Shown here: positions 1 to 64,000 of the stretch, piece by piece | Numbering within the stretch: the first letter of the stretch is position 1 | Layout of the letters: each line of letters starts with the position of its first letter | DNA from: an uncultured Patescibacteria group bacterium | GTDB lineage: Bacteria; Patescibacteriota; Microgenomatia; UBA1400; PJMF01 | Assembly (NCBI GenBank): GCA_905478415.1 | Contig: CAJQIG010000001.1 | Coordinates: 245,892-309,891, forward strand | Length of the DNA: 64,000 nt | Direction of reading: 5' to 3' | Translations under genes and position numbers: made by a program | Notes under the pieces: generated by a model | The model's input: only the letters and a program-made list of their open reading frames with translations | Databases searched by the model: none | Told to the model about the DNA's origin: nothing

Positions 1-556
1 TGATCACACCTATACTCCCCATTGAAGTACCAGCATCTGCAAAGATAGCGTCAGTACTAACTGCACTCCAATAGCCACCCGATGCTGCCATACCACTTAC
101 AAAACTGTAGACAGGCTTGCCTGTTGTTTCCCTGTAGGTTGCTACTCCATCCGCAATCGCTTTTGAGCCGAAAATAGTGCCTCCTGGCGAGTTTATATCG
201 AGTACAACTGCTTGAATTGAAGGATCTTGGGCAATTTCTTCTAAAGTTTCTTGTACTTCGTACCCATAGGTCACTCCAATGTCAGAAAAAACTTCTAGAA
301 ATTTTGTCTCTTCAGTCTTCTCACCTAAAATTAAACCGTGTACTTTGAGTACCATTATTTTTGCTTCTGCAGTTTCATCTCCGGCAAGGTGCTCAAAGGC
401 TCCAGCAGATGACAAAGAATCAGATCCAGAACTAGCACTGAGCACTAAAAGCACTATCAAAGCTACAAATAAGCCAAAAAGTCCTCCCATAACTGCAATG
501 TTTCCTAAAATAAATGTTTTAAAGGCAAGTTTTAAAAATGTGAGAACTTTTTTCAT
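1..556 (-). CDS. sppA: Signal peptide peptidase SppA (S49 family), 5'-partial in the window; the gene continues beyond coordinate 1
   Basis: Minus-strand translation from the ATG at 556-554 gives MKKVLTFLKLAFKTFILGNIAV, an N-terminal TM segment, then AVVLDINSPGG and GMAASGGYW. These are S49/ClpP-fold SppA motifs. The plus-strand ORF 279-569 is an antisense artefact. Confidence 0.85.
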   Translation of the reverse strand, partial: MKKVLTFLKLAFKTFILGNIAVMGGLFGLFVALIVLLVLSASSGSDSLSSAGAFEHLAGDETAEAKIMVLKVHGLILGEKTEETKFLEVFSDIGVTYGYEVQETLEEIAQDPSIQAVVLDINSPGGTIFGSKAIADGVATYRETTGKPVYSFVSGMAASGGYWSAVSTDAIFADAGTSMGSIGVI

Positions 557-574
557 AGGGTTAGTATAGCAGAA

Positions 575-598
575 TGGCGCCCGCAAAGCGGGCGCCAT
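575..598. terminator. GC-rich perfect hairpin (ATGGCGCCCGC-AAA-GCGGGCGCCAT), a putative transcription terminator downstream of the giant minus-strand gene; lies in the 5' region of sppA
   Basis: 11-bp perfect stem in an otherwise AT-rich intergenic region. No clear U-tract on either strand, so Rho-independent function is uncertain. Confidence 0.4.
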
Positions 599-627
599 CT
601 CAGATAATTCAATTAAAATATTTGAGC

Positions 628-3600
628 TTATGCTTCCTCAATAAAACCATATGCAATCAGTTTGGTGACTACACTCAGTAGAGCGGAAAGCCCAATAAAC
701 CATTTGCTGATAACCGCTAACCATGAGCCATCAACGTAACAACTTACATCTTTAAAGATGTAGAAGAGTCCAACAACGACAATGGTAATTCCAGCCACAA
801 CAATCAGTTTCAGTATGCCAGGTTCTCGGCGTAGTAGTTCAAAACCAACAATACTGAGTAGTTGTAAGACAAGTAAAATCAGAGGTAAGTAGTAAGCCCA
901 AGTGCTACATGTCGAAGCACCAAGGACTTCACCGTCTTCATCTTGAGGTTGCCCAGACTCTTCCGGTGATTGCTCGTCAGTAGTTTCATCAGTGGCATCA
1001 AGAGCGACTGTTCGTGCTCCGAGGACTCCACCCGTACCAAGGCCACCAGCTAGGTCTTCTGTGGCAGTGCCCAGGACCGCTCCATCATCTGGGGCTGGTC
1101 CGACTCTGAAGTCGACACTTGTTTGCGTGTAGTTACCAGCTGCATCAACTGCCTGGACCTTAAATGTCCAAAGACCGTCTTTCAGCTGATCAAGCTTCTG
1201 CTCAAAGGTATCTCGACTGACTGTGGTGCCATGCTCGGTACCATCTTCGTGTTTCCATGAAAGTCGGTAGTATGAGACGTCACCATCATCAGTTGGAGCT
1301 TCCCAGAGTCCATCAGCTTCTGTTGAAGTAATATTTTCAACTCTGACACTGAGTGGGTTGCCTTCTGGTTTGTCTGGATCATACTTAACTTCTTTGACTC
1401 CAACGTCTGAGACATTCCCAACAGTGTCGATTGAACGATAGTAAAGAATGTTTTGACCTTGAGATGGAGCAGTGAGCGCAGTTGAGTATGTTACCCAAGT
1501 GCCAGTAGTGCTATTCCATTGGTACTCAATGTGGTCAAGGCTGTAGTTATCACTCGCAGTGAGAGTCACCTTTGGTTCCACTGCTCGATACCAACCATTG
1601 TCACCATCAGCGACGGCTGGATCAATTGTTAAGACTACTTGTGGAATCGTTTTGTCATATACAATTTTAATAGTGTAGGTACTTTCCACGTTTCCAGATT
1701 TATCGACAGCATGAGAAGTTACGTTATAGATACCTTCTGGAACATCAGTCAGCTGATAGCTCCATGTGTCTGTACCAGTAGCTCTAAACGTAGATTCTGT
1801 AGCCACCCAAGCTGATGCCGTTGCATCCCAGTACTCGGTATCAACTTCATCGGCTCCGAAAGCTAGATGAGAGATCGAAAGGAGAACGTGATCAACTCCA
1901 GAGTTGTCATCTGTGGCTGTGCCTTCGATCAAACCACTAAAGGAAGCAGTTTCTACTTCACCACCATCGGCAAGATCATAGGTGGTGATAATGCTTTCTG
2001 GTTTGACGTTATCAACAGAAACGGTCAGCTCACTCTGAGCATAGTTTCCAGCTGCATCTTTACAAGCAGCTCTTAGCTTCCATTCTCCCGTCCAGTCGTA
2101 TGCAGACTGAATACTATCTTCGTTAGCAGTATCGAGATCCCAACTAAAGGTATTTCCTATTACGGTACCTCCATTGAGACTTGTTCTAGCAACTCGGTTG
2201 TACTGTTTTGGAGCACCATCTCGAGCATCGATAATTGTTTGACCTTCAGAAGCTTTCCACCACCAGAAGTTAACATAGGTAGACTCAGTGGTTCCGCCGT
2301 CACAGATTGCGGTCAGCGGCACAACCCCTTCTACTAAATCAGTATCCGCTGGGTTATCCCAAGTCACTACAGGAGCAGTAGTATCAAACACAACTGCATA
2401 GACGTAGGCACTATTTTCAACATTTCCTGCCACATCGGTACCAGCTGCCTTAATGTCATAGGTGCCCTCTGCACTTGGTGTCCAATGATAACTAAAGGTA
2501 TATGGTTCATCTCCAGCTGTATTAGTCAGAGTAGTAATTAATTGCCAGTTATCTGCTCCGGCAACACTGTAGTAAAGATTAACCTCAGCTACTTTGCTGT
2601 CATCGCTGGAAGAACCTTCAATTAAGATCTCAGAATTTGTTTGAGTATTATCTGTTGGAGATGTTAAGTTTGTCACCGGTACTGTCTTGTCATAGGTAAC
2701 TTCACAGAAGTTACTCCAATCAGAAAGAGGCTCACCTGTATCATACTTATTATTACTGTTTAGATCTGAGTAAGCTCTCACTCTTGTTTTATAAAGACCT
2801 TCGTTTCCACCAAATGTTCCCCATCCAGAGTAGAAATTATCATAATCATCTGAAAGTGTTGCTAATATTGACTCATTATTGGCATCACCGGAACTTGCTA
2901 ATGTTACTCTACTAGATTGACCAAGTAAAATATCATTAAGTCCACCAGGGCGTTGGTTATGTCGAATGTATTTAACATTCTCTGCAGATCCTGATACGTC
3001 AGTCCAAATTCCCGAGCTTTTCTTCGAACCATTAACGGCTACACCACAAGATAAGTATGGGGGTACTTCTGTGAGGGAACTAGTCCCCTGCTGATTAAAT
3101 CCCAAGTATTCAGGTGTACTTGGATTTGCATGAGTGAACCCAACTCCCAAATATGCTCCAGTATCATCATTTAATGTTGTTTCCCAACATGCTGAGAACT
3201 CATCTGTTGCAGATGAGGCATTGGTAACAATAACTGCATCTGAGTACTGTGAAGGAATAGCACCTCCATTAGTTTTAACTGGATGTTGTCCTAAAGCTGG
3301 CAGTGATTCAACATAACCAGTTCTCTGTACACCGCATACTCTGTAGGTGTTACCTTCATCGAGCAAGCCACTAAAGTAGTATTGACCAACTTTTGAAGTT
3401 GTTCGAGTTGTCTGTTCATCGAGGACATTCCAGCTAGAGTCATAGAGACGAACAGTAAAGTCATCTTCCATACCATCTGGATAATCTCCATCAGCGGTGA
3501 GCAACAAACCATTATTTGCTTTATCAATAAAGGTTCTACCTTGAATATATCCTAGGCAATCTCCTCCATAGGTTGGATTGTTAAGATCGCTGGTGGTTAG

Positions 3601-6600
3601 CCAAGGGCAGAATGCTGCATTTCCAGAAACTGTTTGTCCTGATCCTGGTCCATCTCCTGATGGGCCAGAAACATCTCCCCACCAATTTCGAACTGCTGTG
3701 ACTTCTTCCGTGACTGCTGAACCAACCCAAAGCCCATCTCCTCCAGCTAACTCAATACTGTTGCCAGAAACTGTTACACTTCTCGGTGGAGTACTTTCTG
3801 CACCAGAATATGTGTATACATCGACAGCATCACCTTCTATATTTGAAAATGAGTTACCCATGACATCAATACCAGTGGCTTCATTCGCAATTGCAAGCCC
3901 CCAGCTGTTGTTGTTCACAGTGTTATCTAAAATGGAAATATATGAAACAACACCGCTCCAAGCAGGTCCATAGATTGCTTCAGGAAAATCAACTACGCCA
4001 ATGGCTTGTTCATTTTCTTGAACCGTGTTGCCCCTTACTTCAACAGAACTTGTATCCACAATCAGGATTCCTGTTCCAGACCATGCTGATCCAGGCCAAC
4101 CATTTCCAGTAACCGTGTTACCTTCGACAATTCCAGTTGCACCATATCCAACTTGGATACCATTTGGAGCCCAAATAACTGAATGATCATTGGCTGGTCC
4201 AAAAACATTATTATTTCGAACTGATGCTGTTGGATCTGGAGCAGCTCCATTATCACCACTGATCGCGATACCACCGCGAGCATATTCAGTGACTGAGTTA
4301 TCAGTAATCTGTAAATCAGAAGCGCCGTATACCAGTATTCCGAATGTTTCATTTGAACCAACATGCATATTGTGAATGGTGTTTCCTGAGAGAGTACCCA
4401 AAGTATTGCGGGCTAAAACTGCAGTGGGTCGAACTCCACTTGCAGTTGATCTATCGTTTCCATCAACATCAAATCCATCAAAAGTTACCGAAATCTGATC
4501 CCCTCCAGTGACGGTGTCTCCACCCAATGTACCTCCATACATAAATACAATTGGCTCAAATGTCTTTGAAGATTCCGCAACTTTGTATCCCCTTGGAGAA
4601 TCAACACTCAAAATTTTTGGAGTTCCTGTTCCCAATAGTTCAAGGTTCTTTGCAATTACAACTTGTTCTTGATACGTACCAGCGTCAACATCAACGATAC
4701 CATCAGCACTGACTCCGTCGACAGCTCTCTGGATTTCCATCGTATCATAGACGTAGAAGTGATCACCTGCGATTGTTTCGATCGTAGAAGAAGTGTTTGG
4801 AATCCCAGCTGTTTGCAATGAAAGCGCAAAGGTCTTAGCTTCTGGCAATGTTTTTTGATAAAACACAAATTCGTCTCCACCCGGACGATGATCTGGATTT
4901 CGAACGATGTAATCAAATGCTTGAGCATCAATTCCAGTAATAGTCATTGCAAACTCATTTTGAGCATACAGAGGATTAGCTTCATTTTGAGTGAATGTAG
5001 CTCCAAGTAAAGTAATATCACTAGTTGGTCTGTTTGGTGAAGTATATTTGGAGTTATACAGAGCAATTCCACCCCAAGCATTATTTTGAGTTGTAATACC
5101 TTCAACAGTTAAATTTGATGAACCAGTGAGACTCATACCATTTCCTGAAGTTGTATTTGTCGCAGTTAAGTTTGTGAGAGTACCACCATCAACTCCGTGA
5201 ATATCAAATGGTGTTTTCTTGGCAGCATCAATTGTAATGTTTTCTAATGCTAAGTTTAAAACTAAACCTGGTGTACTGGAAACATGAATAGGATATGCAT
5301 TGCTAGGAGGTAATAATGTAAAGTTTTTCAAAGTTACATTATCAGCAGATGGGTGAATTCCATAAGAAGTTGTAAATGCTGATGCGTTTAAAACAACACC
5401 TGCTTCAGACTCACCATTTATTGTCACTGCTTTATTCACATTCAGTGTTGAAGGCAACACATACGTGCCATTCTTAACATCTACCATACCAGTTGCAGCA
5501 ACTGCAGCGAGTCCTGCTTCGACCGTTGCAAACGCATCATATCCCCAAACATGCCCATCATTAGGACCATTGAGAACATAGTCATCGTCAACCCAAACGT
5601 GGGTTGGAGCCGATGCCATATTAGTGAGCATAATTTCGTCAGCAATCACGTAGTCAGTGCCAGAAGTATTATCAACACCAGTCAGGACCATATTTGAAGA
5701 ACCATCAATACTGTACTCACCATAGTAGTACCAGTTTGACCATTGAGCTGAAGCTCCAGTGGTGGCTTGATCAGCAAGTTGTTCTTGGTTAATCACTCTA
5801 GCTTCAGTACTACTAGCGTGTGTTAAAACATACGGAGCTGCTGTAGTTCTATTTGAATGAGTAGACCAACTTATAAAAACTTTGTAGGTTCCTGGGGTAA
5901 CGGTTGTAAAATCCCAAGTAGCAGTCTCACCAGCCACAACATTAGTTGGATAGTGAACACCGGTGTTTAAGTAACCTTGAGTTGCATAGTCGATCCAAGG
6001 TGCAGAGTAAACTGCATCATCATCGGTAATAATAAAGAAAGTGAAGTGATTCAAATTTTCAGCAGTAGCTTTGCCGTCAGTTATAGATGAAGCTACTTCT
6101 CTGCCTTGTTCTAGACTTTCGATATCTTCAGCAAACACAACTTTAGCTTGTTTGTCTGTATCAGGTACCGGCAACGTCAAATCATACTCAAAACTACCAT
6201 TCTCCATAGAAGACGTAATATCATACGCAACATTGCTTAAGGCTCCAAGTGCTTCGACTTGCTCATCAGAAAGAATCACTTCTTGGATACTCAAAGTTCC
6301 AGGGTTTTCTGGAAGTGAGGTGAAGGTAACGGTAACTTGATCATTTTGTGGGGCCGTGTAGGTTACGTCTTCTGTGACAGAAGCCACCGTGAAGACACCG
6401 TTATGGTTTAGCCAGAGAGTTCCATTGGTAACGGCAAACTCAGCTGAGTAATCTGTCTGGGTAAATGTCAGAGTTCCGCGAGATACTTCATCGGGAACAC
6501 ATTCTTCTTTTGAACAAGTGCCAGCGTAGATGAGCTCTTCGAACTCACCGGTTGCGGTAGAACCAACCACAGCCTTTTCGACTGCATCATCATCAGAACC

Positions 6601-6834
6601 TTGGTACGTTAGGGTATAGTCAGCATCGTAGTTAGTCTGACCAGTCAGAGTAAATTCATGAGCATCTGCATCAAAGCCGAGAGCGATGTCAGAAACAATA
6701 ACTTCATGAGCGTCGGTAGCAGCGAACGCAGGGGTAGCAAAGAGAAAGGCGGGGGCGATGTTTTGAAACAGTACTAAGAGTATTGTCAAGATCGAGTGAA
6801 TTTTTCTCGATTTTTTTCTGAGCATTCTGAACAT
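628..6834 (-). CDS. Giant (about 2070 aa) secreted or cell-surface protein with right-handed parallel beta-helix repeats, Ig/FN3-like beta-sandwich regions and a C-terminal multi-TM anchor
   Basis: The ORF is open 628-6951; the probable start is the internal Met at 6834 (MFRMLRKKSRKIHSILTILLVLF..AFA, a signal peptide). Repeated N/G-rich beta-helix rungs occur (NNSWGLAIANEATGIDVMGNSF, ITDNSVTEYARGGIAISGDNG). The C-terminus carries hydrophobic helices (YLPLILLVLQLLSIVGF, LIVVAGITIVVVGLFYIF). Confidence 0.8.
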   Translation of the reverse strand: MFRMLRKKSRKIHSILTILLVLFQNIAPAFLFATPAFAATDAHEVIVSDIALGFDADAHEFTLTGQTNYDADYTLTYQGSDDDAVEKAVVGSTATGEFEELIYAGTCSKEECVPDEVSRGTLTFTQTDYSAEFAVTNGTLWLNHNGVFTVASVTEDVTYTAPQNDQVTVTFTSLPENPGTLSIQEVILSDEQVEALGALSNVAYDITSSMENGSFEYDLTLPVPDTDKQAKVVFAEDIESLEQGREVASSITDGKATAENLNHFTFFIITDDDAVYSAPWIDYATQGYLNTGVHYPTNVVAGETATWDFTTVTPGTYKVFISWSTHSNRTTAAPYVLTHASSTEARVINQEQLADQATTGASAQWSNWYYYGEYSIDGSSNMVLTGVDNTSGTDYVIADEIMLTNMASAPTHVWVDDDYVLNGPNDGHVWGYDAFATVEAGLAAVAATGMVDVKNGTYVLPSTLNVNKAVTINGESEAGVVLNASAFTTSYGIHPSADNVTLKNFTLLPPSNAYPIHVSSTPGLVLNLALENITIDAAKKTPFDIHGVDGGTLTNLTATNTTSGNGMSLTGSSNLTVEGITTQNNAWGGIALYNSKYTSPNRPTSDITLLGATFTQNEANPLYAQNEFAMTITGIDAQAFDYIVRNPDHRPGGDEFVFYQKTLPEAKTFALSLQTAGIPNTSSTIETIAGDHFYVYDTMEIQRAVDGVSADGIVDVDAGTYQEQVVIAKNLELLGTGTPKILSVDSPRGYKVAESSKTFEPIVFMYGGTLGGDTVTGGDQISVTFDGFDVDGNDRSTASGVRPTAVLARNTLGTLSGNTIHNMHVGSNETFGILVYGASDLQITDNSVTEYARGGIAISGDNGAAPDPTASVRNNNVFGPANDHSVIWAPNGIQVGYGATGIVEGNTVTGNGWPGSAWSGTGILIVDTSSVEVRGNTVQENEQAIGVVDFPEAIYGPAWSGVVSYISILDNTVNNNSWGLAIANEATGIDVMGNSFSNIEGDAVDVYTYSGAESTPPRSVTVSGNSIELAGGDGLWVGSAVTEEVTAVRNWWGDVSGPSGDGPGSGQTVSGNAAFCPWLTTSDLNNPTYGGDCLGYIQGRTFIDKANNGLLLTADGDYPDGMEDDFTVRLYDSSWNVLDEQTTRTTSKVGQYYFSGLLDEGNTYRVCGVQRTGYVESLPALGQHPVKTNGGAIPSQYSDAVIVTNASSATDEFSACWETTLNDDTGAYLGVGFTHANPSTPEYLGFNQQGTSSLTEVPPYLSCGVAVNGSKKSSGIWTDVSGSAENVKYIRHNQRPGGLNDILLGQSSRVTLASSGDANNESILATLSDDYDNFYSGWGTFGGNEGLYKTRVRAYSDLNSNNKYDTGEPLSDWSNFCEVTYDKTVPVTNLTSPTDNTQTNSEILIEGSSSDDSKVAEVNLYYSVAGADNWQLITTLTNTAGDEPYTFSYHWTPSAEGTYDIKAAGTDVAGNVENSAYVYAVVFDTTAPVVTWDNPADTDLVEGVVPLTAICDGGTTESTYVNFWWWKASEGQTIIDARDGAPKQYNRVARTSLNGGTVIGNTFSWDLDTANEDSIQSAYDWTGEWKLRAACKDAAGNYAQSELTVSVDNVKPESIITTYDLADGGEVETASFSGLIEGTATDDNSGVDHVLLSISHLAFGADEVDTEYWDATASAWVATESTFRATGTDTWSYQLTDVPEGIYNVTSHAVDKSGNVESTYTIKIVYDKTIPQVVLTIDPAVADGDNGWYRAVEPKVTLTASDNYSLDHIEYQWNSTTGTWVTYSTALTAPSQGQNILYYRSIDTVGNVSDVGVKEVKYDPDKPEGNPLSVRVENITSTEADGLWEAPTDDGDVSYYRLSWKHEDGTEHGTTVSRDTFEQKLDQLKDGLWTFKVQAVDAAGNYTQTSVDFRVGPAPDDGAVLGTATEDLAGGLGTGGVLGARTVALDATDETTDEQSPEESGQPQDEDGEVLGASTCSTWAYYLPLILLVLQLLSIVGFELLRREPGILKLIVVAGITIVVVGLFYIFKDVSCYVDGSWLAVISKWFIGLSALLSVVTKLIAYGFIEEA

Positions 6835-7011
6835 GCTGTCATTTCTAAGAACTCCTGCTACGGGTTCGTGTAATATGTTTAAAAAGTACGATAAGGCACA
6901 GTTTTCTCTGCCTTTGTTTTTGATCTTACTATATCGGAATAGTACGCGCAAGCTGCAAACACCTCGAGAATATGTATTAAATGTGTAAAAGGATATCTAA
7001 AGCCATCAAAA

Positions 7012-8205
7012 CTAGAAAAAACGCGCCTTCACTTTCTGCCAAACAGAGTCAGCTGGCAAATATCGCTGTACGATAACGTAGGCAATAAGAATGATTAAAG
7101 CACTAGAGATATATGGAGCATCCTTAGAAATAAGCGTAAATAACTCTCCTCCTAAAACTGGACCCAGGATTCTTCCAAGACTTGCTGATGACTGTAAAAA
7201 ACCGAGGGTGCCACCATACTCAGCTTTATCAACATTTTCTGAAGCAATTGATTGAATCGTAGGGTTAGCTAAACTATTTCCCAATACCAAGAATCCAGTG
7301 GCAATCAGTAACAACCCCACATGAGTAGAAAGTGGGATTCCCAACAAACCAATAGCTAACAGGGGTAAACTCATCTTGAAAACCGCCTTTTCACCAAATG
7401 CTTTGACTACTCTAGGCAAAACCTGCAGTTGAATAACCACTGACATGATACCAATGTAGGCAAATTGATAGCCTGTCTCAGTTGGTCCCCAACCAAACGT
7501 AGCTTGTGTCCAAAGCGCAAAAGTGCCCTGCATAGCCGAGAAAGCTAAATTGATAAGGAAAAAGACACCAATTAAAAGCCCAAGCACTGGAGTTCCCAGC
7601 GCTTCTTTGAGTTTATCTAAAGAGAAACTGGTTTGCTTTTTAGTGGCTGCTTTTTTAGTATCCACGGTCTCTTTTAAGAATAACCAAGTCGAGACTGCAG
7701 CTAGACTAGCAACAGCTGCTGCAAAGTAGGCTGGAACTGCAAACCCCCACTGTGACAAAAATCCACCAATAGCTGGACCAAAAATAAAACCAAGACCAAA
7801 GGCAGCTCCTAACATCCCCATACCCTTGGCGCGATCTTTCGGTTTCGTAACATCGGCAATATAAGCTTGAGCAATAGAAATATTTCCCCCAGTGATTCCA
7901 TCAATTATTCGAGAAAGAAAGAGCAGTGGCAAAGTATTGGCTACACCGAGTAAGAGAAAACCAGCAACAGTACCCAACTGTGAGATAAACAGTAGCTTCT
8001 TGCGACCAAATCTATCAGATAACCTACCCATAATTGGTGCGGAAATAAATTGAAAGAATGAGTATGCAGAAGCCAACATTCCAATTTGCAATGGCGTGGC
8101 ACTAAATCGTTCTGCAATGTACGGGAGCAACGGTAAAATTAATCCAAACCCAAGGAGGTCGATGAAGACTATTAGAAAGATCGTGAGTAAGCCTTTATTT
8201 TTCAT
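7012..8205 (-). CDS. MFS transporter (drug:H+ antiporter-like)
   Basis: 12 predicted TM segments. MFS motif A G-x-L-S-D-R-x-G-R-K (MGRLSDRFGRKKLL) follows TM2. Confidence 0.8.
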   Translation of the reverse strand: MKNKGLLTIFLIVFIDLLGFGLILPLLPYIAERFSATPLQIGMLASAYSFFQFISAPIMGRLSDRFGRKKLLFISQLGTVAGFLLLGVANTLPLLFLSRIIDGITGGNISIAQAYIADVTKPKDRAKGMGMLGAAFGLGFIFGPAIGGFLSQWGFAVPAYFAAAVASLAAVSTWLFLKETVDTKKAATKKQTSFSLDKLKEALGTPVLGLLIGVFFLINLAFSAMQGTFALWTQATFGWGPTETGYQFAYIGIMSVVIQLQVLPRVVKAFGEKAVFKMSLPLLAIGLLGIPLSTHVGLLLIATGFLVLGNSLANPTIQSIASENVDKAEYGGTLGFLQSSASLGRILGPVLGGELFTLISKDAPYISSALIILIAYVIVQRYLPADSVWQKVKARFF

Positions 8206-8323
8206 AAGAAGTTGTCAGTATACTCTCCGATTCTTTATTTTTCTAGCGTTTAAATATTCTCTCGTTGCTATCTCTGTTGATTACGGTACTATGTAAATCA
8301 CACCTATACACAGGAATTTTTTA

Positions 8324-8716
8324 ATGCATTACAATTCACTAACTCCAGAAGAAAAACAGGTCATTGTTGCTGCTGAAACCGAGTATCCCTACTCTGGCGA
8401 GTACGAAGATTTTTTTGAAGCTGGTACCTTTATCTGTAAACGCTGTAATAATCCATTGTACTCTTCCCAAGCAAAGTTCAATGCACATTGTGGCTGGCCA
8501 TCTTTTGAGAGTTGTTTTCCCGATGCCATTCTTGAAGAGCTCTCTGACGATGGCCGAACGGAGATAACCTGCGCCAACTGTACTGCCCACTTGGGTCATA
8601 TCTTTAGAGATGAAGGCTTCACCAAGGCTAACGTCCGCCACTGCACGAACTCTCTTTCCATTCGTTTTATTCCAACAGGTGAAGACCTCCCACCAACTAT
8701 TAATGAGAACCAGTAA
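8324..8716 (+). CDS. msrB: Peptide methionine-R-sulfoxide reductase MsrB (SelR), soluble form
   Basis: CxxC...CxxC zinc motifs (CKRCNNPL, CANCTAHLGH), CGWPSF, HLGHIF and the catalytic-region RHCTNS. This is the classic SelR signature. Confidence 0.85.
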   Translation: MHYNSLTPEEKQVIVAAETEYPYSGEYEDFFEAGTFICKRCNNPLYSSQAKFNAHCGWPSFESCFPDAILEELSDDGRTEITCANCTAHLGHIFRDEGFTKANVRHCTNSLSIRFIPTGEDLPPTINENQ

Positions 8717-8775
8717 ACAATCCCGAAGGCACCCCCAACAACCCATTGTGACTCAATTCGACAACCTCTCCCTTT

Positions 8776-9345
8776 TTGCTTTATCATGGAAATATGTCCA
8801 AAAACATCCTGTTTAATACATACTTTCTTGTTACTGTACTATTTATAGTACTTTTGATGAGTTTTTTTACTTACAGATCAGCTACAACTAATCTAACTGA
8901 CACAGTACCGACTAAAACTAATGATCTCTTAAAATCAAAACTCACCAAAATGCAGTACTACGTCACCCAAGAAAATGGGACTGAACCCGCTTTTCAAAAT
9001 AAGTACTTTGACAGTAAAAAACCAGGTATTTATGTTGATGTTGTTTCTGGCCAGCCACTCTTTTCTTCCACAGATAAATATGACTCAAGTACCGGCTGGC
9101 CGAGCTTTACCAAACCAATTGATCAAAGTGCGGTGACCCAACACAAAGATACTCTACTGGGTGTTGAACGAATTGAGATTAGATCGACGAAGGCTGACTC
9201 ACACCTTGGTCACCTCTTTGACGATGGGCCCGCCCCCAGCAATAACAGGTACTGCATTAACTCAGCGGCACTGCGCTTCGTTCCTAAAAATGAATTAGAG
9301 GCTGAAGGCTATAGTGAGTACCTCCAGCTCTTTGTAAACTCCTAG
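8776..9345 (+). CDS. msrB: Second MsrB paralogue with an N-terminal membrane anchor or signal (secreted or membrane-tethered MsrB)
   Basis: [16 protein letters not shown] and [11 protein letters not shown] motifs. N-terminal hydrophobic segment [20 protein letters not shown]. An alternative start at 8794 (MSKNIL) is possible. Confidence 0.8.
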
Positions 9346-9455
9346 CTGTTAACTACAAAAAACTGTACTCGAAACAACTTACTAATTTCCTGCTGATAAA
9401 ATAATAACCACTTGGTATAATGTGTCTTCTCGCAAACTCTTAACAGCGAGTACTT

Positions 9456-9527
9456 GGCCCCATCGTCTAGTGGTTAGGACATCAGGTTCTCATCCTGGTA
9501 ACCGCAGTTCGATTCTGCGTGGGGTCA
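9456..9527 (+). tRNA. tRNA-Glu (anticodon CUC), 72 nt plus a genomically encoded CC
   Basis: Hand-folded cloverleaf: acceptor GGCCCCA/TGGGGTC (one G-U pair); D-stem GTCT/GGAC; anticodon stem TCAGG/CCTGG with loop TTCTCAT (U33, anticodon CTC, A37); T-stem CGCAG/CTGCG with T-loop TTCGATT; discriminator A. Confidence 0.85.
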
Positions 9528-11047
9528 CCTAAAGCGACACCCTGTGTATTAAAGTTGAATATTGACTTATACATAGGGTTTATTTCAGGGTTCAATGTAC
9601 CGTTAAAGTCATACGTGATTCCATTTGGGAAGATTGAACCAATTAGGGCCTTTATCTGAGGCACTGTAGATCTTTTATAGGTAGCTCCTAAATCACCCAA
9701 TGTCTCTTTTATAAAATCTGAGAGCTTGTGAATGTCATATTTTTCAAGTGTTGAGTTTGATTTAGCAACGTGTGCCTTTTGAAGGTTCTTTTCAATCAAG
9801 GCGTTTTGCTCCATAAATATTTCATCCGTATAAACTCCCATCATATTTTTTTGTACGAGAACTTTTCTCATATCCTTAAGCCTTTCTATTTCACTATCTG
9901 CTACATTTTTAGCCTTCTTAAAATTTTTTAGTCGTTTCTCATATTCTTCAACTACATATTGTGAAAACAACTCTATACATTCTTTACTTGGAGATATTGT
10001 TTGTAATAATCTAACTACTTCTTCATCGAGTTTTTCTGCTCTAATTGATGCTGTATGGCACTTAGAGGAACATCGGTAGTATGGATAATCCTTACTTCTA
10101 CCTTTACTCCAACCAGCAGTTATTCCTTTTCCACATTCTGCACATTTAATAATTCTCCTTAAAGGAAAAACTTTATTATTTCGAACTCTTTTAATATTAA
10201 CTACAGGTTTGTTTACACATCTACCATCTAAAGCGTTCTGAACTTTGTAAAACTGCTCTAATGAAATCATTGGTCTGTGTTGCCCTTGAACTTCTTCTTT
10301 GTAAGTAGCTGAAGTTAAAACCCCTGCATAAAATTTATTTCTAAGCATTCTCTGAACTGTTGGAACTTTTAACTTTATTTCCTTGCCTTTATATATTGTA
10401 TGTAAACCCATCTCATTCATTATTTTTGTAATTTCAATAAGACTTGTATTTCCAATTGCCATCAAGTCCCACGCATGAATCATCTTGTCCCAACTTTCAG
10501 GATCTTCTATAGGAAATTTATTAGCATCCATTTTGTAACCAAGTGGAGGCTTTCTTGTAATTAAGCCTGATTTAAACCGAGCATACATACCATTTCTAGT
10601 TCTCTCACTACGTACGTCATTATCATGCTGGGCAAAACTTGCCATGATAGTTTCAAGCAAAGTATCAGTGGGAGACGTTCCAGTAGGCTCTGAGGCTGAA
10701 AGAAGCTTAATATCATAACTAATTAGGCTCTTACGTATTGATAGATAATCAGAAGTTTGGCGAGATAATCGATCAAGCCGATAAATGATTACTGACCCGA
10801 GTGTCCTTTTGTTTTTTTTACAATATTGAAGTAATTCAACTAAGACAGGTCTACCTGTAATTGTTTTAGCTGATTTACCTTCTTCTCTAAAGACTTTTAC
10901 AACACGATAGCCTTTTCTTATTGCCTCTTTTCGACATAAGTCTTCTTGAGTATCAAGTGAAAAATTATCTACCTGTTCTTCAGTGGAAACACGAAGATAA
11001 ATAATTGCATCTGTTTTAGTATTGTTGTCTTGATTTTTTCTAGTCAT
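9482..11047 (-). CDS. Large serine recombinase (integrase of the TnpX/TndX/phiC31 class)
   Basis: N-terminal resolvase catalytic domain (IYLRVSTEEQ, catalytic Ser, DRLSRQ), a recombinase domain, and a zinc ribbon CAECG...YRCSSKCH with a coiled-coil tail. The last roughly 15 codons overlap the tRNA-Glu 3' half (GDPTQNRTAVT is the reverse complement of the T-arm/acceptor). Confidence 0.9.
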   Translation of the reverse strand: MTRKNQDNNTKTDAIIYLRVSTEEQVDNFSLDTQEDLCRKEAIRKGYRVVKVFREEGKSAKTITGRPVLVELLQYCKKNKRTLGSVIIYRLDRLSRQTSDYLSIRKSLISYDIKLLSASEPTGTSPTDTLLETIMASFAQHDNDVRSERTRNGMYARFKSGLITRKPPLGYKMDANKFPIEDPESWDKMIHAWDLMAIGNTSLIEITKIMNEMGLHTIYKGKEIKLKVPTVQRMLRNKFYAGVLTSATYKEEVQGQHRPMISLEQFYKVQNALDGRCVNKPVVNIKRVRNNKVFPLRRIIKCAECGKGITAGWSKGRSKDYPYYRCSSKCHTASIRAEKLDEEVVRLLQTISPSKECIELFSQYVVEEYEKRLKNFKKAKNVADSEIERLKDMRKVLVQKNMMGVYTDEIFMEQNALIEKNLQKAHVAKSNSTLEKYDIHKLSDFIKETLGDLGATYKRSTVPQIKALIGSIFPNGITYDFNGTLNPEINPMYKSIFNFNTQGVALGDPTQNRTAVTRMRT

Positions 11048-11237
11048 AACTGCGTTGATTCAATAATTCATCAATCGTCTTACCTTCAAACATTTCTTTT
11101 TCAAAATCATCTAACCAGCTAGTTGCCAAAAACTTAATTTCAACAACAACATCTTGTAATACTTCTTGAGTAATTGGTGATTTATCACCTATCTGAGTAT
11201 GGGAGTTTTTCTGTAATTCTTCTCTATAATCTTGCAT
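11040..11237 (-). CDS. Small acidic protein (65 aa) translationally coupled to the serine recombinase; candidate recombination directionality factor or regulator
   Basis: ATG at 11237 with an AAGG 7 nt upstream. Its stop overlaps the recombinase ATG by 8 nt. No recognisable domain. The longer ORF call reaching 11300 has no SD and overlaps the promoter repeats. Confidence 0.4.
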   Translation of the reverse strand: MQDYREELQKNSHTQIGDKSPITQEVLQDVVVEIKFLATSWLDDFEKEMFEGKTIDELLNQRSYD

Positions 11238-11262
11238 TTTCAACCTTATTTCAACTATCCAT

Positions 11263-11294
11263 ATACGGTTAGTATATATACTAATACGGATAGT
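11263..11294. promoter_or_regulatory. Two direct repeats ATACGG(T/A)TAGT spaced 21 bp apart in the divergent int / T4CP intergenic region; candidate operator
   Basis: The 11-mer at 11263-11273 is repeated at 11284-11294 with a single mismatch, bracketing a TATATATAC -10-like element. Confidence 0.35.
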
Positions 11295-11310
11295 TGTCAA
11301 GGGTAATTTA

Positions 11311-11339
11311 TTGCTAAATACCAGAGGTTAGGGTATACT
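11311..11339 (+). promoter_or_regulatory. Sigma70-like promoter for the T4CP gene (TTGCTA - 17 nt - TATACT)
   Basis: -35 at 11311-11316 and -10 at 11334-11339 with a 17-nt spacer, about 35 nt upstream of the ATG at 11374. Confidence 0.45.
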
Positions 11340-11373
11340 CCAACTCAATTAGTCTGCCCAAAGAAAAAAGGGT

Positions 11374-13965
11374 ATGTCTATTGATTTAACCTCAATACAA
11401 TTAAAACTTCCTACCAAATACATTCCATCAGTTAATTGGTCTCTCATCTTATCGTTTTTAGTTCCCACCTTTTTAATATTATTTTTTATAGTAATTATTT
11501 TCCTTTCTATCAGGTCATACTTAATCTACCAAGTAATAAAATCTCCTCACACACTCCTAGAAATAAAACCTCCTAAAGAAACAGAGCAAAGTCCATACTC
11601 AACTCAACAACTTTTTAATTTATTCCATAGCATTGCTAATCAAAAATCTTTTATTGAGAGGTTATTTAAAATTAAACAGCCACTCTCATTTGAAATAGTA
11701 TCTACAAAAGAAGATGGAATTCGTTATGTAATCCGAGTCAAAAGTGATCTGGCTAGTTTAGTTAAAAACAGCTTAATATCTTATCTCTCAGGAATTGAAG
11801 TTAAAACTACCAGTGAGTATCTTGAATCAGATAATCTCAAGACAACCATTAGTGAACTAAGACTTTCAAATAATTTTGTTCTACCACTCAAAACTCATGA
11901 AACATTAGAAAAGAATGATCCTATTGCTTACCTCACTGGAAACATGACTAAATTAAAACCTAGTGATTTAATGGTTTATCAAGTTATAGTAGCTCCCGTT
12001 AGTAAAAAATCTATTCCAGAGGTTTCTAGAATTTCCAAACTTATTGCTTCTAAAAAAGATTTGAAATCAAACATAAATAAGCAATTTTCACTCTTTGGTT
12101 ACCTACATATTTTTATTGGTTTAGTTTTACAAATAGTACTTCTACCAATTGGCATACTAGTTTTTATTGCCACTGATGGCAAAGAAGGACCACTACTTTC
12201 ATTGCCACTAATAACTGAAAAAATAGGAAACTCTAATCCATATCAAAGTGAAATGGAAAGTCTAATAAAACAAAAACTAGATCAACAATTATTCTCAGTT
12301 TCAATCAGAGTGTTAACTCACTCTAAATCAAAGAAACGACATAAGGGTTTTCTTTCTTCACTAACTTCAATGACAAATACTCAGTATCAATCACTAAAGC
12401 TAATATTCAAGCCAAACATAAAAATAATCAAACAACTTAAGTTCTACTTATTCAGAAATAGATTTATACTCCCACTAAACAAAACCATTCTTTCCTCCTC
12501 AGAGCTTGGAGATCTATATCATTTTCCATTTACCAGAACTACCAAAACAGAAGACATGCAGAAACAATTTAGTAAAGAGCTTCCTGCACCTCTATCACTA
12601 AAGAAAGCTCATAAGTTAGATATTACTTTTGCTAAAAACACTTACGGAGGTGCTATTACAGCAATAGGACTAACTGAAGATGAACGAAGACGGCACATGT
12701 ACATCTTGGGAGCCACAGGAACAGGTAAATCTACCATGCTTCTATCTATGATTAACTCTGACCTTAAAAATAATAAAGGCTTAGCAGTACTTGATCCTCA
12801 TGGAGATTTAATTGAAGAAATTTTAAATATTATTCCAGAAAATAGAATCAAAGATGTTGTTTATTTTAACCCCGATGATATTGCTTATCCTATTGGAATC
12901 AACTTACTGGAATTATCTAAAGGCTTAAGTGATGATGAGGCTCTAAGAGAAAAAGAATTTGTAACTGAAAGTATTATTTCTCTATTTCATAAAGTATATG
13001 GTGAAAAATATTCTGGACCAAGATTAGAGTATATTTTAAGAAATGCTATTCATACAGCTTTTACAGTACCAGGTGCTACCTTATTTACTGTTAACAAACT
13101 TCTTATAAATACCAAGTTTAGAAAGTCAGTTGTTAAAAACTTAGATGATGAAAACTTAAAAGAATTCTGGAAACAAGAGTTTGCAAAAGCAGGTGACTAT
13201 CAAAAAGTTAAAATGATTCTGCCTATCACTAACAAAATTGGTAGGTTCTTATTTTCTCCAACTGCTAAAAGAATTTTAGAACAAGAAAAATCTACTATCG
13301 ACTTTGATGAAATAATGAACGAGGGTAAGATCTTACTTTGCAATTTATCTAAAGGAAAGATTGGAGAAGATAATTCTAAAGTACTTGGTATTGTTATTAT
13401 GGCAAAACTACAGTTAGCTTCTTTAAAACGAGCTAGAATACCTGCAGATAAAAGAAAAGATTTTTATCTCTATGTTGATGAATTTCAAAACTTTGCTACA
13501 GAATCATTTGCTCAAATACTCTCAGAAGCTAGAAAGTATAAGCTTGGTGCTATTCTGGCTCATCAAACAACTTCACAACTAGAAGATAAATCATTAGTTA
13601 ATGTGACATTGGCAAATACTGGTACAGTAATTTGTTTTAGAACTGCTAACCCTGAAGATGAAAAATTAATACTGCCCCAGTTTAGACCATATGTAGAACA
13701 AGGAGAGATTGCTAGTTTACCTTCGTACAGGTTCTACATGAGACTAGGTGCTCTTAATCCTGAAGCTCCTTTCTCTGGGATTACTATGCCTGTGGAAATT
13801 AAACAAAATAAAGAACTTGTTCAAAAGGTTGTTGAGTCTTCTAGAAAGAAATATGCTATTAAGTATGTTGAGCCAACTAAAAATCAAAAGAGTTATAGAT
13901 ATACACCAAATATTAAAAAAAATACTAAACTAAAAGAAAATACTGGATATTCTATATTACCCTAA
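11374..13965 (+). CDS. Type IV secretion coupling protein (VirD4/TraG/TraD-like P-loop ATPase) with an N-terminal membrane anchor
   Basis: N-terminal TM helices (LILSFLVPTFLILFFIVIIFLSI), Walker A YILGATGTGKST, and Walker B DFYLYVDEFQNF. Size is 863 aa. Confidence 0.8.
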   Translation: MSIDLTSIQLKLPTKYIPSVNWSLILSFLVPTFLILFFIVIIFLSIRSYLIYQVIKSPHTLLEIKPPKETEQSPYSTQQLFNLFHSIANQKSFIERLFKIKQPLSFEIVSTKEDGIRYVIRVKSDLASLVKNSLISYLSGIEVKTTSEYLESDNLKTTISELRLSNNFVLPLKTHETLEKNDPIAYLTGNMTKLKPSDLMVYQVIVAPVSKKSIPEVSRISKLIASKKDLKSNINKQFSLFGYLHIFIGLVLQIVLLPIGILVFIATDGKEGPLLSLPLITEKIGNSNPYQSEMESLIKQKLDQQLFSVSIRVLTHSKSKKRHKGFLSSLTSMTNTQYQSLKLIFKPNIKIIKQLKFYLFRNRFILPLNKTILSSSELGDLYHFPFTRTTKTEDMQKQFSKELPAPLSLKKAHKLDITFAKNTYGGAITAIGLTEDERRRHMYILGATGTGKSTMLLSMINSDLKNNKGLAVLDPHGDLIEEILNIIPENRIKDVVYFNPDDIAYPIGINLLELSKGLSDDEALREKEFVTESIISLFHKVYGEKYSGPRLEYILRNAIHTAFTVPGATLFTVNKLLINTKFRKSVVKNLDDENLKEFWKQEFAKAGDYQKVKMILPITNKIGRFLFSPTAKRILEQEKSTIDFDEIMNEGKILLCNLSKGKIGEDNSKVLGIVIMAKLQLASLKRARIPADKRKDFYLYVDEFQNFATESFAQILSEARKYKLGAILAHQTTSQLEDKSLVNVTLANTGTVICFRTANPEDEKLILPQFRPYVEQGEIASLPSYRFYMRLGALNPEAPFSGITMPVEIKQNKELVQKVVESSRKKYAIKYVEPTKNQKSYRYTPNIKKNTKLKENTGYSILP

Positions 13966-13979
13966 AAAATGTTTAGCTC

Positions 13980-14801
13980 TTAGTCATCACTCAAAGGATT
14001 TTTATATTCAATTCTCAACGTTAACTCATTCATAGCGTAGTGAACAAATTGTTGACCCAATCCAGTGAGTTCATACTGATCTTCATTATCAAATGCTGAT
14101 TTCATTGGTTTTGGTCCAGATCCTCTTGGTCTTCTAGCTGCCTTAGGTTTTGATACAAAATTCCCATAATAATCTGTTTCTCTGTGTTGTCTTACAATGC
14201 CGCCAGTACTTAAATCTCTAAATAACAATTTATACAAATCAGCATCTGCAGAATCTTCCCTTACCTCACCTTTTCCAATTTTTTCCCATATTTGACCTCT
14301 GGTAATTCCATTTGTGTTATAAATAGCACCAATTACCTTAAAATGTAACTCTGAGTAGTCATTGATCCAATCAATAAATAATCTAATAACATCATCACTA
14401 CTTAAATCAGTAGCTACAGCATTTGTTAAAATATTTCTTATTAATTTCCTTTTTTCTTCACTTTCAGCTCCAGACCATTCTCTGAATGTTTTTTTTACTA
14501 GAGATTGATATTCTTTACTCTTAACTCTTTCACTGATTTTTTCGTCTTGCAAATTAAGACGTGCCAATATTTCAATCATCGTTGCTTCTTTTTCCCTAAT
14601 CTCATCTCGAAGCATTTTTATCCAATACTCAAAAAACCTATTGGCTTCATCTTGCTCTTTATCTGACCAAGCACTAGCCATTGCTGAAAATATTCCCCCA
14701 ACGACAGGAACAGCTCCTCCTGTAATTTCTAAAGCTCCACGCGCTACTTTGCCCACCTTATCATTTTTAGGAAGTTCTGTTATTACTTGTTTGTCTGACA
14801 T
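13980..14801 (-). CDS. Hypothetical protein (273 aa), ICE-borne, no recognisable motif
   Basis: Long ORF with coding-like composition, convergent with the T4CP gene. Confidence 0.5.
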   Translation of the reverse strand: MSDKQVITELPKNDKVGKVARGALEITGGAVPVVGGIFSAMASAWSDKEQDEANRFFEYWIKMLRDEIREKEATMIEILARLNLQDEKISERVKSKEYQSLVKKTFREWSGAESEEKRKLIRNILTNAVATDLSSDDVIRLFIDWINDYSELHFKVIGAIYNTNGITRGQIWEKIGKGEVREDSADADLYKLLFRDLSTGGIVRQHRETDYYGNFVSKPKAARRPRGSGPKPMKSAFDNEDQYELTGLGQQFVHYAMNELTLRIEYKNPLSDD

Positions 14802-14902
14802 ATTTTGTAATTATACAATAGTTTTTTGCCCCAACCAGCTAGGACAATCTAAACTCTAAAAACACCCATACACCAATAAACACAAAAATATTCTTTACCT
14901 CT

Positions 14903-14930
14903 ATTCCCTTATATAATAAGGGGAGGGAAT
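14903..14930. promoter_or_regulatory. Nested palindrome ATTCCCTTATATAATAAGGGGAGGGAAT centred on a TATAAT box; operator/promoter candidate between divergent genes
   Basis: Outer arms ATTCCC/GGGAAT and inner arms CCCTTA/TAAGGG flank TATAA. It lies about 50 nt upstream of the Replic_Relax gene. Confidence 0.4.
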
Positions 14931-14980
14931 GATACAATAACCTCACAAAAGAAAAACAACCTGCCCATAGACTAATAACT

Positions 14981-15751
14981 ATGGATACTACAATCACTCC
15001 AAAACAACTTGAAATCCTCATACTCATATATCGTTTCCGTTTCCTAAACAGAACTCAAGTACAAACACTCCTTAATCATAAAGACCCCAAACGAATAAAT
15101 ACCTGGCTCAAAGATCTAACTGATAAAAATATCCTCGGTAGAATCTATTCAACAAAGATAAAAGAAAACACCAAGCCAGCGATATATTACCTTGCTACTA
15201 AATCTAGAAAAATATTACTAGAACAACCAAATACTCACGAAAAGACTTTAAACAGAGCCTACAGAGATAAAAATGCCTCTCAGAAACTAATAGAGCACTC
15301 TGTTTTTACAGCTTCAATCTATTTACTACTTAAACAACAAGCCAAAGAAACAGAAACTAAGCTTAACTTTTTTACAAAGACTGATCTAAAAACTCACTAC
15401 TATCTGCCATACAAAAGACCTGATGCTTATATTGCCCTTGAAAAAGATAATCAAATAAAAAGATATTTTCTTGAAATTATTGATGAGGGTACTCCTCGGT
15501 TTATGATTAGGAAAAAAATATCACAGTATATTGAGTACTTTGATGAAGAAATATGGACAAACAGAACTTTACACGATAACCCTTCCTTACTATTCATTTG
15601 CCCAAACCATAACACTAAAGTCTTTCTCTATAAACACATTGCACAAGTCTTGGAGGAAGAGACTTCAGATTTACAATTTTTTTTAAGTCTAAAGTCAGAC
15701 ATTCAAGCCGAGGGTATTACTGCTAATACTTGGAAACTTGTTATGGAATAA
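14981..15751 (+). CDS. Replication-relaxation (Replic_Relax) family protein; putative relaxase-like DNA-processing protein of the element
   Basis: Pattern LEILILIYRFRFLNRTQVQTLL...KRINTWLKDLTDKNIL...AIYYLATKSRKIL...HSVFTASIYL...PDAYIALE...YFLEI matches PF13814-type proteins found with monoderm T4SS. Confidence 0.55.
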   Translation: MDTTITPKQLEILILIYRFRFLNRTQVQTLLNHKDPKRINTWLKDLTDKNILGRIYSTKIKENTKPAIYYLATKSRKILLEQPNTHEKTLNRAYRDKNASQKLIEHSVFTASIYLLLKQQAKETETKLNFFTKTDLKTHYYLPYKRPDAYIALEKDNQIKRYFLEIIDEGTPRFMIRKKISQYIEYFDEEIWTNRTLHDNPSLLFICPNHNTKVFLYKHIAQVLEEETSDLQFFLSLKSDIQAEGITANTWKLVME

Positions 15752-15758
15752 CATCTCT

Positions 15759-16685
15759 TTACCAAAATTTCCCTAAAACTCTTTGATAAACTCTGTATGG
15801 TTTTGGACCTACTAAAGCTTTACCATTGATAAAGATTGTAGGTGTACCGTAGATTTCTGTAGCACGCACTTGTTCAAATTGGTCATCAACTATTTTTTGA
15901 GTTTCTTCACTAGCTACACATACTTGTAGTTTGTCAATATCAAGTCCCACTTCTACTGCAACTTTATCTACATATTCATTGTTAGCAACATCCTCCTTAC
16001 TTGAAACAAACAATTTGTCGTTGAACAGCCAAAGTTTTTCTGGATCCTGCAGGTTGGCGCAGTAAACGTAGTTGGATATATATGAGGTTTCCTCTTTAAC
16101 AGGGAAATGAATAAAAGTATAGTTAAATTCGTAGTTATCTTGCAATTTTTGTATCAACGGGTAGGCTTTGCGAGTATAGTCACAGTTATAACAACCAATA
16201 AATATTAAGCTATCTTCTGAGTTGACATCCTTGGTGGGGTATTCACTCAAGCTGAGAGCTGTTAAATCTAAGTTACTTTCTGAGGGAGGATTTAAACTAC
16301 AACTATCATCAACTTGAGAAATCTTGTTGTTTTCTCCACTAGGATCAAAGGCGCAAAAACCAGATTCATTCAATCCATTGCAACTGCCATACATATAAAA
16401 ATTATATCCTCCCCTTAACACCCAAAGGCTGCTACTCAAGAGTAGTATAAAGAAAACCCACGATACTATTTCAAAGTGTTTGTTGAGTAGCTTTGCCACA
16501 AACTCAGATCTATTTAATAGTTTGCCAATGATCTTTCCCTTTATCTTTGTATCAAAGCCTGTGTTACAAGGACGCAGTGTCACCCTTCTAAAAACACAGT
16601 CAAAAGCCTCTTTGGCCAGCTGTCTGTGACTAGCACTAAAGATGCCTAAAATAGAAAATACGATTAAAGCAAGTAGACAAAACAT
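15759..16685 (-). CDS. Membrane-anchored thioredoxin-fold protein, DsbA-like (CxxC = CYNC)
   Basis: N-terminal TM segments followed by a thioredoxin-like domain with IGCYNCDYTRKAYP and a cis-Pro region GTPTIFINGK. Confidence 0.55.
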   Translation of the reverse strand: MFCLLALIVFSILGIFSASHRQLAKEAFDCVFRRVTLRPCNTGFDTKIKGKIIGKLLNRSEFVAKLLNKHFEIVSWVFFILLLSSSLWVLRGGYNFYMYGSCNGLNESGFCAFDPSGENNKISQVDDSCSLNPPSESNLDLTALSLSEYPTKDVNSEDSLIFIGCYNCDYTRKAYPLIQKLQDNYEFNYTFIHFPVKEETSYISNYVYCANLQDPEKLWLFNDKLFVSSKEDVANNEYVDKVAVEVGLDIDKLQVCVASEETQKIVDDQFEQVRATEIYGTPTIFINGKALVGPKPYRVYQRVLGKFW

Positions 16686-16692
16686 AATTGAT

Positions 16693-17907
16693 TCAAGTTA
16701 AAAGCTTAACAGTCCTTTGTAAATTAGTAATAAACATTTCTACTTCCTCAAGAGTATTATAAAAATAAAATGATACTCTAGCTGAAGCTTGGATGTTGTG
16801 AGCATGAAACCAGGAATGAACACAGTGTTGACCAGAACGGATCATAATATTGGACGACTCATCTAAGATGAGAGCGATTTGGTGTGGGTCCACACCTTTA
16901 ACATAAAAAGACACTATCCCACCTCGTAAAGCAGGATCGCTGGGACCAATAATTGTGGTATTAGGCAGTTTTTCAATTTCCTTGGTGACAAACCTATTTA
17001 GTTTTTTCTCTTGCTTGGCTATATTCTCCAACCCGATTTTATCTAAATATTTAACGGCCGCTCCTAATCCAATAATCCCAGCGTAATTTTGTAGCCCCGC
17101 CTCAAACTTTTCTGGCAAAGGTAAAAATTTATGATCTTTGTAAGTGGAGTATTCCACTGTATCGCCACCTACCATAAATGGTTCCAACTCTTCTAAAAGT
17201 TTATATTTGCCATAAAGCACACCCGTACCTGATGGACCCAACATTTTGTGTCCAGAAAAAGCTAAAAAGTCTACATCTAGCTTTCTGACATTTATTTGTT
17301 GATGAGGTATTGCTTGAGCAGCATCTAACAAAACTTTACCACCATGTCTATGGGTAATCTTGATGATCTCTAAAGCGGGAATGGTTACTCCGTCTAAGTT
17401 TGAAGTCAAGACCATGGAAACGAGCTTTACTTTCTCATCTACCATCTCTGTAAAAGCCTCTAAGTCAAAGGTATTATCTTTTTTTGAAGGAACGATCTTG
17501 TGGATAATACCAATTTTTTGAGCTAGTCTCTGCCAAGGAACTAGGTTAGAGTTATGTTCTTTGTCGGTGGTAATAACTACATCGCCTGCTTTTAACCCCA
17601 AAGAGTGAGCAACTAAATTTATCCCCTCGGTGGTGTTTCTGGTAAAGATAATCTCCTCCCTCCTTTTAGCGCCAATAAAATCAGCAACTAGTTTTCTGGC
17701 TTCATCACATTTTTTAGTCACCAGCTCTCCCAGTTTATGCACACTCCGTCCAGCACAGGCCGGATACTCCCGGTAATACTGATTGACAGCCTCAATGACC
17801 GATAAAGGTCGTAGTGTCTGGCAGGCATTGTCAAAATAGACGACAGGCTTACCTTTTATGCCCTTTTGTAATAAAGGAAAATCTTGTTTAAATTTTTGAA
17901 TATCCAT
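16693..17907 (-). CDS. sufS: Cysteine desulfurase (class V aminotransferase, SufS/NifS family)
   Basis: PLP-lysine motif FSGHKMLGPSGTGVLYGK and the active-site Cys loop RSGQHCVHSWF. Confidence 0.8.
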   Translation of the reverse strand: MDIQKFKQDFPLLQKGIKGKPVVYFDNACQTLRPLSVIEAVNQYYREYPACAGRSVHKLGELVTKKCDEARKLVADFIGAKRREEIIFTRNTTEGINLVAHSLGLKAGDVVITTDKEHNSNLVPWQRLAQKIGIIHKIVPSKKDNTFDLEAFTEMVDEKVKLVSMVLTSNLDGVTIPALEIIKITHRHGGKVLLDAAQAIPHQQINVRKLDVDFLAFSGHKMLGPSGTGVLYGKYKLLEELEPFMVGGDTVEYSTYKDHKFLPLPEKFEAGLQNYAGIIGLGAAVKYLDKIGLENIAKQEKKLNRFVTKEIEKLPNTTIIGPSDPALRGGIVSFYVKGVDPHQIALILDESSNIMIRSGQHCVHSWFHAHNIQASARVSFYFYNTLEEVEMFITNLQRTVKLLT

Positions 17908-17913
17908 AATATT

Positions 17914-19878
17914 TTATCCTTTTTCAAAGTGAAACAGCCTTAAGCTATTCAAAACAACTAAAATAGCCACTCCTGAATCAGCGCCAATAGCATACTCTAG
18001 ATGAGTAAAGCCAAAAATAGCTAAAAGCAGAAAAACCGCCTTTACTCCCAAAGCGGCGGTGATATTTTGCTTAATGGTGGCCATAGTTTTTTTACCCAAA
18101 TTCAAGCTGTAGGGGATATTAAGAAGGTTGTTATTCATAAGGGCAATGTCGGCCGTTTCAATGGCTACATCAGCTCCATCAACACCAATAGCAATACCAA
18201 CAGTCGCTGTTGCCAGTGAAGGAGCGTCGTTGACACCATCACCGACCATAGCCACACTGCCAAACTCTTGTTTCATCTCTTCTATTTTGGTTAGTTTTTC
18301 GTCAGGTAAAAGCGAGGCATAAACCTTGTTTAGTCTTAGAGTTTTGGCAACGAAATCAGCTGCATATTGATTGTCTCCGGTCAGCATGACTGAGCGAATG
18401 CCCAATCTCTTTAATTTTTTAATAGTTTGACTTGCCTGTGGGCGGATCTTATCCGAAATAGCCAAAGCTCCCATGACTTGTTTACCTTCACTAATCAACA
18501 CCACTGTTTTACCTTCCTTCTCCAGACTTTCTGTTTTTTGTAGAATTTCCTTGGTAGAAACACCGTGATCTTCAATAAGTTTTAGATTACCAACACAATG
18601 TTCAATATCACTACAGACTAAGCAAGTGGCCTTACCGCCTTTGCCGGCTACGTTTTGAAAATTATCCATTGCATGTGGAGTGATTCCTTTTTCTTGGACA
18701 AAGTCTAAAATAGCTTTTGCCAAAGGGTGTGAAGAAAACTTTTCAATACCAGCAGCATCAGCTAAAACTTCCTCTTCAGAATAACCATTGAAAGTAACTA
18801 CATCGGAGACATAAGGCTCTCCTAGTGTCAGGGTTCTGGTTTTGTCAAAAGCCACTGCTTTGATTTTACTCAAGGCCTCCAAGAAGCGCCCACCTTTAAT
18901 CAGGACTCCTTTTTTGGACGCGCCACCAATGGCAGAGGCGATAGAAACAGGTGTGGAAATAACTAAAGCGCAAGGACAAGCAATCACTAACAACACCAAG
19001 GCTCGATATAACCAATCGTTAAAATCAGCACCAAAAAATAAAGGAGGGATTATGGTGATCATAATAGCTACCACCACTACAGTAGGAGTATAGTATTTGG
19101 CAAAACGGTCAATAAATTCCTGCGCTGGAGCACGAGAAGCTTGGGCTTGCTCAACTAATTTGACGATTTTAGCAAAAGTGGAATCGCGGCTAACTTTAGT
19201 AACTTTGATTTCCAAATAACCATTCTGATTGAGAGTACTGGCAAAAACTATGTCCCCCTTAAGTTTGTCTTTAGGTACAGATTCACCAGTAATCGTCGCT
19301 TCATCAACAGCTGAAGAACCTTTAATCACCACTCCATCAAGAGGGACTAAGTCACCTGGGCGAACAATCACCACATCATTAACTTTCACTTTTCCAACTG
19401 ATACTTTATTACCATTTTTCAAAATAGCAATTTGAGGAGATTTTTTGACCAAGGCTTCAAGAGCACGCCTGGAGCGTTCAATGCCAAAGTCCTCAAACAT
19501 CTCAGCCAAAGAAAAGAAAAACACAACCGCCGCCGCCTCAGCTAACTGATTGATATAAATAGCACCAAAAGCAGCAACAGTGACTAAAAAATTGATATTT
19601 AAAAACTTTTGACTAAAAAGCCCCTTAAGTGCATCTTTTAGAACAAAGTAGCCACCAGTGACAATAGAAAGATAGTAAAACCAAGTAGCAATATCTTTTT
19701 GCCCAAAAACCCAAACTAAAATCAAACCAATTAAAAAGCTAACTCCAGATGCTGTAGTCAAAACACGCTTATTACCACCAAATAAAGAAAATATCTCTTG
19801 GGATCGAGAAACTTGAGATTGTTTCTTATTCAAATCATCACAGTGATTACAGTTAGTTTTATGTTTTTGTTTTGCCAT
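17914..19878 (-). CDS. cadA: P1B-type heavy-metal ATPase (Cd/Zn/Pb-type, TM6 CPC motif)
   Basis: TGES, ACPCALVISTP, DKTRTLT, MLTGDN and VAMVGDGVNDAPSL motifs. No long HMA domain, only CNHCDD at the N-terminus. Confidence 0.85.
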   Translation of the reverse strand: MAKQKHKTNCNHCDDLNKKQSQVSRSQEIFSLFGGNKRVLTTASGVSFLIGLILVWVFGQKDIATWFYYLSIVTGGYFVLKDALKGLFSQKFLNINFLVTVAAFGAIYINQLAEAAAVVFFFSLAEMFEDFGIERSRRALEALVKKSPQIAILKNGNKVSVGKVKVNDVVIVRPGDLVPLDGVVIKGSSAVDEATITGESVPKDKLKGDIVFASTLNQNGYLEIKVTKVSRDSTFAKIVKLVEQAQASRAPAQEFIDRFAKYYTPTVVVVAIMITIIPPLFFGADFNDWLYRALVLLVIACPCALVISTPVSIASAIGGASKKGVLIKGGRFLEALSKIKAVAFDKTRTLTLGEPYVSDVVTFNGYSEEEVLADAAGIEKFSSHPLAKAILDFVQEKGITPHAMDNFQNVAGKGGKATCLVCSDIEHCVGNLKLIEDHGVSTKEILQKTESLEKEGKTVVLISEGKQVMGALAISDKIRPQASQTIKKLKRLGIRSVMLTGDNQYAADFVAKTLRLNKVYASLLPDEKLTKIEEMKQEFGSVAMVGDGVNDAPSLATATVGIAIGVDGADVAIETADIALMNNNLLNIPYSLNLGKKTMATIKQNITAALGVKAVFLLLAIFGFTHLEYAIGADSGVAILVVLNSLRLFHFEKG

Positions 19879-20254
19879 GTTTTAAGTGTTCTAAGGTTAC
19901 ATTAAAAAGAGTTTCTGTGTGCTGGTCGCTAAGGGAATATAAAATAGTTTTCCCAACTCTTTTGTATTTCACTAAATTCATATCTCTAAGAAGCCTCAGT
20001 TGATGAGAAGTGGCTGATTGACTCAGGCTAATTACTTCGGCTAGATCACACACACAAAGTTCCCCATTCAAAAGTGTACTAAAAATTTTAACTCTGGTGG
20101 GATCAGAAAGAGCTTTAAACACTCCCGCCAAGTCGCTTGCTACTTTTTGATCTACCAATTTACTTTTGGCTTGCTTTACTTTTTTCTTATCAACTACTGT
20201 GATTTCACAAATATCTTTATTCATAAGAGACAAATAACTAATACATATGAGCAA
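19859..20254 (-). CDS. cadC: ArsR/SmtB-family metalloregulator, CadC-like
   Basis: alpha3 metal site ELCVCDL plus the HTH LSQSATSHQLRLLRDMNLV. Overlaps the cadA start. The true start may be the ATG at 20224. Confidence 0.85.
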   Translation of the reverse strand: MLICISYLSLMNKDICEITVVDKKKVKQAKSKLVDQKVASDLAGVFKALSDPTRVKIFSTLLNGELCVCDLAEVISLSQSATSHQLRLLRDMNLVKYKRVGKTILYSLSDQHTETLFNVTLEHLKHGKTKT

Positions 20255-20345
20255 CTACTCATATGTATTTATGTTACTACAGCGTAGGGGAAGTGTCAAA
20301 CTAATATCGGGAGAGATAAGAAGTAGCCTTATTTCACACAAGTAA

Positions 20346-21086
20346 TTATTGGCTTAAAGCTCCCTCAACAAGCCTTTTTAGTTCTTCATAATCCCTTGGG
20401 TTTTGTAACTTTTTACCGTTTAAGAAAAGAGTAGGAGTAGAATTGACTCCAGCCTTTATGCCACTACTATAATCATTTCTAACTTTATTCTTTACTTCCT
20501 TTGATCTCACATCTGTTTTAAACTTTTCCATATCCAGATTGAGAGACTGGGCGTATTCGGCAAAAATATCTTTAGCATTTCTTTTCTCCGACCAATCTGC
20601 CTGTCCCTCAAAAATTAGGTCGTGCATTTCCCAAAATTTTCCCTGCATGCCAGCGGCTTCTGCCGCAAAAGCTGCAGGTTCAGCATTACGATGCGTCTGT
20701 TTTAAAGGAAAGTGTCGATATACAAACTGAACTCTATCACCAAATTCTTGATTTAATTGCTTAAGAAGTGGGTAATAACGACCACATGCCGAACACTGAA
20801 AGTCACCATATTCTACTACTAATATTTTTGATTCACCGTTGCCTTTAGTTTGGTCAGAAACAGCAACAGCATCAACTGCCAAAACAGGTTGATTTGGAGT
20901 TGAACTGTTACTTAGCCTGAAGGCAAAAATAACTGCAACAACTCCCAAGAGAATGGCCGACCAAAGACCAATTTTTTTAATTTGTTTTTGGCTCTCTCGT
21001 TTTTCGCGCGCCTCTTGTTTGAGTTGCTTTTTTAGCTCTCTACGCTCTCTTTTAGTAAGTTGTTGTGGTTGATTTAGTTCTTCCAT
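20346..21086 (-). CDS. Membrane-anchored DsbA-like thiol:disulfide oxidoreductase
   Basis: Single N-terminal TM, then a thioredoxin fold with EYGDFQCSACGRYYP (CxxC) and the cis-Pro region STPTLFLNGK. Confidence 0.7.
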   Translation of the reverse strand: MEELNQPQQLTKRERRELKKQLKQEAREKRESQKQIKKIGLWSAILLGVVAVIFAFRLSNSSTPNQPVLAVDAVAVSDQTKGNGESKILVVEYGDFQCSACGRYYPLLKQLNQEFGDRVQFVYRHFPLKQTHRNAEPAAFAAEAAGMQGKFWEMHDLIFEGQADWSEKRNAKDIFAEYAQSLNLDMEKFKTDVRSKEVKNKVRNDYSSGIKAGVNSTPTLFLNGKKLQNPRDYEELKRLVEGALSQ

Positions 21087-21088
21087 AA

Positions 21089-21301
21089 TTATCCTCTCTT
21101 ATTTGTGTATGCTATTAAATGTAAAACAAAATAAAATCCCAGCAATAGCCATCCTATGGCAACAGGAACAAACACATTTCCAACAATATAGTGCTGTAGA
21201 ACTATCACAAATCCTCCTCCTCCTGCAGCGTGTGCTAAATTGGCTAAAATGATATGTTTTGACCAAAACGAAATTGCTTGTTTAATCATGGTTATCACCA
21301 C
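21089..21301 (-). CDS. Small two-TM membrane protein (70 aa) upstream-coupled to the P-type ATPase
   Basis: Two hydrophobic helices and a GGGG linker. Overlaps the ATPase stop by 20 nt. Confidence 0.4.
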   Translation of the reverse strand: MVITMIKQAISFWSKHIILANLAHAAGGGGFVIVLQHYIVGNVFVPVAIGWLLLGFYFVLHLIAYTNKRG

Positions 21302-23198
21302 CTTTCCTTATACTACCTGATACTCTCAAACCATTTCCTATTGCAAGTAGTTCTCCTACCTCGTGAACAGTAACTGCAATAGCAATTGTCATAGCCCCAA
21401 TGAGTGCTGACGGAATGAGTACTACTAAAAGTAAAAGCGAGAATATGATATTTTGTCTGCTGATATTTCTTGCTTTTTTACCCAACTCAATTGCGTATGC
21501 AACTTTGCTTATATCATCACCCATTAGGGCAACGTCAGCGGCTTCAATAGCTGCGTCGGTTCCTGCAGTGCCCATTGCTATACCAACTGTTGCGGTAGCC
21601 AATGCAGGGGCATCATTAATGCCGTCTCCAACCATCACCACATCTTGATGTGTTTTTTTCAACTCATTGATGACCGCTATTTTATCTTCTGGTTTAAGAT
21701 TTGCTTTGATAGTATCAATACCTAACTCTTTGCCAATTGCTTTAGCTGTTACCTGATTGTCACCAGTAAGCATGGCTATCTTTATTCCCATTTTATGAAG
21801 TTTTTCTATGACTTGTTTTGCTTGAGGACGAATTTCATCTCTGACAGCAATAGCTCCTAGCAATGTATTCTTAGTTCCAACATAAATGACGGTTTTCCCA
21901 TCCTGACGTAACTTTTCAACTTTACTGACAAATACTTGATCTACTTCTGTAAATAATTCTTGCTTACCCACTTGAATAACCTGTTTTTCAATAGTTGCTA
22001 CGGCACCTGCTCCAGTTAAAGCTTTGAATTCTACAGCTTTTTTTATGATAACATTCATTTCTTTGGCTTTTGAAATAACTGCCTTGGCTAATGGATGTTC
22101 TGAATACTGTTCAACACTTGCTGCTAACTGAATTATTTCTACTTTTTTTCCTTTGACTGCTTCTATGTCTGTCACCACAGGTTTGCCAAGCGTTAATGTT
22201 CCTGTCTTATCAAAGGCTACTGCCCGAGTTTTTCCCAAGTTTTCTAAATGCATGCCGCCTTTAACCAGTACGCCATTTTTTCCAGCTGTTCCAATACCTG
22301 TAGCCACAGCAACAGGCGTGGACATTACAAGCGCACAAGGTGCAGCTGCAACCAGAAATACAATTGCTCTTACTGCCCATATAGAAAATGAAGCTCCAAA
22401 AAGTGAAGGAATAACTAGAAGGAGTAATCCAACTAAAAGCACAATCGGAGAATATTTTTTTCCAAATTTTTCTATAAATACCTGTGCTTTACCTTTTTTA
22501 TCCTGAGCTTTTTCAACCATGTGAACCATTTTTGAGAGAGTATTGTTTGCAAAAATTGCAGTTACTTTGATTTCCAAAACACCTTCTTGGTTAATCGTGG
22601 CCGAAAAAACTTTCATACCCGGATTCTTCTCAACAGGTATTGATTCTCCGGTAACAGGTGCTTCGTTAATACTGGAAGATCCTTTGACAATTACCCCATC
22701 GGTTGGTAATGATTCTCCTGGGCGTACAATGAATATATCGCCAATCTTTAGCTCTTGTGCTGAAACAGTAATTTCTTTTCCGCTTTTAAGTAACCGTGCC
22801 TCTTTAGGTGCAAGATCTAAAAGTTTTCGAATTGAAGAACGGGTTTTGGCGAAAGTATATCCTTCTAGGCCTTCTGCCGCACCGTAGATAAACACGAGAA
22901 GTGCCGCTTCTTCCCATAAACCTAAAACTCCTGCTCCAACTGCTGCGACCAACATCAAAAGCTCTATACCAATTTCTTTTTCTTGGATAAGCTCTTCGAG
23001 TCCCTCTCTGGCCCAAAAGAAACCACCTATTATGCCTGCTGTAATATAGAGAAGAGTTGTAAAGTATTCTGGGATAATACTAAAACGAGACAAAAGAAGC
23101 GAAGTGCCAATAATCGATCCTGCAACTAAGGCGTTGCGCATCTGCGGATAGGTGTACCATTTATACTCAGTAGTTATTTGTTTTTCGTCTTTTCCCAT
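21282..23198 (-). CDS. P1B-type heavy-metal ATPase (TM6 APC motif; Zn/Co/Cd-type candidate)
   Basis: TGES, AAPCALVMSTP, DKTGTLT, MLTGDN and GDGINDAPAL motifs. No N-terminal HMA domain. Confidence 0.85.
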   Translation of the reverse strand: MGKDEKQITTEYKWYTYPQMRNALVAGSIIGTSLLLSRFSIIPEYFTTLLYITAGIIGGFFWAREGLEELIQEKEIGIELLMLVAAVGAGVLGLWEEAALLVFIYGAAEGLEGYTFAKTRSSIRKLLDLAPKEARLLKSGKEITVSAQELKIGDIFIVRPGESLPTDGVIVKGSSSINEAPVTGESIPVEKNPGMKVFSATINQEGVLEIKVTAIFANNTLSKMVHMVEKAQDKKGKAQVFIEKFGKKYSPIVLLVGLLLLVIPSLFGASFSIWAVRAIVFLVAAAPCALVMSTPVAVATGIGTAGKNGVLVKGGMHLENLGKTRAVAFDKTGTLTLGKPVVTDIEAVKGKKVEIIQLAASVEQYSEHPLAKAVISKAKEMNVIIKKAVEFKALTGAGAVATIEKQVIQVGKQELFTEVDQVFVSKVEKLRQDGKTVIYVGTKNTLLGAIAVRDEIRPQAKQVIEKLHKMGIKIAMLTGDNQVTAKAIGKELGIDTIKANLKPEDKIAVINELKKTHQDVVMVGDGINDAPALATATVGIAMGTAGTDAAIEAADVALMGDDISKVAYAIELGKKARNISRQNIIFSLLLLVVLIPSALIGAMTIAIAVTVHEVGELLAIGNGLRVSGSIRKGGDNHD

Positions 23199-23201
23199 AA
23201 T

Positions 23202-23525
23202 TTAATACCTGGTACATTCAAACAGTTCTTTTGAATGTTGACTAATAATTTTTCTCGCTACTTCAATTACTTCCCCTACTTCCTCGCCCGAAAGTTGGTA
23301 AAAAATGTTTCGCCCATCTTTACGCTTTTTAACAAGTCCACAACCAAAAAGACATGATAAATGCATAGAAACGTTTGGTTGGGAAAATTCTGTTTCCTGA
23401 ACAATTTCGGACACAGTCTTTTCTTTCTCAGAAAGTAATTCTAAAATTGCCAGTCGTGAAGAATCACCAAAACTTTTGAAGAGCTTAGCTTCTAAATTTA
23501 ATTGAGTAAAATCTAATGACATCAT
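23202..23525 (-). CDS. ArsR/SmtB-family transcriptional repressor
   Basis: RLAILELL...TVSEIVQETEFSQPNVSMHLSCLFGCGLV, an HTH with Cys residues. Immediately upstream of the ATPase. Confidence 0.8.
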   Translation of the reverse strand: MMSLDFTQLNLEAKLFKSFGDSSRLAILELLSEKEKTVSEIVQETEFSQPNVSMHLSCLFGCGLVKKRKDGRNIFYQLSGEEVGEVIEVARKIISQHSKELFECTRY

Positions 23526-23640
23526 ATCAATATATCATTACTTACTGATATGATAAAGACTCAATAATTAGGTATATATATCTAAACCTAATAGATTCCA
23601 ATAAACTTATTGACCTAATTAAAGTTCATTAAGATAATTG

Positions 23641-23844
23641 CTACTCTTTTTGTTTGGGCGGACACTTACTATCTGCATACGAACAAAATACACAACAATC
23701 TCCTTGTTTTGGCTTGAGTATCTCCCCACAATGGATACATTTATAAAAATGTTGACAAGCATCAGTGGGCATACTAACTTCTTGAGATTTATTACAAAAA
23801 GGGCACTTCAGATTGGTTTTTATTTTTGTGTTTCTTCTAAGCAT
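23641..23844 (-). CDS. Cysteine-rich small protein (67 aa; four CxxC-type pairs), a zinc-ribbon-like metal-binding protein
   Basis: CPFC...CIHC...CCVFC...KCPP. Sits between the arsR-ATPase unit and the MCO gene. Confidence 0.5.
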   Translation of the reverse strand: MLRRNTKIKTNLKCPFCNKSQEVSMPTDACQHFYKCIHCGEILKPKQGDCCVFCSYADSKCPPKQKE

Positions 23845-23862
23845 TATTCCTCCTTATAGTTG

Positions 23863-25296
23863 TTACTTTTCTACTATAACAACCGTTAACATACCTGCTT
23901 CAGCATGCTCTAAAATATGACAGTGACTAACCCAAGTCCCTTCATCCAAGGGGACTACTCCTATATCAATAACCTCCTTCGATTTAATCAAAACAGTATC
24001 CCTCAAATATGGTTCATCTACTGGTTGACCATTTCTTGCAAGAACTTTAAAGAATTGTCCATGTAAATGCATAGGATGCAGCCTTGAAGAAACATTTGTA
24101 AAACGTATCACATTAAATTTACCTTTTTTAAGGGTAATTGGGTCGTAATCTGGATATGCCTTACCATTTATTGTCCATTCAATACCATATTTTCCACCTC
24201 TTCTAGCATCTAAAACATACTCGTGATCAATTTTTAGTGCATTAGTAGTACTACTCCAATCTGGGAACATAGCAGCTACAGGAATATTAAAGGACTTTAC
24301 TTCATTACTAACAGCTCCATCTACTAAAATATTAACTAGGTTATTAGTTTCTCTAGTAAAGGTATCACGAATACGATAGGTTTTTTTTTGAGATACTTGA
24401 GGAATTCTAATATCAACATCAACTCTGTTTCCAGGGGCAATTTCAAATCCTTGTACTGCAAACGGTTCTTTTGCAAGCATACCGTCTACTGCAAAGCCTT
24501 TTATATCTAAAGCACCAAAATCAAGTTTGTAAATTCGTGCATTTGAAGTATTAACAAATCTCAACCTCAATCTTTCACCTGCTTTAGCATCAATAGTGTA
24601 ATTCGGCATACCATTAACTGTAATAATATTACCCCAACGGCCATCATGCATTAAATCTCCACCAGTATTAAAACGTGGATCAATTTGTCCACTCTGGTCG
24701 ATTCTCCAATCATCCAACACTATAATTTTATCTTGGTCATATTTAGGCTCAGTAGGGTCTTCTACAACAATAGTTCCATACAAGCCTCTTTCTACCTGCT
24801 CACTCCCTCTAACATGAGGATGGTACCAAAAAGTACCAGCATCTTTAGGAGCAAACTCATAGACAAAACTTTCGCCTGGCTTAATAGGCTCTTGAGTTAC
24901 ACCGGGTACTCCATCCATTGCATTAGGAACCCTTATTCCGTGAAAATGTATTGTCGTCTCTTGTGGCAGATTATTTGTGAAGTTAATTTTAAGAGTATCT
25001 CCTTTTTCAACACGAAGTTCAGGTCCAGGCACTTGCCCATTATAAGTCCACACATCAAGATCATCACCTTCAAAAAAGTTTAATTTTCCTATCTCGGCAG
25101 ATAAAGTAAACTCTTTAACTACCCCTGTAGTTTCAATATCTTCTGGGTATGCTGCCCCAAAGTTTGGCAAATATCCTCCATTTATATTCTGATTAATGAC
25201 TTTTATTACAGTAAAAGATAGTAAAAATAAAGCAATTATCAAAAAACTGTATTTGAAAAATACTTTTATTGAATGTTTTTGACTGCTACCTATCAT
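23863..25296 (-). CDS. Multicopper oxidase (CueO/CopA/laccase family), copy 1
   Basis: All four MCO copper motifs are present: HFHG, YHPH, HPMHLHG and HCHILEHAEAGM. N-terminal signal/TM. Roughly 75% identical to the paralogue at 45705-47132 (estimated by eye). Confidence 0.9.
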   Translation of the reverse strand: MIGSSQKHSIKVFFKYSFLIIALFLLSFTVIKVINQNINGGYLPNFGAAYPEDIETTGVVKEFTLSAEIGKLNFFEGDDLDVWTYNGQVPGPELRVEKGDTLKINFTNNLPQETTIHFHGIRVPNAMDGVPGVTQEPIKPGESFVYEFAPKDAGTFWYHPHVRGSEQVERGLYGTIVVEDPTEPKYDQDKIIVLDDWRIDQSGQIDPRFNTGGDLMHDGRWGNIITVNGMPNYTIDAKAGERLRLRFVNTSNARIYKLDFGALDIKGFAVDGMLAKEPFAVQGFEIAPGNRVDVDIRIPQVSQKKTYRIRDTFTRETNNLVNILVDGAVSNEVKSFNIPVAAMFPDWSSTTNALKIDHEYVLDARRGGKYGIEWTINGKAYPDYDPITLKKGKFNVIRFTNVSSRLHPMHLHGQFFKVLARNGQPVDEPYLRDTVLIKSKEVIDIGVVPLDEGTWVSHCHILEHAEAGMLTVVIVEK

Positions 25297-25311
25297 TAAT
25301 TTTTACCCATC

Positions 25312-25743
25312 TTATTTTTCAAGTTCCTCTTTTAATAATTTCAGTTCTTTAGTGGTATTATTCAATGCTCTTAATAGTTTACTTTCAACTTCTATGGCAA
25401 TTTTGGAAATTTCTAAATTGCTTGAAAGAGTTAAAGCAGCAGTCGGCTTCATCATACTAATAAAAGTGCTTCCATTTTCTTCGTACAAAATTACATTACA
25501 CGGAAGTAGTAACCCTATCTCTTTTTCAGCTTGTAGTGCTTTATAAGCATTTGGAGGATTACATGCTCCTAGTATCATATACTTAGAATAATCAATATTT
25601 AGCTTTCTTTTCAGTGTTTCTTGAACATCAATTTGAGTAAGAATCCCAAAACCTTCTTGATTTAATGAATCAACTATTGATGCCAAAGCGCTAGAAAAAT
25701 CACCTTGGTATTTTTTTGTTATGTAATATGTTGCTTTTTTCAT
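25312..25743 (-). CDS. DUF302-domain protein (metal-resistance-associated), copy 1
   Basis: EGFGILTQIDVQETLKRKLN...MILGACNPPNAYKAL. Paralogue of 50437-50835. Confidence 0.6.
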   Translation of the reverse strand: MKKATYYITKKYQGDFSSALASIVDSLNQEGFGILTQIDVQETLKRKLNIDYSKYMILGACNPPNAYKALQAEKEIGLLLPCNVILYEENGSTFISMMKPTAALTLSSNLEISKIAIEVESKLLRALNNTTKELKLLKEELEK

Positions 25744-25803
25744 ATTTTTATTATCCTTTATATTTTATATTTTTCTGAGTCATCTTCAAAATGAATTCTA
25801 CAA

Positions 25804-25929
25804 TTATCTGAATAGAAATAGTATTTTTTGACTCAAGTGTTGAAATACCTCTCTGGCTGTACAGCTTTTTTGTTGCCAAACATAACTCACTACCCCTTGT
25901 TCAAGAGGTCTCAAAGAAATTTTTTTCAT
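25804..25929 (-). pseudogene. Truncated BlaI/CopY-family repressor remnant (N-terminal 41 codons only)
   Basis: MKKISLRPLEQGVVSYVWQQKSCTAREVFQHLSQ aligns with the N-terminus of the intact BlaI-like protein at 54433-54801 (MKKVSFGPLEQEIMNSIWKKKSSTARDIFQDLSK), then diverges and stops. Confidence 0.6.
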
Positions 25930-25930
25930 A

Positions 25931-25956
25931 CCTACGAGTGTAGGATGTACACTCTC
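25931..25956. promoter_or_regulatory. Palindromic operator candidate CCTACGAGTGTAGGATGTACACTC (CCTAC/GTAGG and GAGTGTA/TACACTC dyads; TACnnnnTGTA cop-box/BlaI-box-like)
   Basis: Lies immediately 5' of the blaI-remnant ATG. The CCTACGAGTGTAGG core is identical to the one at 54803-54816 upstream of the intact blaI-like gene. Confidence 0.5.
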
Positions 25957-26134
25957 AAAAAACAAGAGTTGTATTTTCTCTCTTGCCTAGATCCAGAGTA
26001 CTGATATAATCTGATACAATTTACTACCATAAGTAAATGTTATAACAAAGGCTGCCCACTTTAAGAGGTAGCTTTTTTTGTAACAACTGATATGCCTGCC
26101 AGCAATAAGATTAACATCGTTGAAAGGGTTGTAT

Positions 26135-26467
26135 ATGAAAAAATTAGTATTCCTCCAAAGTCTAGTACTCACTTCGTTAGTAATGGCTTCACCAGTCTTT
26201 GCTCAATCTGCAGAAGTTGGTCAAATTCAATCCTTTATCCAAGAAGTTATTCAAATTATGGTTACTCTCTCGGGATTCATTGCAGCTGGTTTTATTGTTT
26301 GGGGTGGAGTTGGATACATAACTAGTTCTGGAAATCCAGAAAGCTTAGAAAAATCTAAAAAAACAATTCTCTATTCAGCCATTGGTCTTACTTTAGTCTT
26401 GAGTGCTTTTGTGATTTCAAACATGGTTAGCCAAGTTGCAACAACAGCTTTTGGTTCAGGGATGTAA
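26135..26467 (+). CDS. VirB2/TrbC-like conjugative pilin (signal peptide plus two hydrophobic helices)
   Basis: MKKLVFLQSLVLTSLVMASPVFAQS signal, then IMVTLSGFIAAGFIVWGGVGYITSSGNPESLEKSKKTILYSAIGLTLVLSAFVI. An AAAGGG SD precedes the ATG at 26135. The 26120 call uses a TTG start. Confidence 0.55.
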   Translation: MKKLVFLQSLVLTSLVMASPVFAQSAEVGQIQSFIQEVIQIMVTLSGFIAAGFIVWGGVGYITSSGNPESLEKSKKTILYSAIGLTLVLSAFVISNMVSQVATTAFGSGM

Positions 26468-26495
26468 TTTAGATAAATAAGGGATAACAATATTG

Positions 26496-27794
26496 ATGAG
26501 CAAAGTACTTACAGGTATATGGACAGCTACACTTACATTCTTTCTATTTAGTTCTCCTGTTTTTGCTCAAAGTACCAACCCTGACATTATTCAATACACT
26601 ACAGATACATTACAAATAATAACTTTAATCGCGACCGCATCAGCGGTCTTTTTTTTAGTTAAAGCAGGCTATGTCTACATGACTTCTGCTGGAAAACCAG
26701 AAGCTTTAGAGTCAGCCAAAAAGACCATTAAAAACGCAGTTGTTGGACTCACTATCGTCTTAGCTGCTAATGTTGTTACCTCAGTATTCCAACACGCTTT
26801 TGACTCACAAAATAGTCTTGGTAGTGGCACACCTGTTGATCTGGTCACTATCCAAACTGTTGAGCCAAGTGAGGGTTTAACTCAGGTCTTGATTGACGCA
26901 GTAGCTGGATTTATCCAAAACATTGTTGAAAGCTCTACTGAACCAGTTGTAAATGGAGTATTTGGTTATCTAACAACCACACCAACTCTGCTTGATAACG
27001 AAGTAGTGCGTAATTTTTGGTTTATTACTGTTGGGATAGTGGATGCTTTATTTATCTTAGTTGTGGCTCTAATGGGACTACAAGTTATGAGTGCTAGTAC
27101 TTTTGGCTTTGAAGAAGTTGAAATTAAACAACTCCTGCCAAAACTAGGTATAACTTTTCTTGGTGCGAATATTTCTTTATTCCTGGCTGACTACGCCATC
27201 ATTACCTGTAACACCTTAGTGAAAGTAATTCTTGATTCCACAGGCGGACTCAATCACGCATGGATAGAAAGTGCTTTTAATCCTACTGCTGTCATTACTG
27301 GAACCACACCACTAATTATTTTAATCTTCATGGTTTTGTTTTTAATTGTCTCGATTGTATTACTCCTGATGTACATTAGTCGCCTTATTTTTATTTCCCT
27401 TGGTGCAGTTTTATCTCCATTTATCTTTTTACTCTCTGCTTTGCCTAAATTTTCAGACTTTGCATTTATTGCAGTAAAGACATACCTTGTGAGTGTTTTT
27501 ATAGTGTTTGTTCATGTGGTTATTATTCAATTGGCTAGCTCGTTTTTAACTCTTCCAGATCATAGCGAGAACTCGCTTATTTCTATTGCAGTGGGAATTG
27601 GATTGTTTATTACTTTACTCAAAACCCCAAACCTGATGATGCAAATGGTTATGTATACCTCAAATTCTGGAGCGATGAAAAAACTAGGAAACCAGATTAT
27701 TAATGTTATGACTACAGACAATGCATCTGTTGCTAGCAGAGCCCAGGCTCAAGGCACAGCCTCCAAATTAACAAGAAAGGCAATAAAACTATGA
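26496..27794 (+). CDS. Fusion protein: N-terminal VirB2-like pilin module joined to a VirB6/TrbL-like polytopic membrane domain
   Basis: Residues 1-100 are paralogous to the preceding pilin (KAGYVYMTSAGKPEALESAKKTIKNAVVGLTIVLAANVV versus GGVGYITSSGNPESLEKSKKTILYSAIGLTLVLSAFVI). The remaining 330 aa contain at least five TM helices, as in VirB6. Confidence 0.5.
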   Translation: MSKVLTGIWTATLTFFLFSSPVFAQSTNPDIIQYTTDTLQIITLIATASAVFFLVKAGYVYMTSAGKPEALESAKKTIKNAVVGLTIVLAANVVTSVFQHAFDSQNSLGSGTPVDLVTIQTVEPSEGLTQVLIDAVAGFIQNIVESSTEPVVNGVFGYLTTTPTLLDNEVVRNFWFITVGIVDALFILVVALMGLQVMSASTFGFEEVEIKQLLPKLGITFLGANISLFLADYAIITCNTLVKVILDSTGGLNHAWIESAFNPTAVITGTTPLIILIFMVLFLIVSIVLLLMYISRLIFISLGAVLSPFIFLLSALPKFSDFAFIAVKTYLVSVFIVFVHVVIIQLASSFLTLPDHSENSLISIAVGIGLFITLLKTPNLMMQMVMYTSNSGAMKKLGNQIINVMTTDNASVASRAQAQGTASKLTRKAIKL

Positions 27795-28303
27795 GAAGCC
27801 AAGTAATACCTGCTCAAATAACCACAGTGGAAGATAAGATTGCGGGTAATTTTAGTTTAACTCAAATAATGTTACTACTCTTACCAGTTTTAATTGCCTC
27901 GTTTATCTATGCTTTCCTACCTCCAAGTATGAACTTTGTAATCTACAAGCTTGTTTTAGCAGGAATCTTTGCTGTTTTGAGTATTACTTTAGCCATTCGA
28001 ATCAAAGGCAGAATTATTGCCAGCTGGCTAGTAGTTTTATTTCGATATAACCTGCGACCAAAGTACTATGTTTACAGCAAAAATTCAGTAACTCAAAGAA
28101 AAATCATCAAACCTAAACTAGAAAAAGTTGTAGAAGAGAAAGATTTTGATGTTATTGAAACTAACAAGACAAAAACTCTAACTCCAAGTCTTAAAGATCT
28201 TCTTCAAATCAACCATATTCTCAACACCACAGACTTTAATTTAATCTACCGAACTGGAAAGAAAGGAGGACTTAATGTGGCTTTTGAAAAAATCTCTAAA
28301 TAA
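27791..28303 (+). CDS. Small two-TM membrane protein, VirB3-like by position (immediately upstream of VirB4)
   Basis: Two hydrophobic helices (IMLLLLPVLIASFIYAFL, LVLAGIFAVLSITLAI). Overlaps the start of the VirB4 N-terminal ORF. Confidence 0.4.
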   Translation: MRSQVIPAQITTVEDKIAGNFSLTQIMLLLLPVLIASFIYAFLPPSMNFVIYKLVLAGIFAVLSITLAIRIKGRIIASWLVVLFRYNLRPKYYVYSKNSVTQRKIIKPKLEKVVEEKDFDVIETNKTKTLTPSLKDLLQINHILNTTDFNLIYRTGKKGGLNVAFEKISK

Positions 28304-28895
28304 AATTAGCTCTCGGAACCAAATTGCTATCAAAGAGGTACGTGATGGAATTTTAGTTTTACCTAACAACAAGCATCGTTTAATTATTGAAACCTCATCG
28401 GTAAACTTTGAGCTCAAAAGTGAGGTTGAACAAGATGTGCTGATTGATAGCTTTCAGACCTTTCTAAACTCATTGCCTAGCCAACTTCAAATCTTGATTC
28501 GTATTCGTGAAGTTGATATTGATCAGTATGTTGACTCTATCGAAATACTAAAACAAACAGAAAACAATCCCAAATATTTGGAACAAATTGATGACTACAC
28601 CCAGTTTATTAGGCAACTTGTATCTGGAAATAAAATATTATCTCGAAAATTCTATATTGTGCTCCCATATAAACCAAATAATAACAAAAACGCCTTTGAT
28701 CTTGCCAAAACACAACTAACTTTGACACAAGATATGGTGATAAAAGCTTTAGAAAAACTAGGCATGAAAGCTAGAACTCTAAGTAGTCTAGAAGTACTCA
28801 ACCTCTTCTATAGTTTTTATAACAAAGACCAAATCAAAACTCAGGAACTTAATCAAACAATTATGAAATCACTTTTACAACATAACTATGTTTAA
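28275..28895 (+). CDS. VirB4/TrbE-family ATPase, N-terminal segment (206 aa) as a separate ORF
   Basis: Perfect SD AAAGGAGGA 5 nt upstream. Sequence IKEVRDGILVLPNNKHRLIIETSSVNFELKSEVEQDVLIDSFQTFLNSL matches the N-terminal region of monoderm VirB4 (PrgJ/TraE-like). Ends with a TAA that overlaps the next ATG (ATGTTTAA). Confidence 0.6.
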   Translation: MWLLKKSLNKISSRNQIAIKEVRDGILVLPNNKHRLIIETSSVNFELKSEVEQDVLIDSFQTFLNSLPSQLQILIRIREVDIDQYVDSIEILKQTENNPKYLEQIDDYTQFIRQLVSGNKILSRKFYIVLPYKPNNNKNAFDLAKTQLTLTQDMVIKALEKLGMKARTLSSLEVLNLFYSFYNKDQIKTQELNQTIMKSLLQHNYV

Positions 28896-30702
28896 CACTA
28901 TTCAAATAAACTACCAAAACTTACAAAAATGGAAATCTAAACGCCTGCGAAAATATCGTGCAAAACAAGAAAAAAAACGTAGAGAAAAACTTTCTCTACA
29001 ATTTAGTTTTGGCGAACAAGACCAAGTGGATATGATTTCGTACTCAGGACTTATGGAAGAGTCTACCTATGTACAAATTGGCGATACCTTTGTAAGAACT
29101 CTATTTATTTCAGGCTATCCTTATGTAGCTAATGTTGGTTGGCTGAATATGTTGATCAACTTTAATCATGACCTTGATATTTCATACCATATTGAACATG
29201 TTGATCCCTTAATGGCTCTGCCTAAACTAAATCGCAAAATCACAGAACTTGAATCCACTAAAAGAACCATGCTTAAGGCAGGAAAAGTAATTGGTTCTGA
29301 GATCACAGACCCACTTGAGTCTGCCATGGAGCTAAAAGATAAAATCCAACGAGGCCAGGAGAAACTCTTTCAAATTTCCATCTACATGACTCTGAGTGCC
29401 ACAAGTTTTGAAGAACTGAACAAGACTACTCAAGTTTTGGAAACAATCATGGCTTCTAGAATGTTTTATATCAAGTCTGCCACCTTTCAACAGCTTGAAG
29501 GTCTGCAATCTATTCTGCCACGAGGAGAAAATTTACTTAATCAAAAAAGAAATCTAGATAGTTCAAGCGCTGCTTTAACTTTCCCATTTGTTTCATCAGA
29601 ACTAGTCCAAGAATCTGGTATTTTGTATGGCATTAACAAATCAAATAACTCGTTGGTTATTGTTGACAGATTTTCTCTCAATAATGCTAACTCAATTATC
29701 TTTGCTCAATCAGGGAGTGGTAAAAGCTACATTGCTAAAGTTGAGATTTTAAGACAACTCATGCAACAAACCAAAGTCATAGTGATTGACCCAGAGCGAG
29801 AATACAAACAGCTAGCAAAATCTATTGGTGGTACTTATATACGAATGTCAGCAACTTCAAAAGAAAAAATTAACCCTTTTGATTTTTCACTCAAGACTGT
29901 AACAGGACAAAATGGTCTTGCCGAACACATCCAAGATCTAACCGAGATTATTTCCCTGATGGCAGGCTCACTATCTGATGAAGAGCGAGCTGTGGTAGAT
30001 AAAGCCTTGATAAAAACATACAAACAGTTTGGCATCACCATGCGTAAACAAAAATATGAGGGGAAAATAAAATTTCCACTGTTAAAAGACTTTTATAAAA
30101 CGCTTAAAGCCATGAAACAAAAAGATCTATGCCACAGACTAGATAAGTTTGTGACTGGTTCACTATCTAGTGTATTTACCTCCCAAACCAACGTAGACCT
30201 CTCAAACCGACTTGTTGTCTTTGATATCAAAGATCTAGATGAATCCTTGAGACAAATCATGATTTTAGCCACTGCTAACTTTGTACACTCAGAGGTTAAA
30301 TCAAATCCTCAAAAACGAATCCTCGTGATCGATGAAGCTTGGTTGCTATTGCAACACGAAGAAAGTGCTCGGTTTTTAGCAGGCTTAGTAAGACGTGCTC
30401 GTAAACATTACTTAGGTGTCACTCTAATTTCCCAGCAAGCAAACGACTTTTTAAATCAAGAATATGGTAGAGCCATTGCCTCACAATCATCACTAAGAAT
30501 ATTGATGAAACAGGACACTACTTCTATCAAGAAAGTTGTCCAAGAGTTCAACTTAAGTGAATATGAACAGCAATTTTTACTAACCTGTGATCGAGGTGAG
30601 GCTCTAATTATTGCAGACCAAAATCATGTGGCGGTAAAAATTATAGCTTCTAAAAAAGAACACCCAATGCTTACCACTGATCCGAAAGACTTATACTTAT
30701 AA
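28888..30702 (+). CDS. VirB4/TrbE-family conjugation ATPase, C-terminal 604 aa with Walker A and B motifs
   Basis: Walker A FAQSGSGKSY and Walker B RILVIDEAWLL, plus the conserved middle region (FISGYPYVANVGWLNMLINFNHDLDISYHIE). No SD precedes this ATG, which suggests a frameshift or split within one VirB4 gene. Confidence 0.85.
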   Translation: MFNTIQINYQNLQKWKSKRLRKYRAKQEKKRREKLSLQFSFGEQDQVDMISYSGLMEESTYVQIGDTFVRTLFISGYPYVANVGWLNMLINFNHDLDISYHIEHVDPLMALPKLNRKITELESTKRTMLKAGKVIGSEITDPLESAMELKDKIQRGQEKLFQISIYMTLSATSFEELNKTTQVLETIMASRMFYIKSATFQQLEGLQSILPRGENLLNQKRNLDSSSAALTFPFVSSELVQESGILYGINKSNNSLVIVDRFSLNNANSIIFAQSGSGKSYIAKVEILRQLMQQTKVIVIDPEREYKQLAKSIGGTYIRMSATSKEKINPFDFSLKTVTGQNGLAEHIQDLTEIISLMAGSLSDEERAVVDKALIKTYKQFGITMRKQKYEGKIKFPLLKDFYKTLKAMKQKDLCHRLDKFVTGSLSSVFTSQTNVDLSNRLVVFDIKDLDESLRQIMILATANFVHSEVKSNPQKRILVIDEAWLLLQHEESARFLAGLVRRARKHYLGVTLISQQANDFLNQEYGRAIASQSSLRILMKQDTTSIKKVVQEFNLSEYEQQFLLTCDRGEALIIADQNHVAVKIIASKKEHPMLTTDPKDLYL

Positions 30703-31320
30703 ATGCATGCCATATTTACTGCACACACCATCTGGTCATTTAGAAAAGAACTTCAGTTTGTAGCTTTTGCCTTTTTAGTTTTAATTTCATTACCAATTAT
30801 TGCTGTAATTATTTTGACTCACACTGGAGTAAATATTGTTTCGGATGCTTTGATCGATGTTAATCCAGAATCTCAAACTATCCAAATTAAAAATCCAGCA
30901 GATGGAACAGTTGTAAAAGAAGTATCAAAGGAAGTGGCATGGCCAGTACAAGGTGTCACAACACTTGAGTTCGCCAAATCAAGTGGTTACCAAAAATTCC
31001 ATGCGGGAATAGATATTGCAAATTCACAAGGAAAAGTTGGTGATAAAATCACCCCATTTATGGAGGGAACTGTTATTTACGAAGGTGAAATATTTTGGGG
31101 TTATGGAAAACATGTGATTATTGATCATGGTGATAACATCACTTCTCTCTATGCTCATCTTAATAGAATTCAGGTTTTTAAAGGACAAAAAGTAAATGTG
31201 GGTGATACTATCGGAAATATGGGTAGCACTGGTTGGTCTACGGGGCCTCACTTGCATTTTGAGGTGAGGGTTTATGGGGTGCCGGTGAATCCGAAGGCGA
31301 TATTACAAGATACAAACTAG
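30703..31320 (+). CDS. M23-family (LytM-like) peptidoglycan endopeptidase with an N-terminal TM anchor; T4SS cell-wall hydrolase
   Basis: HAGIDIA ... GDTIGNMGSTGWSTGPHLHFEV, the HxxxD and HxH zinc motifs of peptidase M23. Confidence 0.85.
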   Translation: MHAIFTAHTIWSFRKELQFVAFAFLVLISLPIIAVIILTHTGVNIVSDALIDVNPESQTIQIKNPADGTVVKEVSKEVAWPVQGVTTLEFAKSSGYQKFHAGIDIANSQGKVGDKITPFMEGTVIYEGEIFWGYGKHVIIDHGDNITSLYAHLNRIQVFKGQKVNVGDTIGNMGSTGWSTGPHLHFEVRVYGVPVNPKAILQDTN

Positions 31321-31343
31321 CACTATATTGATAGAATGAACTT

Positions 31344-34300
31344 ATGGATTTAAAAAAAATTGATTTTAAACATTTAGCTCCAAAGACTGGGGATCAACGT
31401 ACTTCTTTTGAAGAATTATGTTGTCAGATTGCTTTGTATTCAGATAATGTACCCAAAGACAGTAAACCACATCGCCTAAGGGGTGATGGTGGTGATGGTG
31501 GTGTTGAATTTTACTGGGAGCTTCCGAATGGTGAAGAGTGGGGATGGCAAGCAAAATATGTGTTTGATTTAGGTAAGGTTAAAACTCAAGCTAAAAAATC
31601 GTTTGAGACTGCGATGGTAGTTCATCCAAGATTAACACGTTATTTTATTTGTATACCTTTTGATTTAACTGGAAATACAAAAAGGGGGAAAGGTGAAACG
31701 GAAAAGTGGGAGGAATTTAAAAAGGAATTAGAGCAACTAGCAAAAAATGAGAAACGAAAAATAGAGGTAGTGCTAGAACAACGTTTTGAGCTCCTTGATA
31801 AGTTGCTCCAAATGGATCCTTCTTTGGGAAGAATTAGATTCTGGTTCGAAAAAGATTTATTTAGTGAAAAGTGGTTTGGAGAGCATGTAGCAACCACAGT
31901 GAATAATATTCCTAGATACACTCCCAAACTTAAGGTTGATACGGATTTATTTAGAAAGCTAATGGCATTCACTCAGACTGGTGGTTGGGCGGATGGTTTA
32001 AAAAAGATTTATGAGGAATTTAAAGATAAAGCATATTATTGGTCTTCCACTGTGGAAACAAAAGATGACAAAGGTTGGGGTGCAAAATTTCCCGAAGAGT
32101 TGGTTGAGCGGGGAAAGGTTAGTGTTGATAAGGTCAATGTTGTTAAAAAGGTCATTGAGGACCTCTTGGTACAAGAGATAGTCCCCAGTGATGTCACTGC
32201 GTTGTTAAATCAAATTGACGACGCAACCACATATTTAAGGGAGCTTTCTAGAGATATTCGGGCTCAACTCGTGGAACAGCACGGTGAGGCTGCAGTTGAA
32301 TCAGCTAATTTTAGACAATGGAATGCTGAATGGATGGTGAGCTTTCCGATGGCTAATTTAGACTCAAGTAAAGATTTAATAAATCTACTAGAACAAGTAA
32401 GACTCTGGGTTAAAGAAAACTATATCGATTTATATAACTCAAAACTTCTTTTGCTAACTGGAGGATGGGGTGTGGGCAAAACTTTTGCTATTTGTGACTT
32501 GGCTGAACTGAGAAGAGTAAACAAGCAGCTAACTGTTTTGTTGTTTGGAGATGGCTTTATCGGTGGTACTGAGCCATGGGTCAAGATTCAAGAGCAGCTA
32601 GGGATTAATTTTGACTCCAAAGAAGCACTATTTGAGGCACTAGAGACAAGTGCAGAAACCTCAGGTTTTCCCTTATTGTTGTGCATTGACGCAATAAACG
32701 AAACAGAACCTAAAAGCTACTGGCAGAAAAAGTTGAGATTATTGGCAGCAGAGATAGAAAAGTATCCAAACTTAAATCTTTGTGTATCCTGTAGAACATC
32801 ATATAAGGATTATTTAGTTAGGGATGAGGTTGGTTTCATTGAAGCGAAGCATCCGGGATTCAAGGGAATTGAAAATGAAGCAGTCAATGCTTTTTTTAAT
32901 CATTTTGGCATCAAACCTCCATCGACGCCAATTATTCATCCTGAGTTTTCTAACCCATTGTTTCTAAAACTTGTCTGTCAAACTTTGCAGGCAAAAGGGC
33001 TGAAACAAATGCCAAAAGGCTGGCAGGGAATTAACACGGTAATACAGGCGTTTTTAGATAATAAAAATAGAGAATACGGTGAACAAAATGGGATAGATAA
33101 ACGGCATAAAATACCAGAGAAGGCACTCCAGTCTTTCGTTGGTGAGGCAAAGAGATTGCAAAAATCACTTCTTACTTGGGATGAAGCAAATACTGCAGTA
33201 GGTGCTGTATTGAAAGAGTCGGGAGTTGAAAATAGCACAAAAACCCCCTTGCTGGATTGGCTTATTGATGAGCATCTTTTGTTTGTTGATGCGGCACCTG
33301 CTGGTAGCAATAAGGAGAGAGAGCATGTCAGGATATCATTTGAAAGGTTGGGAGATCATCTGCTTGCATCCAGCTTTATTGAAGGCAAGGATGAATCAAA
33401 TTTAAAGAAGGATTTTTTGAGTGAAGGTGATTTAAATTTCCTTGTGGCTGATGCCAGCAGCATAGAGTCGAATCGGGGGCTATTAGAAGCTCTTTCGATT
33501 CAAATACCAGAAAGATTTAATTTGGAACTGAGCGATATTGTAGAAAATGATATTTTGGTTCAAATATCTGATCTGGTTATAGAACAACTTCACTGGCGAG
33601 ACCCTTCATATTTTGGCTCAAAAACTAAAATTCTAATTAATCGTGCTTTAAGAAATCAGAAGTCTTATCTAGCATTTGATGCACTTTTACTCAGTTCCTT
33701 TACTCCTTCTGACATAGATGCTTATTTCTTAGATGATTTGTTAAGAGCTAAGACAATGATTCAAAGGGACCCTTATTGGTGTGGTTATTTGTATTCGAGA
33801 TATGGTGACAATGAAGAGGGTAAAGATCTAGTCAAGAGAATACTTAACAACTCATTAAATCAAGAAATTCAGAATATACCTGAAGATCGTTTGGAAAGAT
33901 GGTGTATCACTTTAGGTTGGTTTTGTGCTGCAGCTGATAGAAGAATCAGAGATGGGGCAACCAAGGCATTAATCAATATAACTCAGACTAATCCAGCGAT
34001 ATGGGAAAAACTACTGAAACATTTTGGATCACTTGATGACGACTATATTATTGAAAGAACGTTAGCTGCAGCTTATGGCGTGTTACTTCTAACTAGACAT
34101 AAACCCACAGAAAAGAAACTAGCGAAAGTGGTAGACAATGTAATTTTTTCAAAAGTTGAAGTAATACACAACGCCGTTATAAGAGACTATGCTCGTTGTA
34201 TCATCGAATTGGCTATTTTGGATAAGGCAATGGCAAAAAAAGATGTCAAAAATGCCTTCTTAACTCCATATGCAAGTGATCCAAAACTGTTAAGAATCCC

Positions 34301-35552
34301 GAGTGATAAGGAAATTGAGGATGCTGAGCCGTTAGTGGAAAAGACAAAGCTGAAACTAAGTTGCTTTAGTGATGATTTTTTTAATTACACACTCGGATCG
34401 TTACGCCAATATGATCATTTTATGAATAAGAAAAATATGGCTAAGTGGGTTTTTATTCACATAGTGAACTTGGGTTATAGTAGGGCTAATTTTGAAAACT
34501 ATGAAGGTTACATGATGTTCACTCATGGTGGAGGGAGAGGTAAGCCAATTTGGGCTGAGAGAATAGGTAAGAAATACCAATGGATGGCTTTATTTAGATT
34601 GGCAGGCTTATTATCTGACAATGTAGAAATTAAGGCTGATAGTTGGGAACCGGAGCCATTGGTAACTCCACTTTCATTTGAGCGTGGTAGGCAGATTGAC
34701 CCATCAATACTAGTTAAAGAGCCTCAAACCCAAGCCTTTTACGATGACGACTTGTTTTGCAGATATAATTTTGATTTAAAAGAAAAATTATCTGATGAGG
34801 AATGGATTAAGTTTAAAGATGATCTGCCAACATTTGGCGATATTCAGAAAGATCACGGGGGAAAAGACCATATTCTGCTTAATGGACATATGGATCAGTC
34901 TAATAAAGGTGAGTTTGATAAATCAAACAGCAAACATCGAAGGTTTTGGATGTTAATTGATAGCTACCTCGTGAATCAGGATGATATAGAAAAAGCATGG
35001 AATTGGTTGTCTAAAAAGAACTTTATGGGAAGATGGATGCCAGATGGTGCAGAACATCATGATGGTTTCATAGGAGAATATCCATGGGGTACTCCCTTCA
35101 ATATCTACAAAGACTCCTATCTTAGCTATGGTCGGGACCCAGATAATGAAAAGTTTCCTTGTACTTTTTTTCCTACTGACGCAACTTTGCACTCGAGCGA
35201 AGAATATGATTCCTCAGGGCATAGCAATTTTGTTATAAAGGTTCCATCAAAGATTTTTTTTGAGAAAAGTAAACTTGAATGGAACAATGTTGACGGGTAT
35301 AAGTCTGGCAACAAACTTGTTTTTTTAGATCCTTCAATTTGCTCAAAAAGGAAAGGTGCACTTTTGGTGGAAAAAAAGTACTTAAGGAATTTTCTAGATA
35401 AAAATGGTTACGTTTTGATTTGGACTGTATTGGCTGAAAAATTAATAATGGGGATTGATAACAGCTTCATCCGACAAACATTTAACCAAATTCATTTGTT
35501 AAATAACAAAGGAGAATTTGAATCTTCAGTACCCAATATACTAGTAAAGTAA
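31344..35552 (+). CDS. 1402-aa NACHT/STAND-like P-loop NTPase with an N-terminal restriction-endonuclease-like (PD-D/ExK-type) domain and a roughly 950-aa C-terminal sensor-like region
   Basis: Walker A LLLLTGGWGVGKTF (about aa 370), Walker B LLLCIDAINE, and a sensor-like CVSCRTS. The N-terminus GDGGDGGVEFYWE...EEWGWQAKY resembles D...(E/Q)xK nuclease motifs. The long C-terminal region is helical with no recognisable repeats. Confidence 0.7.
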   Translation: MDLKKIDFKHLAPKTGDQRTSFEELCCQIALYSDNVPKDSKPHRLRGDGGDGGVEFYWELPNGEEWGWQAKYVFDLGKVKTQAKKSFETAMVVHPRLTRYFICIPFDLTGNTKRGKGETEKWEEFKKELEQLAKNEKRKIEVVLEQRFELLDKLLQMDPSLGRIRFWFEKDLFSEKWFGEHVATTVNNIPRYTPKLKVDTDLFRKLMAFTQTGGWADGLKKIYEEFKDKAYYWSSTVETKDDKGWGAKFPEELVERGKVSVDKVNVVKKVIEDLLVQEIVPSDVTALLNQIDDATTYLRELSRDIRAQLVEQHGEAAVESANFRQWNAEWMVSFPMANLDSSKDLINLLEQVRLWVKENYIDLYNSKLLLLTGGWGVGKTFAICDLAELRRVNKQLTVLLFGDGFIGGTEPWVKIQEQLGINFDSKEALFEALETSAETSGFPLLLCIDAINETEPKSYWQKKLRLLAAEIEKYPNLNLCVSCRTSYKDYLVRDEVGFIEAKHPGFKGIENEAVNAFFNHFGIKPPSTPIIHPEFSNPLFLKLVCQTLQAKGLKQMPKGWQGINTVIQAFLDNKNREYGEQNGIDKRHKIPEKALQSFVGEAKRLQKSLLTWDEANTAVGAVLKESGVENSTKTPLLDWLIDEHLLFVDAAPAGSNKEREHVRISFERLGDHLLASSFIEGKDESNLKKDFLSEGDLNFLVADASSIESNRGLLEALSIQIPERFNLELSDIVENDILVQISDLVIEQLHWRDPSYFGSKTKILINRALRNQKSYLAFDALLLSSFTPSDIDAYFLDDLLRAKTMIQRDPYWCGYLYSRYGDNEEGKDLVKRILNNSLNQEIQNIPEDRLERWCITLGWFCAAADRRIRDGATKALINITQTNPAIWEKLLKHFGSLDDDYIIERTLAAAYGVLLLTRHKPTEKKLAKVVDNVIFSKVEVIHNAVIRDYARCIIELAILDKAMAKKDVKNAFLTPYASDPKLLRIPSDKEIEDAEPLVEKTKLKLSCFSDDFFNYTLGSLRQYDHFMNKKNMAKWVFIHIVNLGYSRANFENYEGYMMFTHGGGRGKPIWAERIGKKYQWMALFRLAGLLSDNVEIKADSWEPEPLVTPLSFERGRQIDPSILVKEPQTQAFYDDDLFCRYNFDLKEKLSDEEWIKFKDDLPTFGDIQKDHGGKDHILLNGHMDQSNKGEFDKSNSKHRRFWMLIDSYLVNQDDIEKAWNWLSKKNFMGRWMPDGAEHHDGFIGEYPWGTPFNIYKDSYLSYGRDPDNEKFPCTFFPTDATLHSSEEYDSSGHSNFVIKVPSKIFFEKSKLEWNNVDGYKSGNKLVFLDPSICSKRKGALLVEKKYLRNFLDKNGYVLIWTVLAEKLIMGIDNSFIRQTFNQIHLLNNKGEFESSVPNILVK

Positions 35553-35564
35553 TATAATATTCTT

Positions 35565-35771
35565 ATGGCATCACAACAAAAATTCGGACAAAACTTAAGA
35601 GTAGCTAGAAAAAAAGCTAACCTTACCCAACAGCAAATAGCTGACAAAGCTAAAATGCATGTTAATTATTATGCTCGTATTGAGCGTGGTGGGGAAAATC
35701 CTTCTTATGAAGCTCTAGAAAAGATAATTAAGGCCTTAGGCATAAAATCTTCAGAAGTCTTACCATTCTAA
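35565..35771 (+). CDS. XRE-family helix-turn-helix transcriptional regulator (68 aa)
   Basis: LRVARKKANLTQQQIADKAKMHVNYYARIERGGENPSYEALEKIIKALGI is a canonical Cro/C1 HTH. Starts 12 nt after the STAND gene stop. Confidence 0.75.
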   Translation: MASQQKFGQNLRVARKKANLTQQQIADKAKMHVNYYARIERGGENPSYEALEKIIKALGIKSSEVLPF

Positions 35772-35974
35772 CTATCTCTAGTAACTTCACCATCATCAGA
35801 TACTTTTAATTTTCCTGACTTAAGGTCTTCATCTACTTTATCTACTAAAACACCAGCCAACTGCATTAAACCTTTGACTGTTTTGATAGCATTTTCACGA
35901 GTAGCTTTTTTTGGATCTTTTTCCTCAAGCATTTTTAATGCCTTTTGAATTTCTTCTTCTGTTGGTTTTCTCAT
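35768..35974 (-). CDS. Small charged hypothetical protein (68 aa)
   Basis: ORF convergent with the HTH gene, preceded by the palindrome at 35994-36006. Confidence 0.35.
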   Translation of the reverse strand: MRKPTEEEIQKALKMLEEKDPKKATRENAIKTVKGLMQLAGVLVDKVDEDLKSGKLKVSDDGEVTRDS

Positions 35975-35993
35975 TTTTTCTTTCTAAATGTGT

Positions 35994-36006
35994 TGATAGT
36001 CTATCA
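35994..36006. promoter_or_regulatory. Perfect 13-bp palindrome TGATAGTCTATCA; operator candidate
   Basis: TGATAG/CTATCA arms around a single T. Located 20 nt upstream of the minus-strand ATG at 35974 and downstream of the PLD gene. Confidence 0.35.
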
Positions 36007-36011
36007 TGAAA

Positions 36012-36467
36012 TTAAATAAATCTCTCGAGTTTTAGAAAATTAAACATCTTCTTAGCATGACCATCACCAATTATTCTACGCATAACTTCTTTACTATTAT
36101 TCTGTGAGAGTATATTTAAACTACCTTCCCACAAAACTTCTCTATCTATAATAGCTAACTTACGGTGATGATTATTTGTAGTTACAAAAACCTGCACACC
36201 AATTCTTTCAAAATATTCAATTACTTCTTCAGCTTGATACCTCATGTCTTTTAAATGTTTCTTTGGATCTCTGGTAATCACATATACCTTTACACCTTTA
36301 GAAATCAGTTTTTCAAAAACAGAACAAAGCTTGAGGGTTCTACCATTTGTAATAAATGGACTTTCAATCACGACTTCACGTTCTGCGTGAAGTAAATCTC
36401 TCTCAAACTGTTTATAAAAAGTTGTCTCGTCAAAAAGTGAAGTTTTAAACATTTTGTTTCTCCTCAT
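36012..36467 (-). CDS. Phospholipase-D-family nuclease (single HKD domain, Nuc/NucT-like endonuclease)
   Basis: HxK(x)4D motif in NNHHRKLAIIDREVLWEGSLN (H-R-K-L-A-I-I-D). Size is about 150 aa, like the pKM101 Nuc protein. Confidence 0.8.
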   Translation of the reverse strand: MRRNKMFKTSLFDETTFYKQFERDLLHAEREVVIESPFITNGRTLKLCSVFEKLISKGVKVYVITRDPKKHLKDMRYQAEEVIEYFERIGVQVFVTTNNHHRKLAIIDREVLWEGSLNILSQNNSKEVMRRIIGDGHAKKMFNFLKLERFI

Positions 36468-36485
36468 CTATCTTATCATTATATA

Positions 36486-36545
36486 TAAGACGCAGCCTCT
36501 CGAGGTTTTCAAGAAATGGTTCAAACTGAGTTACCTTAGGGTCAC
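36486..36545. repeat. 60-bp direct repeat, copy A (51/60 identical to copy B at 37803-37862); upstream element of the PLD nuclease gene
   Basis: TAAGACGCAGCCTCTCGAGGTTTTCAAGAAATGGTTCAAACTGAGTTACCTTAGGGTCAC. On the minus strand it carries a -35-like TTGAAA followed 18 nt later by TTATAT(ATAAT). Confidence 0.7.
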
Positions 36546-36594
36546 CAAAGGAGACCGTTCCAAAACTCAACAAATTAGATAAACGAGCAACTCT

Positions 36595-37653
36595 TTACTC
36601 AAAATGCTTTGTATAAAATTCAACTGTTCTCTGCATTGCTAAAGAAAAGCTAGGATCTTCTATATTGTGCCCACCATTTGGATATTCCCATAGTTCTATT
36701 TTAAGATTAGATTCTTTAGTTTTTTCTACTAAGTTTCTACTATATTCAATACTTACTACAGAGTCATTTACAGCATGATGAATCTGAATTGCGGAGTTGG
36801 AGTCTTTGAGGTATTCAATTGGCGACACTTCATTCCAGAATAAACTATCTGAAGAGAATGTTCCATGAATATCAAAAAGCCTTTCCCTTTCTTCTTTTTT
36901 ATTATAGTTAATATCTTGTTTAATATATGAACTATCATTGATAGCATAGTCTTTCATGTCTTGATATGTATACACTGCTCCAGCCCAAATAACACCAGTG
37001 GTAATTTCTGGTCTAGCTGCCATAGTTCTTGATACAATATTTCCGGCCATACTATGTCCCCACAAGCCAATTTTAGATGGATTTACAAAATCAGTTTGCT
37101 GTAAAGCAGTCTGAGCATTCATAACATCTCTAATATAGTCACTAGAATAATATGCTCCATGTGCGTCACCTTCAGATTCTCCATGACCACGCAAATCAAT
37201 TTTAAAAACTACAAAACCACTTCGTGCTAAATAATCAACGTACTCAACATATTTACTTAAAGTCTTATATTGATCTGGAGGAATGTATCCATGAATAAAA
37301 ATTATTGCAGGCCAACCATCACTGGGCTGTTCACCATCAGGAATCGTAAGCAATCCATCAATTTTAAAATCATCTGAAACATAGTTCGTTAAGTAACTAG
37401 TATACTTAGAATTTTGTGATATTTGGTCTAACTCTCCTAACTGACTCTCATAGTAGTACTTCCTCAGATAAGGAATCGTTAACTCCTCAAATGGAACAGT
37501 ATCTTGTACTAAATTTTGATTCGTAGTAAACTCAGTTTCACTTGATTTACTAGATATTTTAGAATTACTTTGATCAGTTCTTATAACAATCAAAAGAATT
37601 ATTGTAAAAATAAATAGAATAAAAATGAACATCAATACATATTTTTGTCTCAT
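36595..37653 (-). CDS. Membrane-anchored alpha/beta hydrolase (S9/dienelactone-hydrolase-like esterase or peptidase)
   Basis: N-terminal TM (LMFIFILFIFTIILLIVI). Nucleophile elbow GLWGHSMAGN (GxSxG), IIFIHGY, and Asp/His downstream (HHAVNDSV...GGHN). Confidence 0.75.
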   Translation of the reverse strand: MRQKYVLMFIFILFIFTIILLIVIRTDQSNSKISSKSSETEFTTNQNLVQDTVPFEELTIPYLRKYYYESQLGELDQISQNSKYTSYLTNYVSDDFKIDGLLTIPDGEQPSDGWPAIIFIHGYIPPDQYKTLSKYVEYVDYLARSGFVVFKIDLRGHGESEGDAHGAYYSSDYIRDVMNAQTALQQTDFVNPSKIGLWGHSMAGNIVSRTMAARPEITTGVIWAGAVYTYQDMKDYAINDSSYIKQDINYNKKEERERLFDIHGTFSSDSLFWNEVSPIEYLKDSNSAIQIHHAVNDSVVSIEYSRNLVEKTKESNLKIELWEYPNGGHNIEDPSFSLAMQRTVEFYTKHFE

Positions 37654-37802
37654 AATACATATTCTATAGTAATAGCATGAGAAATTACTGAGAACATCAT
37701 TGCTCTAGATACTATTTACAAACCTTTTCTATCATTAAAAAAACTTAACAATTAATAATTACTTGGAAAATAAAAATTTATTTGAATTTTTTTCACAATA
37801 TC

Positions 37803-37862
37803 TAAGACGTAGCTCCTCGAGTTTTTCTAAAAATGGTTCAAGCTGAGTTGCTTTAGGGTCAC
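37803..37862. repeat. 60-bp direct repeat, copy B; upstream element of the alpha/beta-hydrolase gene
   Basis: TAAGACGTAGCTCCTCGAGTTTTTCTAAAAATGGTTCAAGCTGAGTTGCTTTAGGGTCAC. 85% identical to copy A, in the same orientation and the same position relative to the downstream gene. Confidence 0.7.
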
Positions 37863-37871
37863 ACAATAAAA

Positions 37872-37897
37872 ATACACGCTACATGCGTGTTTTTTTA
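37872..37897. terminator. Bidirectional Rho-independent terminator-like hairpin (A-tract, ACACGC-TACAT-GCGTGT stem-loop, T7 tract)
   Basis: 6-bp GC-containing stem with a 5-nt loop, flanked by AAAAAT and TTTTTTT. Sits between the attR-side repeat and the hydrolase promoter. Confidence 0.5.
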
Positions 37898-38028
37898 TTG
37901 TTTGTTCTTGCAGTGGAAATTAATCACTGAACGTAGTGAAGTAGTTCTGCCACATGGTGAGTGACACCTGTCACGAACCAGGTTAATGCATGTGAGCGTC
38001 ATCAAGTAGATATAGATTGCAAATCGTA

Positions 38029-38051
38029 GATTCTGCGTGGAGTCACATAAA
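38029..38051 (+). repeat. attR-side direct repeat of the tRNA-Glu 3' end (displaced or decayed copy)
   Basis: See the mobile_element entry. The one mismatch would break acceptor-stem pairing, consistent with a non-functional remnant. Confidence 0.65.
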
Positions 38052-38298
38052 TCCCCTAACTTAATATTATTGTTTAATTGAATTTAGGAAGTCGCGAATT
38101 TCAGAAGGAAGAGTTTCAATAAGCTGCAGGTTTTCCTAATCATTTAAAATGTAATGAGTTTACTTATCGGAAGACTTTGAGAGTAATTGTAAAATTTTCA
38201 TTTTAATGATTACGTATTAATATACACATAAATGTTATTAAGTATATTATACTCTCAATAGAGTAAGACAAATTTCATGGAGAGCTATAATACTGAAT

Positions 38299-39582
38299 AT
38301 GGAAGAAAAGTTTAAAAAACAATTATGTTTAATGCCTGAGACACACAATCGCCTAAACCAAGCTTTTGTACTTTTTCAAGGTATTAAAGATAACTATCAC
38401 GATGAACTATTATTTACATCCAATTTAAATAATATAATCCAAGCACTGAGAAATGTTACTTTTGTAATGCAAAAAGAGCTTGCGCATACAGAGGGATTTG
38501 AAAACTGGTACAAAAAGAAACAAGATGAAATGCGAGAAGACAAATATCTTAGATGGTCTGTTAAAGCAAGAAACCATGTCGTAAAAGAAGGAGACTTAAA
38601 AAAATTTAGCTACACAAAAGTCAGATTGAAAAACCATTTTGACACAGAACTTTTTGGGGATAGATTAGATCATAAAATATCATTAGGGCATATAGCTGAT
38701 TGGTTTAGACAAAAAGTAAAAATTCCCAAAGAAATTAAGGACTACGCAATAATTGAGGCCGAGCGTATATGGATAATTGAAGACTTTCCTGAATCAGAAG
38801 TTATTGACATAATCATTTACTGCTTTGGATTACTTACTAACCTGGTTTACTTAGCCCATGAAGAGGTACTAGGTATTAATTCACTAGCATGTGAGAAGAA
38901 TACCTATGTTTCTGCTGACGAGGATTATATGGTGAAACTACACAACACCATTGCTGAAGGAAGAATCAATCAAATCTCATATAGTTCTGGTGCAATAATG
39001 ACTAGATCAAGCTTACGAATCACCCTCGCTGAAGATTCATTTAATGAGGTATATAAGAGGTATTCAAAACTTGAAGCAATATTAGAACTAAGTAAAGTAG
39101 AAGCTGGAGACTTACCATTCAACAAAATTCCATACCATATTGAGACCGCAAAACACTTCCTAGAAGTGGATGGTAGTATAATGCCCACTGTTTTTCTTTA
39201 CTTCACAGATAAGCCACCCATAATTCAGGCTTTAGGTTTTAGTCGGCCTACCGACAGGTATTTAATTGCTGAAGATATAGCAAAAAAGATTACGGAGACA
39301 CAATGTGCCGCTGTTGTGTTGGTCACTGAGACTTGGCATGGCAAAATGCCAAAAAATGGAGAAAAATATATTCCTGCATCAGTACAGAAAGCAGGCGAAA
39401 GTATTAGTGTATTCGCTTCATCACCAAAAAGATTAGACAGGTACTCGGTCGAAATCTTACGTGATAAAAATAATAAATCTATAATTGGCGAAGAGAACCA
39501 CAGTAAAAATATGAATCCTGACAACGTACCCTTTTTTAATCGTATCTATGATGTTTGGGCAGATGTAGAGTGGGCAAAATAA
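38299..39582 (+). CDS. Hypothetical cytosolic protein (427 aa), a lone gene in the islet between att-like repeats
   Basis: Long ORF with no TM segments and no recognisable motif. Upstream palindrome TACTCTCAATAGAGTA at about 38255-38270. Confidence 0.5.
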   Translation: MEEKFKKQLCLMPETHNRLNQAFVLFQGIKDNYHDELLFTSNLNNIIQALRNVTFVMQKELAHTEGFENWYKKKQDEMREDKYLRWSVKARNHVVKEGDLKKFSYTKVRLKNHFDTELFGDRLDHKISLGHIADWFRQKVKIPKEIKDYAIIEAERIWIIEDFPESEVIDIIIYCFGLLTNLVYLAHEEVLGINSLACEKNTYVSADEDYMVKLHNTIAEGRINQISYSSGAIMTRSSLRITLAEDSFNEVYKRYSKLEAILELSKVEAGDLPFNKIPYHIETAKHFLEVDGSIMPTVFLYFTDKPPIIQALGFSRPTDRYLIAEDIAKKITETQCAAVVLVTETWHGKMPKNGEKYIPASVQKAGESISVFASSPKRLDRYSVEILRDKNNKSIIGEENHSKNMNPDNVPFFNRIYDVWADVEWAK

Positions 39583-39826
39583 GTTAATTATTTTATGGTA
39601 AGGGTGCATTCTTACGTTGAGTGAAAACTAGACATTTTATATAAAATTTGTTCTCATCACATTAGCCTTATACTCAGTATTTACTTGTTCAAATCCCTAA
39701 ACAGAGTCGTTAAACCCGAGTTACTTGATATCTATTATAAAAGTATCGAACAGATCAACTAAATTAGAAATAACAGAGTTCGGATTCGTGAAGGTTAGGC
39801 TCACCTTGAGGTAATTTTCTCACCTT

Positions 39827-40399
39827 TTATTTTTTATCCGAATTAACTTTGTTTAACTCCATAAGATAAGTGTCTTCTGTATCACCATCCAGCCTTACCG
39901 TCTTAATATACTTAAATCCGACCTTTTCATAAACATGAATAGCTCTTGTATTGCTTGGTTCAGGACCAATCACACACAATTTAATTTTTGGATCAACAAA
40001 AACAACCTGATTCAAAAATTCTGAAAGCATCAAAGATCCAAAACCTTTACCTATATAGCTTTTATCACCTAAAAATAAATCTATGCTTTCAACACTATCA
40101 TCGTAATCTAATATGTTAGACCAATCCTCCCAATCTTTTATAAAGTACTTTTGTATATAACCAACTGGTTTGTTATCATACAAAACATAAAAACAATCAG
40201 TTGGTTTCTCACCTTTAATCTTAGGTAAATATCTTCTTGAAACATTATCTAAAGTAATTTCTTTATCTTTATCATAGAACTCATGAACATGAGAGCTGCG
40301 AAGCCATTTGAAAAGAAGCTTGAGATCTCCAGCAACTAAAGGTCTAAATGTAATTTTTTGTTTATCAAAATGATTGTTCATATATATTGATCTTATCAC
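39827..40399 (-). CDS. GNAT acetyltransferase with AAC(6')-type aminoglycoside N-acetyltransferase motifs
   Basis: Motif blocks recalled from AAC(6')-Ie: LKLLFKWLRSSHVHEFY, PVGYIQKY, FLGDKSYIGKGFGSLMLSEFL, GPEPSNTRAIHVYEKVGFKYI, EDTYLMEL. The probable true start is the ATG at 40381 (MNNHF); 40399 is a GTG. Confidence 0.65.
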   Translation of the reverse strand: MIRSIYMNNHFDKQKITFRPLVAGDLKLLFKWLRSSHVHEFYDKDKEITLDNVSRRYLPKIKGEKPTDCFYVLYDNKPVGYIQKYFIKDWEDWSNILDYDDSVESIDLFLGDKSYIGKGFGSLMLSEFLNQVVFVDPKIKLCVIGPEPSNTRAIHVYEKVGFKYIKTVRLDGDTEDTYLMELNKVNSDKK

Positions 40400-40701
40400 T
40401 ATAATATGTAAAAGGTTTATTGTTCAATTACTGGTAGGAATGTATGTAGTTGGCAGGATACTACAGGTTATTCACATCTGGAGCAAAGATTGTTAAGTAC
40501 TCAACCAGATCAGCTATTACTCTGTTCGGATTCTGGATCTCTAGGGTCTCAAAGCAATTAAGTATTAAGAATATTATATTTTTTATGTATTCTGTTACTT
40601 CTGGCGACATTATATACAATTTTTTGTTAAATTTATAAGAAATTAGTGCGATAATGTATTTGAGCTCCATATTTCATATCTTTTTGCTAAAATGTACCTA
40701 A

Positions 40702-41445
40702 ATGCTTACAAACATCTCACACACTGCTTTTTTATCAGCTCCACTTATTTCTCTCTTAGATGACAATCTAAAGGCAAAAAAGAAAGAACATCAAGATCAT
40801 CACCAATTCTATGCTCGAATTGTTCAGATAGCAGCGCAACACCAAGTCTCTGTCTATGAACCTTCAAAGTATATGGATCCAGACCTGCATGATTATATTC
40901 GTCCAGAACAAATCTATCAAAAAAATAGGGATATCATCCGTACTAGTGATCTACTTATTGCTTATGTGGGAAAAGTATCTGCAGGAGTTGGAATGGAAAT
41001 TGAAATTGCAAATTCTTTTCGTATACCTGTTATTTTGCTCTATGAAAATGATTCATATAATAAAGTAAGCAGAATGGTATTAGGTTGTAGAATGGCAAAA
41101 CATCAAATTTCAGCTAATTCACTTTTAGAACTAAGTACTTCATTTGAAAATAAATTCCCTTCAATACTTTCTGAGATTGAAGAAGAGAGAATGTATGTAC
41201 TTACTCCTAAAAAAACAAATCTAATCAAACAACTAGTTGCTATTCATAACGCTTCATCCCTCAGCATTGGACAAGTAGCAATAAGAGCAAGCATAGACAA
41301 AAGTTATATTTCTCGTTTACTCAACGAAAAAATCAGTAATCCTGGTAGGGATCAAATAATTAGACTTTGTGCCTGGGGTTGGAAAATTGACTTTGCTCGC
41401 ACCAATGAATTACTACACGATGCAGGGTATGAACAACTCTGGTAA
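40702..41445 (+). CDS. Fusion protein: N-terminal nucleoside-2-deoxyribosyltransferase-like (NDT/SLOG-fold) domain plus C-terminal XRE-type HTH
   Basis: NDT-like core SDLLIAYVGKVSAGVGMEIEIANSFRIPVILLYE. C-terminal HTH SIGQVAIRASIDKSYISRLLNEK. Confidence 0.5.
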   Translation: MLTNISHTAFLSAPLISLLDDNLKAKKKEHQDHHQFYARIVQIAAQHQVSVYEPSKYMDPDLHDYIRPEQIYQKNRDIIRTSDLLIAYVGKVSAGVGMEIEIANSFRIPVILLYENDSYNKVSRMVLGCRMAKHQISANSLLELSTSFENKFPSILSEIEEERMYVLTPKKTNLIKQLVAIHNASSLSIGQVAIRASIDKSYISRLLNEKISNPGRDQIIRLCAWGWKIDFARTNELLHDAGYEQLW

Positions 41446-41525
41446 GGTTGTTTTTTATTGTTCATGCAACGGTCTTCAACAGATTTTCTAGAATCATGCT
41501 GTTATTATTCTTTCAACGCTAAAGT

Positions 41526-42305
41526 TTGGAGAAAAATATGTGCTTAGAAAACAAATCACAATGCCCACACATGAATGCTGTACAAGAAAAACTTACACAA
41601 CATACAGAGTACGATACTGTCCATACTAACGCAGACTTAAATGAGGATGATAAAACTATATCAATACAAAACCTTTGGCATAAAAAAGGGTATAACGGCT
41701 GTATCTTTTCACAAGTTATTGCGCAGTCTCCCTCAGAATATGAATGGCAGGCTTCTGTGGTTCATAACTTAGATAGTACTAGTGGTCAAGAAATAGATAG
41801 CTTAATTAACCAAGCAATTGAAAACCCCGCAGTGCGATTATTAAGTATCATTTTTCCTACAGTTCAAACACAAGAAGATCTTACTAGATTAGTCGAAATT
41901 TTATGCTATGAAACAGCCAGTATGCACCTTCTTAATGACGAATCATTAAATAGCTTTGTTGCATTATCTTTCAGAGTAGCATTAGAAAATGATGAGGTAT
42001 TAGCATGGGTCATGGGATTTGGCCCACACGAATCTTTTGCTAAAACTAGACAATCACCATATACTGAAATTGTAATTCCAGTTAAACCAAAACCTGATGA
42101 TACGTATCATAGGCACAATAATGATAAAAGCTCTGCTCATGTTGCAGATCAACATATTGATCTTGATGAGAAAGTAATGGATCGACTTTGGGATAATACT
42201 TACAAAAAAACTAGAAAAGTATTAGGTCACGAACCAGATCTTTTTTCCGGAGCAAGAACTACATTTACTATACCTGAAAATGATTGGGTAAAAATTAAAC
42301 GCTAA
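41526..42305 (+). CDS. Hypothetical protein (259 aa); possible YqcI/YcgG-like family member
   Basis: Conserved-looking KGYNGCIFSQ and WVMGFGPHESF blocks. Family assignment is from memory only. Confidence 0.35.
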   Translation: MEKNMCLENKSQCPHMNAVQEKLTQHTEYDTVHTNADLNEDDKTISIQNLWHKKGYNGCIFSQVIAQSPSEYEWQASVVHNLDSTSGQEIDSLINQAIENPAVRLLSIIFPTVQTQEDLTRLVEILCYETASMHLLNDESLNSFVALSFRVALENDEVLAWVMGFGPHESFAKTRQSPYTEIVIPVKPKPDDTYHRHNNDKSSAHVADQHIDLDEKVMDRLWDNTYKKTRKVLGHEPDLFSGARTTFTIPENDWVKIKR

Positions 42306-42313
42306 AGGAAAAT

Positions 42314-42829
42314 ATGTCAGTAGAAAGAAACTTTAAATTATCAGAGTATGATCTCAAAACCTACACTCTCATTTATCTAATAAGTCAGGGCATGATCTTA
42401 CTCTTGCAAAGAGATGATGGCAAATCAGATATGGCTGGAAAAATCACAGGCCTTGGTGGAAAAATTGAGCAAGGTGAATCACTACTAGACTCTGCAAAAA
42501 GAGAATTTTATGAAGAAAGTGGTTTACACATTCACGACCCAGAGTTAAAAGGCACCTTTCAATGGTTAGATGAATCTAAAAAGATATGCATGACACACAT
42601 CATATTTGCACGCCAATATTCTGGAGAATTACTAGAAGAAAATCGAGAGGGAATCTTAGCTTGGTATCTTATAGCAAAACTACAAGAAATTGAAACATTG
42701 GCACAATACCAAATGATGTTTTTACCTTATCTTCTGGAAGATAGTAACCATTTTTACTCTGGCATAGGGGAATTTAGAAATGAAGAATTGATAGATTATA
42801 TTGATTCAAAAGGAGGAAAGAATGTCTGA
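42314..42829 (+). CDS. NUDIX hydrolase
   Basis: Nudix box GGKIEQGESLLDSAKREFYEESGL (Gx5Ex7REUxEExGU). Confidence 0.85.
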   Translation: MSVERNFKLSEYDLKTYTLIYLISQGMILLLQRDDGKSDMAGKITGLGGKIEQGESLLDSAKREFYEESGLHIHDPELKGTFQWLDESKKICMTHIIFARQYSGELLEENREGILAWYLIAKLQEIETLAQYQMMFLPYLLEDSNHFYSGIGEFRNEELIDYIDSKGGKNV

Positions 42830-43226
42830 GAAAATTACTATTTGTGGTTCGATGCAATTTGCGAAAGAAATGATTCATCTTAAACATCAACTGGAAGATT
42901 TAGGCTGGATTGTCCTTACACCAGATTTTTCAGAAAAATCATCTACATATGAAAGTCTTCCATCCGACGAAAAAATAGAAGTAAAAAAGGAAATGATTAG
43001 TAACCACTTTAGTCGTATCAAACAATCAACAGCAATTCTTGTAGCAAATTATGATAAAAAAGGAATTAAGGGATATACTGGCTCAAATACACTTATGGAA
43101 ATTGCGGTAGCCCATGTTCTACAGATAGAAATTTATGTTCTCAACACACTTGGTGAACAAGTATGTCAAGAAGAAGTAACTGCTCTTACAACTAGATTTC
43201 TCGATGGTAACTTAAAAAATATCTAA
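42822..43226 (+). CDS. Nucleoside-2-deoxyribosyltransferase-like (NDT/YtoQ/SLOG-fold) protein, 134 aa
   Basis: Perfect SD AGGAGGA 4 nt before the ATG at 42822. Pattern KITICGSMQF...GWIVLTPD...AILVANYDKKGIKGYTGSNTLMEIAVAH matches NDT-fold proteins. Confidence 0.5.
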   Translation: MSEKITICGSMQFAKEMIHLKHQLEDLGWIVLTPDFSEKSSTYESLPSDEKIEVKKEMISNHFSRIKQSTAILVANYDKKGIKGYTGSNTLMEIAVAHVLQIEIYVLNTLGEQVCQEEVTALTTRFLDGNLKNI

Positions 43227-43236
43227 ACATCTTACA

Positions 43237-43932
43237 ATGAAAACTCCTGAAATCTACAATCAGTCTTCAGTATCACATAATGAGCAGGGAAAACCTTACA
43301 TTAGAGTGAATTTAGCCGGTCAAGAAGTTGATCTACCTATGCAGACCGTTATCACTAACTCGTCCGAGTTACTACTTGCATGGGTTGATGCAAAACGAGA
43401 AGAAATAACAACCTATGGAGCTTTAGCACTATCTAAGTTGCTTGATGAAGTTAATCCAAGCATTGTCATATCACCATTTTCATCAAAATCTATCCCAATG
43501 GCGGTTCAAGCAGTGAATGATTGGAATAAAAGACAGAATAATGATGTGCCTCTACTTATACTCAGTGGCGGAAAAGATGAAAAATTAGTAAAATCTCAGA
43601 CTGGTAGTGATGGTTTTTCCATGAACTATAATCCCGTCACCTCAACCCAGCAAGCAAAATATATTGGCTTATCTCAGCAGCATGCACAATTAATTCAAAA
43701 TGTAATTTCAGCTGGAAATAAAGTTGCAATAATTGATGATGTATATGGAACTGGGGCAACTGTAAATGCCGTAAGAAAAATTATTGAAGTAGCAACACAA
43801 CGTAAAATTGAAGATTCTCAACTCCCTATAATAGTCGTAGCGCGTGAGGTAGAAGGTAAGTATGAAGAACAACTTATTCATTCTGTCTTAGCCTCAATAA
43901 TAATTCCAATTATTAGAGTTATTTCTGAATAA
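43237..43932 (+). CDS. Type I phosphoribosyltransferase-domain protein (PRPP-binding motif near the C-terminus; ComF/APRT-like)
   Basis: PRT motif VAIIDDVYGTGATVNAV preceded by an uncharacterised N-terminal region of about 160 aa. Confidence 0.65.
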   Translation: MKTPEIYNQSSVSHNEQGKPYIRVNLAGQEVDLPMQTVITNSSELLLAWVDAKREEITTYGALALSKLLDEVNPSIVISPFSSKSIPMAVQAVNDWNKRQNNDVPLLILSGGKDEKLVKSQTGSDGFSMNYNPVTSTQQAKYIGLSQQHAQLIQNVISAGNKVAIIDDVYGTGATVNAVRKIIEVATQRKIEDSQLPIIVVAREVEGKYEEQLIHSVLASIIIPIIRVISE

Positions 43933-43933
43933 G

Positions 43934-44239
43934 TTAGGTATTAAAAATAAAGTAATCGTACAAGAACATCGCCAACCAAATAAAGAAAATCGAGGTAATA
44001 GTATACGCAAGTTTTCTATTCCATCCCCACCTTAACTGCACCAAAGAACCAACTAAAAAAATAAATTCAAAAGGATACGTAATTATGTCACAGTAGCTAC
44101 TGCACCAATTTTTTTCCATGGTTACAACTTCTGTTGCAAAACTAGTAAATCCTAAAGTTTGCTGCAGATCTCGGACAATATGAAAGAGTGAAAAAAACAC
44201 TAGAAAACTAAAAAAGTATTTATATGAATTCTTTTTCAT
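43934..44239 (-). CDS. Small membrane protein (101 aa, 3 TM)
   Basis: Hydrophobic helices (FFSFLVFFSLFHIV, FIFLVGSLVQL, IFFIWLAMFLY). Confidence 0.4.
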   Translation of the reverse strand: MKKNSYKYFFSFLVFFSLFHIVRDLQQTLGFTSFATEVVTMEKNWCSSYCDIITYPFEFIFLVGSLVQLRWGWNRKLAYTITSIFFIWLAMFLYDYFIFNT

Positions 44240-44636
44240 ATTATCTATAGTATAACTTCTACAGGATTTCCTTCTATCTCAATTGTACTAACACTACCAA
44301 ATGAAAACACAAGGCCCATCTCTAAGAACAGTGCATTTGTATTTTGATCTCAATAACTCAGATATAACATCCGTAATAAATATGCATAGTCTCTAACATT
44401 GGGTGTTCCTACTTCTAGTTTTTCAAATAAAGCATCTCGTTTAGTGGAAACGTACCAACTTTTCAACTCATCCATGTCCTTAATAAAAAGGAAAGGATCT
44501 AGATACTCAGAATCAACTTGTCTATATGTGGGATCAGTGCTTACCTTATCATTAGTGGGAGGTACCCCCAGCTGTCTAAACTAACACTGTTTCCTTCTTG
44601 TACTTAGAGTCAATCTCTTTAGTTAGCAACAACAAC

Positions 44637-45662
44637 TCAACTATCCTCTAAGTGTCTAAAAAATGGGCTATGACGTGTGAAGGGATTGATTGAATATTCG
44701 GTAGAGTGGAATTTTCCCAGCGGGGCATGAGCCGGAAACCTTGTGGGATCAATCGTCACAACTGGCAAAGTAAAACTTCGATACGTATCAAGGTTATTCC
44801 AAAAATCTAAAATTGTAAATATTTTTCCAAGTCTCTCACCCAATAATGAGTCTTCTTTGGGATGAACAACATCACCTCTCAGCGGCTCGTCTCTCACTTT
44901 CCCGCCACGGCTAAATCCAATCATTTTTACCCCTACCCCTCGCTGTCGGTATTCCCACATATTTTTCTGAAACCTGTCAAAAACTACTTCGTCAGGTAAC
45001 CTATTAATTTGATTTGGTTCATCAAGAAAAAGAAATAGCTCATTAAAATCTTTGTACCACTGTGCGCTTATTTGTTCTAGTAATTCGTATACACCCAAAT
45101 ACAATGGGTAATCACCAACCGGAATGCCCCCTACATACGTACACATGTTATTTTCTTCAGCTGCTTTTTTTTGTGCTGCAATGAATTGAATATTTTTTGA
45201 AAAGCTGACAATATATGCAGGATTGATATACTCGATTAATTTTTTTTGTAGTTCAACACCCCTCCCCTTACCAGCATGCTTTGGGTCAATATATAAGGTG
45301 TTAATATATAAAACACTCGTCCCCACACACATTTTATGGTGTCGTTTATTCCATTTTTCTTTTAAAACATTCTCTTCAAAATCATCTAAGATAGCACCTT
45401 TTGGCCTGATTCCCACCATTCTCTGTGTGTACTCAGCTGCGCCAATAACTTCACCGTTACTCTCAAGAGTCATTATATGTGTGTTTCCAGCTAGCCACTT
45501 TCTATAATCTTCTTCTTTATTTGGTGGTCTCCCAAATGCGTTGGCATTTACCAACCAAACTTTTTCTAGTAAAGAGCTTTTCCTAACGTTGGTTAACAAC
45601 TCTTCAACTTCATGAATTGAGATGCGAGGAATCTTAAGGTATTCGTATTGCTCTGGTTTCAT
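44637..45662 (-). CDS. Hypothetical protein with a GNAT-like acetyltransferase motif in the central region
   Basis: YIDPKHAGKGRGVELQKKLIEY resembles GNAT motif A. The remainder is unassigned. Confidence 0.4.
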   Translation of the reverse strand: MKPEQYEYLKIPRISIHEVEELLTNVRKSSLLEKVWLVNANAFGRPPNKEEDYRKWLAGNTHIMTLESNGEVIGAAEYTQRMVGIRPKGAILDDFEENVLKEKWNKRHHKMCVGTSVLYINTLYIDPKHAGKGRGVELQKKLIEYINPAYIVSFSKNIQFIAAQKKAAEENNMCTYVGGIPVGDYPLYLGVYELLEQISAQWYKDFNELFLFLDEPNQINRLPDEVVFDRFQKNMWEYRQRGVGVKMIGFSRGGKVRDEPLRGDVVHPKEDSLLGERLGKIFTILDFWNNLDTYRSFTLPVVTIDPTRFPAHAPLGKFHSTEYSINPFTRHSPFFRHLEDS

Positions 45663-45704
45663 ATCCCATATTATATCAGAACCTTATCTTAATTAGGAAA
45701 TTTA

Positions 45705-47132
45705 CTATTCAACCTTAATAACTGTCAACATACCTGCTTCAGCATGCTCTAAGACATGACAATGACTGACCCACGTGCCCTCATCGAGCGGAATCACTCC
45801 AATATCAATAACTTCTTTTGATTTTACTAAAACAGTGTCACGAAGATATGGTTCATCTACTGGTTCTCCATTTCTTGATAAAACTTTAAAAAATTGTCCA
45901 TGTAAATGCATTGGGTGTAATCTAGATGAGGCATTTGTGAAACGTATCACAGTAAACTCACCTTTTTTTAATATAATTGGGTCGTAATCTGGGTACGCTT
46001 TGCCATTAATTGTCCATTCAATGCCATATTGACCACCTCTTCTAGCATCAAGCACATACTCTTGGTTAATTTGCAAAGTATTTGTAGCATTCCAATCAGG
46101 AAATATTTGGGCTGTTGGAGTGGTAAACTCTTGAGCTTCAATAACTGTTCCATCAATTAAGATGCGAACCAAGCTATTTGTCTCTCGCGTAAAGATATCC
46201 CTGATAGAATACTGTTTTCTCTGAGATTCTAAAGGAATAGTGATATCAACATCTATTCTATTTCCGGGTGATAACTCAAATCCACTTGCAGAAAACGGTT
46301 CTTTTGAGAGCATGCCATCAACAGCAAAGCCTTTTACATCTAAACCACCAAAATCAAGTTGATACACTCTAGCATTCGATGTATTTACAAATCGCAGTCT
46401 TACTCGCTCTCCCGCCTTAGCATTCAGCGTATAGTCTGACAAACCATTAACGGTAACAATGTTCCCCCAGCGACCATCATGCATTAAGTCATGTCCAGTA
46501 TTAAAGCGTGAATCAATTTGGCCAGTTTGATCAATTCTCCAATCGTCAAGGATGACAACTTTGTCTTGATCATAGGTTGGTTCCTCAGGATCTTCTACAA
46601 CAATGGTTCCATATAACCCTCGTTCCACTTGTTCGCTTCCTCTAACATGTGGGTGGTACCAAAAAGTACCAGCATCTTTAGGAACAAATTCATAAATAAA
46701 TTTTTCACCTGGCTTTATCGGCTCTTGAGTTACTCCAGGAACACCATCCATAGCATTAGGGACTCTGATACCATGAAAATGAATTGTTGTTTCTTGAGGA
46801 AGGTTATTTTCAAAGTTAATTTTAAGCGTATCACCTTTTGAAACTCTGATTTCGGGACCTGGAACTTGTCCATTGTATGTCCAGACATCAATTGGGTTGC
46901 TCGCAAATAAATCTAGCGTTGCTTTTTTAGCAACCAAAGTAAATTCTTTGGTCACTCCGTTAGGTTCAATATCTTCTAGGTATGCGTTTTCATATATAGA
47001 AGAAGAGTTGGTCTGCAGATTTTTTTTCAGATATTTGGTTATAAAAAAAGACAGGAGCAATAAAAAAAAGAGTAAAAATACAAATTTTAATTGGGTACTT
47101 TTCGAATATATTGGGTTATTCTTATCTATCAT
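45705..47132 (-). CDS. Multicopper oxidase (CueO/CopA/laccase family), copy 2
   Basis: HFHG, YHPH, HPMHLHG and HCHVLEHAEAGM copper motifs. Paralogue of 23863-25296. Confidence 0.9.
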   Translation of the reverse strand: MIDKNNPIYSKSTQLKFVFLLFFLLLLSFFITKYLKKNLQTNSSSIYENAYLEDIEPNGVTKEFTLVAKKATLDLFASNPIDVWTYNGQVPGPEIRVSKGDTLKINFENNLPQETTIHFHGIRVPNAMDGVPGVTQEPIKPGEKFIYEFVPKDAGTFWYHPHVRGSEQVERGLYGTIVVEDPEEPTYDQDKVVILDDWRIDQTGQIDSRFNTGHDLMHDGRWGNIVTVNGLSDYTLNAKAGERVRLRFVNTSNARVYQLDFGGLDVKGFAVDGMLSKEPFSASGFELSPGNRIDVDITIPLESQRKQYSIRDIFTRETNSLVRILIDGTVIEAQEFTTPTAQIFPDWNATNTLQINQEYVLDARRGGQYGIEWTINGKAYPDYDPIILKKGEFTVIRFTNASSRLHPMHLHGQFFKVLSRNGEPVDEPYLRDTVLVKSKEVIDIGVIPLDEGTWVSHCHVLEHAEAGMLTVIKVE

Positions 47133-47147
47133 TACTATCTAGATTTG

Positions 47148-47636
47148 CTATTTTTCAAGTTGTTCTTTAAAAAACTTTAGTTCTTTATAGGTGTGGTTAT
47201 ATACAGCTTTTTCACCTTTAAATACACTCACAAAAAACCAGTGGATCACCTTACCAAAAACTGAGTCTGGAAAATCCATAAAAACATTATGATTTAAGTG
47301 TGTGCCATCTTCTTTTTCTTCGAGTGTGAGCAAACCACCTTCTGGAATTCTTATCTTAAAAAATAAAATTGGATATACAGCAACACCTGTCCATACCAAT
47401 ACTTTAGGACGATCTGCATACATTATTTGACCCTTTAAATCTGCATAAAAATTTGCGACTGTCTCTTTCTGATGAAACGTCACTTCGGTGTGCGGTCTAT
47501 TGTCTCTACTATTAAAAACCAAGCCCAAGTGCTCCTCTGGATTTGAAGCAGTCCAGTTCACAGGATCATGTGCATAATCCCAAATTTTTTCTGGTGAATT
47601 TTTAATGGTTATGTTGGTATTTTGTTTTAATAACAT
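47148..47636 (-). CDS. SRPBCC (START/Bet v1-like) superfamily protein
   Basis: Length and pattern KIWDYAHDPVNW...TFHQKETVANFYADLKG are typical of polyketide-cyclase/AHSA1-like folds. Low specificity. Confidence 0.4.
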   Translation of the reverse strand: MLLKQNTNITIKNSPEKIWDYAHDPVNWTASNPEEHLGLVFNSRDNRPHTEVTFHQKETVANFYADLKGQIMYADRPKVLVWTGVAVYPILFFKIRIPEGGLLTLEEKEDGTHLNHNVFMDFPDSVFGKVIHWFFVSVFKGEKAVYNHTYKELKFFKEQLEK

Positions 47637-47642
47637 AGTAAT

Positions 47643-49793
47643 TTAGAGTTTTAGCTCAACCTTTCTAAGTGTCATTGCATTAATAACTACTACCACGCTT
47701 GAGAGACTCATAAGCAACGCTCCCACAGCAGGACTGAGGCGAAACCCAAAAGGAATAAATAGTCCTGCAGCCGCGGGAATAGCAACTAGATTATATCCAA
47801 GAGCCCACCAAAGATTTTGCAACATCTTTGAGTATACTTTTCTTGATAAGAGTATGAGTCTCACAAGGTGTTGTGGATTACTTTGAGTAAGAATAATATC
47901 TCCGGCTTCAACCGCTACATCCGTACCTGCTCCAATAGCAACTCCCACGTCTGCCTGTGTTAAAGCTGGGGCATCATTGACACCATCTCCAGCCATAATG
48001 ACCACATTGCCTTGCTCCTGAAGTTGCTTAATATGCTTATATTTGTCTTCTGGCAGTACTTCTGCAAATACTAGATCTATTTCCAGTTCTTTTGCAACTG
48101 GCTGGGCAGCTGACTTAATATCACCTGTTAACATTGCAACTTTCACTCCAAGTTTATGTAGTTCTTGCACTGCTTGTTTTGATTCTTCTTTGATTTCATC
48201 ACTGAGTGCAATTACTCCCAATATTTCAGAATCACTAGAAATGAAAACAGGAGTTTTACCTTTACTCGCCAATTGATCTAGAGCTTCTTGAGATGTTTTA
48301 GTCCAAACTTTTCTTTCTTCCATTAATCGCTGGTTTCCTAAAAAGTATTCTTTCTTTTCAAAATATCCTTGCATACCTCTGCCTGCTAGATTTTTAACCT
48401 TAGTTGCTTCACTGAAAGTAATCTTTTTCTCTTGTAAGTAATCAAGAATAGACAAACCAATGACATGAGAAGAGTGTGATTCTATAGCTCCAGCAACTTT
48501 GAGTAGTTGGTCTTCTTCTCCAGAAATCACTACCACGTCAGTTACGCCGAACTCTCCTTTTGTCAACGTTCCCGTTTTATCAAAAACTACGTAATCAGTG
48601 CTTTTTACAATCTCAATTTTTCCCATATCTTTAATAAATACTCCATTTTTGACAGCTAGCCTGGTTGCAATAGTTGAAACAGTCGGTATAGCCAAACCCA
48701 AAGCATGAGGACAAGCAATCACTAATACGGTAATTGCTAGTGTTGCAGAAAAAACTAAGGGTTGTCCAATTACTACTGACCAAATAAATAACGATGAAAA
48801 CGATACAGCTATAGCAAAAAATGTAAGCCATTTCGAGGCCTTATCAGCTAATTTTTGAGCAGAAGGTTTTGTCTGCTTAGCTTGAGAAATAAGGCTTTGA
48901 ATTTGACCGATGGTAGATGAATCTCCAACACGTAATAATTTAATTTCAACAGAACCATCAATACTAATTGCCCCAGCTACAACTTCTGAGCCCACATCTT
49001 TCTTAACTGGCTTTGACTCTCCTGTAATATGTGATTCATTAAAACTTCCACTACCTTTAATAATTTCTCCATCAGCTGGAGCTTTTTCCCCTGGTTTAAC
49101 AATAACAATGTCGCCTTCTTTCAGTCTTGAAATCTCAACCTCTGTTACACCTGACTCCGTTTTAAGATGTGCTTCCTTTGGAAGTAATTTTGCTACTTCT
49201 TGCAGTGCATCTCCAGCTGCTGTAGATGATTTTGCTTCTAAAAAATGTCCAAAAAGCAGCACCCAAATAAGAGTAGCTATTTCTAAATAAAATTCAACTT
49301 GAAGAGCCGGTATAAAGGTGGATAGTGCTGAAAATATGTATCCAGAACCAACTCCAAGCGAAACCAGCGTCATCATGCCATATTGTCTTGCCATAATTTC
49401 ATGGCGTGCATGGTCAAAAAAAACCAAGCCAAAATAAAAGATTATAGAAGCAATGCCAAACTCAAGTAATGACCTCAAAGCAAAGTCTGGGACACCTAAA
49501 AATTTTACAGCTGGCTCAGAAAAGATAGCTAGAGGAACCAGGAGAACGGTAACAATATAAAATCTTCTTAAAAATTCATGAGCTGCTTCTGGAGTTGCCA
49601 TCATGCTAGCGTGATCATGTTTGTCATGTCCACCACCCATCTCACTTTTTTTAACTAATTCCATACCACACTTGGAACATTCCCCAGGATGGTCCTGGTG
49701 TATTTCTGGGTGCATGGGACAGGTATAATAATCAGCTTGGTGGTTATGTGCTACATGTTGCATATTTTTCTTACTGTGATGTGAGTGTTTCAT
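47643..49793 (-). CDS. copB: CopB-type copper P1B-3 ATPase (TM6 CPH motif) with a His-rich N-terminus and a CPMHPE...CxxCGM heavy-metal-binding domain
   Basis: MKHSHHSKKNMQHVAHNHQ; YTCPMHPEIHQDHPGECSKCGMEL; TGES; ACPHALGLAIP; DKTGTLT; MLTGD; GDGVNDAPAL. Confidence 0.85.
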   Translation of the reverse strand: MKHSHHSKKNMQHVAHNHQADYYTCPMHPEIHQDHPGECSKCGMELVKKSEMGGGHDKHDHASMMATPEAAHEFLRRFYIVTVLLVPLAIFSEPAVKFLGVPDFALRSLLEFGIASIIFYFGLVFFDHARHEIMARQYGMMTLVSLGVGSGYIFSALSTFIPALQVEFYLEIATLIWVLLFGHFLEAKSSTAAGDALQEVAKLLPKEAHLKTESGVTEVEISRLKEGDIVIVKPGEKAPADGEIIKGSGSFNESHITGESKPVKKDVGSEVVAGAISIDGSVEIKLLRVGDSSTIGQIQSLISQAKQTKPSAQKLADKASKWLTFFAIAVSFSSLFIWSVVIGQPLVFSATLAITVLVIACPHALGLAIPTVSTIATRLAVKNGVFIKDMGKIEIVKSTDYVVFDKTGTLTKGEFGVTDVVVISGEEDQLLKVAGAIESHSSHVIGLSILDYLQEKKITFSEATKVKNLAGRGMQGYFEKKEYFLGNQRLMEERKVWTKTSQEALDQLASKGKTPVFISSDSEILGVIALSDEIKEESKQAVQELHKLGVKVAMLTGDIKSAAQPVAKELEIDLVFAEVLPEDKYKHIKQLQEQGNVVIMAGDGVNDAPALTQADVGVAIGAGTDVAVEAGDIILTQSNPQHLVRLILLSRKVYSKMLQNLWWALGYNLVAIPAAAGLFIPFGFRLSPAVGALLMSLSSVVVVINAMTLRKVELKL

Positions 49794-49841
49794 ACCTTCA
49801 TTATGACGATACTACTGATTGCTGTCATCACCAATGTTTTG

Positions 49842-50423
49842 TTATTTATTGCTTGCTTTTTTTATAAAAAAATATATTCCTGATAATAAAAATGAAATAA
49901 ATGCAAACCAGGTTAATCCTGATTGAATTCCAAACAAATTACCACCCCAACCCATCATTGACATGTCCCTTGGGTAAAAATTATTTGATTCATTATCTCT
50001 GAGTCCCATCATGGAGCCCCCCGTCATCATTCCTTGTGAATAACTGGTTCCACAACCCAAGTACCTACTTCCCATACGTATATGTACTTGTCTTAATGAT
50101 TCTGACCCTTCGCCACCCATCATTCGATCCATAACTTCATGAGCCTCTCCAGGGTGCTGTTGTTCCATCACCGCATCTCCAAGTTGCTCTAGGTCATCTT
50201 CACTTATTTCGTCACAACTTACCTCTTGAATAGTAGTACTACCTTGCTTCTCGAGTATTGCTTGTAAGACAGTTTCAATGGACTCTCCATGTTGAGTTGT
50301 TTCTGTATCACTGCTTTCAACTTCATTTAAACCCATCATTCCCCCTTGAGCTTGAGCTATTTTAGTATGAAAAAACAACAGATTCAAAAAAAGAAAAAAA
50401 ACTACAAATAGAAAACGTTTCAT
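49842..50423 (-). CDS. Methionine-rich secreted or membrane-anchored protein (putative Cu(I)-binding; MMG/MxxM clusters)
   Basis: Signal peptide, then MMGLNEV..MDRMMGGEG..SQGMMTGGSMMGLRD..DMSMMGWGG, and a C-terminal TM. Met-rich motifs as in CopB/PcoB/CusF-type copper binders. Confidence 0.55.
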   Translation of the reverse strand: MKRFLFVVFFLFLNLLFFHTKIAQAQGGMMGLNEVESSDTETTQHGESIETVLQAILEKQGSTTIQEVSCDEISEDDLEQLGDAVMEQQHPGEAHEVMDRMMGGEGSESLRQVHIRMGSRYLGCGTSYSQGMMTGGSMMGLRDNESNNFYPRDMSMMGWGGNLFGIQSGLTWFAFISFLLSGIYFFIKKASNK

Positions 50424-50436
50424 ATCAACCCTCCTG

Positions 50437-50835
50437 TTACTTTGTAGCAGTATTCAAGGCACTTATCAGTTTACTCTCCACATCTTCAGCAATCACAGCA
50501 ACATCCGGATTACTTGATAATGTCAGAGCAACAGAAGGCTTCATTACACTTATAAAAACACGAGTATCTTCTTCATAGACAATTACATTACAAGGAAGAA
50601 GAAGCCCTATCTCTCTTTCAGCTTGCAATGCCTTATATGCATTTGGTGGGTTACATGCACCAAGTATCATGTATTTTGAATAATGAGTATTTAATTTTCT
50701 TTTAAGTGTTTCTTGAACATCAATCTGAGTCAAAATCCCAAAACCTTCTCTATTCAAAGAATCAATTATATCTAACACAGCATCTGAGAACTTTCCTTCA
50801 TACTGTTTTGTGACTGCATATTTTACTGTATTCAT
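50437..50835 (-). CDS. DUF302-domain protein, copy 2
   Basis: Roughly 80% identical to 25312-25743 (estimated by eye). Confidence 0.6.
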   Translation of the reverse strand: MNTVKYAVTKQYEGKFSDAVLDIIDSLNREGFGILTQIDVQETLKRKLNTHYSKYMILGACNPPNAYKALQAEREIGLLLPCNVIVYEEDTRVFISVMKPSVALTLSSNPDVAVIAEDVESKLISALNTATK

Positions 50836-50838
50836 ACG

Positions 50839-51093
50839 TTACCCTCCAATATATTTCTCTGGATCATCTCTAAAATGAGTTTTGCAGTGATCAGAACAAA
50901 AAAAATATGTCGTATCTTTGTATTGCAGACTATATCTGGATTTTTGAGATACATCCATCCCACATACTAAGTCAATGTCACCAACACTGGGCTCAATATG
51001 CATTCCCAGTTTAGACAATTCTTTATCAGTTACTGTTACCATAAGAACTTCCTTAAAATACTTTTTATTGACTTGCTTCTTACATACTAACAA
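50839..51093 (-). CDS. YHS/TRASH-domain metal-binding protein (84 aa)
   Basis: VCGMDVSQKSRYSLQYKDTTYFFCSDHCKTHF: a CGM...FCS..C YHS domain. Confidence 0.7.
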   Translation of the reverse strand: MLVCKKQVNKKYFKEVLMVTVTDKELSKLGMHIEPSVGDIDLVCGMDVSQKSRYSLQYKDTTYFFCSDHCKTHFRDDPEKYIGG

Positions 51094-51126
51094 AGAGCAG
51101 ATGAAGCGAAGATGAAATCTTGCTCT

Positions 51127-51759
51127 TTATCTTGCGATCTGTTCTGGTGAATTATTTTTATTTGTATTAATGTACTTCTGAATCAAAACCTCATCCACAC
51201 TTTCCAACTCCATCATTTTTCCCCATGAAGCAACTACTACATTTGAATCATTTTTTGACCGAGGGGACACTATGACACTTTGTGGATTGTCTTTACCAAT
51301 ATTCCTCAACTTTTCTATTGATTCATCATCAATATTTTTGTATGAAATCCAAATTCCTCCATGTTCTAAACCATGCACAGCTGCTTTATCTTCAATTTCT
51401 TCTTTATATACCCCCCAGTTTTCTGCCAAAGATAGGTGATCGCCTGAAGTTGGAGGATTTGTTTGGTACTCTACAACTGCTTGAGAGGAAATATGCTCTC
51501 TTCCTTCAATCTCAAACTCAGTCACCTTGCCATCCAACGAAACTTCTTTAACCTCTTCTTCAAACTCAATCTGTTTTGGTGTCTTTTTTGTAATCTGTTT
51601 GTAACTAACAACTACTACTAGTAAAACTAGTAGTGTAAGAAAGGTCTTTTTCGTCTTTTGAAATACAGCCGTGCTCTTTTTTTGATTTCTCTTTAATTCC
51701 TTGATTTTTCTTCTTCGCTCATGTTTAGGCAACTGATTCCATTCTTCTGGATATTGCAT
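51127..51759 (-). CDS. DUF3105-family membrane-anchored protein
   Basis: PPTSGDH...HGLEHGGIWISY conserved blocks. Single TM after a basic N-terminus. Confidence 0.5.
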   Translation of the reverse strand: MQYPEEWNQLPKHERRRKIKELKRNQKKSTAVFQKTKKTFLTLLVLLVVVVSYKQITKKTPKQIEFEEEVKEVSLDGKVTEFEIEGREHISSQAVVEYQTNPPTSGDHLSLAENWGVYKEEIEDKAAVHGLEHGGIWISYKNIDDESIEKLRNIGKDNPQSVIVSPRSKNDSNVVVASWGKMMELESVDEVLIQKYINTNKNNSPEQIAR

Positions 51760-51782
51760 AACTGTCCCCTCATTACATTATT

Positions 51783-52532
51783 TTATACTGCCAACGTATT
51801 CAAATTAAAAAACTGAAGTAATTTTATAGAAACTAACTCAACTCTTCCGAGTATTAGTAGTACCCCCATCAAAAGTATCACTAAAGCAGCGAGTATATTT
51901 AGATATTTCCCCACTTTTTTTGTTACTGAAAGTTTCGTAGCTATTTGTTCAAAGAATAGTGCCACTACTAGAAATGGCAGACCTAAACCAACTCCATATG
52001 CTAGTAAAAGACTAACCCCCTTGAATAAACTTTCAGCCTGAGCTGACCAAAAAAGAATGACTGCTAACACAGGCCCTATACATGGTGTCCATGCAAAACC
52101 AAAAGTTAAGCCTACTAGAAACGAGTTCAGTTTTCGAAATCGAGTAGGTGAGAGGGGTAACGAAATTTTTCTTTCACGATATAGAAAAGTTGGTTTAAGT
52201 ACTTTTAACATAAATAAACCCATGAGAATAAACAGAGCCCCACCAGCTTTCTGAATAAATGGTTTATAGACACCCAACATTCTTCCCAAGGTATTGGTTG
52301 TAGCTCCCAATAAGACAAAAACAAATATAAAACCAAGAGTAAAGATAAGTCCATTTAAGAAGATATCTCGTTTGTAGATTACTTTACCCAGGTCGTTCTC
52401 TGTTCTAGAAACGGTGAGCCCTGAAAGGTAGGCAATATATGTTGGAACTAGTGGGAGCAAACAAGAGGCGAAAAAAGTTATAATCCCACCTATAAAAGCA
52501 ATTAAGAGGTTTACTTGTGATCCATCAAACAT
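51783..52532 (-). CDS. ccdA: Cytochrome c biogenesis / thiol-disulfide electron transporter CcdA (DsbD family)
   Basis: SCLLPLVPTYIAYLSG (CxxP..P) in TM1 and a second Cys motif WTPCIGP. Six TM helices. Confidence 0.8.
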   Translation of the reverse strand: MFDGSQVNLLIAFIGGIITFFASCLLPLVPTYIAYLSGLTVSRTENDLGKVIYKRDIFLNGLIFTLGFIFVFVLLGATTNTLGRMLGVYKPFIQKAGGALFILMGLFMLKVLKPTFLYRERKISLPLSPTRFRKLNSFLVGLTFGFAWTPCIGPVLAVILFWSAQAESLFKGVSLLLAYGVGLGLPFLVVALFFEQIATKLSVTKKVGKYLNILAALVILLMGVLLILGRVELVSIKLLQFFNLNTLAV

Positions 52533-52600
52533 ATACTTTTTTTCTAATCAAACTTATAAAAAAGCAGGCAATCTTATAATTGATTGCCTGCTCACACCTC

Positions 52601-53464
52601 TTATAAATATTTTTCGATCGCTTGCTTCACCTGTTCATAAGGTAAGGCTCCTGGAATTAGCTCTTGAACTCCATCATCTGTGACGATAAATGTCCCCGGA
52701 GTTCCTGTGACTCCTGCTGCGCTGCCAGTTGTAAACTGATCTTGGACTCTTTGTGCCATTTCATCACTATCTAAACAGTTCTGAACTGCGGCTTGATCTG
52801 CACCAGCTTCAGCTCCCAGTGCTGCTAAGTCTGATAATGGAAATCCTGTTCCATTTGAACTTGTCCTTTCAAAGTAAAGATCTCCGAACTTCCAAAAGGC
52901 ATCATTACCGGCCAAACTTCCAACACACTCAGCTGCCTCAGCTGCCTTTTGGGCGTTAGCATGAAAATTCAACGGATAATGCCTATAAACCCATGCTATC
53001 TCATCTCCATATTCCTCCAGGATTTGTTGCATTGTTGGGTGAAAACGCTGACAAAATGGACACTCAAAATCTGAGTACTCTACAAGAGTAATCTTTGGAT
53101 TCTTTGCCCCTCTTTTATACTCATTAGCCTCAACAGGTGGTAAATCCCCCAGTTGAGCATCTGTTGGCCCAGAAGGGGCATTAGGCACAGTTGGAGGTTG
53201 TGCAACACCCACTGGACCAGTATTACTGGCACCCTTATTTGACCCATTGGCTAACATTTGATTTTCGGTCCACAATGAACCAATAAAAAAACCACCAATA
53301 GAAAATAAACCAATAATAATGAATAAAACAAAATTACTGTTTATAAAACCCAAAAATGATTGTAAAGAATACGACTGCGATCCTTGCATATGTAACTTCC
53401 TATACTGAATATAACTAATACCTCCTACAACTGTAGGAGGTATTGACAATAATGTCAATTGCAA
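52601..53464 (-). CDS. Membrane-anchored DsbA-like thioredoxin-fold oxidoreductase
   Basis: EYSDFECPFCQRFHP (CxxC) and the cis-Pro region GTPGTFIV. TM anchor, then a Pro/Gly-rich linker. Confidence 0.75.
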   Translation of the reverse strand: MQLTLLSIPPTVVGGISYIQYRKLHMQGSQSYSLQSFLGFINSNFVLFIIIGLFSIGGFFIGSLWTENQMLANGSNKGASNTGPVGVAQPPTVPNAPSGPTDAQLGDLPPVEANEYKRGAKNPKITLVEYSDFECPFCQRFHPTMQQILEEYGDEIAWVYRHYPLNFHANAQKAAEAAECVGSLAGNDAFWKFGDLYFERTSSNGTGFPLSDLAALGAEAGADQAAVQNCLDSDEMAQRVQDQFTTGSAAGVTGTPGTFIVTDDGVQELIPGALPYEQVKQAIEKYL

Positions 53465-53467
53465 TTG

Positions 53468-54436
53468 TTATTCTCGAGGAGAAAAAAGTATGGCAGGAGA
53501 AAAATTAATCTTATCTGATTCATAATGGCTCACACAGTCATTTGTCTGACATTCCCTACTATCACTACAAACTAAGTCGCGAAGATCTGCATTTATTCTT
53601 GAAGGATTAAAAACAAACAATAGAAACATACTAGTAACCGTCACTACACTTACTGTCATTTTCTTCAAATCAATTTTATTTGAGTCAATGCTCCCAGAAA
53701 CTAAGTATTCTATCCTTTGAGTAATTGGTGGTGTAGCAAACTGAAGAGCAACCCCATCTTCAAACGTAAGGCTTAATGCTAAAGATGAGCATAGATGGCT
53801 CTTAGTTCTTTGAGTTTCTATTACAAAAGCATCAGCGGCCAACTCAAATTCCAGTATTAGTTTTTGAACTAATACTTCTATTACTGGAACAAAAAAAAGG
53901 AGTGAACTAATTAACTTTGAGAATAACAATAACCACATGTGGAAATGTCTAACATGATAGGACTCATGGAGTACAACCGCCTCAAGTTGCTTAAAAGAAA
54001 ATGTATCTATCATACGGTTAGATACAATAATTTTTGGCTTAAAAAAACCAATGGTATATGCTGTTGAATCAACTGAATCAATAATTGAAAAAGAAATATA
54101 CTCCAAATCATGCTTTCTAATAATTGAGTTTAATTTTTGAGAAATTGATTTTGATTTCAAGTGAGATCCAAGCTTTCTGTAAGAGAACAGAAAGACTACT
54201 AAACGCCTCAGCATTAAAAGTAAACCCAAAATACCAGTTGCTAAAACAAGCAATGATAAAAGAGTGTAAAAATTAAAATGAACATGTTCCTGAAGATCAC
54301 TCAAAACATTAGTACACACTGTGATTAGAGAGTTCGCTATAAATTGGATGTTAATTTCTAATAAAGTAAATCCTAAAACAAGTATGCTCGCTGATATAAA
54401 AAATATGCTCAGTGGGGTTACTACTCTAAAATTCAT
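53468..54436 (-). CDS. BlaR1/MecR1-like M56 zinc metalloprotease (signal transducer) lacking the penicillin-binding sensor domain; Cys-rich C-terminal tail
   Basis: Four N-terminal TM helices, an HEXXH site (LHESYHVRHFHMW), and C-terminal CSDSRECQTNDC. The start overlaps the blaI-like stop by 4 nt. Confidence 0.7.
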   Translation of the reverse strand: MNFRVVTPLSIFFISASILVLGFTLLEINIQFIANSLITVCTNVLSDLQEHVHFNFYTLLSLLVLATGILGLLLMLRRLVVFLFSYRKLGSHLKSKSISQKLNSIIRKHDLEYISFSIIDSVDSTAYTIGFFKPKIIVSNRMIDTFSFKQLEAVVLHESYHVRHFHMWLLLFSKLISSLLFFVPVIEVLVQKLILEFELAADAFVIETQRTKSHLCSSLALSLTFEDGVALQFATPPITQRIEYLVSGSIDSNKIDLKKMTVSVVTVTSMFLLFVFNPSRINADLRDLVCSDSRECQTNDCVSHYESDKINFSPAILFSPRE

Positions 54437-54801
54437 TTTTTTTGAAGTGTGTCTATCATCTTTTTTCTCGTTTCTTCAGATAATTCATCGATACCATTAA
54501 CAAATGCTAGTAAAGCCTCATCTCCAAACTGACGGACAAAATTGTCCATGCTCTGACTCACAATTTTTTGAATAACATTCTTTTTCTTATCTTTTGATGT
54601 ATACACATGTGTTTTACCTTCTAACATTCTTTCAAGCACTCCTTTATCAACAAGTCTAGTCATTACTGTTTGAACGGTATTATAGGCAATTCGTTTATTT
54701 TTACTTAAATCTTGAAAAATATCTCTAGCTGTTGAACTTTTTTTCTTCCATATAGAGTTCATTATTTCCTGTTCAAGGGGTCCAAAAGAAACTTTTTTCA
54801 T
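54433..54801 (-). CDS. BlaI/MecI/CopY-family winged-helix repressor (no CopY-type C-terminal Cys cluster)
   Basis: N-terminus MKKVSFGPLEQEIMNSIWKKKSSTARDIF...YNTVQTVMTRLVDKGVL matches BlaI. Operator-like palindrome directly 5' of the ATG. Confidence 0.8.
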   Translation of the reverse strand: MKKVSFGPLEQEIMNSIWKKKSSTARDIFQDLSKNKRIAYNTVQTVMTRLVDKGVLERMLEGKTHVYTSKDKKKNVIQKIVSQSMDNFVRQFGDEALLAFVNGIDELSEETRKKMIDTLQKK

Positions 54802-54802
54802 A

Positions 54803-54816
54803 CCTACGAGTGTAGG
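54803..54816. promoter_or_regulatory. Palindromic operator candidate CCTACGAGTGTAGG (contains TACGAGTGTA, a TACAnnTGTA-like cop/Bla box) abutting the blaI-like start
   Basis: Identical core to 25931-25944; 5-bp arms CCTAC/GTAGG. Confidence 0.5.
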
Positions 54817-54847
54817 ACATCAAACTTAAAAAAACAAGCATAGTATC

Positions 54848-55756
54848 TTAGTGATTTTCACAACAACTCTTAGAATTCGATGTGTTTTCTTTATCAGTAC
54901 TTTCACTTTTAACTTGTTTATATATATAAACAACAAATAGTAGTACAAATACAACAAATAACACATTAACAAATGGAACCTGAGCAGTTACATTTGTAAC
55001 ATTCATGGCAACTTGGTTAATTGATTTTGTAATTGATTCATCTCCTGAAGACATAGAGACCTTACCCGTAAGTGTAATTACTATCATTAGAATACCTGAT
55101 AAAAAAAACACAACTGATCCAGCCAAAGTAGAGACAGTAACGTTTCTTTGTTTGTCTAAAAATGTAAATTGGGCTAAAGATTTTCTAAATACTGGATTAC
55201 TCAAGATATTTCTTTTATTTATGAATAAAGATGCTAAATAGAGAGGAAATACCATTCCGAGCACATAACTAAAGCCTATTAATAATGAGAATAGTATTGA
55301 AGGACTAAACGAGCTGAGGGTAATTACCCCAATTAAGACTGGGGCACAACAAGATGATGTAACCCCAGAAACAACTCCTAACATAAAGGTAGATGCTATA
55401 TCTGAGCCATTTTTTCCACCGCTATTCTTTTTAGAGTTTCCAATTTTCAAATTAATCATTGAAAATTTAAAACCAATGAGGGTTAAAAATGAAGCAATAA
55501 TCATAATAAAACCACCAATGAGGTATGTTTTATCATGAAAGTCCATGAAGAACTCAGTTAAAATCTTTGCACCTAACACAATTGGCATCATCACCACAAA
55601 AATACCTAGAGAATAAATAAAAGTCATAAACAAGACTTTTTCTTTCTCTTTGAAAATATTTCCTATATATGCAGGAAATAGATAAGAAATACAACATGGA
55701 GCAAATAATGCCACCATACCTGCAACAAAGGCAGCTATTAAAGATATTTGAATCAT
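54848..55756 (-). CDS. Polytopic membrane protein with vicinal Cys pairs (TM1 FAPCCISYLFP and C-terminal SKSCCENH); DsbD/MerT-like thiol or metal transfer candidate
   Basis: Eight or more TM helices. CC in the first helix and CC in the cytoplasmic tail are reminiscent of MerT Cys pairs. Confidence 0.45.
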   Translation of the reverse strand: MIQISLIAAFVAGMVALFAPCCISYLFPAYIGNIFKEKEKVLFMTFIYSLGIFVVMMPIVLGAKILTEFFMDFHDKTYLIGGFIMIIASFLTLIGFKFSMINLKIGNSKKNSGGKNGSDIASTFMLGVVSGVTSSCCAPVLIGVITLSSFSPSILFSLLIGFSYVLGMVFPLYLASLFINKRNILSNPVFRKSLAQFTFLDKQRNVTVSTLAGSVVFFLSGILMIVITLTGKVSMSSGDESITKSINQVAMNVTNVTAQVPFVNVLFVVFVLLFVVYIYKQVKSESTDKENTSNSKSCCENH

Positions 55757-55808
55757 GTAAGCAAGTTTACATGAATGAAGATGAACAGAAGATGAAAATT
55801 GTTATCTA

Positions 55809-56069
55809 TTACTTTTGAGTAATCATAGTATAAACAGTAGCAAAAGAATAAACTAAAAGAAAGCTTATCACTCCTGCTTCAATCATTCCACTCACTAATC
55901 CAATTACTGTTAAGTTAAAAAACATGTGCCATTTTGACATCTGTTCCGCAGCAGAAACATAGAGCCCCATATTGGCTAATAACCAAATAACCAGCATTAA
56001 CAGTGCTGACCAAACTGCAGCTGCTAAAGCAATTGAGCTGGTGTTAAGTTTGTTTTTTTTGTTCATCAT
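55809..56069 (-). CDS. Small membrane protein (86 aa, 2 TM)
   Basis: Two hydrophobic helices. Within the co-directional array. Confidence 0.4.
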   Translation of the reverse strand: MMNKKNKLNTSSIALAAAVWSALLMLVIWLLANMGLYVSAAEQMSKWHMFFNLTVIGLVSGMIEAGVISFLLVYSFATVYTMITQK

Positions 56070-56089
56070 ACATATATCCTTTTATTAAC

Positions 56090-56551
56090 TTATAGTTTCC
56101 AATTAAAAGAACCTGATTGATTATCAATTCCTTCTATCTCAATAGTAACTGAAGTTACAGTATCTTTCAATTCTGCAAAGACAACCTGACCTGATAAGTG
56201 ATGGCCACCAGCTTCACCTGTCCATTCTTTGACTAAGTACTCATCTCGATTTTGATCATACATTTTAATAATCTTTGTATAATCGTAATCTAGTTCAACC
56301 GAGTGTGTATTCAATTCTAAGTTAAATAGGACCTCTTTATTCGTCTCTAGCTGCACTGGAGTTAACTCTAATGTAACTGCTCCCATTTCCTTTAATTGGG
56401 ATTGTAAACCGGAGTTCTCAGCAACCTTACTGACTACTTCTTGCTCCTTAGCTTTACCCAATACTTTCTTTTCTGTCTTTCCTCCAAATGATTGTATTAC
56501 TATAAAACTTAAAACTAATACCGAAAAAATAAACACTAACTTTCTTTTCAT
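56090..56551 (-). CDS. Secreted or lipoprotein-like protein (153 aa) with a GGHH motif
   Basis: Signal peptide MKRKLVFIFSVLVLSFIVIQS. No Cys. EWTGEAGGHHLSGQ may bind metal. Confidence 0.4.
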   Translation of the reverse strand: MKRKLVFIFSVLVLSFIVIQSFGGKTEKKVLGKAKEQEVVSKVAENSGLQSQLKEMGAVTLELTPVQLETNKEVLFNLELNTHSVELDYDYTKIIKMYDQNRDEYLVKEWTGEAGGHHLSGQVVFAELKDTVTSVTIEIEGIDNQSGSFNWKL

Positions 56552-57075
56552 ACGACCTTTCTCACATGTACTTTAAAATACTTTTTTATATCTCTTATTT
56601 TTGGTTTTTCAAAAATAAACCATAACATCATAAACATGCCAATAAAATTAGCAATAACTCCTAAGATAAGTAACTCTTCTTGATACTCTGTTAGAAATAC
56701 TGCAGCAGCAGAAAGCCCAAGTATAGGTAAAACATCAACAACATGATGTGCGCAGCAAGCAACCATGGCCATTCCAGATACTGCAGTACCAGTCCCAACT
56801 GCTAAGTTAGCATCACTTTTATCTCTCAAACTAAAAAAAACACCATTTTTCATCAGCCAATACAAACCCATTTGTATGGAAAAACCTAATAGCAACAGAC
56901 CCATCCATGGCTGAGAAAGCACAAACTGTTGAAATGGATGAGATACGTCTTTAGTAACTAGAAACAATAATAGATAATAGAAACTACTCAGTGAAACAAG
57001 GCCAATAAAGAATCCTTTAAAAAAAATAGTTATATTTTTGTCTCTAAGTAAACTTTTTTTAAACATAGAACCCAT
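56548..57075 (-). CDS. Four-TM membrane protein with an intramembrane ACCAHH motif
   Basis: MAMVACCAHHVVDVLPILGL within TM3. Start overlaps the upstream stop. Confidence 0.45.
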   Translation of the reverse strand: MGSMFKKSLLRDKNITIFFKGFFIGLVSLSSFYYLLLFLVTKDVSHPFQQFVLSQPWMGLLLLGFSIQMGLYWLMKNGVFFSLRDKSDANLAVGTGTAVSGMAMVACCAHHVVDVLPILGLSAAAVFLTEYQEELLILGVIANFIGMFMMLWFIFEKPKIRDIKKYFKVHVRKVV

Positions 57076-57243
57076 TTAACAACAGCCCTTGGGAGCTTGT
57101 TCGCTCTTCTTTGCTTTCTCATTTTCTGCTTTACCAATTTTCCAAAACAATCTTTTAATAAAATTCTTTGGTTGAGTACTCTCATTTTCTTCACTGGTAG
57201 TTTCTAAAACGTTCATCTTTGGCTTACCACAACAATCACTCAT
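57076..57243 (-). CDS. Unannotated small protein (55 aa) with N-terminal and C-terminal vicinal Cys pairs (MSDCCGKP...KGCC); candidate thiophilic-metal or sulfur carrier
   Basis: Perfect SD TAAGGAGG 4 nt upstream of the ATG at 57243. Stop abuts the next ATG. Below the 60-aa ORF-track cut-off. Hydrophilic body with a Cys doublet at each end. Confidence 0.55.
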   Translation of the reverse strand: MSDCCGKPKMNVLETTSEENESTQPKNFIKRLFWKIGKAENEKAKKSEQAPKGCC

Positions 57244-57252
57244 AAAGCCTCC

Positions 57253-58023
57253 TTACTCTTTTATTACATTTGCAGTAATGACTGCTTCTAATTCTTTATA
57301 GTCATCTCTATCTGTTTCAATATAAATGGTTCTAGAGAGCTCACCTAAGTCAGTATCGTCTTTATGTACCGCCGGATCAAAACTCACGCTTACTGTAGTA
57401 CTTTCATAAGGGCCAAGCTCTTCATTTTCAACAGTTGCCTTAGTACAGCCACATGAAGTTGATACTCTGGTTATTTTTATAGGTAATGGCATATAATTAG
57501 TAAACGTAAACTCTGTAGTTGCTACATCACCATAAACAACTGTCCCCAATGCTCTTTTTTCAGGTAATAGACTCACTGAAACTTGTTGTTCTTTATATGC
57601 ATTCGTTCCACCATCCAAATCGTAAACGCTTTCATATCCTAGTTCGCTCAACTCTTTTGAAGCTCTTGCACTCATACTGCCAGACCTACAATAGACTGCA
57701 ATAGGTGTAGACTTATCCTCAGGCAATTGCTCTAAATACTGAGGAATTTGATCAAACGGAATCAAAGCATCTGTTCCAGGAATATGAGTCTGCTCGGGTG
57801 TGTGAACGTCTACAACAAAGACAGTATCATCTGCAATTAGTTGATTAAATTCTTCTGAGTTAACCAATATAACACCACTTTCATTTTCTACTATCTCTTG
57901 TGAAGAAATAAACGATGTTACATATGACTGCAATTGATTTCTAAATGTAAACCAAACGGTCACAATCAATAATAAAAAAAGACCAATTAACAAACTTTTA
58001 ACATTAATAGTATTATTTTTCAT
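57253..58023 (-). CDS. Membrane-anchored rhodanese (sulfurtransferase) domain fused to a DUF1573 beta-sandwich domain
   Basis: Rhodanese active-site loop VYCRSGSMSARA. C-terminal DUF1573-like TFTNYMPLPIKITRVSTSCGCTKA. N-terminal TM. Confidence 0.7.
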   Translation of the reverse strand: MKNNTINVKSLLIGLFLLLIVTVWFTFRNQLQSYVTSFISSQEIVENESGVILVNSEEFNQLIADDTVFVVDVHTPEQTHIPGTDALIPFDQIPQYLEQLPEDKSTPIAVYCRSGSMSARASKELSELGYESVYDLDGGTNAYKEQQVSVSLLPEKRALGTVVYGDVATTEFTFTNYMPLPIKITRVSTSCGCTKATVENEELGPYESTTVSVSFDPAVHKDDTDLGELSRTIYIETDRDDYKELEAVITANVIKE

Positions 58024-58025
58024 AG

Positions 58026-58517
58026 CTACTTCCTTACTTCACCAAACATTTTGAATGATAATTTTGGATTTGATGCATCATTTGTATCAACAGTTATCTC
58101 TCTGTTAATTGAACCAACTCCACTTGGACCATGAAATAATGGGTCAAAAACAGCCTTAATAATAACAGACTCACCTGGTTGTACTTCATAAACGTACTTT
58201 GATTTAGAATGCATACCGAATTCCGGTGATTCTTTTTCTCCAGAAACAAATCTGGCATTCGTACAACTACATGAAGTTATTAAATTATAAAACTGTAATA
58301 CATCAGAACCCTCATTAATAACCTCATACTCTGCAGTTATTTTTCCATCATTAATTCCAACTTCACCAAAATCATGAAGTGCATTCTGGACAGATGCTTT
58401 TGCATTTGAAGTTGCAACTACCTGCACTTGAGAATCATCAGATAGCGCAAATACAGCTCCCCCAAAAAGTATTACCGTAATAGCAATAATAGAAATTACC
58501 ACAATATTATTTTTCAT
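58026..58517 (-). CDS. DUF1573-domain protein (membrane-anchored), paralogue 1
   Basis: FYNLITSCSCTNARF...VFDPLFHGPS motif set shared with 57253 (C-terminal half) and 60675. Confidence 0.6.
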   Translation of the reverse strand: MKNNIVVISIIAITVILFGGAVFALSDDSQVQVVATSNAKASVQNALHDFGEVGINDGKITAEYEVINEGSDVLQFYNLITSCSCTNARFVSGEKESPEFGMHSKSKYVYEVQPGESVIIKAVFDPLFHGPSGVGSINREITVDTNDASNPKLSFKMFGEVRK

Positions 58518-58573
58518 ACACTTCCTTTATTACTCATCTTTATATGTTGATTATATTCAATTTTTCGAATATA

Positions 58574-58610
58574 TTACACTTAACTTACAATCATAATAAC
58601 CTAAGTTACA
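58574..58610. promoter_or_regulatory. Phased TTACA direct repeats (offsets 0, 11 and 32 bp) in the divergent promoter region; candidate OmpR-family response-regulator binding sites
   Basis: TTACA at 58574, 58585 and 58606 lies between the minus-strand array and the plus-strand two-component operon. Confidence 0.35.
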
Positions 58611-58620
58611 TGAAAAGAAG

Positions 58621-59301
58621 ATGAAAATACTATTAGTAGAAGATGACAAGACTCTTTCAAGTACAATTAAAGAAACTTTAGAAAGTCAAACATTTGCTGT
58701 TGATTTGGTTTCAACAATAGATGCTGCACAATTTCAAATAGAAGAGTTCACCAAAGAGTATGATTGTATCGTTCTAGATATCAATCTCCCTGATGGTAAT
58801 GGCTTTGACCTATGTAAAGACATTCGTAATAAAAAAATCACGACACCTATCATCATGATGACAGCCAGGGATACTCTTGAAGAAAAAATTAAAGGACTCA
58901 ACATCGGAGCTGATGATTACATCACTAAACCATTCTCAATTCAGGAATTAATTGCCAGAATAAAATCAATTATAAGAAGAAGTAGTAAAGAACCTTTGCC
59001 AATAATTACAGTCGGAAGACTAGAGGTTAATCCACAGACGATGAGAGTCTTAAATAATAAAAAACCAATCAATTTATCCTCTAGAGAATTTTCAGTTTTA
59101 GAAATCTTAGCAAGACATAGTGATGAAGTTGTTACCAGAAGTATGTTAATGGAACATGTCTGGGGAAGTGACTTTGAATCATTCTCAAACGTAATAGATG
59201 TCTATATAAAAAACCTAAGAAAAAAAATCGATGCTGGTCAACAAAATAAGTTACTACACACAATCAGAGGTAGCGGATATAGCTTATCTAATAAAAGATG
59301 A
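58621..59301 (+). CDS. OmpR-family response regulator (receiver plus winged-helix)
   Basis: Receiver motifs LVEDD, VLDINLPDG, MMTARD. C-terminal wHTH RLEVNPQT...SREFSVLEIL...VYIKNLRKKID. Confidence 0.85.
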   Translation: MKILLVEDDKTLSSTIKETLESQTFAVDLVSTIDAAQFQIEEFTKEYDCIVLDINLPDGNGFDLCKDIRNKKITTPIIMMTARDTLEEKIKGLNIGADDYITKPFSIQELIARIKSIIRRSSKEPLPIITVGRLEVNPQTMRVLNNKKPINLSSREFSVLEILARHSDEVVTRSMLMEHVWGSDFESFSNVIDVYIKNLRKKIDAGQQNKLLHTIRGSGYSLSNKR

Positions 59302-60650
59302 TATTTTTTAAAACACTCCGCGGGAAACTAACCATTATATTTTTTGTTTCAACAGTTACTATTACTATTCTAACTTTTTTTCTATTAATCTTTACTACTC
59401 AAAAACTAATTTTTGATCAAGTAAATCATCATCTACATATTGTCATAAACGAAGCTAAGAAAATTGTTGAAGAAAATCATGAAGTTGATAATATCGAACC
59501 ACTAAAAAACTTGGTAAGTGCTCAAGGCATGACTGTTATTTTATTATCAAGTGATGGATCTCCAATCCTACAAACAAATAGTTTTGATGTGGCAGACGTA
59601 ACAGAACATCAAATGCAACAAATTGTATTCTCAAGTACCAATAAAGAAGAACCACAACACTTTAGTGTTAATCAAATGCAGTTTGCTACTGTTCCCGTAA
59701 GTATATACGGTTATCAAGATGGAATATTAGCAGTTGGATTCTCTACAAAGATTATTAACAACACAATAAAAGAAATAACTACTATTATTATTTTTGTACT
59801 TCTACTAAGTATTACTGTCGTCAGTATAGTATGGCAAACAATCATTAAACATTATCTTTTACCTTTAGAAAAGATTTCTCAGTCTGCTTTACAAATTAAA
59901 AAATCATCTGACCTAAATAAAAAAGTTAAAACAAATACCACTACAATTGAACTCAAAAACATCACAGCATCTTTTAATAATTTACTAGAGAAATTAAAAC
60001 AAGTTTTTGAAGAGGAACATCTATTTTTTTCTGATACTGCGCATAGCTTAAAAACACCTCTAGCCGTTATTAGATCATACATTGAAACACTACCCAGACA
60101 ACAAAACAAAAAGAAAAATGAAATTCTAAATTATATAGATTCCTTAAATGAAACAATTCAAGACTTATTAATTATTTCTAAAATTAACACTAGTTATCCG
60201 AAAAACAGTAAGCAAATTAATTTTTCAGAAATAGTTAGTACGATTGCTGAACTAACTCAGACAATAGGGTTAGAAAAAAATATTACGGTTAATCAAGTTA
60301 TTGAAAAAAATATTTTTATTAATGCAGATGAACAGCTGTTAACCAAAGCTATATTAAATGTAATAAAAAATGCTGTTGATCATGAAAGTCAGAATGGCAC
60401 AATTACAATCAGTTTGAATAAAAAAAATAATATTTCGGAGCTTTTAATTAAAGACACTGGTGTAGGGATTAGTAGCAAAGATCTCAAAAGTATCTTTAAT
60501 AGATTTTACCAAAGTAAAAATTCTCAATCAAAAAAGGGTAATGGACTTGGCCTCTCTATATCCAAAGCTATTATTGAAAGATTTGAAGGAAAAATAACTA
60601 TTTCATCTAAAATTAAAAAGGGGACTTCAGTTTTCATCTTCTTTTCATAA
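59298..60650 (+). CDS. Sensor histidine kinase (two TM helices, HAMP-like, HisKA, HATPase)
   Basis: H-box FFSDTAHSLKTPLAVI. N box and G boxes NAVDHES, IKDTGVGIS, GNGLGLSI. Confidence 0.85.
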   Translation: MIFFKTLRGKLTIIFFVSTVTITILTFFLLIFTTQKLIFDQVNHHLHIVINEAKKIVEENHEVDNIEPLKNLVSAQGMTVILLSSDGSPILQTNSFDVADVTEHQMQQIVFSSTNKEEPQHFSVNQMQFATVPVSIYGYQDGILAVGFSTKIINNTIKEITTIIIFVLLLSITVVSIVWQTIIKHYLLPLEKISQSALQIKKSSDLNKKVKTNTTTIELKNITASFNNLLEKLKQVFEEEHLFFSDTAHSLKTPLAVIRSYIETLPRQQNKKKNEILNYIDSLNETIQDLLIISKINTSYPKNSKQINFSEIVSTIAELTQTIGLEKNITVNQVIEKNIFINADEQLLTKAILNVIKNAVDHESQNGTITISLNKKNNISELLIKDTGVGISSKDLKSIFNRFYQSKNSQSKKGNGLGLSISKAIIERFEGKITISSKIKKGTSVFIFFS

Positions 60651-60674
60651 TAGCCTAAGTATACTCACGGCTAT

Positions 60675-61184
60675 ATGCAAGATATTTTAAAAAAACACAA
60701 GTTCTCAATTATAGCAATTTTTCTAACTTTTTCTGTCCTGGTGATGATATTTGCATTCCTTAAAAATAATTTTGGAATTAGAGCTAATGGAAGCTTAAGT
60801 GATAATCAAACATTACAGGATTTGGGAGAAATTCCCATGTCTGAGGGAATTAAAAAAGTTACCTATTCTTACACAAATTATTCTGAAGAAACCTTTCAAT
60901 TAAATAACTTGTACACAACTTGTATGTGTACAAAAGCTAAAATTTCAATTAACGGTACTCAATCTTCTTTTGCAGGTATGAAGGGTCATAGCGCTGGACT
61001 GAAACCAATTAACCCAAATATGACTCTTAAACCTGGGGAAACTGTCACTGTCTTTGCAGAGTTCGATCCAAATGCACATGGACCAGAAGCAACTGGACCA
61101 ATTACAAGATCAATACTTCTAGATACCAATAGTAATGAATTACCACAAATTGAATTTAAATTTTCAGGAGTAGTTACAAAGTAA
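60675..61184 (+). CDS. DUF1573-domain protein (membrane-anchored), paralogue 2
   Basis: LNNLYTTCMCTKAKIS...EFDPNAHGPE motifs. Confidence 0.6.
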   Translation: MQDILKKHKFSIIAIFLTFSVLVMIFAFLKNNFGIRANGSLSDNQTLQDLGEIPMSEGIKKVTYSYTNYSEETFQLNNLYTTCMCTKAKISINGTQSSFAGMKGHSAGLKPINPNMTLKPGETVTVFAEFDPNAHGPEATGPITRSILLDTNSNELPQIEFKFSGVVTK

Positions 61185-61204
61185 TAAAAGTAATAAAGGG
61201 AAAA

Positions 61205-62140
61205 ATGGTAAGTGATAAAAAACTTTCAAAAATAATCATAGGTTCAGCTTTAATAGTTGTAGCTATTATTGCAATCAACCAAATAGTATTAGTTGATCTG
61301 AATATAGAACCAAGATATAAATTTTACAAGAAAGGTGAAGCGATATCTGTTGTCGAGTCCGGAAGTGAAAAAGTAAATATTGATGCACTTCACGCACAAG
61401 TTGTACCAGCACAAGGAGTAACTCTTCCAATTGAATGGGGTGATTTGGGCAAAAAAATGGTAGATGACGGGGTAATTGATGAAACTAAATTTAGACAATT
61501 ATTTCAAAATGGTTTAAGTAATCAAGAAGAAGAAATACTATCAGGCTGGTGGACAGAACCAATTGTTTTAGACCAAGAAAATAGTAGGTTTTTACTTGAT
61601 GTCCTCTGGGCATTTGGACTAGCAAATAAAAATGAGATTTTAACGAATGGTGAAATGACTGATCCTCAGTATGGAGGCGAAGCAGGTAATTTTGCGGCTA
61701 CTGGTGGTTGGAGCCTATCAACTGGAAAGCCAATGGATCACTACAGTATGCATTCATATGTAACTTTAAATAAAGAACAACAAGATCGTGTTGATTCAGT
61801 ATCTAGAGGAATCTACAGACCATGTTGCGGAAATTCAACACATTTTCCAGACTGTAACCATGGAATGGCAATGCTAGGATTGTTACAATTAATGGCAGCA
61901 AACAACGCTACAGAAAAAGAAATGTATGAAGTTGCTCTCAGAGTAAACTCGTACTGGTTCCCACAAACATATGTTGACCTTGCAACATACTTTAAAGAAC
62001 AAGGAACTGAGTGGAAGGATGTGGATCCGCAACTAGTTCTAGGTAAAGAATATTCAAGTTCAGCAGGATATGCTCAAACTAGATCTCAAATTAAATCTAT
62101 TCCACAAGAAGTAAATGGAGGTGGTGGCTGTGGAGCATAA
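61205..62140 (+). CDS. Hypothetical membrane-anchored protein (311 aa) with a Gly-rich C-terminal tail ending in GGGGCGA
   Basis: N-terminal TM (IIIGSALIVVAIIAI). Conserved-looking CCGNSTHFPDCNHGMAML cysteine cluster. Confidence 0.45.
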   Translation: MVSDKKLSKIIIGSALIVVAIIAINQIVLVDLNIEPRYKFYKKGEAISVVESGSEKVNIDALHAQVVPAQGVTLPIEWGDLGKKMVDDGVIDETKFRQLFQNGLSNQEEEILSGWWTEPIVLDQENSRFLLDVLWAFGLANKNEILTNGEMTDPQYGGEAGNFAATGGWSLSTGKPMDHYSMHSYVTLNKEQQDRVDSVSRGIYRPCCGNSTHFPDCNHGMAMLGLLQLMAANNATEKEMYEVALRVNSYWFPQTYVDLATYFKEQGTEWKDVDPQLVLGKEYSSSAGYAQTRSQIKSIPQEVNGGGGCGA

Positions 62141-62170
62141 ATAGGTTAAAAATCGCTGAGCGTAATAGTA

Positions 62171-62205
62171 AAAAAACCCCTTGTTTCTAAATAAGGGGTT
62201 TTTTA
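62171..62205. terminator. Bidirectional Rho-independent terminator (A-tract, CCCCTT...AAGGGG stem, T-tract) between convergent genes
   Basis: AAAAAACCCCTTGTTTCTAAATAAGGGGTTTTTTATTTT. The stem overlaps the last codons of the minus-strand gene. Confidence 0.7.
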
Positions 62206-63032
62206 TTTTGCAAAACTTTATACAACAATAATCCCGTCACTGTTCCTGTGATTGTATAGAGACCGGCCAACAGTCTAAACCTTTTTTTTGCATCCACTTG
62301 GGTCTGATCGTCTAAGTGATGTGTGCCTTCATCACTGTGCTGTGCTTGTCTAATAGTTTTCAGTCGACCAAGTGTGGTTTTTGTTGTCGCAGCTGCACTG
62401 ACTCCATCAATAACCGCTTGACCACTTACCCCTCGAACTTTCGGAGCAGGTAGAAATCGCGTAATTGAAGTCGCAAAACGTCCGCCGCGAGTTCCTAAAA
62501 ACTCAAATGCATTCGTACCACTTTCTGGAACAACTACTCCTTGGGACTCTGCCCAAGCTCTCACCAAACTACTCAGTGGATTCGTTAAAGCGGTAAGCGT
62601 GGCAGTTAATAACCACAACTTATCTCCTTGTTCAGCTGCCCGATACATAGCTAACCAAGCTAAAAAAGCTTCTTGTACCCTGTCAGAAAGCGAATCCACC
62701 CACTGTCCAACTCTTGAATCATGAGAAGTATCTCCGTTTTCCCTTTGATATCGAGCTAAAGCCCCATCCAAAGCATCAGTACCCGAGAGTGCAAAAAATG
62801 CTCCAACCAGTGAAAGTGCTGACTTAAAGTCGATGGCACCATCTTTTTCTTGTTGAGATGTATACAGTACTAATGCTCCCACACCAGCTGTTCCTAAGAA
62901 AGTAATCTCATTCGGTGTAAGCCAAGGAAATGCTTTTGAGAGTAACTCAACGATTTTTGTCGTTGGCTTTGCTATCATTTCTCTAACCGCTGAGTTTCGT
63001 GGAGTTTGGATTTCAGTTTCTGGTTTCGCCAT
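62187..63032 (-). CDS. CDP-alcohol phosphatidyltransferase family protein (PgsA-like)
   Basis: D-G-x2-A-R...G-x3-D-x3-D motif: SGTDALDGALARYQRENG...GQWVDSLSDRVQE. Higher GC content than the island. Confidence 0.7.
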   Translation of the reverse strand: MAKPETEIQTPRNSAVREMIAKPTTKIVELLSKAFPWLTPNEITFLGTAGVGALVLYTSQQEKDGAIDFKSALSLVGAFFALSGTDALDGALARYQRENGDTSHDSRVGQWVDSLSDRVQEAFLAWLAMYRAAEQGDKLWLLTATLTALTNPLSSLVRAWAESQGVVVPESGTNAFEFLGTRGGRFATSITRFLPAPKVRGVSGQAVIDGVSAAATTKTTLGRLKTIRQAQHSDEGTHHLDDQTQVDAKKRFRLLAGLYTITGTVTGLLLYKVLQNKKPLI

Positions 63033-63277
63033 AAGAGGACTGATTATACCAAGATGCCGTTAAAAAGAAACACTACTGAAATTTCACTACATGCCAAATG
63101 ATACCAATAAAAAAAGATCGATGCATACCCATTAATCCTATAATATTTACAAAAGGCCTTACATAAGCTATAATGAAGGGTGGCTATGTATATACCTGGG
63201 TACGCACTACCCTCTGTATAAAGATAGTACTTCTTTAATAACGTTTTTTCTCACCTACTATCCCACTGGAGGATCCC

Positions 63278-63874
63278 TTGAGAACTTTTATTCTTAGTGT
63301 TATATTATTTGGAACATTCTTGGGTCTGGTAGGTTGTACTCCTCCCCAAGAGCCAGAAGAGCAAGTGCAGGAAGCCCAGGTGGCAGAAATACAAGAAGTC
63401 ACCTATACCCTAAACATGCTCCTCTCATATCATAAGAGGACCTACTACCTACAGCCTGACGACACGCTTTTGACTGTTGCCAATATGATTGCAGAGCATA
63501 CGAGATATGATGAATCAGTAGCTGCTGAAGCTCTGATTCAGTTGAACCCGGGAAACATTGCTTATAATAGCAATGGGTTGGCAAATTTTGCCAACAACAC
63601 TGTTCTTGACCCTATCTGGATTCCGGAAGCTCCCGGGATCCCTAGCAATAGAGAGCTGGGGATTCAAAATCCCCAAGAAATCCCCATGTTTCATAAAGTT
63701 CAGAGTGGTGACACTCTGTATGCTTTGGCTCAACAGTATGGTTTCATTACATACCAAGAGTTTGCAGCAAAAACTGGTATCACTAACCCTGATACATTTA
63801 TCTTGCAACCTGACCAGGTCCTGCATTGGACCATTCAGGAACCAGCAAAGCTCATTGAGTCATCAACAAATTGA
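63278..63874 (+). CDS. LysM-domain lipoprotein
   Basis: Lipobox LVGC after the signal peptide. LysM motifs YYLQPDDTLLTVANMI and HKVQSGDTLYALAQQYG. Confidence 0.7.
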   Translation: MRTFILSVILFGTFLGLVGCTPPQEPEEQVQEAQVAEIQEVTYTLNMLLSYHKRTYYLQPDDTLLTVANMIAEHTRYDESVAAEALIQLNPGNIAYNSNGLANFANNTVLDPIWIPEAPGIPSNRELGIQNPQEIPMFHKVQSGDTLYALAQQYGFITYQEFAAKTGITNPDTFILQPDQVLHWTIQEPAKLIESSTN

Positions 63875-64000
63875 AAAATTGTAGAGAAAAAAATCGTTTG
63901 AAAAAAGACCGTCAGCAATGATGGTCTTTTTCTATAGGTAAACTATTTAAAATAAAATAACCCCACATCATTAAAACTAATGTGTACAACAAAAGGCTAC

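Follow-up and report, generated by a model that had tools for sequence, protein, structure and literature searches.

Our analysis of the window (the whole 64,000-nucleotide stretch studied here) suggests that, in a Patescibacterium with a tiny genome, mobile DNA forms a tandem array at the 3' end of the tRNA-Glu(CTC) gene, with one intact ICE driven by a large serine recombinase (LSR), a reading to which we assign a probability of about 0.6. The first and sole intact member of the array would be an ICE of ~27 kb (about 9525 to 36545), or of 28.3 kb with an adjoining cassette (to 37862). Its LSR is proposed to recombine an attP of the form ...GAGTT(A/G)C(C/T)TTAGGG-TC-ACCTAAAGCGACACC..., centred on GCTTTAGGGTCACCTAAAGC, with the end of the tRNA acceptor stem, ...GCGTGGGG-TC-A... 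(hyphens set off the central dinucleotide), and transfer would proceed via its own coupling protein, a MOBC-type Replic_Relax protein and a minimal monoderm-type T4SS. The first-pass annotation had placed an ICE-like element at this tRNA 3' end, and the presence of LSR, coupling protein, Replic_Relax, pilin, PrgI, VirB4 and M23 genes bears it out. The features are listed in Table 1.

Table 1. Features of the tRNA-Glu(CTC) locus in window coordinates; att sites are proposed.
Feature	Position	Strand	Basis or remark
tRNA-Glu(CTC), proposed integration target	9456..9529	+	ARAGORN, one tRNA found
Large serine recombinase (LSR), 521 aa	9482..11047	-	Pfam Resolvase, Recombinase, Zn_ribbon_recom
Proposed att core GGGTCAC at attL (acceptor 3' strand and discriminator)	9522..9528	+	shared with the right-end motif
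Small ORF overlapping the LSR start	11040..11300	-	position conserved in loci L001-L015, L106, L107
Type IV coupling protein	11374..13965	+	Pfam TrwB_AAD_bind, T4SS-DNA_transf, TraG-D_C
Replic_Relax (PF13814) protein, MOBC-type candidate relaxase	14981..15751	+	Pfam
Cargo genes	15759..25743	-	Pfam
Mating-pore genes	26120..31320	+	Pfam, NCBIfam
Avs2 (AVAST type 2) anti-phage protein, 1402 aa	31344..35552	+	PADLOC, NCBIfam
Right-end module: HTH protein (+), 68-aa ORF (-), PLD-like nuclease (-)	35565..36467		Pfam
Motif m1: proposed P arm and core GGGTCAC (36539-36545)	36473..36546	+	left sides identical in three ICEs, right sides differ
Recombinase-less cassette: P'-like stub, alpha/beta hydrolase gene (36595..37653), motif m2	36547..37862	-	Pfam, motif match
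Bidirectional intrinsic terminator just beyond the m2 core	37874..37890		2 terminator-like sites vs 0.4 expected
Distal repeat, tRNA-Glu fragment from T-loop to 3' end	38029..38051	+	core degenerate, GAGTCAC (38040-38046)
Low-GC island	38052..62140		GC 0.29-0.40 vs 0.40-0.47 in flanks

The recombinase is indeed a serine recombinase rather than a tyrosine integrase. It contains an N-terminal resolvase catalytic domain (PF00239, E 2.3e-32) together with recombinase and zinc-ribbon domains (PF07508, E 1.9e-10; PF13408, E 3e-10; both above gathering), while a Pfam search of the 9.5-38 kb region returned no Phage_integrase domain. The catalytic S21 (in YLRVST), R19 and R90/R93, as well as zinc-ribbon residues C302, C305, C326 and C330, are invariant across 40 homologues. 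Identity to characterised LSRs, from plasmids and phages, does not exceed 28%; in NCBIfam, CcrB and CcrC rank among the top matches (E about 1e-25) but fall far short of the cut-off. The LSR stop codon (9482-9484) lies within the tRNA anticodon stem, hence 15 codons and the stop overlap the tRNA in antisense, in agreement with the earlier statement that the 15 C-terminal codons are encoded by the complementary strand of the tRNA 3' end. Residues 510-521, TQNRTAVTRMRT, are read with the stop from the host tRNA antisense strand; the promoter of the tRNA and all but its last few bases appear to be host-derived. The orthologous tRNA is occupied likewise in the related loci L106/L210 and L107. The small ORF at the LSR start (64-86 aa in relatives), which had no match in Pfam or NCBIfam, may be a candidate directionality factor.

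The recombinase/tRNA overlap is a property of the whole recombinase family, which was overlooked in the first reading. The antisense tRNA begins 37-40 nt past a conserved Tyr codon in 43 of the 47 evaluable homologous loci, where the tRNAs cover 13 anticodon types. Of 100 homologue tails, about 91 resemble tRNA (80 fit the T-loop pattern, and ~11 more end at the T-loop as judged by eye), and the codon of R513, "invariant" in 40 recombinases, is antisense T-loop. The family appears to be large, undescribed and nearly always located at tRNA genes, with the recombinase's own gene running antisense into the tRNA. Family members without an adjoining tRNA have TAAGGGTCACC or TTAGAGTCACC, and their similarity to tRNA-abutting relatives is lost 5-8 nt into the acceptor strand; the stop codon of a second recombinase in L207 (597 aa) falls inside the same GGGTCAC core. 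tRNA-targeting serine integrases are almost unreported in the literature, and the combination of serine recombinase, ICE and tRNA was rightly described as uncommon.

The proposed right end is defined by comparison of sister ICEs. Three ICEs are identical up to ...TTAGGGTCAC and then pass into three unrelated continuations. Their conserved right-end motif is 72 bp long, and its last bases, GGGTCAC(C) (7-8 bp), are the sole sequence shared with the tRNA end. The window contains two copies, m1 and m2 (37790-37862, core 37856-37862). On the minus strand, m1 prolongs the LSR frame as KVTQFEPFLENLERLRLIYNDKIDEEKQNV up to a stop codon; the recombinase frame is open in five motif copies, with synonymous changes including exchange between CTT and TTA. 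The rebuilt attP, a reconstruction that was never observed as such, is a palindrome, GCTTTAGGG-TC-ACCTAAAGC, with 10/12 matches in the inner dyad (frequency 7e-5 of other centres) and 15/28 overall (0.25%). The GGGTCAC core is its dyad centre, and the breakpoints of the non-tRNA family members fall there. A quasi-palindromic site with a non-palindromic central dinucleotide and 7-8 bp of identity to attB is what marks a serine-integrase site. The crossover is most likely at T71-C72, with the dinucleotide TC at 9525-9526, in which case the element would supply only the discriminator and the trailer. Taken together, the conserved motif and the attP palindrome make 36545 and 37862 the likely right ends. 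A 7-bp direct repeat would by itself be meaningless, and the case for the core depends on the three ICEs together with a small number of atypical junctions. The hydrolase cassette between m1 and m2 was likely accreted between two right ends; in L195, a Fic gene lies between the same two motif copies. The terminator beyond m2 is probably the ancestral tRNA trailer (B'), and the DNA to the right of m2 is putative host DNA.

Since the P' half-site is proposed to lie inside the 3' end of the LSR gene, integration would leave this gene head-on to the tRNA. In the integrated form, residues 510-521 and the stop would come from the antisense tRNA; in the excised circle, the frame would continue through attP into sequence from the opposite end of the element, gaining a conserved tail of ~30 aa. 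We infer from sequence that the element still excises today and that the attP-form tail is translated, as well as how the distal repeat came about; none of the predicted attP-form recombinase proteins was found in a collection of 15 billion proteins. A tentative extension, which we would not favour at present, is that the whole family, one of Patescibacterial serine integrases, is dedicated to tRNA genes and carries attP within its own gene, integration swapping the ~30-aa tail for a tRNA-antisense one. If true, the LSR would possess a built-in read-out of the integrated and excised states, which could, for example, control direction or stability. Integrases of this kind would, in addition, turn the widespread Patescibacterial T4SS clusters regarded as "chromosomal" into true conjugative elements.

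The first-pass annotation had set the boundaries of the element differently. The sequence GATTCTGCGTGGGGTCACCTAAA (9511-9533) has a second, directly oriented copy at 38029-38051 (21/23 positions identical); there is no further copy at three or fewer mismatches, none of 100 shuffles reached 2 matches, and the 23-bp tRNA-derived direct repeat is thus real. One mismatch, G to A at 38041 (tRNA position 69), would break the C4-G69 pair, as had been remarked of the acceptor stem, and the other, C to A at 38047, lies past the discriminator. The two copies were taken as attL and attR of a single element (9511-38051) with the crossover in the T-loop/T-stem and the tRNA 3' half contributed by the element; the circle junction (38028 to 9511) would then read GCAAATCGTA-GATTCTGCGTGGGGTCACCTAAAGC and the empty site CGCAGTTC-GATTCTGCGTGGAGTCACATAAATCC. 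We regard this as unlikely, though it is the best of the alternatives. The repeat is far beyond chance and brackets all ICE genes, both mismatches are in its 3' part, which fits a crossover near the left edge, and the next 27 nt resemble the P' region without gaps (15/27, attained at 69 of 104,746 other positions). However, the homology of the three ICEs ends 166 bp earlier, at GGGTCAC, and the fetched DNA of the sister ICEs contains no such T-arm repeat. An attR would need an element-type (P) arm, whereas the distal copy has a left arm of tRNA type (B), identical to its own host's T-stem strand and unlike the conserved element end. Nor does the tRNA 3' half seem to come with the element: the family breakpoints are in the acceptor strand, and between hosts with 94-96% identical elements the two strands of the T-stem change together, the 3' strand behaving as host DNA, an argument that is statistically weak (3 of 12 nt differ, where the background is 6%; p about 0.03). 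Moreover, serine recombinases require an overlap of only 2 bp. The 23-bp repeat is thus probably not the attR of this LSR; in the array model it is probably a B-type site, either resembling attB or representing an old attL, left over at the border of an older, decayed ICE (38-62 kb). It lies only 166 bp past the proposed end, and simple accretion does not explain its origin.

The element combines an integration module at one end, adjoining the junction, with a VirB4 ATPase, a coupling protein and mating-pore genes. The coupling protein is TraD-like in NCBIfam, below cut-off, and 92% identical in L106. The Replic_Relax domain was recognised by Pfam (E 1.3e-13, above the gathering score) with no match in NCBIfam; PF13814 has been equated with MobC (PMC5357655), and the assignment as a MOBC-type candidate relaxase would rest on the Pfam match only. 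The mating-pore set consists of a pilin, a 433-aa pilin-domain protein, a PrgI/VirB3-like protein, a 206-aa protein resembling the VirB4 N-terminus, VirB4 and an M23 hydrolase; two proteins of the element match T4SS_pilin, and the set is 87-99% identical in L207. Pfam and NCBIfam recognised neither a VirB6-like nor a VirB8-like protein in the element, so of the genes said earlier to be bracketed by the repeats, the coupling protein, Replic_Relax, pilin, VirB3-like (PrgI), VirB4 and M23 genes are retained and the VirB6-like one is not. The cargo, which appears to serve metal resistance and Avs2 defence, includes two DsbA-like proteins, cysteine desulfurase, two P-type ATPases, two ArsR regulators, a multicopper oxidase and a DUF302 protein. 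The 1402-aa ORF, considered as a secretion component, was rejected as such, being an Avs2 defence protein according to PADLOC (PDLC02164, E 2.5e-303; PDLC02162, E 1.5e-217 over residues 5-1390) and NCBIfam (767 bits, under the 1000-bit equivalog cut-off). Its slot is variable, with an AriA/OLD-like ATPase in L207, while the right-end module is 79-95% identical in L195 and L207.

The published view of Patescibacterial T4SS, as mostly lacking relaxases and chromosomal (PMC12102498), would fit a fixed chromosomal island, as would the finding that, in three genomes, the same tRNA is occupied within a syntenic neighbourhood. Further, all same-species contigs are in the integrated state (22 with the recombinase, 23 with the right-flank gene, 23 with the HTH gene), and the check proposed earlier, for an empty tRNA-Glu site or an attP junction, yielded neither in public assemblies, which are consensus contigs. 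We nevertheless consider a fixed island improbable, slightly more so than the repeat-bounded element. The backbone is 92-98% identical to that of L106/L210/L207, versus 45.6% for the host S49 peptidase and 33% for a surface protein, a difference that requires recent transfer; for L107/L195 the values are 69-93% versus 56% for msrB. VirB4 shares 92-98% identity with proteins that carry Pacebacteria or Woesebacteria labels; the best non-self match of a housekeeping gene is 65%, in Ca. Pacebacteria. All backbone ORFs are intact, sister elements have conserved ends but different cargo, and arrays bear different neighbours at the same core.

Low-GC, ICE-cargo-like DNA runs on to ~62.1 kb, which was overlooked in the first reading. 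This island encodes a second multicopper oxidase and P-type ATPase, DsbD/DsbA/M56/BlaI and DUF1573 proteins and a two-component system, and its gene order follows that of the sister-ICE cargo in L210/L207 (50-91% amino acid identity). Backbone remnants are absent from 38052..62140, and we read it as the probable remnant, cargo only, of a second ICE of the same family. That the whole 9.5-62.1 kb stretch is one composite ICE moving as a unit, its internal sites vestigial, is highly improbable: GC is low throughout and the 38-62 kb part bears family-typical cargo in the right orientation, but the boundary near 62.1 kb lacks any att-like core, P-arm motif or tRNA fragment and consists simply of a terminator separating convergent genes, and sister ICEs are ~30 kb long and end at the motif.

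Several known systems share parts of this arrangement. As in SCCmec/Ccr (3' end of rlmH/orfX), an LSR island occupies the extreme 3' end of a housekeeping gene that is kept active, and successive elements stack at one site with several att-like sites in a row; here, however, the target is a tRNA, the element has its own conjugation genes, and the LSR gene overlaps the att site. The ICEs and IMEs of Firmicutes such as Tn5397/TndX, Tn4451/TnpX and the streptococcal elements in rumA and similar genes are conjugative or mobilisable and likewise moved by a serine recombinase, with very short att identity (a 2-bp overlap was reported for Tn4451; PMC5704250) and monoderm mating-pore genes, but they insert in protein-coding genes or at many sites, tRNA targets being unreported. 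The Islander class resembles the present locus in its tRNA 3' end target, integrase adjoining the tRNA-proximal junction, accreting arrays and displaced tRNA fragment. An Islander-type tRNA island was rejected, the integrase being a serine rather than a tyrosine recombinase; moreover, the proposed identity comprises 7-8 bp at positions 68-74, not the tRNA 3' half. In SSV1-type archaeal integrases and in mycobacteriophage integration-dependent immunity, attP lies in a gene whose C-terminal end is altered by integration. The LSR is similar in that attP would lie within a gene of the integration/regulation module, but those systems use tyrosine integrases, and the SSV1 gene splits into two large parts, whereas only the last 12 (integrated) or ~30 (excised) residues would differ here. 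Finally, VirB4, pilins, a PrgI-like protein and an M23 hydrolase are shared with the Patescibacterial T4SS clade near MPF-FATA, most clusters of which were described without a nearby relaxase and without mention of recombinases or tRNAs (PMC12102498); here, in contrast, a delimited element carries a recombinase, a coupling protein and a MOBC-type protein.

Homologs of the large serine recombinase encoded at the tRNA-Glu end of the conjugative element (ICE) fall into more than 100 clusters (51-96% identity), and their C-terminal tails resemble translations of antisense tRNA, e.g., ...GDPTGNRTPVTRMKTWCPNH and ...GAGDGNRTRDLLLGKETLYH. In a survey of the family, 81 homologous loci were fetched, 40 members were aligned, and ARAGORN was run on the loci (L-numbers below denote loci on other contigs); 47 loci were evaluable, with a recognizable copy of the conserved ...SP[IL]Y motif and 125 nt or more of sequence beyond it. 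An antisense tRNA was found in 43 of the 47, and in all 43 cases the tRNA 3' end lay 37-40 nt past the conserved Tyr codon. The targets were Glu (CTC, TTC), Leu (GAG, CAG, TAG, TAA), Gly (GCC, CCC, TCC), His, Met, and Ser (GGA, TGA) genes, with Ile, Lys, Phe, and Ser (GCT) added by a looser ARAGORN scan; the family adjoins at least 13 tRNA anticodon types in fixed geometry. In an independent test, the T-loop signature was matched by 80 of 100 sufficiently long homolog tails, and approximately 11 more, judged by eye from the listing, end at the T-loop (roughly 91/100). R513, "invariant" in the protein alignment, is the antisense of the universal T-loop. The fixed geometry and the tRNA-like tails indicate that, family-wide, the final ~40 nt of the recombinase gene contain the P' (element-type) half of attP. 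Members L108, L122, L160, L172, and L178 do not abut a tRNA.

This family-wide pattern is the main value of the finding. tRNA genes are regarded as the territory of tyrosine integrases. Serine integrases are not known to target them (Islander, PMC4383910), candidate cases numbered 14 of 297, with experimental proof called for (Mageeney et al., 2020, PMC7192596), and the targets in Durrant et al. (2022, PMC10083194) are protein-coding only, tRNA being unmentioned; these three sources bear out the first-pass annotation, which had considered a tRNA-targeting serine-integrase ICE uncommon. No relative of the recombinase above 28% identity was found in plasmid and phage collections, and no description of the family was found in the literature, the coverage of which was incomplete, so that an earlier description is possible. 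The range of anticodon types in fixed geometry offers many natural attB/attP pairs and makes the family a test case for why serine and tyrosine integrases differ in target choice.

The recombinase stop codon lies inside the anticodon stem of tRNA-Glu(CTC); thus, 15 codons are antisense to the tRNA. The open reading frame, its domains, and the ARAGORN call agree with what had been noticed in the first pass. The same is true of a tRNA-derived 23-bp repeat in direct orientation: the proximal copy spans the 3' half of the T-loop, the 3' strands of the T-stem and acceptor stem, the discriminator, CC, and four trailer bases, and it has one further copy in the window, 21/23 identical, while none of the window shuffles yielded two 23-mer matches. 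A single mismatch breaking the acceptor stem had been described; there are two, of which the one at 38041 would indeed abolish the C4-G69 pair and the one at 38047 falls past the discriminator. The finding as a whole is real and interesting, with boundaries and mechanism to be corrected. The first 8 nt of the recombinase gene are shared with a small ORF; the position of this ORF is kept in all relatives (64-86 aa), it has no family match, and it is a candidate directionality factor.

Features of the ICE, its flanks, and related loci (window positions unless a locus is named)
Feature	Position	Strand	Remarks
2107-aa surface protein	628-6951	-	host flank; beta-helix/Ig repeats
Host flank with msrB paralogs	8324-9345	+	
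tRNA-Glu(CTC)	9456-9529		sole tRNA in the window; ARAGORN
Large serine recombinase, 521 aa	9482-11047	-	resolvase, recombinase, zinc-ribbon domains
Proximal 23-bp repeat	9511-9533		
GGGTCAC(C) in tRNA	9522-9529		acceptor 3' strand + discriminator
Small ORF	11040-11300	-	
206-aa ORF	28275-28895	+	just upstream of VirB4
Avs2 (AVAST type 2) defence protein, 1402 aa	31344-35552	+	between M23 hydrolase and HTH genes
PLD-like gene	36012-36467	-	
Motif m1	36473-36546		repeat family D6
Motif m2	37790-37862		repeat family D6
Distal 23-bp repeat	38029-38051		
Low-GC stretch	38052-62140		24 kb
Islet in low-GC stretch	38299-44239		
Host housekeeping gene	62187-63032		
Motif copies in L195	16833-16904; 17991-18062		
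Motif copy in L207	15205-15280		
Second element in L207	15277-19366		

The right ends of three ICEs share a ~72-bp motif ending ...CTGAGTTACCTTAGGGTCAC; the three are identical for at least 24 nt left of its final C and have three unrelated continuations to the right. The only identity of the motif with the tRNA is GGGTCAC(C). When m2 is joined to the sequence following the tRNA core, the rebuilt attP is GCTTTAGGG/TC/ACCTAAAGC, with TC central. Its inner dyad (10/12) is equalled at 7e-5 of other centres in the element, and the overall dyad (15/28) at 0.25% of them. Serine integrases require a non-palindromic central dinucleotide, and TC is non-palindromic. Three of the five members not abutting a tRNA could be aligned with their closest tRNA-abutting relatives (L108, L122, and L178), and they diverge 5-8 nt into the acceptor strand; at this site L108 and L172 have TAAGGGTCACC and TTAGAGTCACC, and the junctions of these atypical members are read as attP-like, inside arrays. 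L108 was considered as an excised circle and rejected, as its downstream DNA differs in GC and carries no ICE genes; it counts only as an attP-like or array junction. The terminal 300 nt of the recombinase gene differ by 6% between the window and L106, and the T-loop/T-stem 3' strand has 3 differences in 12 nt, all exactly compensated on the 5' strand; the T-arm therefore appears to behave as host DNA. Taken together, the shared motif, the rebuilt attP, the atypical members, and the T-stem place the crossover at or near T71-C72, in which case the element would contribute only the discriminator and downstream sequence. The predicted attB would then be TTCGATTCTGCGTGGGGTCACACAATAAAAATACACGC, and attP GAGTTGCTTTAGGGTCACCTAAAGCGACACCC (with m2) or GAGTTACCTTAGGGTCACCTAAAGCGACACCC (with m1). 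A bidirectional terminator just outside m2 is as expected of a tRNA trailer.

The model of the first-pass annotation, in which the 23-bp repeats are attL and attR and the element supplies the tRNA 3' half, predicts CGCAGTTCGATTCTGCGTGGAGTCACATAAATCCCC as attB and GCAAATCGTAGATTCTGCGTGGGGTCACCTAAAGCG as attP. The repeat itself speaks for it; against it stand the host-like T-arm and the left arm of the distal copy (GATTCTGCGTG), which is the host's own T-stem strand, i.e., a B-type (host) arm, while attR of this enzyme should bear a P arm. The T-loop "GA", first considered as the crossover because the repeat begins there, is rejected on the same evidence.

Single-gene cassettes lie between motif copies (ending TTAGGGTCAC), with a hydrolase in the window and a Fic gene in L195. 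In the window, m1 is followed by CCAAAGG..., completing a second palindrome, so that the hydrolase cassette resembles an element that lacks a recombinase and was accreted here. In L207, from a sister genome, the motif directly adjoins the end of another, different large serine recombinase gene (597 aa), whose TGA stop falls within GGGTCAC; a tyrosine integrase gene follows, and the segment represents a further, unrelated element that was inserted at this same site. The minus strand of the motif contains a promoter-like TTGAAA-N19-TATATA, read by eye.

With crossover near T71-C72, the recombinase gene would span its own attP, and its C-terminus would depend on the integration state, a simple possible switch. 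The integrated form ends ...GDP-TQNRTAVTRMRT, and the same frame continued across the rebuilt attP gives ...GDP-KVTQFEPFLENLERLRLIYNDKIDEEKQNV (m1) or ...GDP-KATQLEPFLEKLEELRLRYCEKNSNKFLFSK (m2). In L195 and L207 the m1-type peptide is retained, and some of its codons differ synonymously (e.g., CTT<->TTA); this suggests that the excised form yields a longer recombinase, the tail being swapped by integration. The peptide's stop codon and the probable PLD start codon at 36452 overlap. Three predicted versions of attP-form recombinase were absent from the protein collection, and a search of the 33-aa tail against cluster representatives returned only ORF calls of 38-63 aa; the latter test is insensitive, because attP-form proteins would sit inside recombinase clusters.

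Given its B-type left arm, the distal tRNA fragment is probably attB-like or left over from an earlier attL; the next 27 nt resemble the P' region (15/27; p ~7e-4). An Rfam search of 37700-38300 found no tRNA and no other credible family. The fragment marks the left edge of the low-GC stretch, the genes of which are collinear, in the same orientation, with sister-ICE cargo in L210/L207 (50-91% identity): multicopper oxidase, small ORF, P-type ATPase, DsbD, DsbA, M56, BlaI, a second DsbD, two DUF1573 proteins, and a response regulator. The stretch, which contains a second copper/redox cluster and no backbone remnants (recombinase, coupling protein, T4SS), is interpreted as another, decayed ICE from this family. 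At its right end no att-like site was found, the edge being a terminator between convergent genes (~62.14-62.19 kb), and the 62-kb GC boundary has no third copy of the repeat or the P-arm motif. Simple accretion does not explain a full tRNA, an intact ICE, and 166 bp upstream of the partial tRNA. Direct repeats of tRNA 3' ends in other family loci, searched within 10-kb flanks that are too short for this purpose, were only T-loop similarities or unrelated relics. In L152, a relic resembling a tRNA-Leu 3' half (~11900-11960) lies ~5.5 kb from a tRNA-Leu occupied by a recombinase, on its host side, and is thus one more stray tRNA piece close to a member element of the family. The islet within the low-GC stretch encodes an Ea47-like 427-aa protein, a GNAT protein, a nucleoside deoxyribosyltransferase-HTH fusion, a NUDIX protein with a weak PADLOC PDC-S07 match, and a PRTase-like protein; it may serve in defence or nucleotide modification.

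From the tRNA rightwards, the ICE encodes the recombinase, the small overlapping ORF, a coupling protein, a 273-aa ORF, and a Replic_Relax protein (PF13814, which PMC5357655 classifies as the MOBC relaxase superfamily), then minus-strand cargo (two DsbA-like proteins, cysteine desulfurase, two P-type ATPases, two ArsR, multicopper oxidase, DUF302), a pilin, a 433-aa pilin-domain protein, PrgI, a 206-aa VirB4-N-terminal-like protein, VirB4, and M23 hydrolase, and finally Avs2, an HTH gene, a 68-aa ORF, and the PLD-like and alpha/beta hydrolase genes. The similarity of the 206-aa protein to VirB4-like ATPases (CD1110 family, TrsD) is confined to their N-terminal ~180 residues, and VirB4 appears to be split between two genes. 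The 1402-aa ORF encodes the Avs2 defence protein and no part of the secretion apparatus; its slot is occupied by an AriA/OLD/GajA-like ATPase in the sister ICE (L207 12465-14297) and by small ORFs in L195, and looks like a variable defence slot of the backbone. For the PLD-like gene, 36452 is a likelier start than 36467, as the resulting 146-aa protein is called in L017 and L195 and is preceded by a GAGGAG ribosome-binding site. A 2025 survey of Patescibacterial T4SS (PMC12102498) reported chromosomal clusters with few relaxases and favoured a non-conjugative role, recombinases and tRNAs being unmentioned; here, in contrast, the cluster is part of a delimited element that also encodes a recombinase, coupling protein, and MOBC-type protein. 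Such an element, similar across hosts, makes conjugation in uncultured, tiny-genome bacteria directly testable.

Neither an empty site nor a circular junction was seen in the contigs examined, and we infer the crossover, tail function, relaxase activity, and array history. A contig scan for an empty site via the flanking msrB gave only distant MsrB (at most 67% identity, unrelated phyla); searches for exact copies of four proteins (MsrB, the recombinase, and the products of the right-flank 427-aa and 68-aa HTH genes) returned only contigs of the same species with the same junctions, and the contigs with a near-identical MFS gene extend in the wrong direction.

Both ends were readable in two sister elements. 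In the first (~29.8 kb; L106/L210 and L207, with L210 and L207 on one contig, ERZ27332993 k141_698902), the recombinase, coupling protein, 273-aa ORF, Replic_Relax protein, pilins, and VirB4 are 92-99% identical to those of the window, and the other backbone proteins compared (M23, PrgI, 206-aa ORF, HTH, PLD) 87-96%, while in the host flank the adjacent S49 peptidase is 45.6% and a large surface protein 33% identical. The backbone of the second (L107 and L195, GCA_964620965.1) is 69-93% identical, and the neighbouring msrB 56%. All three ICEs occupy tRNA-Glu(CTC) in a syntenic neighbourhood and carry unlike cargo. With the element far more conserved than its hosts, comparison of these sequences implies that the ICE must have been transferred horizontally, and recently. 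The best non-self relatives of the host housekeeping gene, in Candidatus Pacebacteria and other Patescibacteria, are 65% identical, and the host is accordingly taken to be a Patescibacterium. The 2107-aa surface protein is ~33% identical in the sister genome, and the host flank includes two msrB paralogs, one with an N-terminal membrane segment.

Follow-up and report, generated by a model that had tools for sequence, protein, structure and literature searches.

Comparison with sister elements showed that the 41-codon open reading frame at positions 25804-25929 of the window, by which we mean the whole 64,000-nt stretch of DNA from an uncultured Patescibacteria group bacterium that was analyzed here, is the scar of a deletion inside the cargo of a conjugative element (ICE). 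The stump of a blaI-type repressor gene was left behind together with its promoter and operator, upstream of genes for a DUF302 protein and a multicopper oxidase (MCO). An intact BlaI-family repressor and a BlaR1-like protease are encoded elsewhere in the window, at a resident locus outside the ICE. The explanation that best accounts for these findings, and which we regard as probable, joins an internal deletion in the ICE with probable control of the remaining ICE genes in trans by the resident BlaI.

The reading frame runs on the minus strand from an ATG at 25929 to a stop at 25804. The original prediction took this region for a palindrome followed by the first 41 codons of a BlaI-like gene. 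The palindrome is present, but only ~35 of the 41 codons (25825-25929, minus strand) derive from blaI, as judged by homology to the BlaI proteins of the resident locus and of the sister element L101; the last six codons and the stop (25804-25824, minus strand; translated ILFLFR) align to the 3' end of a YHS gene and are out of frame, being read in the +1 frame. Stump residues 1-34 match the resident BlaI at 18 of 34 positions (E 5e-14 in pairwise BLASTP, E 5e-8 in tblastn), and identity to L101 BlaI is 23 of 35. At the nucleotide level, the stump region aligns with the resident blaI gene (25826-25977 versus 54698-54849, 75.2% identity in self-blastn), and 25838-25967 aligns with the 5' end of L101 blaI at 85.4% identity (E 1.6e-36). 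The resemblance to BlaI is thus beyond chance, and the stump descends from the BlaI/MecI/CopY family. Against the Pfam profile Penicillinase_R (PF03965) it scored 19.5 bits (E 1.3e-3), which is under the 22.6 cut-off, with residues 8-35 occupying profile positions 3-30 of 115. Since only these positions are present, the stump has no recognition helix, wing or dimerization region, and so falls well short of the full winged helix and C-terminal dimerization region that together span ~115 profile positions. Its 41-residue product, seemingly too short for DNA binding or dimerization, is taken to be non-functional.

The undeleted arrangement is found in the sister elements L101-L105, which have the conjugation backbone of the window's ICE and retain the module in full at the corresponding point of that backbone, flanked by TrbC-like/T4SS pilin genes on one side and by genes for a Replic_Relax protein, a 273-residue protein and an 863-residue coupling protein on the other. 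The module begins with a response regulator, DUF1573, rhodanese/DUF1573, several small proteins and a DsbD-like protein, and continues with BlaI, BlaR1-like, DsbA, DsbD, DUF3105, YHS, DUF302, p193, a CopA-type ATPase, p136 and MCO. We propose that the ancestral cargo was ordered response regulator, DUF1573, rhodanese, DsbD-like, blaI, blaR1-like, dsbA, dsbD, DUF3105, YHS, DUF302, p193, copA, p162 and MCO, and that it would have been controlled by a repressor of the BlaI family together with a BlaR1-like M56 protease. Relative to L101, three blocks of ~4.6, 4.0 and 3.3 kb are absent from the window's ICE, the first of which (response regulator to DsbD-like) could reflect a gain in the sister lineage instead of a loss here.

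The remains of the module in the ICE, at 23863-25977, correspond, in the same order, to four pieces that lie apart from one another in the resident locus (self-blastn). Outside the stump region, these comprise a piece of the MCO gene (23863-25152 versus 45702-46985; 75.9% nucleotide and 74.5% protein identity), a short piece upstream of MCO (25287-25351, matching 47123-47187), and DUF302 with ~80 nt of upstream sequence (25359-25824 versus 50451-50908; 72.5% nucleotide and 72% protein identity). The estimate of about 75-80% identity between the duplicated genes therefore held for MCO, while DUF302 fell slightly below it. The ICE copy of the MCO gene occupies 23863-25296 on the minus strand (Pfam Cu-oxidase_3, Cu-oxidase_2 and Cu-oxidase_1). 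At the first joint, located within ~25824-25830, codon ~35 of blaI passes out of frame into the 3' end of YHS. The YHS remnant (25758-25823, minus strand) consists of the last 21 codons and the stop; residues 63-81 of the resident YHS protein match 25823-25767 at 12 of 19 positions (tblastn E 1.4e-4), and the assignment is borne out by alignment of the nucleotide sequence with 50839-51093 and with L101 9860-10000. In L101 the 8-nt string ATAATAAA stands at each of the two breakpoints that correspond to the blaI-YHS deletion, consistent with a deletion mediated by microhomology. The second joint lies in the DUF302 gene (25312-25743, minus strand; Pfam DUF302, 88.5 bits), whose C-terminus KELKLLKEELEK matches the C-terminus KELKFFKEQLEK of the resident 162-residue p162, indicating an in-frame fusion of DUF302 to the last 12 codons of p162 (tail 25312-25350). 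As a consequence of this fusion the ICE protein has 143 residues versus 132-138 elsewhere; its relatives at 85-90% identity (135-138 aa) have no such tail, and two or three more close DUF302 relatives (85-90%, on short contigs) keep YHS-DUF302-p193-CopA intact. The deleted form was found only in the window's own population.

The surviving ICE piece of ~150 nt upstream of the first joint holds the complete 46-nt blaI intergenic promoter/operator. Within it lies a putative BlaI/CopY-type operator, the dyad CCTAC-N4-GTAGG at 25931-25944 (no strand assigned), whose 14-mer CCTACGAGTGTAGG recurs in the window at 54803-54816 with 0 mismatches between the copies. Both copies stop 1 nt ahead of a minus-strand ATG, and a related third dyad, CCTACAACTGTAGG, is found in the resident locus at 53424-53437. 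Within the window the box is well above chance expectation: allowing up to two mismatches, CCTACGAGTGTAGG had three matches versus 0.05 expected, a count that was not attained in any of 100 shuffles. The shorter pattern CTACNNNNGTAG gave four matches in the window versus 0.33 expected; the fourth of these (25119-25130) was rejected as a coding coincidence, as it lies inside the MCO coding sequence and recurs at homologous codons in L101. Exact TACAnnTGTA alone was not enriched in the window (2 matches versus 1.46 expected); unlike it, the longer CCTAC-N4-GTAGG form is an informative pattern. The dyad core shared by 25931-25944 and 54803-54816, TACACTCGTA, is one mismatch from TACAnnTGTA. At the same position ahead of blaI, likewise ending 1 nt before the ATG, L101-L105 and L021 have CCTACACTTGTAGG, and ACTACAATYTGTAGT precedes blaI in L023 and L029. 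The L101 and L021 boxes contain the exact core TACACTTGTA and differ at one position from the ICE and resident boxes, which are identical at 14 of 14. A dyad-type box also stands ahead of dsbA in the window, L101 and L021. Separately, one more box is found in L101, between MCO/ArsR and the gene that follows.

A -10-like hexamer, TACACT, lies inside the box (25937-25942, minus strand), with 7 nt separating its end from the A of the ATG at 25929; a -35-like hexamer, TTGTTT, is placed at 25960-25965 (minus strand) on the strength of conserved geometry. The layout TTGTTT-17-TACACT-7 nt-ATG has the same hexamers and spacing at the ICE copy, at the resident blaI gene and in L101, and L021 has the variant TTGAAA-17-TACACT. 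Altogether, four lineages have a -10 hexamer within the box preceding blaI, and three have one within the box preceding dsbA, these promoter calls being consensus-based. The automated promoter scan made no call for TTGTTT-17-TACACT, because its -35 hexamer shares just 3 of 6 bases with the consensus; we infer that it is a promoter from its conserved geometry. The distance of 7 nt from the -10 hexamer to the ATG in all four lineages suggests a leaderless or nearly leaderless transcript, and no Shine-Dalgarno sequence was found at a usable distance before the blaI start in either of the window's two copies, in L101 or in the L021 layout.

The intact repressor gene (54433-54801, minus strand) is preceded by the putative resident operator at 54803-54816 (no strand assigned), the same box as that of the ICE. 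It lies 28,872 nt from the stump, in agreement with the 29 kb given originally, and both are on one contig in every long assembly. It encodes a 122-aa protein devoid of cysteine, residues 7-120 of which correspond to positions 2-114 of the 115 in Penicillinase_R with a score of 86.5 bits (cut-off 22.6), placing it in this family. Its best NCBIfam match, CopY_TcrY (TIGR02698), scored 53.4 bits, under the equivalog cut-off of 121.95; this score and the lack of cysteine argue that the resident BlaI is not a CopY-type metal sensor. Overlapping blaI by 4 nt is the gene for a BlaR1-like M56 metalloprotease of 322 aa with a Cys-rich C-terminal tail (53468-54436, minus strand; Peptidase_M56, 63.7 bits versus a cut-off of 31). 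The HExxH motif expected of this family, HESYH, is invariant across three lineages, as are C290, C296 and C301. An exact operator and a full BlaI/BlaR1-like pair had been predicted for the resident island, and both are found there. Against NCBIfam blaR1_generic the protease scored 34 bits versus a cut-off of 400, covering positions 84-325 of 585, and 53468-54436 encodes no C-terminal penicillin-binding sensor domain. Past its last hydrophobic segment the protein has ~45 residues that include the three invariant cysteines. The sensor domain of BlaR1 sits after the last transmembrane segment; by analogy with this topology, the cysteine tail is likely to be extracytoplasmic, and it could sense copper or disulfide stress.

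A second putative operator in the resident locus (53417-53444, no strand assigned) precedes the DsbA-like gene and takes the form of an inverted repeat with 12-bp arms around CCTACAGTTGTAGG (minus strand), with an exact TACAnnTGTA-type core, TACAACTGTA, at 53426-53435. It overlaps the -10 hexamer of TTGACA-17-TACAGT, which the automated scan did call as a promoter, and promoter and box are both also present in L101 and L021. Genes for YHS, DUF302, p193, a CopA-type ATPase, p162 and MCO occupy 45705-51093 of the resident locus (minus strand; assigned by Pfam and self-blastn). Since boxes stand before blaI and dsbA in a redox and copper locus, the regulon would be expected to cover thiol-redox and copper genes. 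The resident locus (44.6-61 kb) has a low G+C content like that of the surrounding region and a gene order like that of the sister-ICE cargo, suggesting that this module was probably acquired as well.

The presumed recognition-helix segment is near-identical in the resident BlaI (IAYNTVQTVMTRLVDKG) and the L101 BlaI (IAYNTIQTVMTRLVDKG). Given an identical box and a nearly unchanged recognition-helix segment, the resident BlaI should repress the ICE promoter in trans, and with TACACT enclosed by the dyad CCTACACTCGTAGG, BlaI bound there as a dimer would stand in the way of RNA polymerase. Transcription would begin at, or close to, the ATG at 25929 and cross the 41-codon dead reading frame and a 60-nt spacer into DUF302-MCO; no terminator-like site was found within 25250-26150. 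Repression would be relieved by the resident BlaR1-like protease in response to a signal that is probably copper or thiol/disulfide stress, perceived via its Cys-rich outer tail. Transfer of the element to a recipient that has no repressor of this kind would leave the ICE promoter constitutive. Trans repression by the resident BlaI is thus plausible, and we infer trans control to be the most economical reading of the retained promoter.

The operator may instead be a fossil spared by chance, with DUF302-MCO expressed constitutively or from another promoter and unresponsive to the resident BlaI, a possibility that we consider unlikely although it has some evidence in its favor. The YHS remnant holds another promoter-like site directly upstream of DUF302, TTGAAG-16-TAAAAT (25789-25762, minus strand), and the homologous stretches of the resident copy and L101 look like poorer promoters; however, promoter-like matches at 9 of 12 positions occur at chance frequency in this AT-rich region. 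The other genes of the module have ArsR-type regulators of their own, and the stump bears no measurable signal of selection, its dN/dS failing to discriminate between trans control and a fossil box. A chance survivor is harder to reconcile with hexamers, 17-nt spacing and box that are all unchanged while the spacer between the hexamers differs from that of L101 at 3 of 17 positions. Likewise, the ~150-nt promoter piece survives between two absent blocks of at least 4 kb, and the ICE box is identical to the resident box. We therefore favor trans control by the resident BlaI over a fossil operator.

The assignment of the deleted module to an ICE, and of the intact pair to a locus outside it, agrees with what was originally proposed. 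A large serine recombinase (9482-11047, minus strand; Pfam Resolvase, Recombinase and Zn_ribbon_recom) abuts tRNA-Glu(CTC) (9456-9529) at one end of the element and is followed by the coupling protein, a Replic_Relax protein (51.9 bits versus a cut-off of 25.3), the cargo and the T4SS genes. The conjugation genes include a TrwB/TraG-like T4CP, a VirB4-like ATPase, a PrgI-like protein, TrbC/T4SS pilins and an M23 hydrolase, so that recombinase, coupling protein and type IV secretion stand in one block, as in an ICE. The ends of the element are defined by a 23-bp direct repeat consisting of the last 19 nt of tRNA-Glu and 4 nt downstream, with attL at 9511-9533 (plus strand) and a candidate attR at 38029-38051 (plus strand; 21 of 23 identical, blastn-short E 0.014), giving a length of ~28.5 kb. 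Homology to the sister host L117 (91.5% identity over 6.3 kb) ends exactly at tRNA-Glu, past which only 280 nt align, at 71%; in a third host, L118, the same pattern was seen at 75-78%, again at tRNA-Glu. Hosts whose flanking sequences have diverged thus share one element at one site, as horizontal transfer predicts. No empty attachment site or ICE-free strain was found, the contigs with the flanking MFS protein all sharing one context, and an Rfam search of 35-45 kb around the candidate attR returned no structured RNA. A single element spanning the whole low-GC tract (9.5-61 kb) was also considered and was rejected on account of the tRNA repeat at 38029-38051, which places the resident module outside the ICE. 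The element is a genuine ICE. A 2025 survey found most Patescibacteria T4SS clusters to be without a recognized relaxase and probably not conjugative (PMC12102498); the window's ICE looks like an exception to this picture.

Nucleotide identities locate the loss of the repressor within the ICE lineage. The backbone arms of the window's ICE are 92% and 90.8% identical to those of L101 and the three surviving cargo pieces are 82-85% identical (82.3% for MCO), whereas the ICE module is only 72-76% identical to the resident copy, and the resident module only 68-75% identical to L101. According to the original prediction, the module had been copied between the resident island and the ICE within this genome, with the repressor lost in copying. 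The two modules do lie in one genome, 29 kb apart and with an identical box, but their divergence, the closer match of the ICE copy to sister ICE cargo and the presence of intact modules at the same site in other hosts leave this idea highly improbable, and argue that the repressor was lost by deletions within the ICE cargo. By these comparisons the module came with the ICE lineage and was then trimmed there. Among other relatives, the MCO of L021 is 67% identical to the resident MCO, no GTDB representative was closer than 72% to the ICE MCO, so that this set does not include the host species, and the nearest MCO relatives are labelled Patescibacteria, which makes this the likely phylum.

Whether the 41-codon reading frame could itself be a functional small protein, for example a BlaI-interfering fragment or a leader peptide coupling translation to DUF302, bears on how the scar is read. 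The frame is open, has its native ATG and is invariant in 10 assemblies, and its dN/dS versus L101 of 0.31, although not neutral-looking, does not differ from the 0.26 obtained when intact genes are compared over these 35 codons, a sample too small to carry weight. Sequence decay can therefore be used neither to date the deletion nor to prove that function was lost. A working protein would have to function without a recognition helix, wing or dimerization region, only positions 3-30 of the 115-position profile being left; it would end in six out-of-frame codons, and it would carry three substitutions (G7R, E12G and M14V) at residues that are invariant in intact BlaI proteins. Moreover, the form occurs in one population only, and we regard a functional product as very improbable indeed. 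An assembly chimera, for which we found no point in favor, can be dismissed, since 10 independent contigs, obtained from different samples and with different assemblers, agree at every position of the 431 nt around the stump (100% identity). Internal deletion with probable trans control by the resident BlaI therefore stands as our preferred reading.

The closest functional analogue appears to be SCCmec of S. aureus with a truncated mecI/mecR1 under BlaI control. In SCCmec strains with truncated MecI or deleted mecR1, mecA is controlled by blaR1-blaI (PMC3406092). As in SCCmec, a mobile element has kept a BlaI/MecI-type operator while its own repressor and sensor-protease were lost or truncated, and a homologous pair elsewhere in the cell would take control. 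Unlike SCCmec, the cargo is DUF302 and a multicopper oxidase instead of a penicillin-binding protein, a beta-lactam-binding domain is missing from the resident sensor, the mobile element is conjugative (an ICE) and encodes a serine recombinase, and its internal deletions are of microhomology type instead of IS-mediated truncations. The resident pair shares with BlaI-BlaR1 and MecI-MecR1 a Penicillinase_R winged-helix repressor gene that overlaps an M56 HExxH protease gene by 4 nt, as well as a TACA/TGTA-type dyad over the promoter. It differs from them in that a ~45-residue, three-cysteine tail replaces the C-terminal PBP-like sensor of BlaR1/MecR1 in a protease of 322 aa, and in a predicted regulon of copper and thiol-redox genes.

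The CopY/TcrY copper repressors, which act at the cop box TACAnnTGTA in Enterococcus hirae, fall in the Pfam family of the resident BlaI, whose best NCBIfam match is CopY_TcrY. The dyad cores before dsbA (TACAACTGTA) and blaI (TACACTCGTA) resemble the cop box, and a copper ATPase and a copper oxidase are among the putatively regulated genes. CopY has a C-terminal metal site of the form CxCx4-5CxC. In contrast, the resident repressor has no cysteine and scored 53 bits where 122 are needed, and its release would presumably be proteolytic, via the adjacent M56 protein, instead of by direct metal binding. In Mycobacterium tuberculosis, BlaI (Rv1846c) is paired with BlaR (Rv1845c), an M56 protease without a penicillin-binding sensor, and controls genes beyond beta-lactamase. 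The resident locus likewise combines a BlaI-family repressor with a sensorless M56 protease, while regulon and phylum differ. A literature search found no description of a BlaI/BlaR1-type copper circuit or of a copper-carrying ICE in Patescibacteria.

A bolder combination of claims is possible, and we offer it tentatively as doubtful in its entirety. The C-instead-of-T variant of the box occurs only in this genome's two copies and is absent from the nearest sister elements. The ICE may have shed its own BlaI/BlaR1-like pair and selectively kept a promoter-operator matching that of its host, in which case the shared box variant might reflect adaptation or gene conversion toward the resident repressor. 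The BlaR1-like protein would then be a new type of extracytoplasmic, cysteine-based metal or redox sensor, and the whole a working, host-hopping Patescibacteria conjugative element. If this combined reading were true, the recipient's own sensor of copper/thiol stress would govern the oxidase cargo.

Taken together, these findings describe a cleanly resolved case of cargo trimming on a conjugative element, for which intact and deleted forms are both found in nature: the promoter-operator has outlasted the loss of three blocks, two of which left joints that fall within genes. They also provide at least one example of a Patescibacteria-type T4SS cluster that behaves as a real ICE, integrated at the tRNA-Glu of diverged hosts, and they point to a BlaI/BlaR1-type circuit in which a short Cys-rich tail, instead of a penicillin-binding domain, may serve as the sensor. 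The arrangement predicts that the mobile element would depend for its regulation on a chromosomal repressor/protease pair, which would be the same logic as the control of mecA by BlaI in MRSA, here applied to copper and thiol-redox genes in an uncultured lineage with small genomes.

A complete ICE-like element comprising a large serine recombinase, a T4CP, a Replic_Relax protein and a monoderm-type T4SS is integrated at tRNA-Glu(CTC) in 3 hosts (window 9456-38051; L117 5310-11593 and L118 4732-11593, the latter two being contigs from other hosts); the host flanks are hardly alignable. The T4SSs of Patescibacteria were judged to be mainly non-conjugative and relaxase-poor in a 2025 survey (PMC12102498). 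The serine recombinase ORF runs at its 3' end for ~48 nt into the tRNA-Glu gene, which is on the opposite strand (window 9482-9529), so that its stop codon falls within the tRNA/attL region. At the other end of the ICE, a 73-bp direct repeat (82% identity; window 36473-36545 and 37790-37862) brackets an alpha/beta-hydrolase gene immediately inside the candidate attR.

We found that the cargo of the window ICE differs from that of its sister elements. Downstream of the ICE multicopper oxidase (MCO) gene is the gene for a 67-residue Cys-rich protein, identified as a GDCCVxC domain protein (window 23641-23844; NF041374, 92 bits), followed by ArsR-type regulators and 2 P-type ATPases lacking an HMBD domain, a combination unlike the sister-element cargo. 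The MCO of the sister elements is called at 508 residues. Their homologue of p162, the resident 162-residue protein, has a different C-terminus and a called length of 136 residues (13216-13680 in L101, the contig of a sister ICE with a complete module), and its 3' end appears to be frameshifted.

A third CCTAC-N4-GTAGG box, CCTACTATTGTAGG, is present at L101 15541-15552, which suggests that the BlaI regulon reaches further in the sister elements. In the sister elements this box is flanked by MCO/ArsR genes and a 278-residue gene. The ICE copy carries a second inverted repeat, GAGTGTA-catcc-TACACTC (window 25938-25956), which includes TGTACA and overlaps the operator in its left half; neither the resident copy nor L101 has this repeat.

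The BlaR1-like M56 proteins of the window (53468-54436), L101 (6183-7151) and L021 (11698-12669), a contig of another genome with a related blaI-type module, share the invariant pattern VC..x5..CQT..C.S.YE.D..NFS in a short C-terminal tail (residues 278-322 of the window protein); C41, H51 and H53, near the N-terminus, are also invariant in all three. The Cys-containing tail together with C41/H51/H53 may be a sensor of metal or redox state that takes the place of the penicillin-binding domain.

The sister-ICE cargo begins with a response regulator (L101 1005-1906) and has no histidine kinase, whereas the window's resident module has both (58621-60650), so the ICE cargo resembles a segment captured from a more extensive island. 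From the ICE through the 38-44.6 kb interval to the end of the resident module (window 10000-61000), G+C content is 31-38%; it is higher in the flanks (41-44% at 1-9 kb; 39-41% at 61-64 kb). This low-G+C tract may represent several acquisitions at one hot spot.

Follow-up and report, generated by a model that had tools for sequence, protein, structure and literature searches.

Gene content and layout of the operon

The window analyzed here is a 64,000-nucleotide stretch of DNA from an ultrasmall bacterium of the Patescibacteria, and positions 26135 to 31320 within it form one tightly packed operon of six genes with junctions of +28, -4, -29, -8, and 0 nt. Domains were assigned to its parts by Pfam and NCBIfam profile searches, and helices were predicted from hydropathy. 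The sequence features that an earlier note had described in this DNA are all present, with the ORF coordinates it gave. The parts of the operon are as follows:

26135-26467, + strand: free VirB2-like pilin, 110 aa (Pfam T4SS_pilin, 2e-12; TrbC, 1e-8)
26496-27794, + strand: pilin module fused to a VirB6-like domain, 432 aa (T4SS_pilin at aa 39-98, 1.9e-10; TrbL_4 at aa 128-399, E = 0.018, a weak assignment)
27791-28303, + strand: PrgI/VirB3-like protein, 170 aa (Pfam PrgI, 27.8 bits; cut-off, 27)
28275-28895, + strand: TrsD-like protein, 206 aa (CD1110 VirB4 profile positions 11-183, 3.8e-13; TrsD profile, 1.1e-7)
28888-28895, + strand: stop-start overlap ATGTTTAA (TrsD ending TAT GTT TAA, VirB4 beginning ATG TTT AAC)
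28888-30702, + strand: VirB4 ATPase without its first subdomain, 604 aa (Pfam P-loop_TraG, AAA_10, DUF87)
30703-31320, + strand: membrane-anchored M23 peptidase, 205 aa (Pfam Peptidase_M23, 9.2e-32)

The VirB2-like pilin is secreted, and the fusion is a polytopic VirB6/TrbL-like protein with a pilin module at its N terminus; together with PrgI/VirB3, TrsD, VirB4, and the membrane-anchored peptidase, they make up the mating-pair-formation core of a type IV secretion system (T4SS) of Patescibacteria, with monoderm (pGO1/pSK41-like, MPF_FATA) ancestry. The free pilin has a signal peptide that ends in VFA, before QS, followed by two hydrophobic helices, and it scored 47.4 bits against Pfam T4SS_pilin (cut-off, 26.6). 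The PrgI/VirB3-like protein has two predicted transmembrane helices, and the start of its gene overlaps the stop of the fusion gene by 4 nt. The M23 peptidase, which has an N-terminal hydrophobic helix and whose gene start directly abuts the VirB4 stop, is syntenic in nearly all related loci and fills the role of cell-wall hydrolase (VirB1).

A pilin-VirB6 fusion

The fusion protein is 432 aa long from its ATG (433 if counted from a TTG at 26493) and comprises a signal peptide (aa 1-25), a pilin hairpin (about aa 29-102), a variable linker (aa 103-127), a conserved extracytoplasmic helix (aa 128-160), five long hydrophobic helices (aa 169-390), and a basic C-terminal tail. Among the related loci compared, it is the sole polytopic protein of the cassette. 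Residues 39-98 scored 41.1 bits against T4SS_pilin (cut-off, 26.6), and an alignment of the module with the free pilin spans 97 residues at 42% identity (E = 4e-18) and takes in SPVFAQS, the end of the signal peptide, which bears out the earlier proposal that the two are paralogous; with a signal peptide and two hydrophobic helices, the module is a complete pilin and not a signal peptide alone. No methionine occurs between residues 63 and 192, which leaves the VirB6 part without an ATG from which it could start separately.

Pilin and VirB6 share one ORF in nearly all of the 120 homologs listed, and this architecture is kept in all complete copies among 80 related loci. The earlier note had called such a fusion unusual, which holds in comparison to canonical T4SSs but not within this cassette family, where the fusion is the rule. 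The free pilin modules group apart from the fused ones, with a mean identity of 33% between groups and of 71% and 56% within them, and in all 134 cases the nearest neighbor of a module belongs to its own type; both groups are ancient, as is the duplication behind the fused module.

The C-terminal domain is VirB6/TrbL-like, as the earlier note had proposed for this polytopic region, although this assignment is a weak one in the case of the window protein. Its TrbL_4 score of 14.9 bits falls below the Pfam cut-off of 27, a profile search of PDB sequences found no VirB6, and a fold search of 350,542 PDB chains with a poor AlphaFold2 model (pLDDT 55) ranked TrwI/VirB6 first but at E = 0.94. These results leave some room for the domain to be another conjugation membrane protein, with the true VirB6 encoded elsewhere. 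We nevertheless consider this improbable: 26 of 51 homologs match TrbL_4 (best, 1.9e-7), while all 51 match T4SS_pilin; the only pSK41 transfer protein matched by the fusion, weakly, is TrsL, which carries a TrbL-family annotation; the top fold match is a VirB6; the domain resembles VirB6 in its five long helices and its basic tail at the C terminus; and the cassette encodes no second polytopic protein. Similarly doubtful is a polyprotein in which cleavage within the linker frees the pilin module as a further pilin species, leaving no lasting VirB2-VirB6 link. Of the whole fusion, the linker shows the lowest conservation and the lowest model confidence, and arrays of divergent pilins are frequent in Patescibacteria (PMC12102498), both of which would suit such processing, but the linker consensus has no visible conserved cleavage motif, the operon has no dedicated protease aside from the M23 cell-wall peptidase, and the fusion is retained one to one throughout the related loci, even though a free pilin could be supplied just as well by a separate gene. 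We regard the pilin-VirB6 fusion as real and conserved, and our literature search found no published description of one, so that it is apparently undescribed so far.

VirB4 encoded as two genes

The 604-aa protein carries a TraG P-loop domain (1.9e-21) with Walker A (AQSGSGKS) and Walker B (ILVIDEAW) motifs, matches the solved VirB4 C-terminal domain 4AG5 (E = 8e-47), and covers positions 172-733 of the CD1110 profile (1.5e-108), of which the 206-aa protein covers positions 11-183. The two ORFs are thus collinear with one full-length VirB4: the Pfam TraC_F_IV domain is divided between them, and fused VirB4 proteins (P0307 and P0390, found on several contigs) align to both in order, with TrsD at their N termini. 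The AlphaFold2 model of TrsD (pLDDT 76) has TrwK/VirB4 as all of its top 14 PDB fold matches. The 206-aa ORF is the detached N-terminal subdomain of VirB4, of the TrsD type, as a separate gene.

The earlier note had taken the two ORFs to indicate a frameshifted single gene, a sequencing indel, or recoding and not a pair of genes that are translated independently. Besides collinearity, a single gene disrupted by an indel from sequencing or assembly, or by a frameshift that recently inactivated it, would explain two features that we confirmed, namely, that GGAGG lies 7 nt upstream of the TrsD ATG while no Shine-Dalgarno (SD) motif precedes the VirB4 ATG, and that the second frame opens exactly 7 codons before that ATG, after a TGA at 28864-28866. 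Conservation refutes this explanation, to which we assign almost no probability. All 73 related loci (57 to 86% TrsD identity) have TrsD immediately before a ∼600-aa VirB4 that is in the +1 frame, with split, frame, and junction ATG alike, so homologous elements also carry VirB4 as two genes. Homologs of the 206-aa ORF are stand-alone proteins of ∼200 aa in all 120 cases listed (140 to 240 aa, 61 to 100% identity), and after clustering at 50%, 148 of the 150 best representatives are shorter than 400 aa. Both halves are well conserved as proteins, and the identical 206-aa product was called on 23 contigs, of which the four listed come from four samples. A genuine extra break looks different: in contig L082, VirB4 is broken again into 166 and 438 aa, in that one assembly only. 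Of the earlier interpretation, then, the pilin-VirB6 fusion and the collinearity of the two ORFs with one VirB4 stand, and VirB4 as an error or recoding product does not. The fission is fixed in this lineage, with fused versions in other Patescibacteria, and a TrsD gene next to virB4 is already published for pGO1/pSK41 and for Patescibacteria, where a survey counted 2,272 TrsD homologs, 1,664 of them adjoining virB4 (Quinonero-Coronel et al. 2025, PMC12102498).

At the junction, the two ORFs overlap by the 8 nt ATGTTTAA, with the second in the +1 frame. All 73 related loci have an ATG at the TrsD stop or close to it; 65 share the 8-nt overlap in the form ATGNNNTRR, and in the remaining 8 the ATG lies 11 to 20 nt before the stop or 1 nt after it, as in L051 and L066 (TAA-t-ATG, without overlap). 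At the TrsD codon that contributes the first two letters of the ATG, 61 loci have TAT, 3 have CAT, 1 has AAT, and none has NAC, and the constraint is therefore on the nucleotides and not on the amino acid. TrsD stop codons in the overlap loci are TAA (57), TAG (5), and TGA (3), and a GGAG-like core lies upstream of the VirB4 ATG in 29 of the 65. This pattern of conservation indicates stop-start translational coupling rather than an indel or recoding: ribosomes would end TrsD at the TAA and re-initiate at the VirB4 ATG 5 nt upstream, which would give TrsD and VirB4 in roughly equal amounts, and the two proteins may reassemble non-covalently to form the N-terminal domain with which VirB4 docks on PrgI/VirB3.

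Programmed +1 ribosomal frameshifting at GTT-TAA could also yield some full-length TrsD-VirB4, beside or instead of re-initiation. In its favor, VirB4 is invariably in the +1 frame relative to TrsD, the slip would take place at a stop codon, as it does in prfB, and most loci have a T after a P-site GTT or GCT codon. Frameshifting has no need of the ATG, however, which is retained in every locus, and it fits poorly with the two junctions without overlap, the 8 loci with other geometries, and the use of all three stop codons. By codon-anticodon rules, the Val or Ala tRNA would mismatch the first codon position after a +1 slip, and an SD-like core suited to initiation is present in about 45% of the loci; we consider frameshifting very unlikely.

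A putative integrative conjugative element

Further features of the window surround the operon:

9482-11047, - strand: large serine recombinase, 521 aa (Pfam Resolvase, Recombinase, Zn_ribbon_recom; NCBIfam XisF/CcrB-like)
9511-9533, + strand: candidate left attachment repeat at the tRNA-Glu 3' end, GATTCTGCGTGGGGTCACCTAAA, recurring downstream
11374-13965, + strand: VirD4-type coupling protein, 863 aa (Pfam TrwB_AAD_bind, 2.8e-10, DUF87, T4SS-DNA_transf; NCBIfam TraD families)
14981-15751, + strand: Replic_Relax (MOB_C-type) candidate relaxase, 256 aa (PF13814, 1.3e-13, 51.9 bits; cut-off, 25.3)
35565-36467, both strands: conserved trio 3' of the cassette, comprising an HTH regulator (35565-35771, +), a small ORF (35768-35974, -), and a PLD-like nuclease (36012-36467, -; Pfam PLDc_2)
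38029-38051, + strand: candidate right attachment repeat, a partial copy of the tRNA-Glu 3' end (21/23 bases identical to GATTCTGCGTGGGGTCACCTAAA)

The serine recombinase abuts tRNA-Glu (tRNA gene 9456-9529), and the two tRNA-Glu repeats are 28.5 kb apart. The coupling-protein gene, about 12 kb upstream of the cassette, is probably part of the same element, and the family of the candidate relaxase, PF13814, has been equated with the MobC relaxase superfamily (PMC5357655). The trio is found downstream of the M23 gene in 20 to 25 related loci and also in L086, L088, and L089, and the putative element carries copper-resistance and Avs2 defense cargo. The recombinase, coupling protein, and MOB_C-like relaxase upstream, together with a tRNA-Glu repeat at both ends, suggest an integrative conjugative element (ICE) of ∼28.5 kb, and the operon is probably its transfer machine. 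The putative boundaries of the element are based on a single 21/23 repeat, the left copy of which lies partly or wholly within the recombinase ORF; long direct repeats are not normally generated by serine recombinases.

The cassette might instead be an epibiont host-interaction or uptake apparatus, as proposed for Saccharibacteria, with the coupling protein, relaxase, and recombinase as unrelated neighbors or remnants. The Saccharibacteria T4SS of Southlakia epibionticum is essential for epibiotic growth and is not conjugative (Wang et al. 2023, PMC10633639), most Patescibacteria T4SS clusters are without a nearby relaxase and coupling protein (PMC12102498), and neither was found within the 10-kb flanks examined in L086, L088, and L089. 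We hold this to be possible but unlikely. In the window, the coupling protein, MOB_C-type protein, and serine recombinase all lie on one side, beside a tRNA with a distal repeat, and homologs occur directly upstream of the pilin gene in other loci (coupling protein in L012, L032, and L070; candidate relaxase in these and in L018 and L027). The flanking cargo varies (defense, restriction-modification, and metal resistance) in the manner of mobile elements, and VirB4 is 68 to 94% identical across lineages with different candidate-phylum names, which suggests horizontal spread.

Relation to known systems

The system shares with the Patescibacteria T4SS clade (PMC12102498, PMC10633639) VirB4, a virB4-adjacent TrsD homolog, PrgI/VirB3, PF18895-type VirB2-like pilins, an M23 enzyme as hydrolase, and the absence of an outer-membrane core; it differs from most surveyed clusters in having a coupling protein, MOB_C-type protein, and recombinase within about 15 kb. 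Gene order is the same as in the trs (tra) region of Staphylococcus aureus plasmid pSK41 (MPF_FATA, pGO1 subclass), which encodes a VirB2-like protein (CagC family), TrsC, TrsD (227 aa), TrsE/VirB4 (672 aa), and, after TrsF, the hydrolase TrsG. The window TrsD-family profile matches pSK41 TrsD at 2.5e-11, and the 604-aa VirB4 matches TrsE at 3e-39. In pSK41, however, TrsD and TrsE are 14 nt apart rather than overlapping, the hydrolase is of the CHAP type rather than M23, and the VirB6/TrbL homolog TrsL (305 aa) is separate, far downstream, and without a pilin module.

Mycoplasma ICEs provide a second point of comparison. The free pilin passes the cut-off of the NCBIfam Mbov_0395 pilin-like family (41.6 bits; cut-off, 40), and PrgI, TrsD, and VirB4 match the 894-position Mbov_0397 profile of VirB3-VirB4 fusions in order (positions 2-117, 100-287, and 252-889); the VirB3-VirB4 parts are one polypeptide in Mycoplasma but three genes here, and the ATPase-profile scores lie below the Mbov_0397 cut-off, marking these proteins as relatives and not members. 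R388 TrwI/VirB6 (Mace et al. 2022; PMC12624023) and the fusion both have a five-helix polytopic VirB6-like domain, with weak similarity in sequence and fold. In R388, VirB2 (TrwL) and VirB6 are separate and a VirB5 pentamer caps VirB6, whereas here the pilin is covalently joined and VirB5 is absent from the system.

Implications

Taken as a whole, with its observed and inferred parts together, the explanation that we favor (a single operon, a split VirB4, a pilin-VirB6 fusion at the pilus base, and an ICE) is, in our judgment, likely to be correct. In published accounts of Patescibacteria T4SSs, pilins and VirB6 are distinct components, and VirB6 is reported to be scarce in Microgenomatia; in the window, the VirB6-like protein is itself the second "pilin" of the array, and the fusion probably accounts for this scarcity. 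After signal-peptide cleavage, its pilin module would form a membrane hairpin with the C terminus outside, running on into the outside-facing N terminus of the VirB6 domain. In R388, VirB6 is a pentamer beneath a five-fold-symmetric pilus and has been proposed as the docking and assembly site for VirB2, which is recruited at VirB3/VirB6 (PMC12624023). Because of this pentameric arrangement, five tethered pilin modules are possible as a first pilin layer, and by analogy such a built-in layer could anchor or seed polymerization of the free 110-aa pilin.

Organization of the T4SS cassette

The T4SS cassette consists of six ORFs, and re-deriving their coordinates from the sequence reproduced the placement in the earlier note, with all six on the plus strand:

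26135-26467 (+), free pilin, 110 aa
26496-27794 (+), pilin-VirB6 fusion, 432 aa
27791-28303 (+), PrgI/VirB3
28275-28895 (+), TrsD, 206 aa
28888-30702 (+), VirB4, 604 aa
30703-31320 (+), M23 peptidase

The genes are tightly packed, with a spacing of +28 nt between the pilin and the fusion followed by −4, −29, −8, and 0 nt along the remainder of the operon. No matches to VirB7, VirB9, or VirB10 were recovered among the larger window ORFs scanned, and the T4SS of the window also lacks VirB5; the cassette thus combines VirB3, VirB4, a likely VirB6, and a cell wall hydrolase without the VirB7/9/10 outer membrane core, which is the composition of a monoderm (MPF_FATA-like) T4SS. The order of the genes resembles that of the pSK41 operon (VirB2-like, TrsC, TrsD of 227 aa, TrsE/VirB4 of 672 aa, TrsF, and a CHAP hydrolase), and the window VirB4 matches pSK41 TrsE with an E value of 3e-39. 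PrgI, TrsD, and VirB4 also correspond, in this order, to successive parts of one Mycoplasma ICE VirB3-VirB4 profile (NCBIfam NF045975), indicating that the same three modules are fused, half-fused, or separate across monoderm lineages. In the homologous library protein P0244 (357 aa, metagenomic) PrgI/VirB3 is fused to TrsD, a state that could be an error given its single 1.5-kb contig. A survey of T4SS in the Patescibacteria by Quinonero-Coronel et al. (PMC12102498) reported no VirB3-VirB4 fusions in this phylum.

A conserved fusion of a pilin module with a probable VirB6 domain

Both the free pilin (47.4 bits) and the fusion (41.1 bits, residues 39 to 98) match the Pfam T4SS_pilin family (PF18895; cutoff, 26.6 bits), and the free pilin aligns with the fusion N terminus from the SPVFAQS motif, where the signal peptide ends, through hydrophobic helix 2 (42% identity; E = 4e-18). 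By hydropathy, both proteins have the layout of VirB2/TrbC-type pilins (PF18895 and PF04956), in which a cleavable signal peptide precedes a pair of hydrophobic helices connected through a short basic loop. As the earlier note had proposed, the 432-aa protein therefore begins with a pilin module and not merely a signal peptide, given the two-helix hairpin and the level of identity. PF18895 is matched by all 51 fusion homologues compared, in which Ala24 at the predicted cleavage site (SPVFA/Q) is invariant. A total of 958 fusion homologues were recovered; among the 120 listed, nearly all are 419 to 452 aa long and carry PF18895, and a few shorter sequences appear fragmentary. Every complete copy in related loci is a single ORF flanked by the free pilin and PrgI, so that the fused architecture described in the earlier note extends to homologous elements. 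The fusion is real and conserved. A tblastn search of 72,556 plasmids with the 432-aa protein returned no match, so that at the sensitivity used sequenced plasmids show no sign of the fusion.

Layout of the fusion protein, on which hydropathy and a low-confidence AlphaFold2 model agree (residues where given, in order):

N terminus, signal peptide
29-102, hairpin
variable linker
128-160, conserved helix
169-390, five long hydrophobic helices
C terminus, basic tail

No methionine lies between residues 63 and 192, and the VirB6 part accordingly lacks an independent ATG start. Mean identity among pilin modules is 71% between free copies, 56% between fused copies, and 33% between free and fused copies, and the nearest neighbor is of the same type (free or fused) for all 134 pilin sequences; as judged from these sequence relationships, the free and fused modules are old paralogues.

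Several lines of evidence bear on the C-terminal part of the fusion. It aligns to Pfam TrbL_4 over profile positions 4 to 263 of 276, with a score (14.9 bits, E = 0.018) below the cutoff of 27, and 26 of the 51 homologues match this family at an E value of ≤0.01 (best, 1.9e-7). Among the pSK41 transfer proteins the fusion matches TrsL, a member of the TrbL family, alone (blastp, E = 0.002), and a Firmicutes mobilome membrane family of NCBIfam is matched weakly. Its AlphaFold2 model is poor (pLDDT of 55), and the top PDB fold match, TrwI/VirB6, is nonsignificant (E = 0.94); we therefore take this match as a weak, concordant hint only. Comparison of the 432-aa family profile to PDB sequences gave spurious membrane protein matches only (e.g., sarcospan). 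Taken together, the C-terminal part is likely, but not proven, to be VirB6/TrbL-like.

VirB4 is encoded by two genes

The earlier note had treated the TrsD and VirB4 ORFs as portions of one VirB4 and attributed their separation to a frameshift, a sequencing indel, or recoding. The first half of this claim is borne out by family profiles, fused proteins, and the TrsD fold. The 604-aa ORF matches the VirB4 C-terminal domain structure 4AG5 (E = 8e-47), passes the cutoff of the NCBIfam CD1110 VirB4-like family (364 bits; cutoff, 325), and contains Walker A (AQSGSGKS) and Walker B (ILVIDEAW) motifs, yet it lacks a complete N-terminal domain, since its alignment begins at CD1110 position 172. On this profile of 752 positions the TrsD ORF covers positions 11 to 183 and the VirB4 ORF covers 172 to 733, and the Pfam TraC_F_IV domain is likewise divided between the two. 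Two unsplit library proteins from other Patescibacteria align first to the TrsD ORF and then to the VirB4 ORF, P0307 (734 aa) through residues 8 to 187 and then 199 to 732, and P0390 (797 aa, from Candidatus Colwellbacteria) through residues 12 to 213 and then 207 to 788. P0390 is present on 3 contigs and P0307 on 4, and this recurrence on independent contigs speaks against the fused proteins being artifacts; their existence indicates that both fission and fusion states of VirB4 occur within the phylum.

TrsD itself is encoded directly upstream of virB4 and contains no hydrophobic segment by hydropathy. A sequence search of PDB chains with the TrsD ORF returned no match, and its link to VirB4 therefore comes from family profiles and fold comparison: the best 14 matches of its AlphaFold2 model (pLDDT of 76) among 350,542 PDB chains are TrwK/VirB4 chains of the R388 system. 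Although TrsD fails the cutoff of NCBIfam NF041427 by a wide margin (31.8 bits against 200; E = 1.1e-7), a profile of the window TrsD family has pSK41 TrsD as its sole match among pSK41 proteins (2.5e-11), and we therefore consider it a distant homologue rather than an equivalog.

The features of the junction described in the earlier note were also confirmed. The two ORFs overlap by 8 nt at the junction (ATGTTTAA, in the region 28860 to 28900), which reads AAC TAT GTT TAA in the TrsD frame and ATG TTT AAC in the VirB4 frame, with VirB4 in the +1 frame relative to TrsD. The TrsD ATG is preceded by GGAGG 7 nt upstream, the VirB4 ATG has no Shine-Dalgarno (SD) sequence, and the VirB4 frame opens 7 codons 5′ of its ATG, after a TGA. 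The reading of these features as an indel or a frameshifted single gene is refuted by comparison to other genomes. We recovered 2,067 TrsD homologues, of which the 120 listed are all 140 to 240 aa long (nearly all 205 to 211; 61 to 100% identity), and of the 150 best matches to TrsD in a library with 50% identity clustering, 148 are shorter than 400 aa. An identical 206-aa TrsD was called on 23 contigs, and the four shown derive from four samples. In 80 loci fetched from species-representative genomes, which were found with 12 closer sequences and are hence biased toward relatives with TrsD identity of at least 57%, the split is kept in all 73 that hold both genes, with VirB4 always in the +1 frame and an ATG always at the junction. 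By contrast, L082, one of the 23 contigs with the identical TrsD and the product of a different assembly of what is essentially the same organism, has its VirB4 interrupted a second time (3614 to 5427; 166 and 438 aa). This extra break, probably due to an assembly indel or else to a variant, is unshared and illustrates how a genuine indel appears. The fusion protein of L082 was also called 8 residues shorter.

The geometry of the junction bears on the remaining possibility, a programmed +1 frameshift of the prfB type. An ATGNNNTRR overlap is found in 65 of the 73 loci, and the remaining 8 have an 11-nt overlap (four), an overlap of 17 to 20 nt (two), or TAA-t-ATG with no overlap (L051 and L066). 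The AT of the ATG comes from a TAT codon in 61 loci, from CAT in 3, and from AAT in 1; the synonymous NAC is never used, which argues that the start codon, and not the amino acid, is under selection. A GGAG-like core precedes the VirB4 ATG in 29 of the 65 loci with the 8-nt overlap, and all three stop codons are used at the end of TrsD. With an ATG in 73 of 73 loci, variable geometry, and three stop codons in use, a prfB-like frameshift appears unlikely on the pattern of these alignments. Taken together, the conservation of the split, the ATG, the codon choice, and the variety of stops point to stop-start translational coupling of two genes. Coupling of TrsD and VirB4 would yield matched amounts of the two parts, which may reassemble into an N-terminal domain that contacts PrgI/VirB3.

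Among the 80 loci, record titles that name a lineage point mostly to the Microgenomates group, with Pace-, Shapiro-, Davies-, Levy-, Gottesman-, Roizman-, and Woykebacteria and WWE3 as named lineages. Across these loci (L001 to L080) identity is 68 to 94% for VirB4 and 57 to 86% for TrsD, in genomes under many candidate phylum labels, a few of them labeled Saccharibacteria, Nomurabacteria, Micrarchaeota, or Gammaproteobacteria; this diversity points to either horizontal spread of the cassette or unreliable labels of metagenome-assembled genomes. The split VirB4 is ordinary for the lineage, and the TrsD plus VirB4 arrangement is already published: the survey counts 2,272 TrsD homologues, 1,664 of them adjoining virB4 (PMC12102498).

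A candidate integrative conjugative element

Conjugation has been doubted in the phylum to which the organism belongs, the Minisyncoccota or Patescibacteria. The surroundings of the cassette contain the following features:

9456-9529, tRNA-Glu
9482-11047, large serine recombinase (by domain)
11374-13965, VirD4-type coupling protein (by domain)
14981-15751, Replic_Relax protein, candidate MOB_C-type relaxase (by domain)
15.7-25.7 kb, copper/redox cargo
downstream of the cassette, Avs2 defense gene, then a conserved trio of HTH regulator, small ORF, and PLD-like nuclease

By domain assignment only, a single block thus carries genes for a recombinase, a candidate relaxase, a coupling protein, and mating pair formation; PMC5357655 equates the Replic_Relax domain with MOB_C relaxases. 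Coupling protein or relaxase homologues lie directly 5′ of the pilin gene in five relatives, and the flanks of other relatives carry restriction-modification, AbiE, DGR, Qat, zinc uptake, or copper genes. This pattern of neighboring genes fits a putative mobile element backbone with cargo hotspots. The last 19 nt of the tRNA-Glu together with 4 further nt (9511 to 9533) are repeated at 38029 to 38051 with 21 of 23 bases identical, and these repeats would delimit a 28.5-kb element, possibly an integrative conjugative element. They enclose the recombinase, coupling protein, relaxase candidate, metal cargo, T4SS cassette, Avs2, and PLD nuclease. The recombinase ORF runs over the left repeat into the tRNA-Glu, which is odd, and a scan of metagenome contigs recovered no empty integration site or attR pattern. 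G+C content is 0.31 to 0.39 over approximately 10000 to 62000, whereas the first 10 kb have values of 0.40 to 0.44 and the last 2 kb a value of 0.41. As this low-GC block continues far past the right repeat at 38 kb, composition does not support this repeat as a boundary.

The 1,402-aa ORF directly 3′ of the cassette (31344 to 35552, +) matches NCBIfam Avs2, an AVAST type 2 antiphage protein, with an E value of 4.7e-230 and 767 bits, under the equivalog cutoff of 1000. It occupies the slot between the M23 gene and the HTH/PLD trio, where relatives carry a Qat-like set (KAP NTPase, QatB, and TatD), a zinc uptake operon, or a 991-aa SMC-like ATPase, which suggests that this slot is a cargo hotspot. 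Next to the cassette, the genes for a multicopper oxidase and DUF302 (23863 to 25743) have diverged second copies (45702 to 50835; 72 to 81% nucleotide identity) about 22 to 25 kb away in a second copper resistance cluster, which also encodes a P-type ATPase, DsbA/DsbD, DUF3105, and an M56 peptidase; the relative L089 has a similar copper cluster immediately upstream of its cassette. Outside the low-GC block, a 2,107-aa ORF (628 to 6951, −) with beta-helix, NosD-like, and several Ig-like/fn3 domains is probably a giant surface protein. With its coupling protein, MOB_C-type candidate, serine recombinase, and swappable defense and metal cargo, the region provides a concrete candidate for a self-transmissible element.

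Implications of the pilin-VirB6 fusion

The fusion is apparently an undescribed variant within a described system. We found no mention of a VirB2-VirB6 fusion on targeted reading of the survey (PMC12102498), the 2025 nomenclature review, and a paper on the Southlakia T4SS (PMC10633639), nor in a full-text search of the T4SS literature, which covers open-access text only and is no proof of novelty. The survey describes VirB6 homologues as scarce in the Microgenomatia and VirB2 arrays as especially abundant there (PMC12102498), as would be expected if PF18895 scores the fusion as a pilin and VirB6 profiles miss it.

A review (PMC12624023) describes VirB6 as pentameric and places it beneath a pilus of five-fold symmetry; as the site of VirB2 recruitment it suggests the transmembrane interface of VirB3 and VirB6. 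A fixed first layer, on top of which the free pilin would polymerize, could be made up of five tethered pilin modules. The fusion is also topologically consistent, as follows from the orientation of its parts: VirB2 has both termini outside the membrane, and VirB6 has its N terminus outside and its C terminus inside. A rival reading is that the fusion is a polyprotein from which the pilin module is cut off. Our own proposal, which is tentative and which we would not yet call probable, is that the protein is a VirB6 with a tethered VirB2, that the modules of the pentamer form the first five-fold pilin layer as a natural, fixed intermediate of assembly by which the pilus is seeded or anchored without VirB5, and that this explains the “missing” VirB6 of the Microgenomatia.

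Of the two features of the cassette, the split VirB4 is of little importance, being the known TrsD plus VirB4 arrangement; its lesson is that short stop-start overlaps lacking an SD sequence in such genomes should not be taken for assembly errors. The fusion is the more important and is of moderate interest for T4SS structural biology. Current models of how conjugative pili assemble depend on a contact of VirB2 with VirB6 that is transient and has been inferred; the fusion fixes both as a single polypeptide in the roughly 950 recovered homologues, giving structural biologists a natural one-to-one complex for expression, modeling, and imaging. It would also put right the published view that VirB6 is missing from the Microgenomatia.
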